From NCBI RefSeq assembly GCF_006345805.1, contig NC_043007.1, positions 31,930,001 through 31,994,000 of the forward strand: DNA of 64,000 bases. Reading direction: 5' to 3'. The first letter of the stretch is position 1. Each line of letters begins with the position of its first letter. The notes beneath the pieces were generated by a model. The model saw nothing but the letters and a program-made list of their open reading frames with translations. It was not told the origin of the DNA and did not search any database. The translations under genes were made by a program, and so were the position numbers. The DNA is from Octopus sinensis. Taxonomy: Eukaryota. Below are positions 1 to 64,000 of the stretch, one piece after another.

Positions 1-540
1 ACACCACAGAGAATGAGATTCACTATTCAGAGTTAGATAAGAATTTGAACAATTTATTTTCATTTCCACTGATTATAGCTTTCACATTTTAAGAGCTCTG
101 CCTGCCTTTTGAACTAACATTATATTGCAAATAGCCTGGCCTCGAGGTAATGTCACCTGATGTTCCTTTAAAGAAGAATGTTAATCATAACGTGTACTGG
201 AACTTGGACTACAGCCATGCTGGAGCACCCAGAGCTTTGATTTGTTTAATGAAAAAACAAATCAACTTCGGTACATATATTTTAAGTCCCCTTTGTGAAA
301 CTGCAATGCTAAGCGAATGTAAACAACCAAACACCAAATGTCAATGTGGTGGGAGTGGGGGACAAGCACAAAGGCTTACACACACACACACACATCCACG
401 CAGTTTCTGTCAACCTAATTCACTCACAAGACATTGGTCGGCCCAGAACAATAGAAGATGCCCAAGGTGTTGCCCAGTGGGATTGAACCTGAAACCACAT
501 GGTTGCAATTAATATTCGTCACAGTGGCACTCTAATGCCA

Positions 541-2500
541 CATTCATCATCATCGTTGTGTTTAACTGAGGACTGGCAAGCCAGGAGGCTGCACCAGGCT
601 CCAATCTGATTTGGCAGTTTCTACAGCTGGATGCCCTTCCTAATGCCCACCATTCCAAGAGTGTAGTGGGTGGTTTTTACGTGCCACCAGCATGGGAGCC
701 AGTCGGGCGGCTCTGGCATCGACCATGCTCAAACAGTACCTTGTAAGTGCCACCAGTATGGGTGCCAGTCAGGCAGCGCTGACACTGGCCATGACTATGG
801 TTTCACTTGGTTCGATAGGTCTTCACAAGCACAGCACATTGCCCGATGATTGAAGGGTATTTTTAAAGGGGCCAGTTATGTAACACTGGCATCGGCCACA
901 GCTACGAGCTCACTTGGTTTGCCAGGTCTTCTCAGTCACTTGTCATAGCCTCTGTAAGGCCCAATGTTTGAAGGTCATGCTTCACCACCTCATCTCATAG
1001 GTTCCCTCCACTGTTAGGGTGTGACACTTCTTCACACAGCTGCCCTTATCCATATGTAACACATGAACATATCAGTGCCGTACACCACATCTGATGCTTC
1101 TTATGTCCAACTTTTCTCTCAGGGCACTTGCGCTCTGTCGTGTATGCACACTGACTTTACACATCCAGCGAGGCATACTAGCTTCATTTCTTTCAAGCCT
1201 ACACATGCCCTCAGCAGTCACAGGTCCATGTTTCACTGCCATGTAGCATGGCTGTTCACACACAGGCATCATACAGTCGACCATTCATTCTGAGTGAGAA
1301 ACCCTTTGTTACCAGCAGAGTTAGGAGCTCTCTGAACTTTGCCCAGGCTATTCTTATTCTAGCAACTACGATCTCAGAGCATCTACCCCCACTACTGACT
1401 TAGTCACCTCGGTAATGGAAGCTATCAACTACTTCTAGTTTTTCCTCCTGGCATGTGATGGAATTTGTTATCTGTACAACTTTGGCGTCTATTGCATGTG
1501 TGCATCTACCACACATAAAAGCTCTTCTAACTTAACCTTCCTTTGGTATTGTTGCAGCTCTTATGTGTCCATAGCTTACACCGGGTACAGCTTATGGAGT
1601 TTCTACCGACGCCTTTTCTACAGATCGAGCAGTGGTTTTTACTAGGATGACTCTAAAGTCCTACAACTCTAGACCTTGCTTCCACACCTGAAACTTCTCT
1701 AGTTCTGATAGTGACTCTGCTATTAGAGCAAGGTCATCAACATAGAGGAGCTCCTGGGGCAGTCTGGCTTGAATTCCTCTGTTATTGCCTGGAGGACTAT
1801 GATGAATAAGAGGGGGCTGAGGACCAATCCTTGGTGAACCCTTACTTCTACCTGGAATTCTTCACTATACTTGTTGCCAACCCTCACCTTTCTGACAGCA
1901 TCCCTGTACATGGCTTGTACAGCTCTCACCAACCACTCATTTATCCCTAGTTTCTGCATTAACCACCAGATAAGGGATCGGAGCACCCTGTCAAAGGCTT
2001 TCTCCATGTCAACAAAAGCCAAGTACAAAGGTTTACCTTTGGCTAGGAATTTCTCGTGCAGCTGTCTTACCAGAAATGTAGCATTAGTGGTGTTTCTCCT
2101 TGACACAAACTGCATCTCGTCTAAACTGACTCTCTCCCTAATTAGTTGGGCTATGACCCTCTCGTGACTTTCATCACCTGATCCAACAATTTGATACCTT
2201 TGTAATTATTTCTATCTATGGTATCCCCTTTGTAGCAGTTGACTATGGTGCTATTACACCACTCCTTGGGTATGACTCCTTCGTGTATCACCTGATTGAC
2301 TATACAGGTCACTAGACTACAGCTGAGACAGCCAGAATCTATGTGGACACATTTCTCTCCTATGACATCATGATTTTCTCTCACAAACTGTCTTGCAATT
2401 TGAAACACTTCAAGTCTCTGGATCTCATGAAGCAGAACATTGGCAAACTTTTTTTTTATCCTCTGGCTAAGTAAACCTGCTTCCTAGCTTCCCTTCTGGT
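541..2500 (-). mobile_element. 5'-truncated, frameshifted RTE-clade non-LTR retrotransposon (RT region plus 3'UTR)
   Basis: Minus-strand ORF fragments 2151-2408 (VIPKEWCNSTIVNCYKGD..NNYKGIKLL) and 1723-2115 (FLVRQLHEKFLAKGKPLYLAFVDMEKAFDRV..VHQGLVLSPLLF) are RTE-type RT motifs. The 3' end lies at about 545 with a (GAT)n-like tail, and the same 3'UTR recurs many times in the window. Confidence 0.85.
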
Positions 2501-2730
2501 AATATTATATGCTAAATTTCCCAAATTCTGCAGTGAAAAATAATCAAATCAGTTTAAGGCTCCAGTTTAGGAAGATCTGATATAAGCAAATGCTTGTAAA
2601 CAAAATATCTGTAATTTTTTTATTTATTTAAGTCGTTTATGAATCTGTTTTGAAGGATTCCTAATGTGAAATCATGTGTTGAAAGAGATATTATATTTCA
2701 GGATGGTCTTGTTTTTTTACTAAAATAAAG

Positions 2731-3084
2731 ACTGGCTGTGTGGTAAGTAGCTTGCTTACCAACCACATGGTTGCCGGATTCAGTCCAACTATGTGACACC
2801 TTGGGCAAGTGGCTTCTACTATAGCCTTGGGCCGACCAAAACCATATGAGTGGATCTGGTAGGCGGAAACTGAAAGAAGCCCGTCGTATATGTATACGTT
2901 TGTCCCCCCAACATCGCTTGACAACCGATGCTGGTGCGTTTACGCCCTGTAATTTAACAGTTCGACAAAAGAGACTGATAGAATAAGTACTAGGCTTACA
3001 AAGAATAAGCTCTGGGGTCGATTTGCTCGATTAAAGGTGGTGCTCCAGCATGGCCACAGCCAAATGACTGAAACAAGTAAAAGA
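2731..3084 (+). mobile_element. tRNA-derived SINE (family A)
   Basis: Head TGGCTGTGTGGTAAG (A-box-like) and GGATTCAGTCC (B-box-like); the body is shared with more than 10 copies in the window. Confidence 0.8.
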
Positions 3085-3346
3085 GTGTATATTGTTCTTC
3101 ACTCGCTTATTATTGTTCTTATTTTATCTTATGTCCATTGTCTGGAAGTCTTTCCTCGTACATGTGACCACTTCAGTGACATGAAGGAAACACATGGATG
3201 TCAGAGTCGCTGGAGACACAAATGTTTCAATGATTTCAAAACAATGGACATAAAATTTTAAAAAAAAGAACAATTATAAACAAGCGGAGAACGAATATAT
3301 CGTGCGCAGGTTTATTTTGGCCAAAAAAATATATATACACACTCTC

Positions 3347-3706
3347 TCTCTTTACTCTTTTAGTTGTTTCAGTCATTGGACTGCGGCCATGCTGGAGCAC
3401 CACCTTCAATCGAGTAAATCGACCCTGGGACTTATTCTTTGTAAGCCAAGTACTTATTCTATCGGTCGCTTTTGCCGAACCGCTAAGTTACGGGGACATG
3501 AACACACCAGCATCGGTTGTCAAGCGATGTTGGGAGGACAAACACAGACACACACACACATATATACATATACACGACGGGCTTCTTTCAGTTTCCGTCT
3601 ACCCGAGGCTATAGAAGACACTTGCCCAAAGTGCCACACAGTGGGATTGAACCCGGAACCATGTGGTTGGCAAGCATCTACTTACCACACAGCCACTCCT
3701 GCGCCT
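3347..3706 (-). mobile_element. tRNA-derived SINE (family A)
   Basis: Reverse-complement copy of the SINE at 2731, forming an inverted pair with it about 260 bp apart. Confidence 0.8.
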
Positions 3707-4389
3707 ATATATATAACAATATTTATTTAATTTTTTTTCATCTCAAAAAGGAAAGGGCTACGTATCCCACCTGAATTCGTTTCTTTTAAAATAGTCATTT
3801 GTTACTTTTCGGTACTCGACTCTTAAGCTTTCACTTTGACGATCTTTAGAATTTTGAACCGAAATTTTCTTTCGTGGTATTTTTATAGTAGTCTATTGCT
3901 TCCGCATCCGTTTTCATCTTTTCACAGCTTCAAGCTAAGTTTCACTTTAACGACGTGTGTGAACGGAATTGAAAATTGAATAAAACTAAAAATATCCTTC
4001 GTTTTGCGTCACGGGTCTGCACAAATGGCTTATAAAGTGGAAAGACAGCCGACTTTTAACACTTTCACAGCGAAATTACAGTTCATGGTTATTCCAGTAA
4101 TGATACTAAATACATACCAATAACTAAAATTGGTATTTTCTGCAAGTCACGTTGCCTTGAGTGGATCTAATTTCTGTAGTAAAAGGGTTATTAAAAACAG
4201 TTTGTCTTTCATTTCATAGATTTTTATCTTGTGCTCATTCTTCGTAACTGCTTTAACTAATCACGTTTTATACGAAGTCACAACAACGACATAACTGTGG
4301 CCTTTAAACCCAAACTTTAACAGGTTGGGGTACTAAAATTTAGTAGCTCGATGACCTCATAACATTGTCTACATACCTCGGGATGTAAC

Positions 4390-4760
4390 ATGACTAGAAT
4401 ACTTTTAATCATAGGTCTAACGAAATGTTCGATTATTAACTACCAAGAGACATAACGAAATGCTAATTTTAGTTACAAGAGGCCTGACGAAATTCTACGT
4501 TAAATAACCGAAGGTCTAAAATCCTAATTTTAGTAACCAGAGATTTGACGAAATACTAACGTTAATTACCAGAGGCCTAACGAAATCCTAAGTTTAGTAA
4601 CAAGTGCTCTGGTGAAATCCTAATTTTAGTAACCAGAGGTTTGACGAAATGCTAGTCTTAGTTCCGAGAGGCCTAACAAAATCCTAATTTTAGTTACCAG
4701 AGGTCTGACGAAATGCTACATTTAGTTACCAGAGGCCTAACCACATCCTAATTTTAACTA
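4390..4760. repeat. ~40-bp minisatellite, about 9 diverged copies
   Basis: Recurrent unit approximating TTTTAGTTACCAGAGGYCTRACGAAATSCTAA. Confidence 0.8.
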
Positions 4761-5809
4761 CAATGTAACAACAAATATGTGACAAGTTGTAGGCAAGTAA
4801 GAGGGCGGATGGCGATCAAATAAAATTAATATTCGGTTTGCAAACGTTGATGAAATGTTCTCAACAAAACTTACATTTAAACAAAGCCATATTTTTAAGA
4901 TGCAAAAATGCCTAACATCTGACATTACCGAAATACAAACCAAAAATAAAAATATCCGAAGGAAGAATAGAACGTAAAACGGTTAAAAATCAATAAACAG
5001 TGTGGGTCATGTTGACCTCCTTTCTTTTAACAAAATCAATCTTACATTAAGGGAGATTTAATTATTATGAAATATATATTTCTGAATATATAATAATGAT
5101 GATAAAAAGATATTTGATATTCAAGTTTCATAATGTTCTGTGAATATTAATTCATTCATTCATTATTTTGATTTTTTGAACAGTAAGAAGATATTTCAAT
5201 ATGTAGGTCACACAAAATTTATCCCAATAAATACAAACAGCAATGTTGCTCGTTTAATAATTCATTAAGTTTGTAATAGAATTATTAATTGGGGGTCATC
5301 GATCGACAGAAAAACATCCCCCAACATTATTTGGCGGGAAAATGTTTGACAGGTTATGGTTGTCAAACACAACTTGCTTTTCGTTTTCTTTCTTTCTTTT
5401 TAATCTGTTTCGAAATACAATTAAACACGGTACAAATTAAATCTCAATATATTTCCCCGATTATTGTAATAAATACTTAACTACACAATTAAGACTATAA
5501 ACATCTTAATTATTATCAATTATGAATAATTAAATGTTTACTCAAGCCAAGGGAAAACATTAGAAGAAAAAAAAAAACCCAAAAAAGTTCAAACGAGTCG
5601 ATTGTTGTTTACACAGCTCTAAATTCAATGATTAACGGTGTTCCAGCCATGACCATTCCAGTCATTCTTTAAAGGATTGTGTCACGAGAATGACATTATG
5701 AAATATGTTCCTTCCGAAAACGATTGAATTTGGTTTTGTGGAAATTTGGCTGCTATTTCCAGCAAGTCAAGTGAATCGTTATGGAAAAAGGCGGATTACT
5801 AAATAACTG

Positions 5810-6290
5810 CACCCACACACACATATATATATAGGTAGACAACGAGTTTGTATATATATATAACTCGCTATGCGTGTGTATATATATATATCTATATATA
5901 CATCTATCTATCTATATATATATATATATATATAGGGTAAACAATTGATAATATTATATATATATATATATATACACATCTATCTATATCTATACATCTA
6001 TCTATATATATATACATCTATCTATATATATCTATACATCTATCTATATATATCTATACATCTATATATATATCTCTACACATCTATATATATATATATT
6101 ATATATATATATATATCTATATCTCTATATATCTACATCTATATATATATATATACATCTATCTATATATATATATATCTATACATCTATATATATATAT
6201 ATATATATCTACATCTATATATATCTATATATCTACATCTATATATATCTATATCTCTATATATCTACATCTATACATATATGTATACAT
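5810..6290. repeat. Compound (TA)n/(TATC)n microsatellite
   Basis: Directly visible low-complexity tract. Confidence 0.95.
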
Positions 6291-6789
6291 GTAGCAGGCA
6301 CTGGTCAGGCTTCAGCATAAATGGAAACATTAACGATTTAGTGTCTCATGAAGCAACGAGATTGAAATGGAACACGAGGGTCAACCACCAAATAAAAAGA
6401 CACGTGGGGTCGGTGAAGCCAATACAAACCCCACAGCCCCTACCAAAAGGAAAAAAAAGGAACACCCACAACGGTCAAAGTTTCTAATATTAATATTCTA
6501 ACGAACATTTTCTATCTTCACGTCGATTGCGTCTCATAAATTTAAACTTAGAAAATAATAAAAACATTCGGATCATAATATTATTGTTTAATAATTGATG
6601 GGAGGAAAAAAGAACAACACCGACTTTGGATAAGAAGCCAAAGTGTTTCTATCAGGATTATACTATCGTGTTTTATTTAGGATTTGAGATATACAAAGGA
6701 CAGATATCTAGGAATATTATTTTTCGGGTTTGTGTTTTAAAAACAAGGGAGAAATTATAGAAATGAGACATCAGTGAAAACCGGCAGCC

Positions 6790-7105
6790 GTACTACTAGC
6801 GAACAGTGGTCCCGGTGCGCGCACACGCGCAGTCGCGCATCCGCGTTAGATAGTCGTGACTAGTCGATCGTACAACCACTACCCAGCAAAGTAAATAAAA
6901 TACAAAATAAATCATTTTTTTTTACACAAAATAAATAGTTTTCGTTAAAAAAGGTAAATAAAACACAAAAACACAAAGTAAATGAGTTTTTAAGCAAAGT
7001 AAACAACAAAAAGACACAAAGTAAGGATCGACTAGTCACGTCTAGCTGGCGCGGATGCGCGAGTACGCGGGAGCGCGCGCCGGGACCACTGTTCGCTAGT
7101 AGCAC
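6790..7105. mobile_element. CpG-rich MITE-like foldback element in PARP1 intron 1
   Basis: Roughly 80-bp imperfect terminal inverted repeats (CTACTAGCGAACAGTGGTCCCGG...GTGACTAGTCGATC / GATCGACTAGTCAC...CCGGGACCACTGTTCGCTAGTAG) around an A-rich core; no target-site duplication (TSD) resolved. Confidence 0.7.
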
Positions 7106-7184
7106 CGCAGATTCGCTACGAGTTGTTGTTGAAGATGACGGAAAACGAAGGAAGAAACAAATAGAAGCCCTCTCAGCTACGCAC

Positions 7185-7304
7185 CTGAACCATAACTGCC
7201 ATTCTCAGGTTGCCTTGTTTGATGCCAGTTCTGCATGCTTTGCAGGTGGAACGGTTGCTCTTGGCGTACTCAGCCTGGTAGGGCAAGTCGTGCCGGTCAG
7301 CCAT
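7185..7304 (-). CDS. PARP1: Poly(ADP-ribose) polymerase 1, first coding exon (start of zinc finger 1)
   Basis: Translates MADRHDLPYQAEYAKSNRSTCKACRTGIKQGNLRMAVMVQ, then a CAG|GTGCGT donor. This matches the PARP zinc-finger start EYAKSxRxxCxxC..LRMAxMVQ. The exon is 120 nt, phase 0. Exon 2 was not found in the window. Confidence 0.92.
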
Positions 7305-7558
7305 CTTGTTGTCGTTTAGTTCTGTCCGACAGAAGCAGGAGGCGCTGCGCAGTTCGCTTTTCTACCCCGAGTACACACCGACCCGAATACCACCACCACC
7401 ACCACTCCCTCTCCTTTACACGCATCAACACACACATGAACACACACACGCGCACACACACACACACACGTGTATGGCTATATGAAAATAAAGAAGTATA
7501 TTTATAGATTGATGCAAACGGGAAAAAATTAGAACAGAAAATATGAGTGTAGCTATAT

Positions 7559-7712
7559 TTTTTTATTAATGTTTAGCAGTAGTAACGGAGTGACTCCCAG
7601 GGCCGAGAGTTTCGTGTGTGCGTTACCACTTAACAAACTTTGATAAGTGCCAATCGACGAAACTCTCGGACCTTGAGTCACACTGTTAGTTTTGCTAAAT
7701 ATTAATAAAAAT
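7559..7712. repeat. Imperfect palindrome with a decayed hammerhead-like core
   Basis: Arms of about 55 bp (TTTTATTAATGTTTAGCA..CCGAGAGTTTCGT / ACGAAACTCTCGG..TGCTAAATATTAATAAAA); TTGATAA at 7640-7646 and GAAAC from 7659. Confidence 0.6.
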
Positions 7713-7747
7713 GTGGGTGTGGGGGTGTGTGTTGAAAGTGCTGAGGA

Positions 7748-7761
7748 GTTTCCATGGCAAC
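7748..7761. promoter_or_regulatory. RFX X-box motif
   Basis: GTTTCCATGGCAAC matches the near-palindromic X-box consensus GTTNCCATGGNAAC. Confidence 0.5.
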
Positions 7762-7884
7762 TTTGAGTTTGCTTAACAGAAAGGCGTGGCCTCTAGGGCA
7801 AAATTCCTCATCTTTAAAATGTGGCCCTAATAAACCCGAATGAAATTAGATTATAATACTAGTATATATATATATTATATATAT

Positions 7885-7922
<38 letters not shown>

Positions 7923-7953
7923 AGCGAGAAAGAAGCAACAAGAATGGATAGGT

Positions 7954-8044
7954 TTTTAGTACGATCGTTTCATACAAGGACAGGTTTTATTAAAAGTTGC
8001 AAAGATTACAGCATATAAACGAGTCCCGTACTCATCAGCTAAAA
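7954..8044 (-). ncRNA. Type I hammerhead ribozyme (mirror copy)
   Basis: Reverse complement of 9044-9134. Confidence 0.8.
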
Positions 8045-9043
8045 TACATGTAAGTTCTCTAGACATCCTAGTGTTTGAGGCTATACTCATGAAGTAATGT
8101 AGATAATTAAACAGATTTCTAAAGTTCATTAAAGTTCTTTAAAGATGATGTACAGTCTTATCACAGAATTTTAAAAAAGTTTTGATAGCATCACAGAGAA
8201 GGTGACCTAATCCATATGAATTTCCATAGATATGATGAGGGATTATATACTCACAGAAGACAAATTTATCCATTGTTAATTACAACGAGGTGGGTCTCAA
8301 TTCCTGCTTATTAGCATTACAGAGAGGGTGAATTAATCCTTTGTATATATGCACAGATTCCAATGGTGTAGATGTAAATTTCTAGAGAAATGGAGATGAA
8401 TTTCATATTCACAGGCGATAAATTTTTCAATGGTTGAACACAATGAGGTAGGTATCAATTCTTGTTATATGATTAGGTATTTGCCACATTAATCACATTA
8501 CTGCTATTCACAAGAGGCTGTAGCTATTTGAGGAAATAGCTACAGCCTCTACAAGAGGAAATAGCTACAGCCTCTTGTGAATAGCAGTAATGTGATTAAT
8601 GTGGCAAACACCTAATCATATAACAAGGATTGATACCTACCTCATTGTGTTCAACCATTGTAAAATTTATCGCCTGTGAATATGAAATTCATCTCCATTT
8701 CTCTAGAATTTACATCTACACCATTGGAATCTGTGCATATATACAAAGGATTAATTCACCCTCTCTGTAATGCTAATAAGCAGGAATTGAGACCCACCTC
8801 GTTGTAATTAACAATGGATAAATTTGTCTTCTGTGAGTATATATAATCCTCATCATATCTATGGAAATTCATATGGATTAGGTCACCTTCTCTGTGATGC
8901 TATCAAAACTTTTTTAAAATTCTGTGATAAGACTGTACATCATCTTTAAAGAACTTTAATGAACTTTAGAAATCTGTTTAATTATCTACATTACTTCATG
9001 AGTATAGCCTCAAACACTAGGATGTCTAGAGAACTTACATGTA

Positions 9044-9134
9044 TTTTAGCTGATGAGTACGGGACTCGTTTATATGCTGTAATCTTTGCAACTTTTAATA
9101 AAACCTGTCCTTGTATGAAACGATCGTACTAAAA
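9044..9134 (+). ncRNA. Type I hammerhead ribozyme
   Basis: Stem I UUUUAG/CUAAAA; core CUGAUGA 9050-9056; stem II GUACGGGAC/GUCCUUGUAU with a long loop; GAAA 9117-9120; self-complementary stem III ACGAUCGU; GUA triplet with predicted cleavage after 9128. Confidence 0.8.
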
Positions 9135-9456
9135 ACCTATCCATTCTTGTTGCTTCTTTCTCGCTTATAACACCCCACATTACTGTATTGTTAAATCAGT
9201 ATAGTTTTTTTTGGTGCATCTAAGTTAGGTACCATATTCAAGTAAATTTTTTAAATTAACTTGAATCTTTATTGCTCTTTGTATATATATATATATATAT
9301 AATATATATATATATGTACATATGTATATATACATATATACATATGTATATATACATATTATATATATATATTATATATATATATATATATAATATATAT
9401 ATATTATATATATAATATACATATGTATTTATATATACATATGTATATATATATAC

Positions 9457-9487
<31 letters not shown>

Positions 9488-9517
9488 ATATATATATATA
9501 TATATTACGAGTGGATG

Positions 9518-9551
<34 letters not shown>

Positions 9552-9559
<8 letters not shown>

Positions 9560-9690
9560 GAAGGAGCTTCTACAGGACTAGAACTGTTTCCCTGTAGAAG
9601 CTCCTTCTATATAATAAATTAATTTTACTCTGCTATGTATTGAGTACCTTATTTACTGTGGTTAACCCCGAATCAACCCGGGACCTACAT
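9552..9690. repeat. Short hairpin element in (TA)n with a 3'-half hammerhead remnant
   Basis: Perfect 25-bp arms 9552-9576 and 9591-9615. The loop reads GAAAC-AGUUCUA-GUC on the minus strand. The tail motif ATGTATTGAGTAC recurs at about 27595. Confidence 0.6.
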
Positions 9691-9707
9691 ATATATATAT
9701 ATATATA

Positions 9708-9988
9708 GACCGACCAGGCTATCAGATGTTGTTATACATCGCTGGTCACAATGCGCTTTGCATTGTTTTAGCCTTCGAATGACGCCACCCCGCTGGCTAA
9801 GCAAGCAGGCCAACAGAAGAAAGAGTGAGCGAAAGAGTAAAGCAGGGGTCGGCACCACACCCTGCCGGTGCCTTGTGGAGCTTTAGGTGTTTTTGCTCAA
9901 TAAACAATCACAACACCCGGTCTGGGAATCGAAACCGTGATCCTATGACCGCGAGTCCGCTGCCCTAACCACTGGGCCATTGTGCCTC

Positions 9989-9990
<2 letters not shown>
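9708..9990 (-). mobile_element. tRNA-derived SINE (family B)
   Basis: Minus-strand head with A-box TGGCCCAGTGG and B-box GGTTTCGATTCC. Confidence 0.7.
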
Positions 9991-10049
<59 letters not shown>

Positions 10050-10105
10050 CTGTAAAGGTAATATATGACAATTATTCCGTAGCAATGATAAAACACTGAT
10101 GGTCG

Positions 10106-10166
10106 GATAACTGAAGAGATGGCAGTGTGGATTTCCACCCCGACATCTGAAACTCAGAGTTTTATC
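10106..10166 (+). ncRNA. Minimal hammerhead ribozyme-like motif
   Basis: GAUAA - CUGAAGA - stem II GAUG..GUGGA/UCCAC..CAUC - GAAA - near-palindromic CUCAGAG - GUU triplet - UUAUC. Confidence 0.6.
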
Positions 10167-10518
10167 ATGGCTACTGAATAATTGTGCGGCATGTTTTTAG
10201 GTTCTCATATTTGGCTGTTACGGACAGATTTTCTATAGCACAGCAAAGTGCAATAGTCTCAGTCCTTTGTCATCACCTCTGTGAAGCTCAGCATCTTAAG
10301 ATCAGCCTTCACTTCTTCATCCCATATCATCCTGGGTCTCTCTCTTTCACAAGTTCCGTCACTACGCATCACATGACAAAACTAATTCACTCCTTCTTTT
10401 GCACACTACATCTGATTCCTCTTATGCATTAGTTTTTCTCTCAGTATATTAGCACTTTTGTCATACATGCATACCGATACAGCACATCCAACTGAGCATA
10501 GCAGCTACAAACACACAC

Positions 10519-10563
<45 letters not shown>

Positions 10564-10619
10564 CTGTAAAGGTAATATATGACAATTATTCCGTAGCAAT
10601 GATAAAACACTGATGGTCG

Positions 10620-10680
10620 GATAACTGAAGAGATGGCAGTGTGGATTTCCACCCCGACATCTGAAACTCAGAGTTTTATC
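10620..10680 (+). ncRNA. Minimal hammerhead ribozyme-like motif (duplicate)
   Basis: Copy of 10106-10166 in the second tandem unit. Confidence 0.6.
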
Positions 10681-11111
10681 ATGGCTACTGAATAATTGTG
10701 CGGCATGTTTTTAGGTTCTCATATTTGGCTGTTACGGACAGATTTTCTATAGCACAGCAAAGTGCAATAGTCTCAGTCCTTTGTCATCACCTCTGTGAAG
10801 CTCAGCATCTTAAGATCAGCCTTCACTTCTTCATCCCATATCATCCTGGGTCTCTCTCTTTCACAAGTTCCGTCACTACGCATCACATGACAAAACTAAT
10901 TCACTCCTTCTTTTGCACACTACATCTGATTCCTCTTATGCATTAGTTTTTCTCTCAGTATATTAGCACTTTTGTCATACATGCATACCGATACAGCACA
11001 TCCAACTGAGCATAGCAGCTACAAACACACACACACACACAGGAACAAATCTCTTTCAGTTTCTGTCTGTTGAATTCATTCACAAATCTTTGGTCAGCAT
11101 GAGGTTAACTT

Positions 11112-11495
11112 GACCTATTGAGTCAAGTACATCAACATCAAAATTAATATCAAATGGAAATAGTAGTTGTGATACCTGTGCTGCTGGCACATAAAAAGCA
11201 CCACCCGTACATGGCCGATGCCAGCGCCGCTTTGACTGGCTTCCATGCCGGTGGCATATAAAAAGCACCAACCGATCGTGGCCGCTACCAGCCTCCCCTG
11301 GCACCTGTGCCAGTGGCACGTAAAAAGCACCCACTACACTCACGGAGTGGTTGGTGTTAGGAAAGGCATCTAGCTGTAGAAACACTGCCAGATCAGCCTG
11401 GAGCCTGGTGCAGCCTCCTGGCTTCCCAGACCCCGGTCGAACCGTCCAACCCATGCTAGCATGGAAAACGGATGTTAAACGATGATTATGATGAT
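11112..11495 (+). mobile_element. RTE LINE 3'-end fragment
   Basis: Same sequence as the LINE 3'UTR at 541-830, ending in (GAT)n. Similar copies lie at about 12567-12938(+), 16115-16415(-), 50897-51142(-), 56735-57015(-), 57948-58090(-) and 62450-62648(+). Confidence 0.75.
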
Positions 11496-11994
11496 TTGCT
11501 CAACATGCTTCATGGTTGGACTGAACCTGAAACCTTATGGTTGGGAAGTGGACTACTTAACCACGTTTCCACCTACAATAAAAGCAGCTGTCAGAAGTGG
11601 GATGTGTGTGTGTATGTGTGTACAGGCACAGGCATTACAGGGATATAAACAAACCAGCATTGGTTGTCAAGCAAGAGACAAAGACAGATACACAATGAGC
11701 TTCCACATAGTTTCCATAAAACAACTTCACTCACAAGCCATTAGTCAACTTGGGGCTATAGTAAAAGACACTTGCCATGAAGTGGTTGCAAAATGTGCCT
11801 CTTAACCCATATATACACCTGGTTGCAATTTTGCAATGCAATACCTGTTCCTCCTTGTTTGGACATGAACTCACCGAGAAGCATCTGACTGAGCATACGA
11901 AATGTCCAGTTGGTAGTCGACACCCATAGCTAACAGTTGCATACTGTCCTTTTCTTCCAGATTGTGAAAGCTTACCATAAGGTTTAATCTAAAT

Positions 11995-12369
11995 ACTCTT
12001 TACTCTTTTACTCATTTCAGTCGTGACTACGGCCATGCTGGAGCACCGCCTTTAGCCGAGCAAATCGACCCCAGGACTTATTCTTTGTAAGCCTAGTACT
12101 TATTCTATTGGTCTCTTTTGCCAAACCACTAAGTTACGGGTACGTAAACACACCACAATCGGTTGTCAAGCGATGTTGGGTGGGGGGACAAACACAGACA
12201 AACAAACATATATACACACATATCTATATATACATATATACAATGGACTTCTTTCAAGGCTTTGGTCGGCCTGAAGCTATAGTAGAAGACACTTGCCCAT
12301 GGTGGGACTGAACCTGGAACTATGTGGTTCGTAAGCAAGCTACTTACCACACAGCCACTCCTACGCCTA
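11995..12369 (-). mobile_element. tRNA-derived SINE (family A)
   Basis: Full-length family A head and body. Confidence 0.8.
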
Positions 12370-13157
12370 TAATACAGTGAAATTTTTCATGGGCATACAT
12401 GGGTTTTAATCACACAGCCATATGTTGCTGTTACCATTGTTTGTTGAAGTTTTATGGCTGAATGTTAGTCTATTATTGAGTTAGTAGCAGCTGGTCTTCC
12501 TTGAGTGCAACTTTGTATAGTTGACTGGTCTGGGATTTTGGGTTGAGGAGACTCTGTGCTTCAGGAGACCTATTGAGTCAAGTACGTCAACATCAACATC
12601 AAAATAAAAATCAAATGGAAATTGTAGTTATGATACCCGTGCTGGTGGCACATAAAAAGCACCATCCGAACGTAGCTGATGCCAGCGCTGCCTGACCGGC
12701 ATCTGTGTCAATGACACATAAAAGGCACCAACCGATCGTGGCCGTTTGCCCCTGTGGCACGTAAAAAGCACCCACTACACTCATGGAGTGGTTGGCGTTA
12801 GGAAGGGCATCCAGCTGTAGAAACACTGCCAAATCAGACTGGAGTCTGGTGCAGCCTCCTAGCTTCGCAGACCCCGTTCGAACCGTCCATCCCATGCTAG
12901 CATGGAGAACGGACGTTAAATGATGATGATGATGATGAGTTCATCCACTGGTTTCTTGAATGTTTCCATAGAAGTCCCTTTATTTCTTAAGGTAAGCAGT
13001 TGAACAACTGAGGGCCTCTAAATATCAGATTGTTGCAGAATAGTAACTTTGCTCTTGGTTTCGAAGGTGGTTGTATGTGGAAGCTGGCAGGATCTACCAG
13101 CTCTTGCATTGAAGTTTTCTATAATGCCAGGTTCTTCCATAAATAAATAACAATATA

Positions 13158-13311
13158 CAGTTGTGGCCAAAAGTCTGGAACATTTAAAAAAAAATTGAAA
13201 TTGTTACGTCCAAGTACAATTTGATTCAAATATATACAACATACATATTTGGGCATTTCATATAAAAATTCTAATTTTCAGCCTTATGTTCCAAGCTTTT
13301 GACCACGACTG
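13158..13311. mobile_element. Tc1/mariner-type MITE
   Basis: TA|CAGTTGTGGCCAAAAG...CTTTTGACCACGACTG|TA: terminal inverted repeats (TIRs) with a TA TSD. Confidence 0.8.
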
Positions 13312-13329
13312 TATCTCTCTCCACATTGT

Positions 13330-14530
13330 TCAAAAGAGTGGAAACATTGAGCTTTGAGGCCTTCCCAGTAATTAATCCCTTTAACTGAAGTTATTTTCCT
13401 CCTGAATGTTCTCTTAGCCATTCAATTTCTTCTAGGAGACAAATGTGTTTGGAGACCAAAGCTGTGAAAAGTAACCTGATCTACTGAAAAGGGTTTCTCT
13501 AGAGTTGGCATAACTACTGGTTCTTATGGTATGAAGGTTTTTAGTATACACCCTATGAGAGATCTGCATTTAGAAGTCAAATTGGTGATATGGCTGTTGA
13601 AAGATGCATCGTTTGACATGATTACAAAGTCCTGTATTTTATTTGAACTTTGAATTGTTACGTTATCTAGTATCAAATAATTTATATCAAATGCTTATCC
13701 ATTAGGTTGGAGCGAAAATAGCCTTCGATACTTAATATAATTTGTTAGATTGGCCGAAAGTATCTTTAAGCTCATATCTGATAGAGTAAGGATAAATAAT
13801 AGTGGTCTTGGAACTGTACCTTGAGACACACCACTTATTACAGGTGAGTTGGCAGGGAGGAGACCATTTGCAACAACAGATTGATTCCTAACAGTAAAAA
13901 GTCAAAGTGCCATACTCTGAGTTTTCCTGTGATACCAGGATCCCTTGACCTATGGCAGATAATTCTTTGATCAATCTTGACAAAAGCTGTAGTAAAATCA
14001 AGGTACATGCAGTCAGTATCCATTCTCTTCAGGGGATTATTAAGAATAGTATTATGGTGTAGTTGTGTTAGGCAGCTTTGTTCTGTCCAAAAACCAAACT
14101 GTGTATGTACATACATACATACACAAACACACACACATATATATGTATATATATATATTTTTTTTCTAGCTTCAGCTCAGAGCTGCGGCCATGCTGATGC
14201 ACTGCCGTTTTGCTACACTGTTATTACTAAGAGCCTCCTCTAATATGTGGCACTTGGTGAAGAATGGAGTTTGATACAGCTACCCTCATTTGCACCTCTT
14301 GCCGTGAGGTAGGTTTATCTAGAACTCTCAACAGGAAGAGGTCCAGCTTTGATTTAAAAACCCCTACATCTACTTTGTGCAAATTCCTCAGACTCTTTGG
14401 GAGAATACTAAAAAGCTGTGGGCCCTTGAAACCCAGGATGTTGCAGTAGCTAGTCCTGATGCGTGATGGCATTGCTGGGATCTTTGGCACTATGCAGTGT
14501 CGTCCTGTTCTCGCATTGGTGTAGCTTTCA

Positions 14531-14535
<5 letters not shown>
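13330..14535 (-). mobile_element. Degenerate CR1/L2-type LINE fragments
   Basis: RT-like YLDFTTAF motif in ORF 13838-14134, and a C-terminal GPQLFSILPKSLRN..FKSKLDLFL in ORF 14227-14589. The fragment order implies two separate insertions. Confidence 0.65.
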
Positions 14536-14588
<53 letters not shown>

Positions 14589-16720
14589 AGCTTTTATCTA
14601 CTTACCTAAGAACAAATCAATATAAAGTTTATATCATCACAGGCTGAAAATCTTACTTCGTGATATTCTAGTATATCTGTGCAGAAATGTTCTGTATGCT
14701 TCGAGTTATCTCCCCTTGATACGAATATCTACTTTGCACATAATTTCTTGGACAAGCGAGGAAATAACTAACAAAAACAACTGTATTGAGGAAAAAAAAC
14801 TAAAAACCCTTGAGTGTGGTGCTCCAGTTTGGCTGCAGCCCATTAACTCCCTGCCAACAGATTACCAATTCTAATCCCACGCTCCATAAATCACTGCCAC
14901 ACCTTGTCGTTTCTGTGCTGGGTTTTGGTCATGTTAGTGAAGACTGAAATTAGATATAAGTTGGTTGTTTGAATGATAATGAGAAAGATCCTTCCTCCAA
15001 TAACTGGACCAGAAAGTATCAGTCAGGGTTTGTAACCAGATGGTTTTGAGATAAGTCCTGCTGTTTGGCAATTTGGGCAAGCATCTTCTATTGTAGGCCA
15101 ACCAAACTCTTGAGAGTAGATTTGGTAGATAGAACAAAAAAATGAAAGAAGCCTGTCCTATTTCTGCCTGGCTCTCCATCATTTGCGACGACAAGTGTTC
15201 CATTTGATTCATTCATTGGAACAGCCTGCTTGTGAAGTTAACGTGCAAGTGGTCAAGTCCTCCACGGACATGTGCACCCTTAATGTAGATTCAGTGTAAC
15301 ACAGAAAATGACAAGCAGACCCTTTTAAATTACATGTACAACTCATTTTTACCAGCTGACAATGTGAATTAAAGTGTCTTGCTCAAGGACACAATGCTTT
15401 GCTAGGAATCAAACACAAGACCTTATGACCACGAGCTCTCAAAACCACTAAGCTATACAGCTTCACCCTGTCATATATACCATTATCATTTAACATCTAT
15501 TTCCCTTACTGGGTTTAAAATAATAATGAAATTATTGTATACAGTGCTCAGGTGCACCACAACTTGTCAAAAGTGCGTGTAAAGCATATGCAGTAATGTT
15601 CAAATGTCTGGGAAGTGAACAGATACCTGCTTGCGTGTGTATGGAGGGGAGAAGATCAGGTGTAGTGTTGGCGAATCTCAGGAAGCATGGAAGTTTTGAA
15701 GGATGCAGTGCTCCGACAACTAACAACTGATGCCGGCAGTTTGTTCTGGAATCCAGGGAGCTACTAGGTTGCATCAAGCTCCAGTGACATTTGGTGTGTT
15801 TTCCATGCTGGCATGGGTTAGATGGTTCGACAGGAGCTGGTAAGCTAGAGGATGGCACCAAGCTCTAATGCCTGCTTTGGCATGATTTCTAAGGTAGGAT
15901 GTCCTTCCTAATGTCCACCACTTTACAGAGAGTACCAGGTGTTCTTCTCGTGCCACTGGCACTAGTGAGGTCATGAATAAACTTGCCAGAAAGGAAAAGA
16001 ATACACACAGAGGCTACTGATAGGCATCTGGTTATAAAACAAAACCTCAAGAATATATTCACCTAACTCATGCTAGCATGAAAAAATGGAGGTAAAATCA
16101 AATAAACAAATGAATCATTATCATCGTTTAACGTCTGTTTCCATGCTAGCATGGGTTGGACGGTTCGACCGGGGTCTGGGAAGCCAGAAGGCTGCACCAG
16201 GCTCCAGTCTGATCTGGCAGTGTTTCTACAGCTGGATGCCCTTCCTGGCAACAGCCACAATCGGTTGGTGCTTTTTACGTACCACCGGCACAGAAGCCAG
16301 TCAAGGCGGCGCTGGCATCGGCCATGTATGGATGGTGCATTTTCTGTGCCACCGGCACAGGTATCACAACTACAATTTCCATTTGCTTTTTTGATGTTGG
16401 TGTACTTGACTCAAAAGGTCCCCTGGATGATTGCAACTGAAAGACATCAAAAATGCAAATAACAAATCTTATTTTAATATAAATCATTCATATTTATGAA
16501 ACACAAGAAGCGGAGTATGTACTCTCTGTTCAATTATACGGTATTGCTTTTTGAAGTTGGAGATGCAGGCATGGCTGTGGTGAAGAGATTCGCTTTCCGA
16601 CTGTATGGTTTTGGGTTCAATCTCTCAGTGTGTTACCTTGAGCAAATGTCTTCTATTACAATCCTGGGTCAACCAAAGCTTCGTGAAGGGTTTTTGTAGA
16701 TAACTATGTGGAAGCCCACC

Positions 16721-16767
<47 letters not shown>

Positions 16768-17008
16768 ACCTTGTCTTGATAGCATGGTAGTTGTAAATGT
16801 GTGTTACTATTATACATGTAGTGTGTCCTTCATTTCCAATGTTCTGTAAAAACATACCTAGCCATGGGGAAATGTTATGTTGCTTGGAAACAGGTGAGGA
16901 TTGGTGACAGGAAAAGCATCCAGCTGTAGAAAATCTGTTCCAGTAAATTTGGTCTGACCCATGCAAACATGAGAAAGTGGATGTTAAAATAGGATGTTTC
17001 AAGCTTAA

Positions 17009-17230
17009 CCCTTTCATTACCGTATTTCTTTTGAGATGTTCTGTGTTTCTTTCAATTACTCTAAATATAACAAAGAATTTAGTAAAATAACTTAGTTATC
17101 ATTAATCTAGTGTTAGGAACATAAATTTTAACCAAAGATTTGGTGGAAGATTTTAATTCAAAACTTATGAAAACAAGACATTTGTACTACAGAGCCAGAG
17201 CCGGTTTCAGCCGGGTTGGTAACGAAAGGG
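17009..17230. mobile_element. piggyBac-type MITE (family 1)
   Basis: TTAA|CCCTTTCATTACC...GGTAACGAAAGGG|TTAA, 222 bp. Confidence 0.85.
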
Positions 17231-17299
17231 TTAAATACCAAGTGTGAAGCCTGATTAATCGAAATGTACTCTAACATTATATATATGAGAAACCATACA

Positions 17300-17586
17300 A
17301 TATATTGGTCGTGATTTGTATCTCCACCTGTCCAACACACGTAGACATGCCTACAAAATCAGAAAACAACACAGCTCCCATGACTTTCGGAAACATTTTT
17401 TCACGCTCAGAGTTGCTGAAGCATGGAATAAACTGCCTGCGTCAGTTGTTGACTGCCATGACACTGCATCCTTTAAGGCCCTCATGCTTTCCGAAATCCG
17501 TCGAAACTACACCTGATTATATATGCACTTTAGATGAGTTGTAGTGCATCTGAGCACTGTACACAATGTTTATTATTATTATTATT
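17300..17586 (+). mobile_element. CR1/L2-type LINE 3' end
   Basis: RKHFFTLRVAEAWNKLPASVV..SFK C-terminal motif and a (TTA)n tail; a reverse copy lies at about 15525-15745. Confidence 0.75.
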
Positions 17587-18141
17587 TTTTTTAATAATGA
17601 CAAAAACTTCAATATATTTGTAAATTTAATTTTTTATTAATTTTTTATAGAAAAAAAAACAGTGCACATGAAACTTTAAATGTAAATTTAAAATAAATAA
17701 AATTAGAGAGAAATATATACAGACAATTATACAATGTTGATCTGGACAACTGTTTTGGCTTGATCTCATTGCAAATTTAGAAATTTTTTTTTTTTTCATA
17801 GTTTTTCACAACACATGGTAACAGATAGATCCCCCTACCCTTCATAAGTTGATAATTTAAACGTTTTTTTTTCCCTCAGGTTGACAATTAAATATGGTTT
17901 GGGTTTAAATTATGATAAAATGCATCATTCAATGTTCAATCCTTTTGTGTTACTTTTTCGCTAAAGAAGTTAGTGATAGGTAGGGAAAAAAAAATAAGAC
18001 AAGGGCTTCCTATCACTCAATGACTGGCCAACATCCATTCAATCAATCCTCAATTCTAAACTGCAACACACCTGATGCTTATAAATAACCGTCTTGAATA
18101 ATTCACGTGATAAAAGACTTACAGAGTATGTCATTCATTAA

Positions 18142-18363
18142 CCCTTTCGTTACCAAATTTATTTTGAGATGCTCTGTGTTTCTTTCAATTAATTCTAATT
18201 ATAACAAAGAATTTAGTAAAATAACTTAACTATCATTCAGCTAGTGTTAAGAAGATAAACTGTGACTAAGGTTTGGTGGAAGATTTTAATTCAAAACTTA
18301 TGAAAACAAGACATTTGTACTACAGAGCCAGAGCCGGTTTCAGCCGGGTTGGCATCAAAAGGG
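18142..18363. mobile_element. piggyBac-type MITE (family 1)
   Basis: TTAA TSD, CCCTTT/AAAGGG ends, 222 bp. Confidence 0.85.
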
Positions 18364-18383
18364 TTAAATTAATCATTTGTTAA

Positions 18384-18594
18384 CCCTTTTGTCACCATAT
18401 TTCAGTTGAGATGCTCTGTGTTTCTTTCAATTAATTTTAAATACAACAAAGAATTTAGTAAAATAACTAAGTTATGGTTAAGCTAGTGTCAGGAACATAA
18501 ATCGTGACTAAGGTTTGGTGGAAGATTTTTATTCAAAACTTATGAAAACAAGACATTTGTACTCAGAGCCAGAGCCGGGTTGGCAACGAAAGGG
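18384..18594. mobile_element. piggyBac-type MITE (family 1)
   Basis: TTAA TSD; lies 20 bp from the previous copy. Confidence 0.85.
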
Positions 18595-19069
18595 TTAACA
18601 AAACACACAAGCCAAGTCCTAACACTCCTCCTCAAGTAATAACGCCTCATCCAGCCTGCTCCATCCAAGTCCCTCTCTCTCACTTATAAAGTATTGTATT
18701 GAAAATTCTTTCTAAAATAGATACAAAGCCTGAAATTTGGTGGGGGAAGGGATTAGTTGATACCGACAAACCCCAGTATATAGCTGGTACTTAAGTTTAG
18801 CAACCCCAAAGGGATGAGAAGCAAAGTTGACCACGGTGGGATTTGGAGTCAGAACATGAAAAGCTACAAGAAATACCACAAGGCATTTTGTCTGTCACTC
18901 CAATAATTCTGCCTCTCCACCATCCTTAAAGTGTCGTATTTAATAATAAATTAAAATTGATTTCCTTCATCAAGTCAGATATTTTCTAACGAATCTCTAT
19001 ACTTATTTAATTATTTGTTTTGTTCATTTTATACGAAAAAAAAAAGACTTTTGTTCGGTCAGTTTAAAT

Positions 19070-19275
19070 ATTGGTTTCAAATTTTGGCACAAGGCCAGCA
19101 ATTCTGGGGAAGTGGGTAAGTCGATTACGTCAACCCCAGTGCATAACTGGTACTTATTTTATTGACCCTGGAAGGATGAAAGGCAAAGTCGACCTCAACG
19201 GAATTTGAACTCAGAACGTAAAGACAGACGAAATGCCACTACCCCAGCATGCTAACAATTCTGCCAGCTCAATGC
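19070..19275 (-). mobile_element. SINE (family C)
   Basis: Shared core GACCCCAGT..CTGGTACTTATTT..GAAAGGATGAAAGGCAAAGTCGACCTC..GAATTTGAACTCAGAA, also at about 18720, 32572, 34470, 37595 and 51150. Confidence 0.7.
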
Positions 19276-20954
19276 TTTTTGTCAGTTTAAATATTAAAAT
19301 ATGAAATAATCAGAGGCTATTACAAAAGAAAGTATTCTAAAAAACCATTGTTAGAAACAATTTTTAAAAAGAGAAGTAAATAATAACCTGTAATTAATAA
19401 TACCCAAAATTAAATAATAGCTTAATTAAGAAAATATATGTAACTTTTCTTTTAGATACAGTATTACTATAAATGAAAGAGTAATCTTTGAATTATGAAA
19501 GTTAGTGAAATTTTGGTATTACATCAATAGGAAAGGATTTGTTGTTTAAATAATGGTTATAAAATTAAGGTGTAAGGCTATGAAAATCTTTAATAAATAA
19601 CTCATGAACAAATGATATCCCTCTTATATAATTATTTTAATTAAAAACTAAAATTAAATTCTAACTAAATGAAATAATATTGCATCATGAAAGGTGTTTA
19701 TAAGTCATTAAATTAGTGACTCTCATAAATTTAAATATTGCCATGCATGCAATATTTTCTAGTAATGTTTTATTATATTGGTATTGGGGGGAGAGATTTA
19801 CAAACCATGAACATGGTACCTACCTAAATTATGAAAGTGCTAACAAAAAATATCTGTTACAAGAGAATCAGTAATAACGTTTCTTGTCCAAGAAATCAGT
19901 TTGATGTCAAAGGGTACAGGTTGACCCTTTCTTCTAGAGCTCTAAAGTCAACATGTATTTTGATGATTTTTCCCCCTTTTCGTGGTGCCTTTCCCTCAAT
20001 TTTTAATCAATAAAATTCATTTTGTAAACTCATTGTCTTTTTGATTTCTATTCAAAATTTTCAGTATTGCTGCTTCAATAGACACAATTGCATTTCTAAA
20101 TATTTCAAAAAGTCATTTAATATTTACTAACAGAGCAGAATGTTGCTAAATACAAGCACTTTATTTTTTTATTTACACACACACAAATATATATATGCTT
20201 TTTTCTATTTCAGTTTTTAAAGTAAAATAATTTCCAATGTCACTTGTACAATTTGTAATTTTTTTTATATCCTTTGTTTAAATTGCTATGATCTCTAGGA
20301 TAAAGTTTATATTTATGAGCAAAAATATAGTTTTCTTGGCTCTGAAACAGTTACCTGCTTTGTCTAAGTGAAACTATAGTGTGTTCCTTCCCCAAATAGC
20401 AACTCCAAACCTCAACAAAGCACAATCAACAGATGGAATATCCTAGAGATGTAAATACAAATTGTATTTATCCAATGTTTTTGACATAACAAAAAAGAAA
20501 TGTCCAAAGGTTTATGGCTTCATGGCACCATACTTAGCTGATGTGATTGGCCTGTCATTTCATAGACAGTATGGTATTTGTTGAAAGAGGTTTAGCTGCT
20601 ACATGGAAAATAAAAAGGCTCCATTACCTGCTATTAGGGTTCATAATTTTATAGAGACAAGTGATTATCTAACAATGGTTTGTCAGAAGTTTTAGCCAAA
20701 TTAAGACTACAAAATAAAAGCTAAATGACCTCTTCAGTAGTGAAACTTCCGTTTTGTTTTATATTTTCAAGGAAATTTGAGAATTGTCTTGCTTATTGGT
20801 TAAGTTTGGGAGGCACTAAAATACTTCCAATTTTTACAGCACATGAAAGCATATTAAGAGTATACAAATGCTTATTGTGTGTTCGGAAATATTTAGTCAT
20901 GTTTGTATACATAAGTGATGGTTGCTATGTACGATCCCTTAATATGTTGTGTGT

Positions 20955-21235
20955 AAAATCCGTTAGATTCACTTCAACATCTAAATTTAATATGCAAAAA
21001 TATTTTTGTTGCTTTGAGACTGCAACCTGTTCACTGACAAAATTTGGTGTAGCAAGAAATTTTGTCAGTGAACAGGTCACGGTTTCAAAGCTACGAAAAT
21101 ATTTTGACAAATTAAATTAAATGGTTTTTGTGTGTTTCTTAAATGGCTTATAAACACCTTCCATGCTGCAATTGTTTTTGTTGCAACACACTATCTCAGA
21201 TCAGGTCACTTGCTATGCAAGTACATCTCTGAAAT
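20955..21235. mobile_element. Palindromic element with a G3-C8 hammerhead-like core
   Basis: Inverted arms at about 20985-21055 and 21057-21120, plus a tail. 21061-21111 reads UUUGUCA-GUGAACA-stem II-GAAA-AUAUUU-UGACAAA. The same family occurs at 36790-37040 and as a remnant at about 60710. Confidence 0.65.
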
Positions 21236-24200
21236 AATATTACTGCATTAGTATTTAAGCCAGCCAAATCCAGCCCAAATATTCTGTTTTGTGTTTGAAC
21301 TGGTCAGATTTGGCCCTTCACACAATGTTATTCTAAAAACAAAAATCTTCGAAATCTCAAAGCCATGAGATAATGCACGGTTAATTCAAAACAATGTGAA
21401 TAAATAAATATTATATTTGACAGAGTAATCTGAATGCTAAGGGGGTTATGGCTACAATTTACTATTATAATGGCTAGAATTTTTAATAAATACTAAACGC
21501 AGAGTGTTTTTTCAAATAAATTGTTACTAATTACTCTAATTCTACTAAAGAATTCTGTTTACAGAATTCCACTGAAGTATATGTTTACATAGGAAATATT
21601 TAAAAATGTTATTTAATTAATTAATTGACTGAAGATGTTATAAAAAAGTATCATTTACACTGCAGCTGAAGAAAATCAGACAAGCCCTTTGCATAGAGAA
21701 AAAAAAAGTAAAAATGAACAAAATTTCTTTGAGCAAGGAAAAAAAAATGCCAATCTCAGTATTAATTTGAATAAATCTCATTGCATTTTCTTTTTCTTTT
21801 TTTACATTTTTATTTTTCAAAATTGAATGTTAAACTGCTGTTTCCAGTATCAAAAGACTATAATTCTCAATTTTGATTAAACAAAAAAATGTATTGATAT
21901 TTTTGATATGTACAAGGAAAAAAAAAACGAAAAAGAAAAAAAGAAAAGAAAATGGTACTGTTTATTATACCCAGGATAATAATGATTTCTAACACAGGCA
22001 CAAGGAAGGCTAGAATTTATTATTATTATTTTATTGTTGGAAGGGTGAGGGTTTGGAGTACTTCAACAGCTATTTTATATCATCAGATCTGAAAGATATT
22101 GACTTCAACAAGATTTAAACTCAGAACCCAGCTAAATGCCACAAAGCATTTTGTCCAGTGTTCTACCGATAATTTCACACTATATATAGGCACTGTATGA
22201 TAGAGGCCAATATGTTCTAGAATATACCATATTTGATGGCACAAAAGATGCACTTTTTCCAAAGAAAAAAAAATGTCTTAAAAAGGATCCTATACATAAA
22301 GTTGGGTCACCCATGAGCTTTAATGCACAAAAAACATTTTTCTCCTGAATATGCTCCACTGAAATTGGGGGGCATCTAATATGACCATATACCTCTATGC
22401 CATCAAAAACAGTAATATTTTTCTAATATCATTCTTAATAAATAGGCAGATGTTACAGAAACTAAAGTACATTCTGAAATATTCCCCTCCTAGCTGAGAT
22501 GTTAACATGAAAATCTTTTCACAACACACTAACACTACATTTCAATCGATTTGGTCACTAAAGCAACCAATATAGTGTAAATGTAAATATAACAGAAATA
22601 TTTCATCTGTAAAGTTGATAGAATTATAATCATATTATTTAAATAGTTCTTGAGTTGATTTTAAAAGTATTACAGTCTACAACAGAAGATAGAATAATAT
22701 AAAGAATTAAATAGCTTTTTATGTGACCAGAGAGAAGAACAGATAGATGGAGTGAACTGTACAATGGTTCAGCCTTGACCAATAAGATTTTGTCCCCAGA
22801 AGCTCAAGGATGCAGACCTCTACAGACTAGTTGGCTCAAAAATGCAGATCTGTACGAGGTGAAAGGGAGCTGGTAGGTGTTGCCTCCTTACTGACAAGAT
22901 ATTTGCCAGCATCCTGCTGAGCTGGTTCATTGCAGATCTTGATCAGGGACTTTGTACAAAAGCCTATGAGGATTGTAGATGAGTGGGTGAGGAGCAGTTG
23001 ACAGGACATCCACTGCCAATAACAGAACTGGTTTATTTTGCACCTGTACTAACTCAACCAAGCAAGCACTTCATTGTTATCAGCATTTAGGATGTGGAAG
23101 ATCATTGCTAAAAGCAGATACCAAACAAGTTCATCTTTTTGATGCAACCATTTTACACAGGCATCAAGATATCCATGAAAATGGGAAGAGATCAGAACTG
23201 TTTACAATCTCAAATAGTGTCCAGCAGGGTTGGCTGGCAAAAACCTTCAACTTGGCAAAAATATCAAGTTTGCAAATGGCTGCATCCCTGATGCTGGCTC
23301 AGAAACTGATGTCCAAGACAAGTTATTATTCGCTACATACACAAACATCAGTCTTGCCTTTAGAACAAAGAAAACTGAAATACTGCATCAGCCAGCTCCG
23401 GGAAGTTCAGAAAAGAGATTTTAAGAAATGCTTCAGGTACTCCTAAAATTTATTTCTCTAAATCCACACACCTGGGAACACAATGACACATTGACCAGGT
23501 CCAAACAGGATTCTTCTGTACATAAAGGTTCCATGTTATGTCAGGAATGCTGCAGAGAAGCAAAGGAGTTAATCCAGACAGCAATCCTTAAGATTTTGTG
23601 TCAATTTGATCCTTTATTCCAACACTGGAATCACCTTCCATCCTTGGATAGGCATCATCAGTTATCTGTGGACCCATCTTGCTGATGATTTTATTCCTGA
23701 ATAATATGAAGTGACTACCATCATAGACTTGATGGTTAAATAACAGAGATTAATGGAATATACACTTCTGATAAAATATACAATTATATTTTATGTATAG
23801 CATATTATTCAATATATTTACCTGAGATGTACAGGTAACTCTAATCCGATCTCTCCTATAAGATATGAAACTGACATATAAAGAGTATTTTAGTATTTTA
23901 ATGTCCTAACTTCATTAGTAGTTTGGAATTCCTTCAAGGGGTTTAGATTTCCATCAAAACCAAGAAACTTTTTCTCTTCAAAATTCGAAACTACTTTCTA
24001 TTCTTTGAAAGCCCCCAGTTAAATTACAGGAAAATACTTTTGAAGACAAATAGTTAGAAAGCCGAAGCTGAGGTCTTATAATATTTTATCTTAAAAATAA
24101 AACAACTTTCATTTTGAAATTTTAAAAGTCGAAAGTACAGTTTGTAAGCTCTTACGCAACCTACTTCTAATATTAAAGTCTATAGAACTTGAGCAGATAT

Positions 24201-24882
24201 ATTATTAAATATATTTTATGTGTTTTCAAATGCTGTGATTTTCTGTATCCTTGAAGCCACCTAATAATTTTCATCCATGTTAACTGGTGATATATGTCTA
24301 ATCTAATACAGCCTAAAAAATTTTAATACAAAAATTATGAAAAAACTTCCAAGTTCTACACAAACTTATGAAGAAAATTAGCAGAAAGAATGGAACTCCC
24401 TCCAAAAAACAGTAAGATATATACTAATAAAAGTACGCTTTAATTAGAAGTGTTTCTTTTATCTAAAATGTGTGTATGGGATTTAATCATTTTTGAAAGT
24501 AAATATTGGAGGTAAAATTTTTTCTTCGCTTTGGCAATGAAAGTTTACAGCAAATATATTTAATAATGCTCTTATTACAATTATGAAGAAAAAAAAACTA
24601 AGGCATGTGCAAAGGAAAAGAAAGATTTTAAGATTTTGCTATACTGAAGAACTAAGTTGGAAAATATATTTATTGAAAAGATATTTTAAAGAAAAAATGG
24701 TCATTTAATAAAGTTATAAGAGAGAAAGGTTAAGAAGTAGCAAGCAAATATTTGCAGAAATTTTGCTTTAATGGAAATGCAACTATTTCTAAGAAGAATT
24801 CTACCAATTCATGTAAAGGAGTGTATCATTTTAAAATAGTGCCCACCCCCACCACCACTCATTGCCTATGTATGTGCTTTAA

Positions 24883-25103
24883 CCCTTTCGTTACTGAATT
24901 TATTTTGAGATGTTCTGTGCTTCTTTCAATTATTTCAGATATAACAAAGAATTTAGCAAAATAACTTCATTATCATTAAGCTAGTGTTGGGAACATAAAT
25001 TGTGACTAAGGTTTGGTGGAAGATTTTAATTCAAAACTTATGAAAACAAGACATATATATTAAAGAGCCAGAGATGGTTTCAGCCGGGTTGGTAACAAAA
25101 GGG
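24883..25103. mobile_element. piggyBac-type MITE (family 1)
   Basis: TTAA TSD and CCCTTT/AAAGGG termini. Confidence 0.85.
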
Positions 25104-26175
25104 TTAAAACAATATGGAACTGAAACTGAAATTAAGCTGTGTGATATTCAAAGAAATAGCCATTGTCTAAAGATATGTTCTCAAGAAAAGTGGAGTAAAT
25201 TAATGTTTTTGAATATTTTGAGATCATTTATAATGTAATGAATAATCATAGCAATTAAACTAATTTTGTCAGTAATCTCTATCTTGATGAGTAAGAAACA
25301 TAATCGTGGGCTAATTCTTGAGAATTGATTTCACAACTCATCTTCATTGCTGGAATCCAATATTCTACCTTTTCAAAATATTGCTTGATTTTGTTTGAAA
25401 AAAGATGGTATTAAGAAAAGATGGTATTGTCTTAATACCAAGATATGGCATCAACATAGCAGCTATGTCTGGAATTGAGAAATGTGCAACAAGATGACAA
25501 TCTATTTTGACTGCTAAAGTGAAAGATAATTCTTCAGCTGGGCACTTCTTATAAGAGACACGATGAAGATTGTTTATTTTAATGAAAAAAATTCTTACAC
25601 CAATTTGTCAACTGAATTCATGACGGAATATCAAAGTCTTACTTAATTCTTTGACATCAGACTTAGAAAAATCAAACCTTTGTGATTATCATAAAAACAG
25701 AAAGATTGAACTTACATTTAAGATGTAAAAGTTGACAAAACAATTTCAAAATATCCAAATTCTTGTGGTTTTCATTTTTAGAGTATAAAAAAAAAAAGAA
25801 AAGCCAAATTTCCTTAAATCTACAGTTGGTGGGAGATGAGTGTAGGAGAAAGAGATAATGACTCATTCTTTCCTTTTTATAGAACGAAAAAATAAAAAGA
25901 AAATATAGGAGACATTACCTTAAACATATCAAGAAGGTATTTCTTGTGCCCAACATAAACATGAATAATTTTACAACTCAAAGAAATTCTATGAAACACA
26001 AGCACTTTTCTTTAACAATGTAGTGGCTTTTCTTCTCCAGTTAACCAATACTATTTGTCTTGTCTAAGAAAAAACAGAATTTTATTGCTTTTGAAAAAAA
26101 AAAAATTTAATTATGATAAACATAATCTCAGAGAAAAAACTGGGGAATTTATTATGAGCAGAAAAGGCATGTTTG

Positions 26176-26211
<36 letters not shown>

Positions 26212-27244
26212 GAAGCACCATAAGAAATATTTCTAGAATCTAGCTAGCAAGAGAATAGATGAATCTTTTGGACATAATCATTACATTTTATGTGTTGAGG
26301 AAAATAGAAAATAAAAGCTAAATGGCTGTTAGTTTACCATTATTAACACTGGGTTTTGTACAATGAAAGTTAAAAAAAAAAACACAAAAAAAAATTTGAA
26401 AATAGAGTGGTTTATTTTAAACTTTTTTTTGTTGGTTGGTTTGTTAGAAAGTAACACTTGTTTGATTGAATGAATGGTTCATATTTAAAAAGTGGATTTT
26501 CTTCCCTTTCGAAAATCATAAATACAATAACAAATGATAGATGGCAGGGGGAGGGGCGAACAGTAAATAAAATTCTTAACATTGGAACAGACTAAATTTA
26601 TTGATGTCAAATATCGAAATGTACCATCCAAAGAAAAAAAACAAAAACTTACCAATCTGCCAGCAGAGAGATAAGTATTTCAGATGTATTTGGATGAAAG
26701 TTACATTTTTTTTGTGACCAAAATAATTTTTAAAAAAAACAAAAAACCCCAGTGAAATGTGAGAATGAACAAAAAAAAATTAATGACTGATTTTTTTTTT
26801 TTAAACTTCTAGAACCTAATATGGAAAAAAAAAATTCTTTTACAGAATTTTGCTAGAATATTGAATTTATGTTCCCTATGATGTTTGACAAACTTTTCTA
26901 AGAAACTTCTTAAAGGTTGATCAACTGAAATATATTGCATGCACACGCACACACACACGCACATAAATTAATGGCTGACAAACAAACAAGGGCCTCATAA
27001 ATGCTTTCATTTGCTTTACGACTATTTCTACTAAAAGAAGCATAGCACTTAGCTCAGAGTACATCGCTTCCTGTAGCAGAAATAGCTTTTATGCCAATGA
27101 TAGTGATTGCATAACTCCTGTTCTTTTGTCATTCATTAATTAATATTACACTCCATACTTGCCTAACTTAAAGCATAAGTATATTGAGTTCTAAGTATCA
27201 CTATATTTAGTACTAGTATATTATTAGTATCACCATACCTAAGT

Positions 27245-27279
<35 letters not shown>

Positions 27280-27282
<3 letters not shown>

Positions 27283-27645
27283 GAAGCAGGCTTGTTTCTC
27301 TGTGTGAGGTAATCATTTTTATTGCCTAGTTTCTCAACATTGTTTTGTTAGGACGGTTTCTTTTTAATTATTAATTTTAATTATTGCAATGTTCTCACCA
27401 GTCATTCGCCAATGAACAGAGACAAAACGAGAATAATCAAAACCCCCAACCAACCTAACGAAACAACATTCAGAAACTGGCCAATGAAAATGGTAACCAT
27501 GCACCAAAGAAAATACCTTATCGATTTCAGAAGCATGAAACTCAAGTTGCAAAAAAAAAAGAGCTCAGTTTAAGTAAACAATATACTCTTTACCATGTAT
27601 TGAGTACTATCTTTTAATTACAAACTATATCATTTAAATATCATA
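27280..27645. repeat. Degenerate palindromic element between (TA)n tracts
   Basis: Diverged arms at about 27296-27352 and 27453-27513; the tail is similar to that of the 9552 element. Confidence 0.55.
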
Positions 27646-28874
27646 TATATATATATATATATCTATATATATGAAATAGGGATGACTAGAAGCAAATATA
27701 TACTGAGTTAATGGTTTAATTAATACCTAAGCCGTAATCATTGATAGGAAAGCTTACACAACAGATTAAGCGTGTCATTACTGTACACATTAGGTGATGG
27801 AACAAAAAAAGAAAAACAGATTCAGAATTCTACGGTTCCTTAACTTAAATTTAAAGTTATACTAAAGCTTGTATTTTTTTTATCCCTTTCTAGCTGCTGA
27901 TGAAAAAAAGTTTTTTAAAAAACATCAATATATAGCTTATGCAGTGAGCAGAAAACTTTACACCTTATAAATTTATGAAAATGCCTCTAGAAAATATTTA
28001 TTCAGTAATAAATAATGTTCCACATTTTCACTTTGTTTTAAAAAAACAAAACAAAAGGAGTAGCATTTTCAACTAAATATTTCTATTGACAACAGTGTTT
28101 GATGAGTCCTTAAGTAGCTGTGTGATTTGCAGGGGTTTGGTTTTATCAAAAGGGTTTTGTGTTCTCAAACAAAAATGCAAAATAGGATTTTAGCAAAGGC
28201 ATCATATTGTTGGAGATAAAATTACTTCATGGTAGGACGTTTCATATGACGAATGACTTAAGATTTACGAAATTCGGCAACCAATTTAAAATGCAAAAAT
28301 GAAATGATGGAGATGGTAAAAAAAAAAAAATCAACTTTTAAAACAAAATGATAAAAAAAAAATAAAACAGCAAAAGGTAGAAATTATTCAAAATAAGTCA
28401 ATAAATATGATAAATAAATAATAAATAGACAGTTGACATGCTTTCAAGTCAGTAATGAAATGGCTGTGGAAAGACTATAAACTCAATTAGCTTCAAAAGG
28501 TTTATCAAACATGAGAGGTCTTGCAAGCTGTAAATTTGAAAATCCAATGCTTTTGGCAACAGCCATCGACAAGTCTTAATGCAGTTAAGTACAATAATTC
28601 CACGGGTTATTTGCTATTCTGCATCAGCTCTGCAACTGCAACAGTCCTATGTTACTAACAGGCTTAATCTCTTCTGTTGTGACAACAAGCCATTCTCTTC
28701 GGTACCAGCACCAAGCCATTGTGTGTTGTGGAGCGGCAAGAGGCTAGTTTGTTCTGTGCAACTTACATGACACAGGTGACAGCAGCAAATCAATGGCAGC
28801 AGCAGCAGCAGTTTAAGAAGGATCAACAAGTTGAAGAGTGTCCTTGGTCGGGGGGAGGGATAAGGGGAAGCGCT

Positions 28875-29030
28875 TCATACATAGAGGGTTCCATGATGAA
28901 TGCCATCTGAAACAATGTCCAAATCTAAATCAGTCTCATGCATGTGCATCTGATCCAATGAGGCAGTCGCCATAGCAATATCAGGCATCACTTCGCTAAG
29001 TGCATTCTCTCCACAGGTATTTGGTTCGTT
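28875..29030 (-). CDS. BTBD7: BTB/POZ domain-containing protein 7, terminal coding exon
   Basis: TTTAG| acceptor, phase 0, 52 codons: NEPNTCGENALSEVMPDIAMATASLDQMHMHETDLDLDIVSDGIHHGTLYV*. Confidence 0.8.
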   Translation of the reverse strand, partial: NEPNTCGENALSEVMPDIAMATASLDQMHMHETDLDLDIVSDGIHHGTLYV

Positions 29031-29098
29031 CTAAAGAAAAATATAAGAAAATCAGCAATGAAAATGGAGATTAAATTGAGTTGAGTGAATGTTTTAGA

Positions 29099-29820
29099 GG
29101 CATACCTACACACATGTGGCCCCATCAATTTTGTTTCCTTATAACTTCCAAAAAATGGATATTTTTTAATGAAATTTTCTATAAATACTCTTCAGATGGT
29201 GTACATTCCGATTATATTGGAATTTGTTGTGAAAGAATTTTTTCTATGGGTGGGAAGAGGAGCTTTGGAAAACTCACATGAGTTGGCTGTCTTTCCTCAT
29301 AACTTTCAGAAAAATGGGTATTTTTTAATGAAACTTTCTACAAAAACTTTTCAGAGTGTGTAAATCATGATTACATTGAAATTTGATATGAAAAGAAACC
29401 TAGTAAGCATGCACACATACATACTGACACACATCACGATTTCTTTCAAAATTTCAAGTTTCATTTGTAGATTTATGTGATGTGTGTCAGTATGTATGTA
29501 GATGAGCCCATCAAATTTTTGTTTCTCACACTAAATTCCAATATAATCTTAATCTACAGATTCTGAAAGGTATTTATAGAAAATTTCATAAAATATTGCC
29601 CGTTTTTCTCAACGTTATGAATAAACAAATCCATCTTATGTGAATTTTCCAAAACTCTTCACCCCACACTTGGAAAAACTTTTTCCCTACACATTCCAAT
29701 ATTCTCAGAATGTACACCATCTGAAATGTATTTCTAGAAACTTCCATTAAAAAAATATCCATTTTCCTGGAAGTTATGAGGCAACAAAGTCAGCAGGGAG
29801 CACACATGGGAGGCTCTGCC
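29099..29820. mobile_element. ~720-bp foldback (MITE-like) element
   Basis: Long diverged inverted arms, e.g. CAGATGGTGTACATTC / GAATGTACACCATCTG and CATACATACTGACACACATCAC / GTGATGTGTGTCAGTATGTATG. Confidence 0.7.
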
Positions 29821-29860
29821 ATTTTATCAACTAGTAAGGAAAAAGTAAAAGAAACTTTAA

Positions 29861-30690
29861 CCCTTTAGTATTTCAACTGGCCATATAAAGCGGCCCAAAT
29901 ATTCTGTTTTAGGTTCAAACTGGCCAGATCTGGCTTTTCACTCCTACCCAACAATGTCATTCTAAAAGTAAACAACCACATCACTGAGATCTTTAACCTA
30001 AGTGATGATGTATGATTAATTTATCTTTTATCTTGTTTTAGTCATTTGACTGTGGCCATGCTGGAGCACTGCCTTAGAGAATTTTAGTCAAACAAAATCA
30101 ACCCCGGGACTTATTTTTCTTTTGCAAAGCCTGATACTTAGTCTATAGGCCTCATTTGCTGAAACTGCTAACAGGGATGTAAACACACCAACACCAGTTT
30201 TGAAGTGGAGCTGGGGAACAAATACAGAAACAAAAACACACACATAAATATATATCTGTAAATGTAATATGTGACAATTATTCGGTAGCCAAGATAAAAC
30301 TCTGAGTTTCGGATGGCGAGGTGGAAATCCACACCCCCATCTCTTGGATGGCCGGATAACTGGAGAGATGGTGGTGTGGATTTCCACCTTGGCATCCGAA
30401 ACTCAGAGTTTTATCTTGGCTACCGAATAATTGTCACATATTACATTTACAGATATATATATAAATATATATATATATGCTAGCATGGAAAGTGGACGTT
30501 AAACGATGATGATGATGATGATGATATATATATATATATATATATATATACGCTATGATTTTCTTTCAGTTTCCGTCTACCCGAGGCTATAATAGAAGAC
30601 ACTCGTTCCAGGTGCCATGCAGTGGGACTGAGCCATGTAGTCAGAAGGCAAAAAATATATATTTGGCAGAGTAATCAGAATGCTAAAGGG
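29861..30690. mobile_element. piggyBac-type MITE (family 2) carrying nested insertions
   Basis: TTAA|CCCTTTAG...CTAAAGGG|TTAA, interrupted by a family A SINE at about 30021-30650. Uninterrupted relatives lie at 63186-63406 and about 21245-21447. Confidence 0.75.
30251..30458. mobile_element. Palindromic hammerhead-bearing element in the SINE's (TA)n tract
   Basis: Near-perfect arms of about 95 bp. The motif at 30355-30415 (GAUAA-CUGGAGA-stem II-GAAA-CUCAGAG-UU-UUAUC) belongs to the same family as 10106 and has an A6G core change. Confidence 0.7.
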
Positions 30691-31485
30691 TTAAAGCCAA
30701 CAAACAAAACAGAAAAGGAATAAAACTCCATAAAATGCAAAGTCAAAACATTCTATTTTGCAAAGAGAAATGCAATTCGACTACTTCAACATAAAAATCT
30801 ACAAAAAAGAAAAATTCTTTTGTAAACGTATCAAAAGAATTTAAACAGCAGTTTGTAAAAGAAAATTCTACAATTAATAAAGATGAGAATGTAAACATGT
30901 TGTAAACCTTAATGACTTCATCATTGAAGAATGTCTTCATGTAGTGTGTCAAGAACAAGGAAGTCTAGCAGAGTACTTCATTCTCCATATGAAATCATAT
31001 TGAAAGAAATGTGTTAAAACTTTGTTCATAATTAAACATTGTTTCACTTCACTTATTTTGTTTACATAAGTTAAAACTTAGATAACAATCTTGTGCATAA
31101 TTTAGAGCAGCCAGGGGCCAATTGGAGCCCACAGGACTTTCTAAATGCTCTGCCTAATGAAAACTTACTTTGAATATTTTTGGTAGTGGCAGCCGACCTG
31201 ATGGTGAGCCAAGTCACATGCAGCCTGCTGCTTGGAAAAGGCTGTCCGTGCCTGATTTTGTTCAGTAACTTATCCTCTTTTTTCCCTTCTTTTATTTATT
31301 TCAATCACTGGATTATGGCCATGCTGTGGCACCACCTTGAAAGGTTTTAGGCAAACAAACTGACCCCAGTAGGTCTGGTGCTTATTTATGTGAATCTCTA
31401 AGTTACAAAGACATTAAACAAAACAGAACTGGTTGTCAAGAGGGGCCAGGAGACAAAAACAAACACACATACATACTCACATACT

Positions 31486-31935
31486 TTTATACTCTTTTAC
31501 TTGTTTCAGTCATTTGACTGTGGCCATGCTGGAGCACTGCCTTTAGCCGAGAAAATTGGCCTCAAGGACTTATTCTTTGTAAGCTTAGTACTTATTCTAT
31601 TGGTCTTTTCTGCCGAACCGCTAAGCTACGGGAACGTAAACACACCAGCATCGGTTGTCAAGCGATGTTGGGGAGACAAGCACAGACACGCAAACATATA
31701 CACACACATACATACATACATACACACACACCTATATATACACACACGCACACCTATATATATATATACACACACACATATATACGGTGGGCTTCTTTCA
31801 GTTTCCGTTTACCAAATCCACTCACAAGGCTTTGGTCAGCCTGAGGCTATAGTAGAAGACACTTGCCCAAGGTGCCACACAGTGGGACTGAACCCAGAAC
31901 CATGTGGTTGGTAAGCAAGCTACTTACCACACAGC
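31486..31935 (-). mobile_element. tRNA-derived SINE (family A)
   Basis: Full-length copy with an internal (CA/TA)n tract. Confidence 0.8.
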
Positions 31936-32343
31936 TACTACATATACTTGAATACATAAATACTTGCATACATACACATACTTCCGCATGGTCGTCATCT
32001 ACCAAATTTATTCACAAGGTATTGGTCAGCCTAGGATTATAATAGATGACACTTGTCAAAGGTTCTGCACAGTGGGACTGAACCCAAAACCACATAGCTG
32101 CAAGGCAAGTTCCCTAACCACACAGCCATACCTGCAATCCACATTCATTACCCCTTTGGACATTCTACCACAATAGCAGCTGCTCATCTAAGCTTATTTG
32201 CCCCATCCATCTTCTACGTAAATCTATCTAATCTGGGAAGAGAATTAAAGGGATTTTCCCGAGTAATGAAGCACCTTGCCTGGAATATCAGCCTTCACAT
32301 GATTTCAGGTTGCACAACATATCTTCATTTTGTTTATCTAAAC

Positions 32344-33082
32344 CAGTGGTTCTCAACTGGGGTCCATATAAAATTTTAGGGGTCCACACAAGCAAAATAG
32401 TAAATTGGAGACCCATTGTAGTATTTTAGGGGTCCATAAAAAAAATATTGCTTTAGATGTGTTTGTGAAAACCAGCAAAGTATTTTTGTCTAATGGTTTA
32501 CATAATTCAAACTACACAAGTTGATGTGTTAAAAACAAAATAGAAATTATAAAAGAAGTATCTATAAAATTGTTTTCTACTCTAGGTACAAGGCCCAAAT
32601 TTTTGTGGGGAGTGCGGGGGGCAGTCGATTAGATTGACTCCAGTATGCAACTGGTACTTAATTTATCAACTCCAAAAAGGTTGAAAGCAAAGCTGATCTC
32701 AGCAGAATTTGAACTCAAAATGTAAAGACAGACGAAATACCTATCTCTTTACTACCCACAAGGGGTTAAACACAGAGAGGACAAACAAGGACAGACAAAC
32801 GGATTAAGTCGATTATATCGACCCCAGTGCGTAACTGGTACTTATTTAATTGACCCTGAAAGGATGAAAGGCAAAGTCGACCTCGGTGGAATTTGAACTC
32901 AAAACGTAGCGACAGATGAAATACCGCTAAGCATTTCGCCCTGTGTCCTAACGATTCTGCCAGCTCACTGCCCTGGTATCTATAAAATTCATTTTAAAAC
33001 ATTGAGAGGCTATGGGGGGGGGGGTCCACAAGAATAGAATAGTAATCAAAGGGGTCCATAGTGAAAAATGGTTGAGAACCAG
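32344..33082. mobile_element. hAT-type MITE with a nested SINE
   Basis: CAGTGGTTCTCAAC / GTTGAGAACCA TIRs with an 8-bp TSD ATCTAAAC. The nested family C SINE (32572-32975) is flanked by a 14-bp TSD GTATCTATAAAATT. Confidence 0.85.
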
Positions 33083-33474
33083 ATCTAAACCTTTTACAGG
33101 TATTTCTAAGCTTCACCAACCCAAGCTTCTCTTGTTAAACTCACAAGCTTTCAGGTTTTTCTTGGATTCATTAAGCATTTTACATTGTCACATAAATCTC
33201 GATCATTTTACTGATCACTCCTAACCCTATTTTCAACCACCTTTACAAGGGACCTTATGCAAGATTTCAATACTGTCTATTCATAAAACACACACACACA
33301 AAGACAATTTTTCACTTTGACATCTCAACAAAAAGTAGTTCCAAACATGGCGTTCCTCAACAAAAGATAGATTGGTATACAAAAGCAGTCAGAATGAAAT
33401 TTTTGAGTGGTTGCACCTCAAAACGGCTACAGAGAACATTAACCGAAAAACAATTTGAGTTTCATAGCATTTAC

Positions 33475-33923
33475 CTGCACAGGACTGTAGCACCTGGTGG
33501 GAGATGGCAGCGGGGTGGAAGGATTGTGTCGGATATCAGACTGAGTTGTACAATGAGCAACGCAATCTAGTTTAGTCACTGGTGGAGAGTTCACTTCTAC
33601 GGGGCTATAAGTTCGAGCTGGTGGTGGTACGGATGTACCTGGACTATGCTTGTGCCGGCTTGGTGAAGAAGAGGAGGAGGAAGTATTGACTTGATATTGC
33701 CGTTCAACATAAAGGGATTCTTCAGGGTAGTAATACTGGCTGTTCTGCAAGATTTCAACAGCTGAGTCAGGCAACCCAAATTCTCTCACAACCCGCAATT
33801 TTATTTGATATGTCACTGCACGTTTGTCTGTGTATGGGAGGGAATAAGCTTTTTGAATCAGCTTGGTTCTTTGTAATTCTTGCTCACGGTGAAGCATCAT
33901 GATTAACGTATTCCTATCAGGAA
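33475..33923 (-). CDS. BTBD7: BTBD7 internal exon
   Basis: TTGCAG| acceptor and CAG|GTAAAT donor; 449 nt, phase 1 to 0; VPDRNTLIMMLHREQEL..LRVVREFGLPDSAVEILQ. Confidence 0.88.
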
Positions 33924-33960
33924 CTGCAAAAGAAATTCAATTAGATATATATATATGGAA

Positions 33961-34275
33961 TAATTTCGTTTTTGGATTTGGTTTGCAAGATTCTTTATAT
34001 GAGTTTGTGTGTTGAAGCATATTATGTTGTGTCTGGGGAAAGTCATTTTCTTTTTGTGCCTTATAATGTAACACACTCACTGGTTAAATTTCCACTTATT
34101 TTCCTAAAATTTTTGTTGCATCTTGCCAACTTTACAAGACTATTGAAAAGGTTGCAAGACACAACGGAAATTTTAGGAAAATAAAAATAAGAAAAAAGTG
34201 GAAATTTTACTGGTGTGTGTGTTACATTATAAGGCACAAAAAGAAAATGACTCTCCCCAGACACAACGGAATATG
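33961..34275. mobile_element. Palindromic element (U3-A8 hammerhead-like family)
   Basis: Arms at about 34025-34125 and 34150-34272; same family as 53295-53548; decayed motif at 34140-34176. Confidence 0.7.
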
Positions 34276-34740
34276 AAATAATTACAGTATTGAAGCACTT
34301 GTTAATCAATTCTGAAGGAGAATAATTATAACGAAAATACTGGAATTTAGCATCAAACCAAATTTGGATTTTCTAAAAGGATCTTTGTTGATTTTAATGG
34401 GAAATTTAATAATTGCATTAAAAAATGTAAAAATGTAAAAATGCGATACATATTAACTTTGAAACATAATGGCTTCAAAATTTGGCATAAGGACAGCAAT
34501 TTCTTTTAGGGGCAAGGGGTAAGCCAATAACATCGACTCTTGCACTCAACTTAATTTAACGATCCCAAAAGGATGAAAGTTCCAAGCTAACTTTAGCAGA
34601 ATTTGAACTCAGAATGGAATGCAAAGAGCCAGAAGAAATGTTTGTAAGCATTTTGTTTGACACACTAACAATTCTGCCTTAACTTAGAAAACATAATAAT
34701 CATATAAATTTGCAGAGATTTTAATTATTAATTCACTTAC

Positions 34741-34921
34741 CAGGTATAGTACCAGCTATGACATCTACGGTGGAGGTTGGTGCCAAATAGGCCACTGAAG
34801 GTACAGCATACTGACGGTCTTCAACCATGTAAAGAGTATCGGGAATGGACGACATGTGTATCATACGCACATTTACCAAGTCATTTTCTTGTACTTGTCC
34901 GAGCAGCTCTTCAAGCATGCT
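34741..34921 (-). CDS. BTBD7: BTBD7 internal exon
   Basis: TTTCAG| acceptor and |GTAAGT donor; 181 nt, phase 0 to 1; SMLEELL..HMSSIPDTLYMV..VDVIAGTIP. Confidence 0.88.
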
Positions 34922-36789
34922 CTGAAAATACCAACATAATTTTAATTCAAAAGATTGTCTAAAAATTAACATTCTAGAAACAAACAGAAAAATTCAGACA
35001 TATTTTAACTGGTGTTTTTTTGTTTTTTTTTACCCCCTTCCAATAAAAAGATATTCTTCAGTGGAATGGGTTGGGCAGTTTGACAGGATCCGATGGGCCC
35101 AAGGAATGCATCATGTCCCAGTGTCTGCTTTGACATTGTTTCTAAGGCTGGATGCCCTTCCTAAAACCAACCACTTTAGGGTGTGTATTGGGTGGTTTAT
35201 TAATGCTGCTAGCAGTAGTGGGGTCACCATAACTGTGAACCCCAAGGGAGTAACTTTATGTTAGGAAATGAGAAGTAGAGAGGGGTAAAGTATGAGAGAA
35301 AAGGGCCAGAACAGAACAGGTTTCTTGCTGTGGAGAGTGAGATGACAAGTCAGAGTTGAGAAGGGAGAGAGTGGGAGTGATTAGGTGAAGATGGGAAGTG
35401 ATAAAAATAGTGGTGATAAGGTATCAGGGGGGACATCTTGCGTAAGAGGTGTGTAGGAATGGGTGAGGCAGTGGAGCCAGGAGTGAGTAGGAGAGTAGGG
35501 GATGCCTGATGGTGCCGAGCAGCAGAATAATAATGATGATATAGTAAACAGGGAGATGAGAGGGGGTGACAGGGGAAGAGAGGGTGCTAGTGAGGGAGGG
35601 GAGAGGGGCGGGGGGGGGTCTGAGAGAGAGAGAGAGAGATGACATGTTGGGTAGCTGGCAGGGGTAGATGGGAAAGAGAGAGAGGCAGATATAATGTATG
35701 AAGAAGGTAAGGTCTATGGTGTGGGGGGAAGAGATAATTCGGTGGAAGTATGGGGGAATAGAAGAGTATTAATAGATGAAGGTTGGATTAATGGCCTGTG
35801 CAAAATGCATTTTATGTTTCAACAATACTATTACATTATTACAATATTACAATTACTATTACAATATTATTATCATTATTATAAGATCTGGTTGAATATC
35901 TCTTATAGAAGTGCAGTAAAAACTGTGAAACAATCAGAATTCTTACACGAATTAAAGCAAACAAGTAATTATATAAATGCAGTTATAGTCAAAACATGAA
36001 ATACCGTATTTCATGTCATAAAAGATATACAGGCAGGTTCATCACTATCATTGTTTAACATCCAGCTTCCATGCATGTAACGTCAGCTGTAAACTTTGTC
36101 AGTAAGGCTGATATGGTTGCTATTAATAAAAACTGAATTGAAATAATCTATATATTGAAATTGTACTTGAGTGGAAATGTAACAGAAAAGAGTGTTGAAA
36201 CCTTGCATGTGATGAGGGTTTGTGAATTCAATCTCAATTGGATATCCTTATTCAATAATGAATTATATAATATAGGGTAAAGACCCCCTTCGGTCATGAA
36301 TGACCATGGGATTGCACCTAGAAAGTTCCCCTCCAAGACACAAGCCCAGGTGAGGTTATCTATGAAAGACCAGTAGTCACTCATGCATACTAGCTCCCCC
36401 TCTTCATGCCACTGATATTGTCCAAGGGAAAGGCAAAGGGGCCGATACAGCTTGGCACCAGTGACATTGCAACTCATTTCTACAGCTGAGTGAACTGGAG
36501 CAATGTGTCTTGCTCAAGATCATAACACATAGCCTAGCCTGGGCATCAAACTCACTACCTCATGATTGGGAGCCCAACATTCTAACTACTGAGCCATGTG
36601 CCAATACTAAACTATTTAAAATATATTTTTCTATTGGAAAGCAACTAAAAAAAGAGTGACGTTGTTTCTTTTTCTTCACCATATTCACCCTACAAAATTA
36701 AGCATAAAACAACTGCAAATATTTAAGTACAAAAAAACAAAGTAAATTCTTTAGTTGTGACTTAACATCATTAATAATACAAATGACTA

Positions 36790-37040
36790 AAGCTTTACGG
36801 AGATGTACTTGCATAGCAAATGACCTGACCTGAGATCGTGTGCTGGAACGAAAACAATTGCAGCATGGAAGGTGTTTATAAGCCATTTAAGAAACACACA
36901 AAAACTGTTAGATTCACTTCAACATTTAAATTTAATTTGTCAAAATATTTTCGTCGCTTTCAGACCACGACCTCTTCACTGACGAAAATATTTTGACAAA
37001 TCAAATTTAAATGTTGAAGTGAATCTAACGGTTTTTGTGA
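36790..37040. mobile_element. Palindromic element (G3-C8 hammerhead-like family)
   Basis: Arms 36901-36955 and 36981-37036. The minus strand reads GUCA-GUGAAGA-GGUCGU..GCGAC-GAAA-AUAUUU-UGAC. Confidence 0.7.
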
Positions 37041-37081
37041 CTAAAGACTAACCAGGTGAAATTATTGAAAGAGAATATTAC

Positions 37082-37389
37082 CTTTGTTTCTTCGTAATAT
37101 GGAGTAAAGAGTCGAGGCTTGACATACATCCCACTGTTCTTGGCTCTGATCCAGGCTCCAACACGGTGGTTACCGCCTTCGTCTGCAATCATGTGTGATG
37201 GAGGTGTACTCACAAGTCCTCGTTTTATTGCACTATTTAGGATTTCACTGTTGTAAGGTATCACATGATCCATTCGTATATGCGGAAGAAGTTCGGCCAA
37301 TATCTCACGGAGTTCAACATCATTCAAATCTCGCTTCCGAATACCTTTTTTGCTCACACTGTGAGCCGTATGATTGAGCAGGTTAGGTT
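37082..37389 (-). CDS. BTBD7: BTBD7 internal exon (end of BACK region)
   Basis: TTTCAG| acceptor and AAG|GTAATA donor; 308 nt, phase 1 to 0. EPNLLNHTAHSVSKKGIRKRDL..KRGLVSTPPSHM..YVKPRLFTPYYEE is a hallmark BTBD7 sequence. Confidence 0.93.
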
Positions 37390-38108
37390 CTGAAACAAGA
37401 AGTTCTACTTCAGTAGAGAGGAAATGGTAATTTAGCACAAAAAATTTGATTTACTCTTTAGATATCTTTAACATTATTCCTTGTGAAATGGTATCAAGCT
37501 AGTACTGTCTTGTAAAGTAGGACCCTGCATTTAAAGCGACCATCATTTATTTAATGTCCAAAGATATAAAGAGTTAATCCCATTAATACCAATTTCAATT
37601 TTGGCACAGGGCCGGCAATTTTAGGGGAGGGAGTAAATTGATTACATCAACCCCAGTGTTCAACTGGTACTTATTTTGTCCCCCCAAAAGGATAAAAAGC
37701 AAAGTCAACCTCGGCAGAATTTGAACTGAGAACATGAAGACGGACAAAATGCTAAGCGTTTTGCCCAGTGTGCTAATGGTTCTGCCACCTTCAGGCGATA
37801 ATATTAGATCCAATGAAGTTCAGTTCCAACTTGCTGTGGAATCTTATTTTTGCTTTTCATACTTTTTGGCAAAATAGGTCAATAGTGCAGAGAAATACAA
37901 AAAGTACTGAATATTGTTTACGACTTAATACAGAACATACAATAGGAGACATTCAGAAGGATGGTGAAGAACTGTCTCTCTGCTCAGTGCCGATAACAAA
38001 CTAGATGGTAAGTCAGAAAAGATTAAACGTATTAGAAACAAATGTTTACTGGAAAGAAACCATGTATCACATAAACCAAAAGGTGAGAGTGGCAAGAAGC
38101 ATAACCTA

Positions 38109-38519
38109 TCATATAAATTGGACATGGGGGCGATCGTTGTATTCTTTCTTGTCTTGAGGTTCACAGCCAAACACCTGGGTGGATTCACATGAAAAATGGC
38201 ACACATGTGGAGACGGGTGCATAGATTGGAATGCAATTTGTATTTTTTTCATAGCCCCCATACTTACCGAGAAAATCGATGAAATCTTTTTCCAATGGAA
38301 TTCCCCTCTTTCTTCCGCCATTAAAACAACCAGTTGCTTAGAAGCTGTTTTCTGACAAGGGGTGGGGTCAGGAAATTTTCATACAGCTGGAGGCTCCAAT
38401 CGAAACAGGGGACCCGAAATGATAAGGTTGAGAGAACGCTCTTATAGATTATGCCTAACCGAAAATGAACACAGCCACATTATCCAAACAGACCGGGTGA
38501 AACCGGGATTAGCTGCTAG
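38109..38519 (+). mobile_element. Possible non-autonomous Helitron
   Basis: Subterminal hairpin CCGG-GTGAAA-CCGG followed by CTAG|T; the 5' A|TC boundary is tentative. Confidence 0.4.
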
Positions 38520-41500
38520 TCTTTCTATAAAAGGTAGAGGAACATGGCAGGATTGAGGTAGATTAATGAGTCAGTTCTGTACTTTTACCAATGCAATGGA
38601 GAGAGGAGAAAACATGTCTGCACTGAGGAGGATTAGTATTGAGTTGCTTTGACACCCCTAAAGATCTAATCCTCATTTCTTTCTAATAGGGTATTCATTA
38701 GTTGGTACATTCTCATAAATTCTGCTCAATATAAATTTTTCACGGGGGATTTAGTGATTATAGCAGCCATCTCTGATGCTAATGGTAGGCTGTATGACAG
38801 GGAATGCGCTTCAACAATCTTCCTTGTTTGTAAGACTGGAAGAGAACTATAAAGTTTCATACACTATAGTTGCCATTTAACAACTGGCATATCTTATGGA
38901 ACTCTTGCAATGCAAAAATAAACCGAAACAAAAAAAAAAACTGGCTGTTATTTCTAGCTGTTTGAGCAACCACATAGAGGCTCCCTCCTAGAAGCCAAGT
39001 AATTAAAATGAAAGAAAACTGTCCATGAAGTCATTGCATAGTAATCCCTTTCCAAACGTACAAACGTATTAGATTTATTCTTTCTTTCATTCACATTAGT
39101 TGAAAATAAGTATCATTTATGTTTCCTGTTCAATTAGTTGGTACTAGGTAGAGTACTCACTTCAATTTTTTATTCTAATAGTACTACAGCATTTATTAGC
39201 CATGGTATGATTGTTTGGTACCTTAAAGAACAAGTTCAAAGAATTAGAGATAACAGCCAAGTCTTCCTACAGTCTTGAAAAAGTAAAGATGCATTAGATA
39301 ATGTACACTTGAATACCCCTTAAAAATGGTATTTCTTTTTTAACAAGTTGGAAGAGATTTGGTTGAAACACTGCTAAAGATACCCGAGGATAAGGGAGTG
39401 GAATGTTGACTGGTTTGGAATTATGAAGAATAGGAAGTTAAAGTTGTAACAGTGAGATGGTCATTTATATACAGAAGGAGAAGCATGGGGTAGAACCAAA
39501 CTATGAGGTACACTAACACTGGCACAAATACACAAATCAGAGAGTGTCTCATTAGGAAACATTGCAATGGACCATATAAGTGGGTGAGGAGGTATTTTTG
39601 TCAGATATCAAGAACCACCACCACCTTGCATTTGTGGAAGCTTTCAAGGACACACGGCCACTGGTTGATGATACAGGAAAGCAGATCTCTGATAGAATTG
39701 GTTCTATGGGAACCAGATTGATGGTCAGTGAGTATGTAAGAGACAAAAAAAGGGATTTTTTTTTAATGATTGTTTCCAGAATCTTTAAGTTGTTGAAAAA
39801 GAGTGATTTGTTAGCAGCTGATGAGATTAGAATTTAACCTTTTTGGGAGTGACACAGTATCATATGTTGCTATAAATTAGCATAGATCCCCACAGAGAGA
39901 GATTGAAGAAAAAAGCTAGCTACGGAATGTACTGTTTGAGGGTAAACAAGGAAGGGACCGTGTCAGGGTTAGTCACCATGTTCGGTCGTAGTAATTGTGT
40001 ATGTTTTCACACTGGGCAATTGTGAGCCATGTAATGGTGAGACAGGTGGAGTCAACAGGGTGCACTTGGGAGTGGCTTTTATGTGCATGCACTGCTGTGT
40101 GGAACTGGAAGGTAAACTGACAGCAAATGTCATTGCTCTATCTGCAGGAATACTACTTACAGAACACATTAAGGTGTGGTGAATGGGATGAATTTGAAAA
40201 TCTAGTAGAAAATTCTCTTGGTAAGAGACAAGGAGGACTGGTTATGACTTTGGGAACAAGAGAGAGCTTGCAGGCCATGAAATGCACAAAGGCATTCTTT
40301 GATCAGCAAGAGATATAAAAGAAGTAATCTTAATTTAATACAAAGACTACATTCTCAATGTCGAAAAGAAAAAAAAAGGTTTGAGCTGTTAATGGACAAA
40401 ACTAATAAATGCATCTATTAAATTTACTTCGACTTGGCTGGAAAGTAGGCTACTATTAATAGAAAGGAGAATAATAATTACTAAAAATTAGAATTAGTAG
40501 TAAGCAGTAGAGTGTCTAAATAGTCTGGCGTATCTGGCTACAAGATGGGTGTATTATGTTGAAAGTGTTCTGGCACTAATCAAAGCAACAAAATTGATGA
40601 TAAAAATAACAAACACACAAGATCATAAGCTCCATGTTGCAGTGGAATGACATTACAGCAGAGAGCGTTCTTGTTGATATCTTAACTGAACAGACCATCT
40701 GTTCAAAGAAAATACTACTAAAGCAAATAAATTGGTTGTAGAGAGAGAGAGATGTCCCTGAAGATACGTGGGTGGTTGCCAAATAAATACAGTGCACAGG
40801 TATGATTAAAAAGCCGAAACAACAACAACCAAAAAAAAAATGGATAAATATAAAATATGATGTTGTGAAGAAATGCTGTCATGCAAAAAGGCTGAACAGT
40901 CTGTTATTAATTTAGATATGATTCCAGAATAACTGAGTTCAAGCCACTGAATCAAAAACAAGGCTGAGGAAAAGTTTAGCAAGATATTAAATCAGTTTTT
41001 TGGTTTCCTTAAACCTGGAAGATTTCTTTCAGAGCGTTAAGTACAGTTAGTGTAATTCCTGAGTCAGCAACACTTGATTGTAATGAAGTGAGACTAAGCT
41101 GCAAATTAATTCAATACTGAAAAATACTGAATAAGACACAGCTATAATAATAAATGATCCACAGTTTATGAGTGATTGATTATAGAAAATTGTAACAATG
41201 TCAAAGATATCTAATTAAACAGACTGTTTGAAGTAAAAGACACCTGGTTCCGCTTTCTTTTGATTTACATTATCATAAAAGGGTTTACTTCAACTAACTG
41301 CATTTTAGTATACTAAAACAACACCTGTATAGCTGAAAGACTACAAAATTAAGCTAGCACCAGCACAACTATATTAGTTATAAATATATTTGTGATGTGA
41401 GCTTGGATCATCAGACAGATGTAACCAATGTTTGTTTGGGAAAGTATCTTATCTTTCTCTTGTTTCTGTCATTCGACTGCAGCCATACTGGAGCACTACC

Positions 41501-41641
41501 ACAAAGAGCTTAGTTAAACAGATGAACTCCAGTACTTATTGTATTGGTCTCTTTTGCCAAACTGCTAAGTTACGGGGTCATAAACAAACCAACACCAGTT
41601 ATCAAGCAGAGGTGGAACAAACACAATAGCACAAACTCATA

Positions 41642-42201
41642 CAGTAATACCTCACTTTGCAAGGACCCCCTTTGCGAGATCCCAGGTTTACGAGTTTTAT
41701 TTTAAAATAAATATAAAGATCCAAATTTTGAAAGAAGTGCAAAAGTTTCTACAACCACAACAAATGCTTCGGTGTGTTACCAAGAAATTTACAGAGAGTG
41801 AAAAAAAAGGCTTTATTCTAAGCAAACAACTTCGGACTTGTTTTTTAAAAAGAAATCTGCAAGTCCATCCTACAAGCTCTTGTGAATTGGCAATCACATC
41901 TACAAGCGATGGTGTGCACAAGTCTAGTGTGAGTGAAAGTGACTCAGAAAATGATTATAATAATAATGATAATATTTTTTATTATAAATGATCTTGACAT
42001 AAAGTATTCTTTACATCCTACTGTTGTTTTATTGCCATTTATTTATGAGTGTTATAAAATTTTACAGGGTAGAATAGTTTTCTGGGAACAAATTATGATT
42101 TATAACATTGATACTATGGGAAATTATTGCCCTGCTTAATGAGTTTTTGCTTTACGAGTTGTCTCTGGGAACAAATTAACTCATGTATCAAGGCATTACT
42201 G
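41642..42201. mobile_element. pogo/Tigger-like MITE
   Basis: TA|CAGTAATACCT...AGGCATTACTG termini. Confidence 0.55.
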
Positions 42202-42231
42202 TGTATGTATGTATGTGTGAGTGTATGTATG

Positions 42232-42267
<36 letters not shown>

Positions 42268-43210
42268 GATAAAATTCATTGTGTGTGTGTGTGTTTCCTA
42301 TATGTATGGTCAAACTGTTGGATCAATCTGTATCAAGTTTGGCATGAAGGTTTTTCATTACTCGGGGATGGTTCTAGTGGGTAGGGGAGGAAGCAAATTT
42401 TGTTCCTTGCCCATATATGGGTCTGCGTCCCCCACCATACGACACTTCTGATTTTTTTTTCAGTGATATATTGTTTCTCTTTTATTCTTTCACTTTAATA
42501 AGACTATAATATTGTTTCACTTTTATCTATAAAATCCAGTGTGTGTGTGTTTCCTCTATGCATGGTCCAACCGCTGGATCAATCTGTACTAAATTTGACA
42601 TGAAGATCTTTCATTAGTCAGGGAAGGTTCTAGCATTATATAAAATGGGCTTCCACTCAATATCCACCAACCAAATTCACTCACAAGGAATTGAGCAGCC
42701 TGAGGCTATAGCAGAAGACCCTTGCCCAAGATGCTGTACAATAAGACTGAACCTGAAGCCATAGAGATGCAAAGTGAGATTCTTAACCACACAGCCATGC
42801 CGATTATTTAATTTATTACTAATTACTATTTATATTAATCCTTGATCGTCTACTGGTTTCTTTTAATTAAAAACATTCACGTTTAGGAGAGCATTTAAAA
42901 AGACATTTGGAGAGTATGAAGTCTCTCTGGCTGGTGTGGTCACATAAATGGCAGGTGATCAGATGGTTGGCCAGTTTCCTGGAGTTAGTGTTGCAAATGC
43001 TGAAATCATTTTCATTATAGAACTCCCATGATGACCCTTGAACCCTTAATTCAGTGAATTATATAATAATAATAATTATATTCTAATTGCAACTGTTTGA
43101 AGATGTTCTTTCAATTGACACTATAACAACACACACACACACACACACACACAATTTTAATGCTAAATATGATGAAAGTAAAAGATTATTATTATTGGAA
43201 ACCCACTTAC

Positions 43211-43286
43211 CTCGCTCCTCCACTCTTTTCACAAGCTGGTGTTCCCCCCATTTTAATACAGCATTCAGAACATCTAATTCGCCAGC
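43211..43286 (-). CDS. BTBD7: BTBD7 internal exon (BACK domain)
   Basis: TTTCAG| acceptor and GAG|GTAAGT donor; 76 nt, phase 0 to 1; AGELDVLNAVLKWGEHQLVKRVEER. Confidence 0.92.
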
Positions 43287-45286
43287 CTGAAATACAATAT
43301 AAAACCACCATATAGAAAAAAAAAAGTAAATTACCAAATGCATTATACATACAAAAGTGGACCGCGATATGGCAAGGGATTACTGCATACATTTCACTAT
43401 GAAAGATATTGAAAAATATAGCTTCAAACTTCTCAAGAACACAATCCAAAATATCAAACTGTATAGACCTTGTCAACCCATGCAACCAAAGACCATGTAT
43501 AAAAGATATCTTTGTCTGCCCCACGTCATCATCATCCTTGTTTGTCCTCTCTGTGTTTAGCCCCTTGTGGGTAGTAAAGGAATAGGTAATATTCTCTCCA
43601 TTGCCAAACATGTTTTTGCAGAATACTGGAAATGAACGACATTCCTTACACACACACACACAAGCTTCTTCAAGGTTCCATCTACCATATTCACTCACAA
43701 GCCCCAAGGCCATAGTTGAACACTTGGCCAAGATGGTGCACAGTGGAGCTAAACTCAAAACCACACAGCTTCACCTATGTATATGAATGTGTGTGTATGC
43801 ATAGAGAGAGACAAACAGACAGACAGATAGCTTACAGGTTTTCTGCTTTATATGCATTACAAAGTTTTTTTGGGTTTGTTTTTCTCTTCTGCTCCCATAA
43901 ATTTTAATCCCACTTCAACTGTGCAAAACCAGACACAAATCAGATTCCTGCAGTCACTCACAATAACCCCGGCAGCAATAAAAGGAAAATCTTCCATGGT
44001 TCGTGGATTGGTCGATGGTTTAATAAATCCTTACAAATGTAATAAAAACTCATCTCAGTTGTTAATGTAGAAATGAAAGTGTTACAACACCACTTTATCA
44101 ATTAGACTATTTATATTAAAACTATTATTTCAACATAAAATTAAAGCAAAAAAAAAAGAAAAAAGAAAAGAAACATTAATGAATTATTTATGAAAGTTAT
44201 GCAAGTATTTCAACTGTGGTATTTTGAATTTACTTAGCCATGTCAGCAGACAGAACAAAACAATTCAGAGGGAAAGAGTTATTGAATAAAAAGCAACTGG
44301 GAGCTTATGAAAGGAATACAAAATTTTAGCTAACTTATTTTAGTACACACACACACACACACACATATATATATTGCATTTTATTCTCATGAGAAATAAT
44401 GCTAACAATAAAATTTTACATGAATAGCAGCTAGTTATTCAAGCCACGAAGTGAGCAGGAAAATTAAACTATGCAACCAGCCCCCACCACTCCATATTTT
44501 CTTGTCAATTTGATTAATCTCAGACATTAATGATGATGATGATGATGATGATGATGACGACAACAATGGTGATGATTGTAATATTTAAAATTAACAGTCC
44601 TATACAATCTTGCAAAACCCCAGCTACTCACTGCTACTAACCTTGTGCCTTGAGGGGCCACCTGGATACCCCACCTCTAATATTTATCTCTTTGCAGTTC
44701 CAAATGATCATTTTTTTCTCTCTCACTCTTCTAAATGTGAGCAGTCATGTCCCTCTTATGCAAGAACCTGCTCTGACCCCACCCTTCTCTCATATTTTAA
44801 CCTTTCATCTCCTGGCATAAAGCCAAACCCACTCCTTCAGGTTCACAGTCTTGCAAAGTGTATGGTAACCTCAAAAGTGCTGGTAGAATGAAAACATGCA
44901 CTCAGTACATGCAGTAAAGTGGTTGACATCAGGAAGGGCATTCAGCTGTGGAAACCTTGCCAAATCAGATGCTGGAACATGATGCTGTCACACCATTCAC
45001 CTCATGCTAGCATGGAACATGGATGTTAAATGGTGATGAATCTCACTTATTGGAAATTAAAGGATAAACAATAGCTGAAACAAGTAAAAGATAAAAGATA
45101 TATACAACAAGCTTCTTTCACTTTCCACCTACCAAACCCACTCAAAAGGCTTTGATCAGACTGGGACTAATGCATAGACACTAAACAAAAGTGTCATGCA
45201 CTGGGATTGAACCCAAAACCATGTGGCTGGAAAGCAAACTGTTCATTCAAAAAAATGTATCAATGTTCAGAACTGATGAAACAGAC

Positions 45287-45323
<37 letters not shown>

Positions 45324-45326
<3 letters not shown>

Positions 45327-45705
45327 TTTTACTTGTTTCAGTCATGTGACTGTGGCCATGCTGGAGCACCACCTTTGGTCAAGCAAATCGACCCCTGGAC
45401 TTATTCTTTGTAAGCCTAGTACTTATTGTATTGGTCTCTTTTGCCGAAACACTAAGTTACAGGGACATAAACACACCTGCATCAGTTGTCAAGCGATGTT
45501 GGGGTGGGGACAAACACAGACACACAAACATACACATACATATATATACATATATACGACGGGCTTCTTTCAGTTTCCGTCTACCAAATCCACTCACAAG
45601 GCTTTGGTTGGCCCGACGCTATAGTAGAAGACACTTGCCCAAGGTGCCACACAGTGGGACTGAACCCAGAACCACGTGGTTGGTAAGCAAGCTACTTACA
45701 ACCAC
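45324..45705 (-). mobile_element. tRNA-derived SINE (family A)
   Basis: Near full-length copy. Confidence 0.8.
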
Positions 45706-46691
45706 TCTTATACTTTTAAATGGAAACATTTAACAATTGAACTTAGCTCATTACAACTGCATGTTTTTAAAGCTTGATTGCAGTCTGCAAGAAAGGACAT
45801 TGTAATCAAAGAAACGAGATAGGAAAGAGATCCATTTAATAGCCTTGGTCTAAAGTATAGAGGTAACAATGCCAGATGGAATTATCACCGTTCTTCCTAG
45901 CATGCCTCATGGAAAATTTCTCTAACAAAAGTGACACTACTATTTAAGTTAGCTACTGTGACTACTGACAATGGAATGGAAACTTTTGACTTTGGAATAT
46001 GGAAAGGATGGAAATAGAAAAAAAAACTCAAATCTAACAGAATATTGATAGACATCATCATTGTTTAACATACGCTTTTCAATGATGCTATGGGTCAGGT
46101 AGAATTTATTGAGGCAAATTTGTCTCAAAGCAAGGAAATATTTCCCCATAGCCAGACATGTTTTCCATGACTTGACTTGACTTGAGACAGCATTCACCCG
46201 GGGTGGGTTGAGCTGGCTTCATTCATCCTCAATGCTGCATCTCTCACAAATGCCGACCAGGCCTGGCGATTTGAGGTTAACGACTGCGTGATCTCCAACC
46301 CCTCCGGTGAACGCCATAGATATGGGGGCCTAGGTTGGGTTCCAGATCAGCCTTGACTGTCATCAGCCAGGGTTTTCATTGTCCACCACATCGCTTTCGC
46401 CAACCCTGAAGGAAAACTGGAAACAAACAACCTCGCTTGGTTGACAATGATGCTCATTTACAGCCATCACATGATATCTAGACTAGGGTACACATAAACA
46501 CACACACAATGGGTTTTCACGCAGTTCCCGTCTACCAAATCCGCTCACAAGGCTTTGGTCAGCCTGGGGACTAAGGTGGTGCTGTGCAGTGAGATTGAGC
46601 CCAAGATCACATGGTTGGGAAGGCAGCTTATCAACAAACAAAGCTATGCTTGTGTCCATATGAGTTTTCAAAATAAATGCAGAAATTAAAT

Positions 46692-48243
46692 AAGCGCAGG
46701 AGTGGCTGTGTGGTAAGTAGCTTGCTATCCAACCACATGGTTCCGGGTTCAGTCCCACTGCGTGGCATCTTGGGCAAGTGTCTTCTGCTATAGCCCCGGG
46801 CCGACCAATGCCTTGTGAGTGGATTTGGTAGACGGAAACTGAAAGAAGCCTGTCATCATCATCATCATCATCATCATCATTTAACATCCGCTTTCCATGC
46901 TAGCATGGGTTGGACGGTTCAACTGGTGTCTGGGGAGCCCGAAGGCTGCACCAGGCCAGTCAGATCTGGCAGTATTTCTACAGCTGGATGCCCTTCCTAA
47001 TGCCAACCACTCCGAGAGTGTAGTGGGTGATTTTATGTGCCACCGACACAGGTGCCAGACGAGGCTGGCGAACGGCCACGCTCGGATGGTGTTTTTATGT
47101 GCCACCGACACAGGTGCCAGACAAGGCTAGCAGACGACCACGCTCAGATGGTGTTTTTTATGTGCCAGACGAGGCTGGCGAACGGCCACGCTCGGATGGT
47201 GTTTTTATGTGCCACCGACATAGGTGCCAGACGAGGCTGGCGAACGCCACGCTCGGATGGTGTTTTTATGTGCCACCGACACAGGTGCCAGACAAGGCTA
47301 GCAGACGACCACGCTCAGATGGTGTTTTTTATGTGCCACCGACACAGGTGCCAGACGAGGCTGGCGAACAGCCACGCTCGGATGGTGTTTTTATGTGCCA
47401 CCGACACAGGTGCCAGACAAGGCTAGCAGACGACCACGCTCGGATGGTGTTTTTTATGTGCCACCGACACAGGTGCCAGACGAGGCTGGCGAACGGCCAC
47501 GCTCGGATGGTTTTTTTTTTTATGTGCCACCACCGACACAGTGCCAGACGAGGCTGGCGAACGGCCATGCTCGGATGGTGTTTTTATGTGCCCCGACACA
47601 GGTGCCAGACAAGGCTAGCAGACGACCACGCTCGGATGGTGTTTTTTATGTGCCCCGACACAGGTGCCAGACGAGGCTGGCGAACGGCCACGCTCGGATG
47701 GTGTTTTTTATGTGCCACCGACACAGGTGCCAGACAAGGCTAGCAGACGACCACGCTCGGATGTGTTTTTATGTGCCACCGACACAGGAGCCAGATTTGG
47801 CTGGCGATCGGCCACGATTGGGTGGTGATTGTTACGTGCCCACAGCATGGAGGCCAGTCGGTGCGGTACTGGCTACACCCACGTTCGGATGGTATTCTTG
47901 TGTGCCACCGGCACTGGTACCACAAAGATACAAATTCCATTGATGTTCATCTATTTTGATTTTGTTTGATTTTCACTTGCCTCAACAGGTCTTCACAAGT
48001 GTCACAAGAAGGAAATGCATGTGTGTGTGTGTTTGTGTGTCTGTGTTTGTCCCCCTAGCATTGCTTGACAACTGATGCTGGTGTGTTTACGTCCCCGTAA
48101 CTTAGCGATTCGGCAAAAGAGACCGATAGAATAAGTACTGGGCTTACAAAGAATAAGTCCTGGGGTTGATTTGCTCGACTAAAGGTGGTGCTCCAGCATG
48201 GCCACAGTCAAATGACTGAAACAAGTAAAAGGGTAAAAGAGTA
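46692..48243 (+). mobile_element. Family A SINE split by an antisense RTE 3'-end insertion
   Basis: SINE head at 46692-46852, LINE 3'UTR with a (CAT)n tail at about 46853-48010, SINE tail at about 48019-48243. Confidence 0.75.
47030..47800. repeat. ~62-bp tandem array with alternating A/B units
   Basis: About 12 units of TTTTTATGTGCCACCGACACAGGTGCCAGAC-[GAGGCTGGCGAACGG or AAGGCTAGCAGACGA]-CCACGCTCGGATGGTG. Confidence 0.9.
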
Positions 48244-49513
48244 AGCGAAATGCAGAAGTAATGTATGCATTCACAAACACACACAAATGTCTCAAACTGA
48301 ATGTGAAAAACAGAGGCAAGGTGCAGAAATATGTATGAAAGCCTACAAGTATTTCCAGATAAGTGAATGTGAGACATTTTAATGAGGTGAATGACATTTC
48401 AAACTGTATTTATTTATTTATCAACTGAATAATATGAATATATGAAGTATGCACACTAAATGTTATTTAAATTAAGTCTTTGTGTGTAAAACACTCCATT
48501 GAGTCAAGTTGAGAGACTAAATAGCCATCATGCACTGAAGGGGGAAATATCCCTTACTCTGCAAAAACTGTAATTTTGTCAAGAGATCTTAATATTTTGT
48601 TCTAAAAATTGTTTTCATTAAAGTTACTGGATTAATAACAAAGTAAGTGAACTGTAAGGGAGATAAAGAAAGTGGCGGGGGGGGGGGACAATGTATTTTT
48701 TTCAGAATGTAGATTAGTAATAGAACAAAGAAAGATTAGTGTAGAAATATAGAAATAGACACAGATAGTTCACAAGGAGGAAATGTTTATACAGAATTGA
48801 AGAAAGCAGGTCTTCAAGTGCAGTGGGTAGAAAATAGGTCGGAAGGAAGGGAAAATTAATGTAGAAGTTGTGAATGGTGTGGATTTAATAGTGAACAGTG
48901 GTCCTTCTACACAGAATGCCAGGAAGTTAGTTTCTTTAACAGTGTGTGTGTGTGTGTGTGTAGTTGCATGTGTGAGTGTGTGTGTGTGGTTGCATATGTG
49001 AGTGTGTGTGTGTTTAAACTTTAAAAAACATTAACAAAGAAATTTTTTTAAAAGGTATAAAAGAAAAGCATTCAGGTTAATAAAACAATAAAACCTTACA
49101 AAACTGTAAAGGAAGCAGTTTAAAAATATTGTTCTAAAACTCAAACTCAGTCAAGATTTGTGCTTGAAGAGCAAGTCATTAATCCCCACCACCACCACCA
49201 GACACCCCCTGCTCCATTACCCCTAATTTGACAGCAACAAGCAGATGAGAGATACATTGCTCTTCAGAGGGGACATCAGTCTCTCTCTCTCTCTCACCCC
49301 CTTTTCTCATTCTTTATCATAAGACAGCACTCAAAAACATGAATCCAATTATTATATCAAGTGCCCAGTCAGTCGGTTCACCATGTGACATCTAGGTCAC
49401 TCCCTGGTTTTGTAGCTAATCTGATTATTTATTCTGGTGATGTGCGATGAATGAGGGGGTTCAGATGGATCCTTGCTCACAGAATTGCAGAACTTCAGAC
49501 TTGTGATCATTGC

Positions 49514-49797
49514 TTTTAATGTCCATTTTTCTATGCTCACATCGGTCTCAGAGAATTTATTGAGGTGAATTTTAATGTCCATTTTTCTATGCTCGCATCG
49601 GTCAGAGAGAATTTATTGAGGTGAATTTTAATGTCCATTTTTCTATGCTCGCATCGGTCAGATAGAATTTATCGAGGTGAATTTTAATGTCCATTTTCCT
49701 ATGCTTACATCAGTCAGTGAGAATTTATTGAGATGAATTTTAATGTCCATTTTTCTATGCTCACATCGGTCAGTGAGAATTTATTGAGGTGAATTTT
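49514..49797. repeat. 56-bp minisatellite, 5 copies
   Basis: TTTTAATGTCCATTTT starts at 49514, 49570, 49626, 49682 and 49738. Confidence 0.9.
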
Positions 49798-52254
49798 CTA
49801 CAACCGAAATGCCCTTGCTGTCACCAACCTTCACCTGTTTCCAAGTGAGGTAATATTTTTCTATGATCAGGAATGTTGCCACAGAAGACTGGAAACAAAA
49901 GACACCACTTGCATGATTGTGACACTCATTGACAACTATCACAAGGAGGAGACAGTAACACACACACAGATACATACATACAATACATAGGAGCACTCCG
50001 TCAGTTATGAAGACGAGGGTCCCAGCTGATACGATTAACGGAACAGCCTGCTCGTGAAATTAACGTGCAAGTGACTGAGCAATCCACAGACATGAGTATC
50101 CTTAACGTAGCTCTCAGGGAGATTCAGTGTGACCCAGAGTGTGACAAGGCCGGCCCTTTGAAATACAGGTACAAAAGAAACAGGAAGAAAGAGTGAGAGG
50201 GTTTTGCTCAACAAATTGACTAGTTATGGGGATGAAAACAAACCAACACCCATTGTCAAAGCGTGGGTAGAAAGGGGACACACATATGGACTTGTTTCAG
50301 TTTCTGACTACCAAATCTATCCACAAGACGCAGAGCTGTACCAGAAGGCACTTGCCCAAGGTGCCACACAGTGGGACTGAACCCAAAATCCTGTGGTTGG
50401 AAACTAAATTTCTCAACCACATAGCCATGCCTGTACCATACATACATACAATTGTCAATATAAAAGCCAGTAACATGTTTTTTTTTTTCAAAAGGTCGCT
50501 CAACTGATCCATTTTTATTCAGTCACTTTCAGTCAAAGTAAACCAAAGCCAAACATGGCTTATCTTAAAAACTTTATACACCTTTGAATTAACCGATCCA
50601 GCCAGTAAACTTGTTCACCTAGTTATTATCAGTCATACATATTCATATCCAATTTCTTCTTAAATAGACTGTGATTATGTTAAAAAGACTAACGTTAAAG
50701 TCAACACTAAAAAAGCAGTCCATTTAATGTAACTTAAGTTTCAGGTTTTTTTATTCTTATAACTTAATTTTGATTCTAACTCACTTCATTATAATATCAC
50801 AGGTTATTTTTCTGAATAAACAACAATTTCTTTGGTAAATATTTTATTAACTCTACAGGGATAAAATACAATGTTTATTATGGTAGGATTCACTCACCAT
50901 CATCATTGTTTAACATCCGTTTTCCATGCTGGCATGAGTGGGTCAGTTTGACTGGGGAGTAGCAAGCCAGTAGGCTGTGCCAGGCTCCAATCTGATCTGA
51001 CAAGGTTTCTACAGCCGGATGCTCTTCCTAACGCTAACCACTCTGAGAGTGTAGTGGGTGCTTTTTACGTGCCACCAGCACCGGGGGGGGGGGGGGGGGG
51101 GGGGTCAGGCGGCACTGGCATTGACCACGTTCGGATGGTGCTTATACAAACAAGAACAGACAAAGGGGTTAAATTGATCACATCGATCCCCAGTATTTCA
51201 CTGGTACTGAATTTATCGACCCCGAAAGGATGAAAGGCAAAGTCAACCTCAAGTGACTAAAACAAGTAAAAGATTAATACCTGTACGATTTTGAAGCACA
51301 CATATACTAGGACATACAGGTGTAGGTTTGGTTGTGTGGTTGAGATGCTCTGAATCATGTCTTGGATTCAGACTCACTTGAACAAGTGTCTTTCACTATA
51401 ACCCTGGGCCAGCCAAAGCCTTGTGAGTGGATATGATAGACAGAAATTGAAAGATGCCTGTCATGTCTGTGTGTCCTTGTCTACACATGATGTTCATAAA
51501 TGAGCATCATCATCACACAAACGAGGTCGTTGTTTTCCAGTCTTCCATGAAAAAAAATATCTCCCTATGGGAGAAGACTATCTTGTTTCAAAACAGCTGA
51601 TGGTTGGTGACAGTAAAGGCATCGGCCTCACCAAATTCCATCTGACCCATGCAAACATGGAAAAAAGTGGAAATTCAATTATGATGACGATGATATATGT
51701 GGTTTCATCATATACCATTTTAGTATTGTCAGTATTGTAATTTTCATGTAGTTCTTTTTAACAAAATTAATAAAAGATAACAAAATGAAGAAAAAGAAGA
51801 GATTATTTTTCTGTTTTTTCGTTAATATCCAATTAGTTATAGTTAGTAATATAAAACTGTTATCAACTTAAAATATCTTCAGCTCATTTGCTTAGACTCA
51901 ATCCGGATGATGTAACACCAGCTCATTAACAAAGCCCCTTATCAGTGAAAGTAATTTATTTTGAAGCCAGTACACAGATGGTAAAGTCTCTAAATGTTAC
52001 TCCAGCCGTTTCTAATTGATTATAAATTGAAAGTAAAATGCCCATTAATTTATCTTTTACTCGTTTCAGTAATTAGACTGCTGCCATGTCGAGGTAATGC
52101 ACGGGAAGGTTTTACTTGAACGAATCCACTGCAGTATTTATTCCATCAGGATCTTCTGCCAAACTACTAAGTGATGGGGATGTAAACAAACCAACACCAG
52201 TTGTCAAGCAGTAAGGAGTCAATACAAACAGAAAAGCACACACACACACACATC

Positions 52255-52896
52255 TGAAAAACTTCGACCAAGATCAAAATGAAATATGGTTATGTGCAGA
52301 CCCTTCTGAAGTTCCAAGTGTTATGCATACAAAATTTCCTGAAACTGTCATAGTTTTAGGGGTTGTCAACAATGAAGGACATGTGATGCCTCCTTACTTC
52401 TTTCCACAAGGCCTTTGAGTTAATTCTGCCACCTATATTGAGGTCCTGGAAACAATTAAGCCCTGGATAGAGAGTGTATGCAATGGAAGGCCATATATGT
52501 TTCAGTAAGTCTCTGCACTGTCACACATGGCTCTAGTAACACAGGAATGGATAGCTGAAAATTTTTATGATCACATAACCCCTAATACTTGGCCTACTAA
52601 TTTCCCAGATCTCAATCCATTGGACTATTACATGTGGAGCATTGTTGAGAGAAGGTCAATGAACATGTCCATATCACCGAAGATTCTTTGAAAGATGCCA
52701 TAGTCAGAGTAATGTCCAAAATGAACCAGGACCACTTGATTCGAGCATGTGGTTGATTTAGATCTCATATAGAAGAAGGTGGCTTCATTGAATAACATTA
52801 TTTTTATCCTAATAGCATTTTTTGATAAATAAAGTTATCTGTTATTATATATCTATTTTTTATAAGCATAAATTTGTCCTCAAATATCTTACCCTG
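52255..52896 (+). pseudogene. Tc1/mariner-superfamily (maT, DD37D-type) transposase 3' relic
   Basis: Reads GHVMPPYFFPQGL*VN..KPWI..YMFQ*V..WPTNFPDLNPLDYYMWS. There are 37 residues between the mutated second D position and the PLD aspartate. The relic ends ..ACCCTG|TA. Confidence 0.8.
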
Positions 52897-53294
52897 TATA
52901 TGACAGAAAAACCAGGAAACCTACCTTATGCTTCCTACAGAGTATTGTGGACTAACCATGACCAAATGACATTAAACATCATACAAATAATTAACATTTC
53001 ATCTATCAAACCCATTTTACACCATATTTTCTTTTGTGCCATTGGCCTAATTATGCCCTTTTTTAATCATATATCTGTTTTAGCTCACAATATAAACTAT
53101 GACAGATTTATAGCATAGGTGTCAGCAGTGACATCCCACAGTTCAGAGCAAATATTATATTCATTCTGGACTGCAGGTGTTGCAGGTGGTAGACAAGGTA
53201 AGCAAAATGTTGAAGTCTAAACAAAACCAATATTTCAAGACAGAGAGAAAAAAAAAATCTAAAGATATAGTAACAATACATGTAATTAATTATA

Positions 53295-53548
53295 TTTCGT
53301 TTTTGGATTTGGTTTGCAAGATTCTTTATATGAGTTCATGTGTTGAAGCATATTCTGTTGTGTCTGGGGAGAGTCATTTTCTTTTTGTGCCTTATAATGT
53401 AACACACACACCAGTAAAATTTCCACTTTTTTCTTATTTTTATTTTCCTAAAATTTTCGTTGCGTCTTGCAACCTTTTCAATAGTTTTGAGTGTGTTAAA
53501 TTATAAGGCACAAAAAGAAAATGACTCTCCCCAGACACAACAGAATAA
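53295..53548. mobile_element. Palindromic element with a U3-A8 hammerhead-like core
   Basis: Arms at about 53352-53410 and 53490-53547. Minus strand 53448-53484 reads CUA-UUGAAAA-G-GUUGC-AAGAC-GCAAC-GAAA-AUUU-UAG. Confidence 0.7.
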
Positions 53549-53588
53549 TTAATTATAACTTGAAATAAAACACAGAAAACGGTTTTAC

Positions 53589-53797
53589 CTGTAAGAAGTC
53601 AGAGCAAATGGCAGCAATGAGATAATCTTTTCCCATTTCACAGAAAATTGGAGAGTGTAGCAACTGAAGAAATTCTTCTCGTAAAAAATGTAAAGCTTGC
53701 CGATGGACCCACTGAGACCCATGGGGTTCAGAACTCCATGTCAAAATAGAACTTAAATTTTCTACAGCAATACTTTCTACAATTATATCTTCACAAC
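53589..53797 (-). CDS. BTBD7: BTBD7 internal exon (BACK domain start); upstream exons not found in the window
   Basis: TTTCAG| acceptor and CAG|GTAAAA donor; 209 nt, phase 1 to 0; GCEDIIVESI..WSSEPHGSQWVHRQALHFLREEF..SDFLQ. Confidence 0.93.
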
Positions 53798-55454
53798 CTG
53801 AAAATAGAAACAAGAGAAAATATAAACTGATGAAAGTGATATCCAGTCGAGATAAAACAGCAAGATGGATAATACTGGTAAGAGGCCACACATTTGTAGA
53901 GGGAGGCATTTAATTGATTGAATTAACTCCAATTTATGACTGGTACATGTTTTGTTTACTCAGATCACAGAGGCTCAAACTAAATACCGCAAGGCATTTT
54001 ATTATTTCTTCCAACCTATTGTCCTAGATACATGTATTCTCTCACTGGTTTCAGTCATTAGATGGCAGCCATGCAGGTGAACCCCCTGCAACATATTTTT
54101 ACTTGGTTTTATCGACCTTGGTCCTTATTTCATTGATCTGGAAAGGAGTCATAAGGTCAAAATTAGAAATGGTGCATCACATCAATAAGAGAGAGAGAGC
54201 ATAGGACCCAGGTATTAGTCAGCTCAGATATAGGGGTATGCACAGTTGCAGTGCATCATTGCATCTACCACTTGTCTGCATTTGCTCAGGTTGTCCCAAG
54301 CAATTCTCCCAGTGGGGTCCCAGTGAGTCTCCATCTCTGCGAAATACTTCCTCATCCATTATGACTATGTGGCATGAGGATGACCAACGTGAGCCATCAC
54401 CCAGGCCAGATCTTCAGTGAAGAGGACACAACACGCAGGATCCCACTTGAAAAATCAAGAAAACTGACCAAACAGTCTGAGTCAACAACAAACTCCAAAT
54501 CATGCAACTAACAGGACACATCCCCACAAAATCCTACCAAAGGTGACCTGCAATCCTGTGAAGCATCCTGGTGCCAAAGGAGTCCAGGTGGTCTCTAAGG
54601 GCTCCAAACAGTGTCCAAGTCTTGCAACTATAGAGCAAGACAGGAAAGACCAGAGACCTGAAGACCCCGAATCATTGTCCTCCTGCTCAAATATTAATAG
54701 CACCAAACACCCTTGTCCAGTGAGTCCACAACTGCGCCAACACATCCAGTCACAGCAAATACTGCTGTGGATCATACGGCTGAGGTAAGTGAAGCAGTCT
54801 AGAGCTTTGTCCATACTCTTAGGAAGCACAATTTCATTATCAGTAATATAACGATGGTTTGGCAATTATTTAAAATAAGTGTATGTACTAGAGCATAGTT
54901 CAGAGAGGGTCACTTTAATTTTGCTGAGCACTTGACAAGTGTTCTCATGCTGATGTCACAATAAAACGCACCCTGTGTCTGCTATAAAGTGGCTGACATA
55001 AGGAGAGAAATCCAGCAATAAAAACCTCACCAAAATGGAATATATGAACCAGAATATGGTTCTCTGACGCATTTAAGCAGGCAGTAATTCTGAATAAGAA
55101 CTGACTCAGATGTGATGACACGTCCACCTCATGTCAATGTGTAAGGTGGATGTAAAATGATGATGAGGAGGAGGATACACATCATATTTAATTGTGAAGC
55201 AAGGGAAGATGTTTTTGCGAGGGCAGGAGTGACATCATTTTCGTGTTGCTTTTTACACTTTTATGATGCTGATGATGATGCATCAAAGGAATCTGAAAAA
55301 TATTCTGAAGATGATTTTCTGCAAATGGACAGGCATCAGCTGTCATATGAATGCAATTTGTTCTGGAAGTCAGACGTGTCTATAGAGAGAAGAATGTAAA
55401 AGCGATTCATATATATATATATATATACTTTATTTAAAGCAGCAAAAAATTCAA

Positions 55455-55503
55455 CAAAACCTGTTACTCTGAGTTTCCCGTTGCCGTTCATCGGACAGTT
55501 TTG
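55455..55503 (-). ncRNA. Minimal hammerhead ribozyme-like motif
   Basis: CAAAACUGU-CCGAUGA-ACGGCAACGG-GAAA-CUCAGAG-UA-ACAGGUUUUG, lying between (TA)n tracts. Confidence 0.6.
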
Positions 55504-55630
55504 TTTGGATTATATATATATATATATATAATCCAAACATGAAAACACAAAGAGAAAACACAACAACGCGAGGACGTGGAACAAGTATAGTATTATTGGA
55601 CGCTCAGGAAAGGAAAGAAAGAAGGAGGAT

Positions 55631-55662
55631 TTTAACGTTTCGAGAGGAGCTCTTGTCAGAAA
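55631..55662 (-). ncRNA. Minimal hammerhead ribozyme-like motif (decayed)
   Basis: UUU-CUGACAA-GAG(CUCCU)CUC-GAAACGUU-AAA, with a palindromic AACGUU stem III. Confidence 0.5.
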
Positions 55663-58600
55663 CATAGGAAAGGAAAGATCCGAGGAAGGGAAGACGGAGG
55701 AAAAAAAAATTGCCAAAGTTTCAACTTTGGTACAAATCAGCTGTGGATTCTGCCAAAGCATCGACAATTACTATACAGCATCCAGTTTCACCTCATGTGA
55801 GACAAACTATGACTGGGACCCGGCTCTAAAAAAGCTACATGGTGTGTGTACATGGAGAATTCAAGATTACGTGTGTCACTTTCTTTCTACATGACTGCCG
55901 CTAGCCACTGGCCAAACAGCATCTTTTATCCAAATTCATATCTATGCTGCAGACATTCAAACCAGACATCAAATGTACATTGTAAACAACATCTGCATGA
56001 GGCCAAATACTTCTACGGGGCTTGTTGAACGACTACTTGACCATCTGCATATCGCAATACCATCTCATGTAACAGATGGCATGCAACCTCAAATTCCATA
56101 TTGTTTCTCAAATAGCAACCATTTGACATGGGACAGGAGAAAAAACCAACAACGGAAATTGTTTTATATAAAGATGGTCAAAGTTTGTTAACAAATTAGT
56201 TGAGTGAATAAGGATTCTGATCCACTGCACTTTGATCTCATGTTGCCAAGAGAAAAGGATGGTCAGGGCAGGATGCTTATAGATGTAAGTGGTTGCAAAA
56301 AGGATGCAGGTGAACTATTATGTATACAGGATGATGCATTAGGTCAACGACTTCAAAATAATTCTGTTGAGAGCAAAATTCCATTGCTGATAGCTATTAC
56401 TAAGTCGAAGGATGGCTTTGATGGGTGTGAAATAATTAACAGATATTTATGTGTTTGTTTTGCAAGATTCTTCACATGAAACCCATGTGTTGAAACAGAT
56501 ATTGTTATACGTGAAGATGGTTGTTTTGCCAATAAACACATGCACTATTTATAGTTCTTTCATCGCACATTTTTTGTCTTTCGAAATGGAACAGAGAGGA
56601 CAAAACCAGAGAGACAAGGAGACACAAGGAACAGAAGGTCATTGAAGAGGTCACACAGAATGTGTTATGCAAGAAATCTGACAAACTGATAATAATAATA
56701 ATAAAGCTAAAGTGAAGATCAAATAAATAATTAACATCATCATTTAACGTCCATTTTCCATGCTGGCATGGGTTGGATGGTTTGACTGGGGACTGGCAAG
56801 CCAGGAGGCTGCACTAGGCTCCAATCTGATCTGGCAAGGTTCCTACAGCTGGATGCCCTTCCTAACACCAACCACTCCAAGAGTGTAGTGGGTGGCTTTT
56901 ACGTGCCACCGGCACAGGAGCCAGTCAGGCAGGCTTGGCATCGATCACATGTGGATGGTGCTTTTTACGTGCCACCAGCACAGGAGCCAATCAGAGGGTA
57001 CTGGCATCGGCCACATCATATATAATGCGTATGTTTATTGGCAAAATTACCATCTCCAAATATAACAACCAACAAATACTAAAAACAGAATGTTACCAAA
57101 GAGTAACAGATTAAGTACCAAGAAACAGTTTAAAGAGCCTCACTGCCAACTTTGTTGCGCATTTACCTCCTTTCATTGAAGGTTCTTAAGTTCTACAAAA
57201 TAAACTTGTTATTACCAAATCTGACAAAGAAACACTCTGTTATAAAATCACTGATTTCTTTGACGATGATGATAATGATGATGACAACAAACTATACTTA
57301 TCTAAAGGAATTCCTGTAAATGGCCTCAACTTGGAGGAGTGCTGTTTCCCTGCACCTCCCACACATACACTTTGACTGATTTTCTATTAGCTAATATTAA
57401 TTTAAACAAGGCTTTAAAATGGAACAAGAATTTGAATGAAGTATTTATGGAGGCACAGGCATGATAAGAAGTTTACTGCCCAATCATATGGTCCTAGGTT
57501 CAGTCCCACTGTACGACACCTTAGGCAAGAGTTTTCTACTATAGCCTTGAATCAATTAAAGCCTTGTGAGAGGATTTGGTAGACAGAAACTGAAAGAATC
57601 CCATCATGTATGTGTGTGTGTGTAAATGTGTATATACCCATATGTAAATGTAAGTTTGTGTGAATGTGTTACTGTTTCCTCATCGTGACATTCCATGATA
57701 GTCATAAATGAGTTTTACCCTTATACCTGTGATGTCCTTCAAGTCTGATCATGGGGAAATATTACCTCACTTGGGAAACAGGAGAAGGTTGGCAACAGGA
57801 AGGGCATTCAGCCATGGAAAAACTGCCTCAACAAATTCTGTCTTATCTATGCGAGCATGGAAAAGTGGACATTAAAATGATGATAAAGATGATGATGATT
57901 TAGATGAACATATAACTGAAGGTGACCTTATTACAGACAGGAGTGAACATCATCGTTTAACGTCCGCTTTCCATGCTGGCATGAGTTGGACGGTTTGACT
58001 CAGGACTAGTGAAACAGATGGCTGCACCCAGGCTCCAATCTGATCTGGGAGAGTTTCTACAGCTGGATGCCCTTCCTAACGCCAACCACTCATTATGAAG
58101 AAACATATCGCTGTGCCAAGAACTGAACTGAGACCTTCTAACAATTCACTCTCACAGGATTACAGCTTCCATTTCAAGCGGCATTCACAAATGACATAAA
58201 TTTCAATGTCAATTATTGAAAAAAAAACTGTTTTTCCCAACTGTGCATAATTCTCTGCAGAGAATTACACAGGTTGCTGCAGGGATCTTTTACTCATTTC
58301 AGTCATTGGACTGCAGCCATGCTGGAGCACCACCTTCAAGGGATTTAGTCAAACAAAACTAAACCCCAGTGTTTATTTTTAAGCACGGTGCTTATTTTAT
58401 CAGTCTCTTTGCTGAACTGCTAATGCTTATGATGATGCATACAAACTACCACCTGTTGTCAAGTGGTGGAGGGGACAACACACACACACACACACACACA
58501 GTAGGATTCCACACAGTTTCCATCTACCAATTTCACTCACAAAGCACAGATTGGCTTTGGGCTATAGAAGATACATGGCCAAGGTGCTGGGACCGAACTT

Positions 58601-61600
58601 GAAACCACATGGTTGCAAAAATGTGCCTAACAGTGGCAACAAAAGCTGAATAAAGCACAAGCAGGCAAACTCATCGTTACTCTAATTACTATATTTCATA
58701 AACAGCATTTAGCCTATACAAGATTCAGTTCCTTAAGATATTTGCCTCTTACTAAATACATAGAAAGGTCAAACCTAAATGCTAAACTCTTCAAATTGCC
58801 ATTTTCTAATAAGTTATTATAGAAACCTTTAGCCTCTGATTTCAGAATAGAGAAAAACAAACTATATAACACTAGAGCTAGTAACAGTCACAGCTTGGAA
58901 AAATAAATTCCTGATTCTGTCTTTCAAATCTTAAACTAAAATGTTACACTTGAGTGTATGTGTTATGAAACAGAATCTTAATCAACCAAAGATAGAAGAT
59001 TGTATGGGGCTAAAGTAAATATATTATTAATGTACAGCTGAAGACTTACTTCTTCATGAAGAGGAAGCCATTATCACTTGTTAATTGTATACATCACCCC
59101 TACACAGTGCAGCAAACAATTCTAATATTTTACCCCTGAAATTAGGGCATCCAACAAAACAAACAAACAAACAAATAATTCTGTTTATCAATGACAGTGT
59201 ACTTATATACATAATGTCATCATTTAATGTCTGTTTTCTGTGCCGGTGGAATGGATTGGATGATTTAACAGGAACCGGTGAACCTGAAGATTGTACCAAG
59301 TCCCAATGTGTGTGCTTTGGCATGGCTTCTACAGCTGGATGCCTTTCCTAATGCCACTTAACAGAGTATACTGGGTGCTTTTTTATGTGACACCAGCAAG
59401 GGTCCTCATAACTTGCAAAGCAAGACTCCTTGACTAAGGGAGTGGGGAGTGTAGTGATGAGGGTGGGGTGGGGGGCATTACGCCAGGTGATGAGAGGCTT
59501 AAGTTATGATAGAAGGACGGAAACAGGTGTTTAGCTGCAGGGAGACATATGGCTACCCCAGTTGGAAAAGAGAGAGAGGGAGAGAGAGAGAGAAGAAGTT
59601 GGTGGTGAAGATGTAGGGAGTGGTACAGAGGAATGGATGGGGGGGTGAGGAGGTAAGTTTGCAAGAATGCAAAAGGAAAGCAGGGGGAGGGGGATAAAGG
59701 GGAGGGGAATGTAGTGAGTGGGAAATATGGGTGAAGGGTGGGGGTGGGTGGGCGGTTGCTAAGAAGAGGAGTTGTGTGAGAGGGATTTGTCAGGAACATA
59801 GACATGAATAGGAAGCCTTTAGGGCCTAATTCTGCTTAGATGGAAATATAGAAAATAAATAAACCAGCTCCATGTACAAACCTAGTTTTCGTGTTGAAAC
59901 AAATCTGAGAACAAATGTACTTGAAAAAGGACTTTCAGAGTCACAACAATAAACACGAATGTGAAATTATTTAGGAAACTCGTAAATTAAAATTTTTACT
60001 GAAATATTTTTATGATTTATCTCCTTTTAAAATGTTGGGAGTTTTTTTTTTCTTTTTTTCTACTGATTTCAAAAATAAGGGTTGATACACTAATCTAGCA
60101 AGTTCCTTTCACAACCATCAAATCTTTTATTTGAATTTAAGTAAGTGTACATTCATATCGAGCTGTTTTGCTATGTAAGTAAAAGAAAAAAAACAATAAT
60201 AAAAATGGGAAAATTAAAAACTGAGAAGCGGTTTTTCATCTGTCCAAATGTATTTATGATGTTTTAAGGGTCGAAACTGAATAAAACCTGTATGATAGGA
60301 TTAACTGAAAATATTGTTGTAATTTCATTATATCACTTTCAAATTTTGGCCCCCAAGGTCAGCAATTACAGGGAAGTGTGCAACCTTGAAAAGATGAAAG
60401 ACAAAGTGACCTCAGAGGCATTTGAACTCAAAATGTAAAATTGGAAGAAATGTCATTAAGCACTTTTTACATTGCTGTAACGAACCGCTAAGTTACAGGG
60501 GGCGTAAACACACCAGCATCGGTTGTCAAGCGATGTGGGGCAAACACAGACAGACACACACACATATACATCAGGCTTCTTTCAGTTTCCGTCTACCAAA
60601 TCCACTCACGAGGCTTAGGTTGGCCCGAGGCTAGTAGAAGACACTTGCCCAAGGTGCCACACAGTGGGACTGAACTCGGAACCATGTGGTTTCAGCCACT
60701 CCTACACCTGTTGAAGTGAATCTAACAGTTTTTGTGTCTTTTTAAATGGCTTATAAACACCTCCCATGCTGCAATTGTTTGAAGAGAACTGTCCCTCAGA
60801 AATTCTATGTTGGTGTCCATCATGCTTGAAGACCACTGGGGGAGTGGAGTACCCCTTTGCTTTTGTCAAAGTAGGTCTCTAGAACTTGCTTCAAACCCAG
60901 GCTACATCTGCTCCTATAATCGGCAGTGACTCGGTCAGTGAATCTTCTGCAATGGTCAATAATCAACTGCAAGATGAACTGCTAAGGATCCCACTATCAC
61001 AAATTGTGTGTGCATGTGAACGTGGACCACATACATGTGAACTTGTATTCCCAGTGAAACTTCAAACGTGAACTTATTGGTTGGAAATGGCTCAACTCAC
61101 CCTGGGTAAATGTAGCCACAAGTGCAGATACAAGTACTACAATATAAAGGGACTCGTTAATTTAGTCATGCAGTTGGTATAACCTTTTAATTAAAAATTA
61201 TAGCACTGTCTATTTGAGCAATTCTAAAATATCTCAATCTGAGTAAATGTCCTAAAAACAAGTATGTGAATGTTCTGAATTAAGATAAAATAGATAATGA
61301 AATAATAATAATAATAATAATAAATGGCTTGTTGAGATTAAATATTTTCTGATAAGTAGTCAATATTTTTATCAATAAAAGGAGAAAAAAGAAGCAACAA
61401 TGATGCTGGAAAAATAGTAAATGTTCAGTAATGGCAACTGTTATTGATATGACTATTCTTTATTGAGAAACTATAGTTGTAGTTCAACTTTTACTCCGAT
61501 GGTCGAAGAGAAAAGGCGGCTGATAGCGAGATAGGAGAGGTCAGTAATGATTCAGATCAAGCCAAATCGGTACTTGTTAATCTATTTCCAGTGGGAAATA

Positions 61601-63185
61601 ATATTTTCTTTTAGTTTTGTTTTGTTTGTTTTTTTGTTGTTTTTGTTTGTTTTTTTAGATATTTTTTATTTATTTATTTTTTTGAAATGCTCCAAAATAA
61701 TAGAATAGATCAATAGAAGGGCAAGTTTTATGAGCTAATTACATTTTCACAAATGAAAGAAATCCACCATTGCTATTACTAATACTACAAAGCAACATTT
61801 TAACAGACACAACTGTTAAAACAGAAAAATAACTGTGCCTTACCAAATTCTTTTCCATCAATTTATAATCAATACTAGTTATTGGTCAGGCTGCACTCTA
61901 AGGTTATGGATGGATGATTGTTGCAAGACAGGAACCTATAAACCATGTTCAAACAACAGTTCTTCTGTTGAATCTATTTATTGATGAACCTGATAAAGTG
62001 GTTCACAATGAAAGCTAATAAACTGTTTCCAGGCAAAGATAACCGAGAATGTCTGGTGTGGAACAGAGCCAGGCTGCAGTAACATCATATCCTAATTTCT
62101 TTACTGAATAAGTGGCAGTCCATCGGTTACAGTGACAAGGGTTCCAGTCGATCTGATCATGAAATTAATGTGCAAGTGGCTGAGTACTCCACAGACGTGT
62201 GTACACTTAATATAAGTGGCAAGGCTGGTCCTTTGAAATTACAGGTACAACTCATTTTTACCAGCCGAGTGGACTGGAGGAATGTGAAATAAAGTGTCTT
62301 GCTCAAGGACATAACATGCTGCCAGGAACTGAACTCATGACCTTACAATTACGAGCCAGATATCCTAACTACTAAGCCACTTTCTCTTTACTGGGTGAGG
62401 AATCCCACAAAATACAGAAAGACAGAAAATTCCTATTATTAACTCTAGCGAGGTCATTGCCAGTACCGCCTGACCGGGCATGTAAAAGCACCCACTACAC
62501 TCTCGGAGTGGTCAGCGTTAGGAAGGGCATCCAGCTTTAGAAACTCTGCCAGATCAAGGAATTGAAGCCTGGTGCAGCCATCTGGTTCGCCAGCCCTCAG
62601 TCATTCGTCCAACCCATGCTAGCATGGAAAGCGGACGTTAAACGATGAACGAGATGGAAAAACAATATAAATAAATAAATAACCATCCTACACAAGAACT
62701 GGGATTAGAAATTTGAATTTCTAACACCTCTATTTCTGTGCTTGCATGAGTAAGATGGAATTTATTGAGGTAGGTTTTCTATGGCTGGATGCCCTTCCTG
62801 TTGCTAACTTTCATCCGTTTCCAATCAAGGTAACAACATTTCCCCATAACCAGACATATTTGCCAAAGTTGAGTGGAAACAAACAAACATCACTTATATT
62901 AATAATCATGTGGTACATGGGTATACACATGGACAGACACGGATACACACACACACACACACTTATGCATACACATGATGGGCATCTTCAGTTTCCATCA
63001 ACCAAATCCACTCACAAGACTTTGGTCAACCCGGGGCTATTATAGAAAATGCTTGCCCAAGTTTCCACACAGTGGGACAGAACCTGAGACCCCATGTTTA
63101 AGAAGAAAGCTTCTTAACCACTCAGCCAGGCTTTTATGTTTAAACTATCAAATTTTGAAATCAGAAAAAAAAGAATATATATCAA

Positions 63186-63406
63186 CCCTTTAGCATTTAA
63201 ACCAACCATATGTGACCCAAATATTCTACTTGTTTTATGCTCAAACCTACCGGATCTGGCCTCTTACACATACCCCACAATGCCATTCTAAAAATATATA
63301 CAATCACATCATCAAAATTTCAAAGCTCCAAGATAATGGATGATTAATACAAAACTGATTAAATAAGCACCAGATTTGACAGAGTAATCTGAATGCTTTT
63401 AAAGGG
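63186..63406. mobile_element. piggyBac-type MITE (family 2)
   Basis: CCCTTTAGCATT...AATGCTTTTAAAGGG, flanked by TCAA on both sides. Confidence 0.75.
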
Positions 63407-64000
63407 TCAATTTACATCTGTTTTAAATAGAGAAGGGGTTTAGGGATGACAACTAAAGGTCGAATTGAGAAATATATATTCTACTGCAAATTTTAATATA
63501 TAAATATTAGGTTATCTAATCAATCTTGGGGCTTATTGGAACGGCAGACAATCACATGGAAATGGTGGCTTGCAAAACAATTCATTACCACAAAATTCCT
63601 TTGTTTAAAAAAAATACATTAAGGCATGTAATGATTAAAAAATGTATTTCTTTTTAACTGCTCTGTATCGACATATTGATTTTCAAGCAGTTAATCCTTA
63701 CCATTCAATCCATATACAATCTACAACATTCAAAAGTTATGGATTAAAAATAAAAATCTCTCCACAGTAGTTTCTAAGTTCTTATGTCCTCAATAGTGAT
63801 TTGTCTTAATTTGCAGAAGAATAAATACAAAAAAAAAAAAAAAGAAAAAAATAAGTTGAATATTCTGTTTTGGCAATAACTATTAACATCGTTGTTACCA
63901 TTAACTACCATTAATTTCATCAAGTTTCATCTCTACTTTTTTCAAGTGGACATAGATTGTTTTGTCGGAACGTTTGTTCTTTTTCACTCTGCAGCTAGAC

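What the first reader, a model, noticed from the sequence alone, without database searches (positions are those of the whole stretch)
7559..55662. Window-wide ecosystem of at least six unrelated hammerhead/palindrome element families with no autonomous partner in view
Seen: elements at 7919, 9552, 10040/30251, 20955/36790, 33961/53295, 55455 and 55631 share little primary sequence. Most share one architecture: an inverted arm pair, an asymmetric tail, a hammerhead-like core with a palindromic stem III, and often insertion in (TA)n, including TA tracts inside SINEs. This amounts to roughly ten motifs in 64 kb. Inference: a large radiation of non-autonomous Penelope-dependent, retrozyme-like RNAs in this lineage, possibly a major source of dsRNA and intronic self-cleavage.
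Basis: partly seen in the sequence, partly recalled or inferred. Interest (0 to 1): 0.75.

Follow-up and report, generated by a model that had tools for sequence, protein, structure and literature searches.

The report
Penelope-like retroelements with hammerhead ribozymes
The window holds about a dozen insertions from seven repeat families built like Penelope-like retrotransposons (inverted arms, an optional tail, TA-repeat targets), one of them a truncated copy of a coding family whose hammerhead ribozyme motif is conserved with compensating changes, while the short families are likely non-coding passengers of the same copying machinery.

Summary

- **Elements found.** Seven families (F1-F6, F8) give 13 pieces in the window. 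One piece comes from a local 537-bp duplication.
- **Not TIR MITEs.** The arm junctions vary. An optional tail of about 45-116 nt sits at either end. Direct repeats of 8-13 bp flank F5 and F6 copies outside TA tracts. TA tracts flank most copies.
- **F2 (7919-9283).** This is a 5'-truncated inverted dimer of a coding Penelope-like element. The genome holds thousands of reverse-transcriptase (RT) copies and intact open frames. These carry the diagnostic motifs of the published Hydra clade.
- **Hammerhead in F2.** The type I motif is supported by covariation across 25 distinct copies: 91.8% of cells pair, against 34-50% when the partners are slid.
- **Rfam and strict counts.** Rfam reports no hammerhead. 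A strict canonical count in the window equals shuffled sequence. The support therefore comes from the families, not from the window count.
- **F8 and F3.** The families carry canonical cores. The window copies are decayed (F8) or truncated (F3).
- **F5, F6, F1.** These carry core-pair variants: G3:C8 in F5, U3:A8 in F6 and F1.
- **F4.** It has canonical letters plus one extra base.
- **Untested.** Cleavage, circular RNA, and dependence of the short families on Penelope-like enzymes.

This is a new member of a known kind.

The parts
7509..7712 (.). F1. An old palindromic family (75-83% identity; >=1,082 first-look candidates). Tail of about 45 nt at 7509-7559, inverted arms at 7560-7712. Most copies carry a U3:A8 hammerhead-like block at the palindrome centre, but it has no helix I.
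   Evidence: TA tracts at 8 of 10 loci
7919..8545 (-). F2 left arm. An inverted 5'-truncated copy of the 3' region of a Hydra-clade Penelope-like element. It ends at the first of the two 3' ends and has no tail.
7954..8044 (-). Type I hammerhead motif in the left arm, the mirror image of 9044-9134.
8559..9169 (+). F2 right arm. A 5'-truncated copy of the same element, 99% identical to long coding copies elsewhere in the genome.
9044..9134 (+). Type I hammerhead motif. Helix I 9044-9049/9129-9134. Core CUGAUGA 9050-9056. Long helix II. GAAA 9117-9120. Palindromic helix III 9120-9127. Predicted cut after A9128.
9170..9283 (+). F2 tail. An optional 3' extension present at one end only, followed by (TA)n.
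   Evidence: 29 of 48 matches run on into it, 15 stop at the arm end, 4 are partial
9548..9689 (+). F3. Short inverted arms (9548-9612) plus a 77-nt tail (9613-9689) in (TA)n. The arms keep only the 3' half of the family's hammerhead, from GAAAC onward.
10047..10185 (+). F4 copy with a short inverted arm and a long arm. The hammerhead-like block at about 10105-10163 has core CUGAAGA and one extra base before GAAA. Its right end is cut short.
10561..10699 (+). F4 copy made by a local 537-bp tandem duplication, not by insertion.
30250..30458 (.). F4 copy with two 100-nt arms in (TA)n and no tail. The core reads CUGGAGA, so A6 is lost.
20955..21229 (+). F5 unit with an inverted partial copy at its 5' side. 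The hammerhead-like block at about 21060-21110 has core GUGAACA and a broken helix II.
36795..37039 (-). F5 unit (36795-36987) with an inverted partial copy (36981-37039). The core reads GUGAAGA, so G3 and G8 do not pair.
60709..60780 (+). F5 fragment.
33963..34275 (.). F6 copy with two arms and a tail on the left, in (TA)n. GAAA has mutated to GGAAA/CAAAAA in the arms.
53294..53547 (-). F6 unit (53294-53490) with an inverted partial copy (53488-53547).
53448..53484 (-). Intact U3:A8 minimal hammerhead-like motif of F6: CUA UUGAAAA G GUUGC-AAGAC-GCAAC GAA AAUU U UAG.
56446..56506 (-). F6 fragment.
55531..55716 (-). F8 unit, 5'-truncated, with its 3' end on (TA)n. The minimal hammerhead at about 55625-55665 is decayed: CUGACAA, helix II broken.

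Best explanation
The flagged elements are insertions of Penelope-like retroelements: one truncated inverted-dimer copy of a coding Hydra-clade family, plus six families that show the same insertion signature and are likely mobilised by the same kind of enzyme.

**Shown here**
- The anatomy of the insertions.
- The variable flanking repeats and the TA targets.
- The coding partner of F2.
- A hammerhead motif conserved with compensating changes in the terminal repeat of the coding families.

**Inferred from published work on Penelope-like elements**
- The GIY-YIG endonuclease nicks (TA)n.
- Reverse transcription starts at either of two internal sites near the RNA 3' end. This gives copies with or without the tail.
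- A template jump at the 5' side adds an inverted partial copy. That produces palindromes whose arm junctions vary.

**Predicted, untested**
- The hammerhead cuts element transcripts, probably as a dimer through its palindromic helix III.
- The core-pair variants (G3:C8 in F5, U3:A8 in F6 and F1) keep some activity.
- Transcripts of the palindromic copies fold into long double-stranded RNA.
For: **1. Coding partner of F2**
- A 947-aa open frame lies at L099:556-3396.
- It carries RWK, ADKT, GLYRDD, CxCRx5C, a C-terminal GIY-YIG and CxxC..E..N..CxH.
- These motifs are conserved in 8 frames from this genome and in 5 remote homologues of 36-44% identity.
- They match the traits listed for the Hydra clade, including (TA)n insertion and canonical hammerheads (PMC8557442 section 11, read whole).

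**2. Hammerhead**
- 25 distinct sequences from families whose RT is 60-99% identical were aligned.
- The core C3 U4 G5 A6 A9 is invariant, and N7 takes all four bases.
- 10 of 23 pairs change on both sides.
- 91.8% of cells pair, against 34-50% when partners are slid. 0 of 500 shuffles reach the covariation score.

**3. Two discrete 3' ends**
- Of 48 matches, 29 run into the tail, 15 stop at the arm end and 4 are partial.
- This fits the two RT start sites reported in PMC11167929 (passages read).

**4. Same architecture in the other families**
- The tail lies on either side in F4: 5 left, 4 right, of 10 copies. The same holds for F1 and F3.

**5. Flanking direct repeats of 8-13 bp**
- F5: 9 of 12 copies outside TA tracts; control 59 of 600.
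- F6: 5 of 13; control 20 of 650.
- The 5' repeat lies 13-167 nt upstream of the motif anchor, so the inverted piece lies inside the duplication.

**6. TA targets**: see the counts.

**7. Motifs at family level**
- Canonical core in F8 (5 of its 11 descriptor sites; the other 6 read A8) and in the longer F3 copies.
- F5 block genome-wide as an exact 17-mer: 6,349 sites with G3:C8, 220 with G3.G8, 5 with C3:G8.
- The 5 canonical sites lie in other low-copy elements that share the same flanking block.
- The unpaired base after A9, the G10.1-C11.1 pair, the palindromic helix III and the U3-A8 swap are published traits of Penelope hammerheads (PMC4209133, passages read).

**8. Head-to-head pairs**
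- 11 (-,+) pairs, 40-92 nt apart, occur among the first 100 listed F5 sites.

**9. Hint of double-stranded RNA**
- The hint comes from contigs of two runs guessed to be RNA.
- All 21 changes on F2 that are absent from a deep run with 0.80 of the words are T>C (15) or A>G (6).
- Only 8 of the 19 changes shared with that run are of these kinds.
Against: - Rfam reports no hammerhead at any threshold tried.
- The strict motif count in the window equals shuffles.
- Folding energy of the F2 motif is ordinary (z = -0.90).
- No sequence similarity links F4, F5, F6 or F8 to the 20 coding loci examined, apart from nested insertions. No partner is identified for them.
- F3 belongs to an element of at least 2.3 kb. 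The only protein signal in it is 47 aa at 36-38% identity to the endonuclease region, in one copy.
- F4 has an extra base between helix II and G12 that no published descriptor allows.
- F6 has a 3-bp helix I, and F1 has none.
- My Penelope-type descriptor was written after seeing the motifs.
- Copies within a family share ancestry, so site counts are not independent events.
- In palindromic copies the two motifs lie on opposite strands, so one transcript cannot form the dimer.
- PMC11167929 reports that cleavage was not needed for insertion in vitro. It also found no RNA-seq read ends at the cut site.
- In one search the run kind is a guess, and the RNA-like and DNA-like runs carry different organism codes.
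Confidence: 0.8

Rival explanations
1. The families are ordinary DNA transposons: TIR MITEs, foldback elements, or Helitron-type elements that land in A|T and carry hairpins.
For: - Near-perfect inverted arms.
- Fixed outer arm ends in F1 and F4.
- TA flanks that could be read as a TA duplication.
- The covariance search matches them only to long-hairpin microRNA families.
Against: - Arm junctions differ between copies.
- A conserved tail lies at one end or the other.
- Direct repeats of 8-13 bp with variable length flank F5 and F6 copies outside TA tracts.
- F2 arms flank RT and GIY-YIG reading frames, not a transposase.
- 5' truncation points vary: 4065 to 5367 in nine copies.
Confidence: 0.04
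2. F5, F6 and F8 are SINE-type elements copied by LINE enzymes, and their hammerhead-like blocks are chance hairpins.
For: - The units are about 200 nt with fixed ends, in thousands of copies, with variable flanking repeats.
- A recent annotation of Octopus vulgaris lists about 900 'unclassified SINE' families (PMC13282606, passages read).
- No sequence link to the 20 coding Penelope-like loci was found.
Against: - The units hold runs of four or more T in sense orientation (visible). By general knowledge these stop RNA polymerase III.
- ARAGORN finds no tRNA-like part anywhere in the window.
- The TA target, the head-to-head inverted pieces and the position of the motif match Penelope-like insertions.
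- The blocks carry published Penelope-specific traits. They exceed shuffles: GC 21 against 0.15, TA 26 against 0.5, in 549 kb. These sites are not independent.
- F8 has a canonical core.
Confidence: 0.12
3. Only the canonical motifs (F2, F8, F3) are ribozymes. The G3:C8, U3:A8 and extra-base forms in F5, F6, F1 and F4 are dead relics or coincidences.
For: - The strict count equals shuffles.
- F6 has a 3-bp helix I and F1 has none.
- F4 has an extra base.
- The compensating helix II change between F5 and F6 can arise from two CpG decays.
- Copies of young families are alike by descent alone.
Against: - 6,349 F5 sites keep the paired G3:C8 form, against 220 with the unpaired G3.G8 form.
- Canonical relatives of the same block exist.
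- The U3-A8 swap is a published Penelope hammerhead variant. The C3G/G8C double mutant keeps partial activity in vitro (PMC4209133, PMC11167929, passages read).
- Four independent U3:A8 clusters were found where 0.5 sites are expected.
Confidence: 0.4

Closest known systems
Hydra clade of C-terminal-endonuclease Penelope-like elements (Craig et al. 2021, PMC8557442)
   Same: - RWK motif; DKG changed to DKT; CxCX5C linker.
- No Cys pair inside the GIY-YIG core of the homologues.
- CxxC and CxH around the conserved E and N.
- C-terminal GIY-YIG, insertion into (TA)n, and a canonical hammerhead core.
   Different: - The paper describes elements generally under 3 kb, with tails of 30-40 bp.
- Here the frame is 947-1,124 aa with a long N/S-rich stretch between RT and endonuclease. 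About 4.5 kb separate the frame start from the tail end.
- The tail is about 114 nt.
- Helix II of the hammerhead holds an insert of about 50 nt with its own hairpin.
- No phylogeny was made here.
Minimal hammerheads of Penelope-like elements (Cervera and de la Pena 2014, PMC4209133)
   Same: - Type I topology.
- Unpaired base between A9 and 10.1; G10.1-C11.1 pair.
- Short palindromic helix III, which implies dimers.
- U3-A8 core covariation.
- Pairs of motifs on opposite strands 100-700 bp apart.
- Most copies are single and truncated.
   Different: - A G3:C8 family of at least 6,349 sites. My two searches found this pair only as a laboratory double mutant.
- F4 has an extra base on the 3' side of helix II.
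- Activity was not tested.
Non-LTR retrozymes of animals (Cervera and de la Pena 2020, PMC7229834; Li et al. 2026 preprint, abstract read)
   Same: Short non-coding repeats with type I hammerheads, proposed to derive from the terminal repeats of Penelope-like elements.
   Different: - Retrozymes are tandem arrays of 170-400 nt that yield circular RNA.
- The families here are dispersed single units or head-to-head pairs with flanking repeats.
- No tandem arrays or circles were seen.
Non-autonomous Chlamys elements such as MRC1 (PMC8557442 section 10, passage read)
   Same: Non-coding derivatives that make the same insertion structures as their coding relatives.
   Different: - Those share their 3' ends with known autonomous families.
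- No such sharing was found for F4, F5, F6 or F8 among the 20 loci examined.

Membership tests
Penelope-like elements (F2 family) | One reading frame with a reverse transcriptase followed by a GIY-YIG endonuclease. | tested here: met
   - 947-aa frame.
- Pfam hits are weak and below cut-off: RVT_1 at E = 0.018, GIY-YIG at E = 0.0024. The whole protein gives none.
- RT and GIY-YIG motifs are conserved in the alignment.
Penelope-like elements (F2 family) | Terminal repeats direct or inverted, 5' truncation, an adjacent inverted 5'-truncated copy, and an optional tail at one end. | tested here: met
   window copy 7919-9283
Hydra clade | RWK motif, DKT instead of DKG, CxCX5C linker, no CCHH in the core, CxxC/CxH near E and N. 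| tested here: met
   against the description in PMC8557442 section 11. The motifs were matched by eye. No phylogeny or CDD profile was run.
Hydra clade | Insertion into (TA)n. | tested here: met
   19 of 19 F2 loci, against 31 of 232 control windows over all families.
Hydra clade | Placement inside the clade in an RT tree. | not tested
   No reference sequences of the named clades were at hand.
Hammerhead ribozyme, type I (F2) | Core CUGANGA ... GAAA ... UH with three helices that covary. | tested here: met
Hammerhead ribozyme, type I (F2) | Match to the Rfam hammerhead models. | tested here: not met
   The insert of about 50 nt in helix II and the loop-free helix III are the likely cause (inference).
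Hammerhead ribozyme (all families) | Site-specific self-cleavage. | not testable with these tools
   Only contigs were on hand for the runs found.
Hammerhead ribozyme (F5, F6, F1) | C3 and G8. | tested here: not met
   G3:C8 in F5, U3:A8 in F6 and F1. The positions remain paired, so this lowers 'canonical member', not 'works like one'.
Hammerhead ribozyme (F4) | Helix II directly abuts G12. | tested here: not met
   One extra base: C in 11 of 13 copies, U in 2.
Non-LTR retrozymes | Tandem head-to-tail repeats with a hammerhead in each unit. | tested here: not met
   The copies examined are single or head-to-head. No array-wide scan was run.
TIR MITEs | Fixed terminal inverted repeats with a duplication of fixed length. 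| tested here: not met
Non-autonomous Penelope-dependent elements (F1, F3-F6, F8) | Shares 3' end or recognition sequence with an autonomous element, or is shown to be copied by its protein. | tested here: inconclusive
   No similarity to 20 coding loci. F3 lies in a longer element with one weak endonuclease-like stretch.

The most novel reading that the evidence does not exclude
Octopus-type genomes carry a radiation of SINE-sized, non-coding parasites of Hydra-clade Penelope-like elements. One family of more than 6,000 copies uses a natural G3:C8 swap of the hammerhead core pair, so far known only as a laboratory double mutant. Their head-to-head insertions in TA microsatellites are a standing source of ADAR-edited double-stranded RNA.
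Probability: 0.3. Interest if true: 0.7.

Novelty: new member of a known kind. Interest (0 to 1): 0.45.

Why it matters
- **Annotation.** Several thousand-copy repeats that standard pipelines would call unknown, SINE or MITE get a mechanism and a class.
- **Hydra clade.** The little-studied Hydra clade extends to a cephalopod genome where it looks young: copies are 98-99% alike and intact frames exist.
- **Ribozyme study set.** The genome offers a natural series for the hammerhead core pair: C3:G8, U3:A8 and G3:C8 in similar blocks, in thousands of copies.
- **RNA editing.** The palindromic insertions are obvious candidates for the double-stranded RNA that feeds the heavy A-to-I editing known in cephalopods.
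- **Caveat.** The kind of element, the insertion signature and the U3-A8 variant are already in print.

Tried and rejected
- **Rfam.** Three scans gave no hammerhead, only long-hairpin microRNA look-alikes.
- **ARAGORN** on the window: 0 genes.
- **Pfam** on the whole 947-aa protein: no RT or GIY-YIG above E = 1.
- **Earlier findings:** nothing on this genome or these words.
- **BLAST of the families against 20 coding Penelope-like loci.** Only F2 is related. F5 and F6 hits are nested insertions. The F8 hit in L111 is another F8 copy lying at the start of a stop-to-stop frame. I first misread that hit as coding similarity.
- **Penelope-like proteins against the window:** only that F8 artefact.
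- **F3 upstream sequence.** Two loci share 2.3 kb of homology, but no clear reading frame was found.
- **Sequencing runs.** No RNA holder is listed. All 24 runs are kept as contigs, with their kind guessed. Molecule ends at the predicted cut site could therefore not be read. Table 6 lists none, which contigs cannot show anyway.
- **Second read-laying request** (window 20500-37500): not completed. The other palindromes were not checked for the A>G/T>C pattern.
- **Folding energies** of the motifs are ordinary. Two of the three stretches I folded there were badly chosen.
- **Not attempted.** A covariance model of the compact motifs was considered and dropped, because there are too few compact canonical examples.
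- **Rejected:** Helitron and TIR readings (see rivals).

Full report
**What the window is.** The window is G000:C11:31930001-31994000, from a 2.72-Gb animal genome in 13,516 contigs. It is AT-rich, about 29-51% G+C in 2-kb bins, and full of (TA)n tracts. One protein hit carries an Octopus name. From recall, the size and contig count also fit an octopus assembly.

**Is the observation there?** Yes for the elements.
- The inverted-repeat scan finds a 1.25-kb near-perfect palindrome at 7919-9169 and a 219-nt palindrome at 30245-30463.
- Reading the sequence and searching the genome shows that each flagged site belongs to a repeat family. First-look candidate counts are lower bounds:

| Family | Candidates |
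|---|---|
| F1 | 1,082 |
| F2 arm | 1,477 |
| F3 | 19-20 |
| F4 | 2,647 |
| F5 | 2,553 |
| F6 | 1,595 |
| F8 | 2,208 |

- The site at 55455 is not a family of its own.
- Mapping family members back gives 13 pieces in the window. One of them, F4 at 10561, comes from a 537-bp tandem duplication.

**Is the hammerhead signal more than chance?**
- In the window alone, with a strict canonical descriptor, it is not. There are 3 distinct cores against a mean of 2.03 in 100 local dinucleotide shuffles, and 33 shuffles reach 3.
- Rfam gives no hammerhead on the window at gathering score or at E<=10. It gives none on 2,620 bases holding only the elements.
The family evidence reverses that verdict for part of the set.

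**F2 is a Penelope-like element.**
- Elsewhere in the genome, F2 arms stand 1-4 kb apart in inverted orientation.
- Between them lie frames with an RT motif (YRDD) and a GIY-YIG motif.
- A protein search finds 13,328 first-look candidates at 60-99% identity, with open frames up to 1,124 aa.
- One 947-aa frame carries RWK, ADKT, GLYRDD, CxCRx5C, a C-terminal GIY-YIG and CxxC..E..N..CxH. These are conserved in eight frames of this genome and in five remote homologues.
- That is the list of traits given for the Hydra clade. The same section adds that almost all Hydra families insert into (TA)n and carry canonical hammerheads (PMC8557442 section 11, read whole).
- Pfam support is weak and below cut-off, and I made no tree.
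- The window copy consists of two copies truncated at the same point (L105 coordinate 5367), joined head to head. A 114-nt tail sits on the right only, and the whole lies inside a TA tract.
- Nine truncated copies have 5' ends at 4065-5367. Three of these ends fall at 5365-5367. I cannot explain that cluster.
- Of 48 matches to the arm, 29 run on into the tail, 15 stop exactly at the arm end and 4 are partial.
- Two discrete 3' ends are what the published two RT start sites predict (PMC11167929, passages read).

**The F2 hammerhead is real as a conserved motif.**
- The last 240 nt of arm plus tail is the best-conserved non-coding part across families whose RT is only 60-76% identical.
- I aligned 25 distinct sequences.
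- C3 U4 G5 A6 and A9 never vary. G8 varies once. N7 takes all four bases.
- Helix I switches between UUUUAG/CUAAAA and UUUCGG/CCGAAA.
- Helix III switches between ACGAUCGU and ACAAUUGU and stays palindromic.
- Counting pairs: 91.8% of 575 cells pair, against 34-50% with partners slid by 1-3 columns. Ten of 23 pairs change on both sides. 0 of 500 shuffles reach the covariation score.
- The sequences are related, so the shuffle control flatters the result. The slid control does not have that weakness.
- Rfam probably misses the motif because helix II carries an insert of about 50 nt and helix III has no loop (inference).
- Folding energy is ordinary.

**The other families share the insertion signature.**
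- **F4.** Both arms end in ...CAUUUACAG. A conserved tail of about 75 nt lies left in 5 and right in 4 of 10 genomic copies. The inner junction differs between copies.
- **F3.** Short arms plus a 77-nt tail, on either side, in TA tracts.
- **F1.** The same, with a tail of about 45 nt on the left, on the right, or on both sides.
- **F5 and F6.** These are units of about 205 nt with fixed ends. Among the 40 scored matches of each search, 12 (F5) and 16 (F6) further rows are short inverted matches right next to the 5' end. They cover different parts of the unit.
- **Flanking repeats.** Outside TA tracts, direct repeats of 8-13 bp flank 9 of 12 F5 copies (mismatched-locus control 59 of 600) and 5 of 13 F6 copies (control 20 of 650). 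The 5' repeat lies 13-167 nt upstream of the motif, so the inverted piece was made in the same event.
- **TA tracts** adjoin 19 of 19 F2, 12 of 12 F3, 19 of 19 F8, 9 of 10 F4, 8 of 10 F1, 11 of 23 F5 and 9 of 23 F6 loci, against 31 of 232 control windows.

**Hammerhead-like blocks in the short families.**
- **F8.** Read on the window's minus strand, family members carry GUUU CUGACGA A GAGC-UCC-GCUC GAA ACGU U AAAU. That is a canonical minimal motif with the unpaired base after A9. Of its 11 descriptor sites, 5 read G8 and 6 read A8, as expected from decay of its CpG. The window copy is decayed.
- **F3.** Longer copies carry AGCUUC CUGAAGA UUUC-UCUU-GAAU GAA ACAG-(9 nt)-CUGU A GAAGCU. The window copy starts only at GAAAC.
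- **F5.** UUGUCA GUGAACA G GUCGC-(9 nt)-GCGAC GAA AAUAUU U UGACAA, with G3:C8.
- **F6.** CUA UUGAAAA G GUUGC-AAGAC-GCAAC GAA AAUU U UAG, with U3:A8.
- **Match to published traits.** The unpaired base, the G10.1-C11.1 pair, the palindromic helix III and the U3-A8 swap are all published traits of Penelope hammerheads (PMC4209133, passages read).
- **Positions 3 and 8.** The C3G/G8C double mutant is partly active in vitro (PMC11167929, passage read).
- **Genome-wide F5 counts.** The F5 17-mer occurs 6,349 times with G3:C8, 220 times with G3.G8 and 5 times with C3:G8. Those 5 lie in other low-copy elements that share the same block. A canonical relative therefore exists.
- **Descriptor on 549 kb.** A descriptor with these traits finds 29 clusters in 549 kb of fetched loci. 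Site counts: CG 81, TA 26, GC 21. Shuffle means: 0.15, 0.5 and 0.15. The sites are mostly copies of the families I had fetched, so the cluster count is the fairer figure. It comes to about ten canonical singletons and four U3:A8 clusters.
- **Descriptor on the window.** It finds 4 hits against a mean of 0.255 (0 of 200 shuffles). One of the four, at 25324-25379, looks like chance.
- **Weaker cases.** F4 has canonical core letters but one extra base before GAAA. F1 has U3:A8 and a good helix II but no helix I.
- **Bias.** I wrote the descriptor after seeing the motifs.

**Do the short families depend on Penelope-like enzymes?** This is inferred.
- For: the shared signature, the TA target and the motifs.
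- For: the units contain T runs in sense orientation and no tRNA-like head. This argues against polymerase III SINEs.
- Against: no sequence link to the 20 coding loci examined.

**RNA.**
- No run on record as RNA holds the stretch, and only contigs are kept. Cleavage ends cannot be read.
- Two runs guessed to be RNA gave one hint. On the F2 stretch, all 21 changes absent from a deep run holding 0.80 of the words are T>C (15) or A>G (6). Only 8 of the 19 changes shared with that run are of these kinds.
- That is the pattern of A-to-I editing of double-stranded RNA.
- The run kinds are guesses, and the runs carry different organism codes.
- A second request, on the other palindromes, did not complete.

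**Comparison and novelty.**
- Already published:
  - the element class, the Hydra clade, the tail and the TA preference;
  - inverted truncated copies and opposite-strand motif pairs;
  - the U3-A8 variant.
- Octopus repeat papers list Penelope-like elements but do not mention hammerheads (PMC13282606 and PMC8967140, passages read).
- New here, as far as my searches show:
  - the assignment of these cephalopod families;
  - the SINE-sized dispersed derivatives;
  - the large G3:C8 family.
- Supplements of the cited papers were not opened. They may list cephalopod Hydra families or further motif variants.

**Verdict.** The finding is real and the Penelope reading is right. The 'retrozyme' and 'no partner' parts are not supported, and ribozyme activity is untested.

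Noticed in passing
window 9992-10528 and 10507-11041: A tandem duplication of 537 bp at 99.3% identity carries one F4 copy into a second place.
   Followed up: yes
window 9700-9990: A GC-richer repeat ending in (AC)n lies between the TA tracts that hold F3 and F4. From recall it looks like a tRNA-derived SINE read on the minus strand, but ARAGORN finds no tRNA-like gene.
   Followed up: partly
L105 coordinates 5365-5367 (window 8559): Three of nine 5'-truncated F2 copies, the window's among them, end within 3 nt of each other, next to a local hairpin-forming duplication. This could be a preferred template-jump site or a short subfamily.
   Followed up: partly
window 7973-9128: In contigs of two runs guessed to be RNA, the changes absent from the deep DNA-like run are all T>C or A>G. 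One falls at the predicted cleavage-site base, 9128.
   Followed up: partly
L038, L045, L066, L106, L109, L116, L128, L139 flanks: About ten further canonical hammerhead motifs with GAAAC-palindrome-GU endings lie in the random flanks of fetched loci. They belong to families not present in the window.
   Followed up: no
L017:1049, L045 (minus) 2335, L120:1335: Three more independent U3:A8 minimal motifs with good helices, outside F6.
   Followed up: no
L099:556-3396: The coding frame holds a low-complexity stretch of about 250 aa, rich in N and S, between the RT and the endonuclease. The remote homologues of 696-729 aa appear to lack it.
   Followed up: no
window 42198-42307, 9276-9482, 14100-14600: TG/TA/CA microsatellite hairpins give sub-threshold matches to the mir-297 and mir-466 type families. 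These are composition effects, not genes.
   Followed up: no
window 45326-45504/48053-48231 and 45558-45702/46710-46854: Two further long inverted-repeat pairs (179 and 145 nt, 91%) around a GC-rich block at 46-48 kb. They match interspersed repeats that also occur in flanks of other loci.
   Followed up: no

What the first reader, a model, noticed from the sequence alone, without database searches (positions are those of the whole stretch)
20955..53548. Two element families with non-canonical hammerhead cores compensated at the 3-8 pair (G3-C8 and U3-A8)
Seen: family X (21061-21111, its mirror arm, and ~36937-36983 minus) has hammerhead topology (7-bp stem I UUUGUCA/UGACAAA, ~5-bp stem II, GAAA, palindromic AAAAUAUUUU stem III), but the core is GUGAACA in two of three copies. 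Family Y (53448-53484 minus; 34140-34176) has core UUGAAAA, stem II GUUGC/GCAAC and a palindromic AAAAUUUU. Both have one extra G after A9. The decayed 7559 hairpin shows UUGAUAA. Established: C3-G8 is a Watson-Crick tertiary pair in the active hammerhead fold, and compensatory swaps can rescue cleavage. Inference: double changes that preserve the pair in unrelated families suggest selection for active variant ribozymes that standard CUGANGA searches would miss. Caveats: most individual copies are decayed, the predicted triplet is UUU, and family Y stem I is only 3 bp.
Basis: partly seen in the sequence, partly recalled or inferred. Interest (0 to 1): 0.8.

Follow-up and report, generated by a model that had tools for sequence, protein, structure and literature searches.

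The report
Penelope retrotransposon hammerheads with swapped core
These repeats are the cut-down ends of related Penelope-like jumping genes, and their hammerhead-shaped RNA keeps two core letters complementary in four different ways, one of them a G3-C8 swap that we could not find described in nature; it is likely a slow self-cutting ribozyme, but cutting is untested.

Summary
The motifs are there, but X and Y are not unrelated. They are truncated, partly inverted ends of two sister Penelope-like retrotransposons (RT plus GIY-YIG, 52% identical) in an octopus-type genome. One full-length X element carries the G3-C8 motif in both terminal repeats. Across six related lineages in this genome and four outside loci, positions 3 and 8 always pair (C-G, U-G, U-A, G-C), stems I-III change in compensating pairs, and loop II drifts. 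So the hammerhead fold is under selection. U3-A8, U3-G8, the extra nucleotide after A9, palindromic stem III and a UUU triplet are already published for Penelope hammerheads, so Y and the 7559 hairpin are ordinary. G3-C8 (one origin here, kept in young intact elements) and an A9-to-C core in another young family were not found in print; two key papers could not be read. The scan noted unverified G3-C8 candidates in protist elements before. Against activity: a non-pairing G3-G8 sub-lineage spread (6 of 100 arms), stem III is barely stable, copy ends do not pile at the cut site, and four of five X/Y window motifs are damaged. Cleavage is untested.

The parts
21048..21235 (+). Family X long arm: 5'-truncated terminal repeat (pLTR) of a Penelope-like element, hammerhead plus tail
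   Evidence: 81% identical to both pLTRs of full-length element L429
21061..21111 (+). X hammerhead motif, G3 21068 - C8 21073, extra G 21075, predicted cut after U17 21104; stem II decayed in this copy
   Evidence: fold z -0.78 for this copy against -3.8 for an intact family copy
21143..21232 (+). First ~30 codons of the element's ORF (MAYKHLPCCNCF...), the Penelope 'tail'
   Evidence: same N-terminus as the ORF starting at L429:1157
20955..21042 (-). X inverted short arm with mirror motif (G3-C8, G12 changed to A, stem I partly broken)
36795..36989 (-). Family X long arm, second copy; hammerhead 36936-36983 with non-pairing G3-G8 core
36981..37039 (+). Inverted short arm of the second X copy, starting inside stem II (no core)
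60709..60780 (+). X tail fragment without hammerhead
53294..53496 (-). Family Y long arm (pLTR of the sister element); intact U3-A8 hammerhead 53448-53484, predicted cut after U17 53451
   Evidence: ORF link
53488..53548 (+). Inverted short arm of this Y copy
34135..34275 (+). Family Y arm with decayed U3-A8 hammerhead 34140-34176 (A13 changed to G)
33963..34146 (-). Family Y longer arm ending in the first ~28 codons of the ORF (MTFPRHNIICFN...); core decayed
7560..7711 (.). Family Z foldback; plus-strand U3-A8 hammerhead 7637-7682 with 4-bp stem III and GUC triplet, decayed here; no ORF partner found, tail not related to X/Y

Best explanation
Families X and Y are truncated terminal repeats of two sister Penelope-like retrotransposons, and their conserved hammerhead-shaped RNA, G3-C8 in X and U3-A8 in Y, likely works as a slow minimal hammerhead ribozyme that would cut only as a dimer or with the element's protein. 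Shown: each family lies behind an RT + GIY-YIG ORF; a full-length X element has the motif in both repeats; the short copies end about 30 codons into the ORF and often carry an inverted partial arm; 3-8 and the stems stay paired across lineages. Inferred from published Penelope work: the element's protein nicks AT-rich DNA and starts reverse transcription inside the ORF's 5' end, most copies stop just upstream of the hammerhead, and a second priming or template switch gives the inverted arm. Inferred: two same-sense motifs in a tandem transcript pair through the palindromic stem III and cut after U17, trimming the transcript; the cut is probably not needed for every insertion. The window's copies are passive, mostly damaged remnants, and their foldback arms would pair with each other, not form a ribozyme dimer.
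For: ORF link for X: 722-aa frame with DKSG, YVDD, CxxxCxxC and GIY-YIG-type motifs upstream of the motif; atlas neighbours carry HTH_animal, RVT_1 and GIY-YIG; L429 has motif-ORF-motif, 4.36 kb apart. ORF link for Y: 12 of 30 loci hit the X protein at 39-62%. Tree: X, Y, A and T form one clade, bootstrap 99. Pair states by family majority: G-C (X, W), U-A (Y, V), U-G (U), C-G (A), and C-G, U-A, U-A, C-G in four outside loci; 10 of 10 pair, 5.6 expected on shuffling; all pairs 127 of 137 against 90.8 (lineages are related, so these are not true probabilities). Tool count on 14 natural copies: 97.6% of cells paired, 0 of 500 shuffles as high, slid controls 14-66%. X subfamilies differ at 5 of 9 loop II positions and 0 of 38 core and stem positions. 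Young X2 copies: G3-C8 in 19 of 19. Intact family copies fold to stems I and II as the minimum-energy structure. The engineered C3G/G8C double mutant partly restores cleavage of a Penelope hammerhead, which needed the element's protein (PMC11167929).
Against: No cleavage data. G3-G8 in 6 of 100 X arms (5 loci) against a 0.5% background for C/G transversions, P about 2e-4, so a non-pairing variant was probably copied. Family A has C at position 9 in 11 of 11 copies. Stem III self-duplexes are -0.2 kcal/mol for X and +2.2 for Y. Of 22 incidental X arms, 1 begins near the predicted cut, 10 begin 6-21 nt upstream of N3. Families W, V and U were found with a pattern that fixed U4, G5, A6, A9, stem II and GAAA, so their invariance there is built in. 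Three of the four outside motifs were picked by eye, and 3 of 7 outside loci with downstream sequence printed showed no clear motif. No ORF was found for W, V, U or Z.
Confidence: 0.72

Rival explanations
1. The fold is conserved but catalysis is largely lost: in this clade the hammerhead-shaped RNA serves as a structural signal (protein binding, transcript 5' boundary or stop for reverse transcription), and the odd cores reflect relaxed catalytic selection.
For: C9 in a young intact family and G3-G8 in a spreading sub-lineage; very weak stem III; copy ends pile just upstream of the motif, not at the cut; ribozyme-dead mutants still insert in vitro and no reads end at the cut site in the Anolis element (PMC11167929).
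Against: The 3-8 pair is a tertiary pair of the active fold (established), and it stays pairable in four forms in 10 of 10 lineages; position 17 is never G by majority; U4, G5, A6, G12, A13 and A14 are kept in X, Y and A, which were not found by a core pattern.
Confidence: 0.22
2. The repeats are foldback DNA elements (MITE-like) and the hammerhead look is a by-product of AT-rich palindromes.
For: Long inverted arms; AT-rich palindromes such as AAAATATTTT; no Rfam match.
Against: Arms are asymmetric and many copies have one arm only; the unit is the end of an RT-endonuclease element; stems covary across lineages; 4 descriptor hits against 0.1 by chance.
Confidence: 0.02
3. One reading: unrelated families converged independently on compensated cores.
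For: Z (U3-A8) has no tail likeness to X or Y (z -1.0 to 1.4), and U3-A8 recurs in outside loci and in print, so U3-A8 probably did arise several times.
Against: X and Y share ORF, tail, extra G and stem II. G3-C8 is seen in one clade only (X plus W, tail z 12-23).
Confidence: 0.04

Closest known systems
Minimal type I hammerheads of metazoan Penelope-like elements (Cervera and de la Pena 2014, PMC4209133)
   Same: Place in both terminal repeats; short stem I; one extra nucleotide between 9 and 10.1; G10.1-C11.1; palindromic stem III; thousands of solo and opposite-strand copies. Its Fig. S3 text shows U3-A8 (Schistosoma), U3-G8 (Saccoglossus) and GAAA-AUU-U with a UUU triplet (Crassostrea).
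   Different: No row of that table begins with GUGA and none has C at position 9; its consensus for the extra nucleotide is H, here it is G in all lineages (one table row, Nasonia, also has G).
Poseidon element of Anolis carolinensis (Frangieh et al. 2024, PMC11167929)
   Same: Copies end inside the 5' part of the ORF; AT-rich ATT/AAT targets; hammerhead in the pLTR; C3G/G8C partly active.
   Different: There G3-C8 is an engineered mutant and the ORF starts in stem II; here it is the natural state and the ORF starts about 90 nt after N3.
Neptune clade of endonuclease-bearing Penelope-like elements (Craig et al. 2021, PMC8557442)
   Same: RT then C-terminal GIY-YIG, Cys linker CxxxCxxC, 5' truncation, inverted 5' partial copy, tail, microsatellite-rich sites.
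   Different: Canonical hammerheads are reported for such clades; Neptune against Nematis was not tested with named reference proteins.
Natural hammerhead core variants (Perreault et al. 2011, PMC3088659)
   Same: U3-A8 covariation and U15.1-A16.1 described in nature.
   Different: The text names no G3-C8 or C9; its Figure 5 could not be seen.

Membership tests
Endonuclease-bearing Penelope-like element | Single ORF with Penelope-type RT and C-terminal GIY-YIG | tested here: met
   P0001 motifs; atlas neighbours with HTH_animal, RVT_1, GIY-YIG at 0.96; homologues carrying these Pfams. Direct Pfam scan of P0001 gave 0 hits.
Endonuclease-bearing Penelope-like element | Tandem pLTR-ORF-pLTR, 5' truncation, inverted 5' partial copy | tested here: met
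   L429 repeats 555-1189 and 4892-5550, 94% identical; inverted copies in L142, L144, L428 and the window
Endonuclease-bearing Penelope-like element | Tail: copies end in the 5' part of the ORF, with alternative ends | tested here: met
   X, Y, V, U and A tails encode homologous N-termini; two ends in Y
Neptune clade | Cys-rich linker before the endonuclease, and placement with named Neptune proteins | tested here: inconclusive
   CQSNCAVC present; no named Neptune or Nematis reference was in the tree
Minimal type I hammerhead ribozyme | Stems I and II around the core, GAAA, palindromic stem III, NUH triplet | tested here: met
Minimal type I hammerhead ribozyme | Canonical core sequence C3 U4 G5 A6 N7 G8 A9 | tested here: not met
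   G3-C8 in X and W, U3-A8 in Y, V and Z, U3-G8 in U, C9 in A; no Rfam match
Minimal type I hammerhead ribozyme | 3-8 pair kept, with covariation in the stems | tested here: met
   exception: G3-G8 sub-lineage
Minimal type I hammerhead ribozyme | Self-cleavage 3' of position 17 | not testable with these tools
   Only assembled contigs were offered, which cannot show RNA ends
Non-LTR retrozyme | Head-to-tail tandem monomers of 170-400 nt, each with a hammerhead | tested here: not met
   Copies are solo or inverted ends, or flank an ORF; arrays were not searched genome-wide

The most novel reading that the evidence does not exclude
One clade of recently active Penelope-like elements has explored the hammerhead core further than described in nature: all of C-G, U-G, U-A and G-C at 3-8, plus C in place of A9 next to a fixed extra G, while staying catalytically active (perhaps with the element's protein as chaperone). 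It would be the first natural purine3-pyrimidine8 hammerhead, in roughly twenty thousand copies, and the standard descriptors would be missing a large class.
Probability: 0.4. Interest if true: 0.65.

Novelty: new variant of a known kind. Interest (0 to 1): 0.48.

Why it matters
The G3-C8 swap has been a laboratory test of the 3-8 pair; a natural, high-copy, recently mobile element that uses it would widen the hammerhead consensus and the search descriptors. The clade is also a ready series (G-C, U-A, U-G, C-G with C9, and a non-pairing G-G sub-lineage) in elements with intact ORFs, which makes the open question of what Penelope hammerheads do, and whether cutting matters for movement, directly testable. 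The system itself (Penelope element with a minimal hammerhead) is known, and Y and Z add nothing new.

Tried and rejected
Rfam at E<=5: 69 matches, none a hammerhead. Within-family covariation: uninformative, variation among copies is mostly CpG decay after insertion. Spliced copies: I first read 'GAG|ATGCAGC' starts as spliced forms (note), then rejected it, because they match the inverted tail joined by microhomology. The branch-point-like CTAAC...AG just upstream of the X motif is not shared by Y, V, U or W, and no splice joint appeared in contigs; an intron is unproven. A Y copy next to another Penelope ORF in L140 is a chance neighbour. An X2b motif downstream of an ORF in L384 belongs to a separate insertion; that ORF is family A. 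A search for a C3-G8 or A3-U8 sister with the same stem II showed, among the 100 of 372 matches listed, essentially mutated X/Y copies; family A was found later through its ORF. The pattern gave 0 matches. Metagenome pattern scan for the G3-C8 motif: 0. RNA: no RNA holder listed on record, contigs only; no bearing on expression or cutting. PDB sequence search: nothing useful. Pfam on P0001: 0. My family labels mixed Y into X and were not used. No ORF partner found for Z (11 loci), W, V or U. Host gene not identified: 50 of 124 window frames scanned, one RVT_1 hit. Papers not held: Lunse 2017 and Przybilski and Hammann 2007; one search fetched an unrelated paper.
Full report
1. Observation. The motifs stand as described. 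X: N3 at 21068 (+) and 21034 (-), both GTGAACA, and 36979 (-) GTGAAGA. Y: N3 at 53481 (-) and 34143 (+), TTGAAAA. The 7559 hairpin (Z): N3 at 7640, TTGATAA. Only the 53481 copy is undamaged relative to its family. Rfam has no hammerhead match here. A descriptor free at 3 and 8 gave 4 hits in 664 kb against 0.1 per shuffle; all were X or Y copies and 2 of the 4 were G3-G8.

2. The families. G000 is a 2.7-Gb animal genome; the best named relative of the X protein is an Octopus vulgaris protein, and that protein's own family has 100% matches in G000, so an octopus is inferred. First-look candidates: X 3542, Y 3724, Z 1080, of which 40 each were scored. In 60 evenly spaced 10-kb stretches X occurred in 5 and Y clearly in 3, which scales roughly to twenty thousand and over ten thousand insertions. 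Family motifs by column majority: X UUGUCA GUGAACA G GUCGC loop GCGAC GAA AAUAUU U UGACAA; Y CUA UUGAAAA G GUUGC AAGAC GCAAC GAA AAUU U UAG; Z AGU UUGAUAA GUGC CAAC GCAC GAA ACUC loop GAGU C ACU. Z has no extra nucleotide, a real stem III and a GUC triplet, and its tail is unlike the others. Copies are one full arm with or without a shorter inverted arm at the 5' side.

3. What they belong to. Walking upstream from X led through a (TACA)n-rich region to a 722-aa frame with Penelope-type RT motifs, a CxxxCxxC linker and a GIY-YIG-type end. L429 is a whole element: repeat 555-1189 with the motif at 1065, ORF from 1157 to 4368 with one frameshift, repeat 4892-5550 with the motif at 5426. Sister copies hold open frames of 807-1042 codons, 95-96% identical to P0001, so this G3-C8 lineage moved recently. 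The tail of short copies is the first ~30 codons of that ORF, also in the window. The same walk from Y found an ORF in 12 of 30 loci, 52% identical to X over the region used for the tree. X and Y are therefore sisters, not unrelated. This architecture is that of endonuclease-bearing Penelope-like elements (PMC8557442, passages; PMC11167929, parts 1-2 of 4).

4. More relatives and covariation. A pattern free at 3 and 8 (100 of 224 matches listed) showed three more families, read: W (G3-C8, 6-bp stem II, AAUU), V (U3-A8) and U (U3-G8, AGGACU). ORF searches gave family A (young, frames of 1044 and 1120 codons; C3-G8 with C at 9 in 11 of 11 copies) and a decayed U3-G8 element, T. Tails group as (X,W) and (Y,V,U,A); the ORF tree puts X, Y, A and T in one clade, bootstrap 99, with (A,T,Y) at 100 (L430 left out for having 20 residues; 7 of 19 outside loci used). 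Of 7 outside loci with downstream sequence printed, 4 had a readable motif (C3-G8; U3-A8 with C9; U3-A8; C3-G8 with GUC), 1 a partial one, 2 none; three of the four were picked by eye. Over six own lineages and these four, 3-8 pairs in 10 of 10 (5.6 on shuffling), the first three pairs of stem I in 29 of 30 (21.6), stem II in 30 of 30 (22.9), stem III in 20 of 20 (13.7). For the six own lineages alone 3-8 gives 6 of 6 against 3.0, with 3.5% of shuffles as high. The lineages are related, so these overstate significance. On 14 natural copies the counting tool found 97.6% paired cells and both-sided change at 3-8 and at stem II pair 3, but only 2 pairs with both-sided change, no more than its shuffles on that measure (stems I and III were not counted there because the alignment was out of register). 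Between X subfamilies loop II changed at 5 of 9 positions through visible intermediates, core and stems at 0 of 38. C3-G8 in outside loci and in A suggests it is ancestral, with U3-G8 and U3-A8 as one path and G3-C8 arising once before X and W split (inference).

5. Results against activity. G3-G8 occurs in 6 of 100 X arms (5 loci, the window's 36979 copy among them) against 0.5% background, so a non-pairing variant was probably copied. Family A lacks A9, the partner of G12 in the active fold (established knowledge, recalled). Predicted stem III self-duplexes are -0.2 (X) and +2.2 (Y) kcal/mol. Among 22 X arms met by chance in loci fetched for other reasons, 10 begin 6-21 nt upstream of N3, 6 inside stem II and 1 near the predicted cut: the copied RNA was mostly uncut. 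That agrees with the Anolis element, where ribozyme-dead mutants still insert. Sequencing runs were contigs only and say nothing on cutting.

6. Mechanism. Shown: element identity, place of the motif, tail, inversion, conservation of the fold. Inferred: target-primed reverse transcription from inside the ORF's 5' end at AT-rich sites; early stop near the motif; inverted second arm by microhomology; slow cleavage after U17 by two same-sense motifs in a tandem transcript, perhaps helped by the protein. I put the element and the selected fold at about 0.92, and real if slow catalysis by the G3-C8 form at about 0.7 to 0.8 given that.

7. What is known. PMC4209133 (main text parts 1-2 of 4; supplement file 2 parts 1-2 of 3; file 1 not searchable) reports minimal hammerheads in Penelope repeats with the extra nucleotide, palindromic stem III, about 1300 U3-A8 hits in Schistosoma, and low dimer activity; its Fig. 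S3 text includes U3-G8 and a UUU triplet, and no GUGA core. PMC3088659 (passages and section 8; figures not seen) reports natural U3-A8. PMC11167929 shows partial rescue by engineered C3G/G8C. PMC3884650 (passages) mentions an engineered G3-C8 variant. Also seen: PMC6765202, PMC7229834, PMC6155905 (passages), bioRxiv 10.64898/2026.07.22.740005 (part 1 of 5). Lunse 2017 and Przybilski and Hammann 2007 were not held; from memory, the first concerns stem III variants and the second shows that all four Watson-Crick pairs at 3-8 can cleave, some ribozymes preferring pyrimidine-purine. A natural G3-C8 or C9 core did not turn up in searches; the library lacks many papers and figures, so this is weak evidence of absence. 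Earlier scan notes list two unverified G3-C8 candidates behind Penelope RTs in other genomes.

8. Verdict. A real feature and a new variant of a known kind. Y and Z are ordinary. The G3-C8 core in young intact elements, with its four-state series and the C9 family, is worth an assay. Interest 0.48.

Noticed in passing
L424:2195(-), L425:5571(+), L384 about 4030(+): Young Penelope family A with intact 1044-1120-codon frames carries a hammerhead motif with C in place of A9 (CUGAUGC G) in 11 of 11 copies, and position 17 is C in 5 and U in 6; outside locus L356 also has C9, with U3-A8.
   Followed up: partly
window 36936-36983; L015, L108, L109, L344: A G3-G8 sub-lineage of X, 6 of 100 arms, far above background; likely a non-cutting variant that was still copied.
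   Followed up: partly
L355 about 4970-5010 (downstream of its ORF): Outside relative with C3-G8, the extra G, and U15.1-A16.1 in a UAGCUA palindrome; single sequence.
   Followed up: no
L360, about 170 nt after its ORF: Perfect 5-bp stem I (GUGUG/CACAC) around CUAAAGA and a GAUAUC palindrome, with almost no stem II; decayed or a further variant.
   Followed up: no
X arms genome-wide; L429:1020-1044: 5' ends pile up 6-21 nt upstream of N3, next to a branch-point-like CTAAC and pyrimidine-rich AG; may mark a transcript start or an intron end; no splice joint seen in contigs.
   Followed up: partly
L127, L154, L391 (3201-, 3552+): Another U3-A8 family with 4-bp palindromic stem III (ACUGCAGU) and GUC triplet.
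   Followed up: no
L055, L065, L148, L379, L140:3330-3390(-): Canonical C3-G8 minimal hammerheads of other families in the same genome; L140 also holds a Penelope ORF with the DKT motif (Hydra-like) and an ISXO2-like transposase.
   Followed up: no
window 7919-9169: Nested, nearly perfect inverted repeats (322 nt 100%, 137 nt 100%, 153 nt 97%) forming a 1.25-kb palindrome; young foldback or assembly artefact.
   Followed up: no
window 1726-2205 (-): Reverse transcriptase fragment (RVT_1, E 1e-12), no match to the X protein.
   Followed up: no
L144:4359-7104: 597-bp direct repeats, 98% identical, bounding an insert inside the X element's 3' region; LTR-element-like, only observed.
   Followed up: no
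window 4426-4774, 47043-47841, 49458-49797: Tandem arrays with periods of 32, about 62 and 56 nt.
   Followed up: no
sequencing runs X13, X16, X17: Family X is also held in runs labelled with three other organisms, with the G3-C8 core in their contigs; not studied further.
   Followed up: partly
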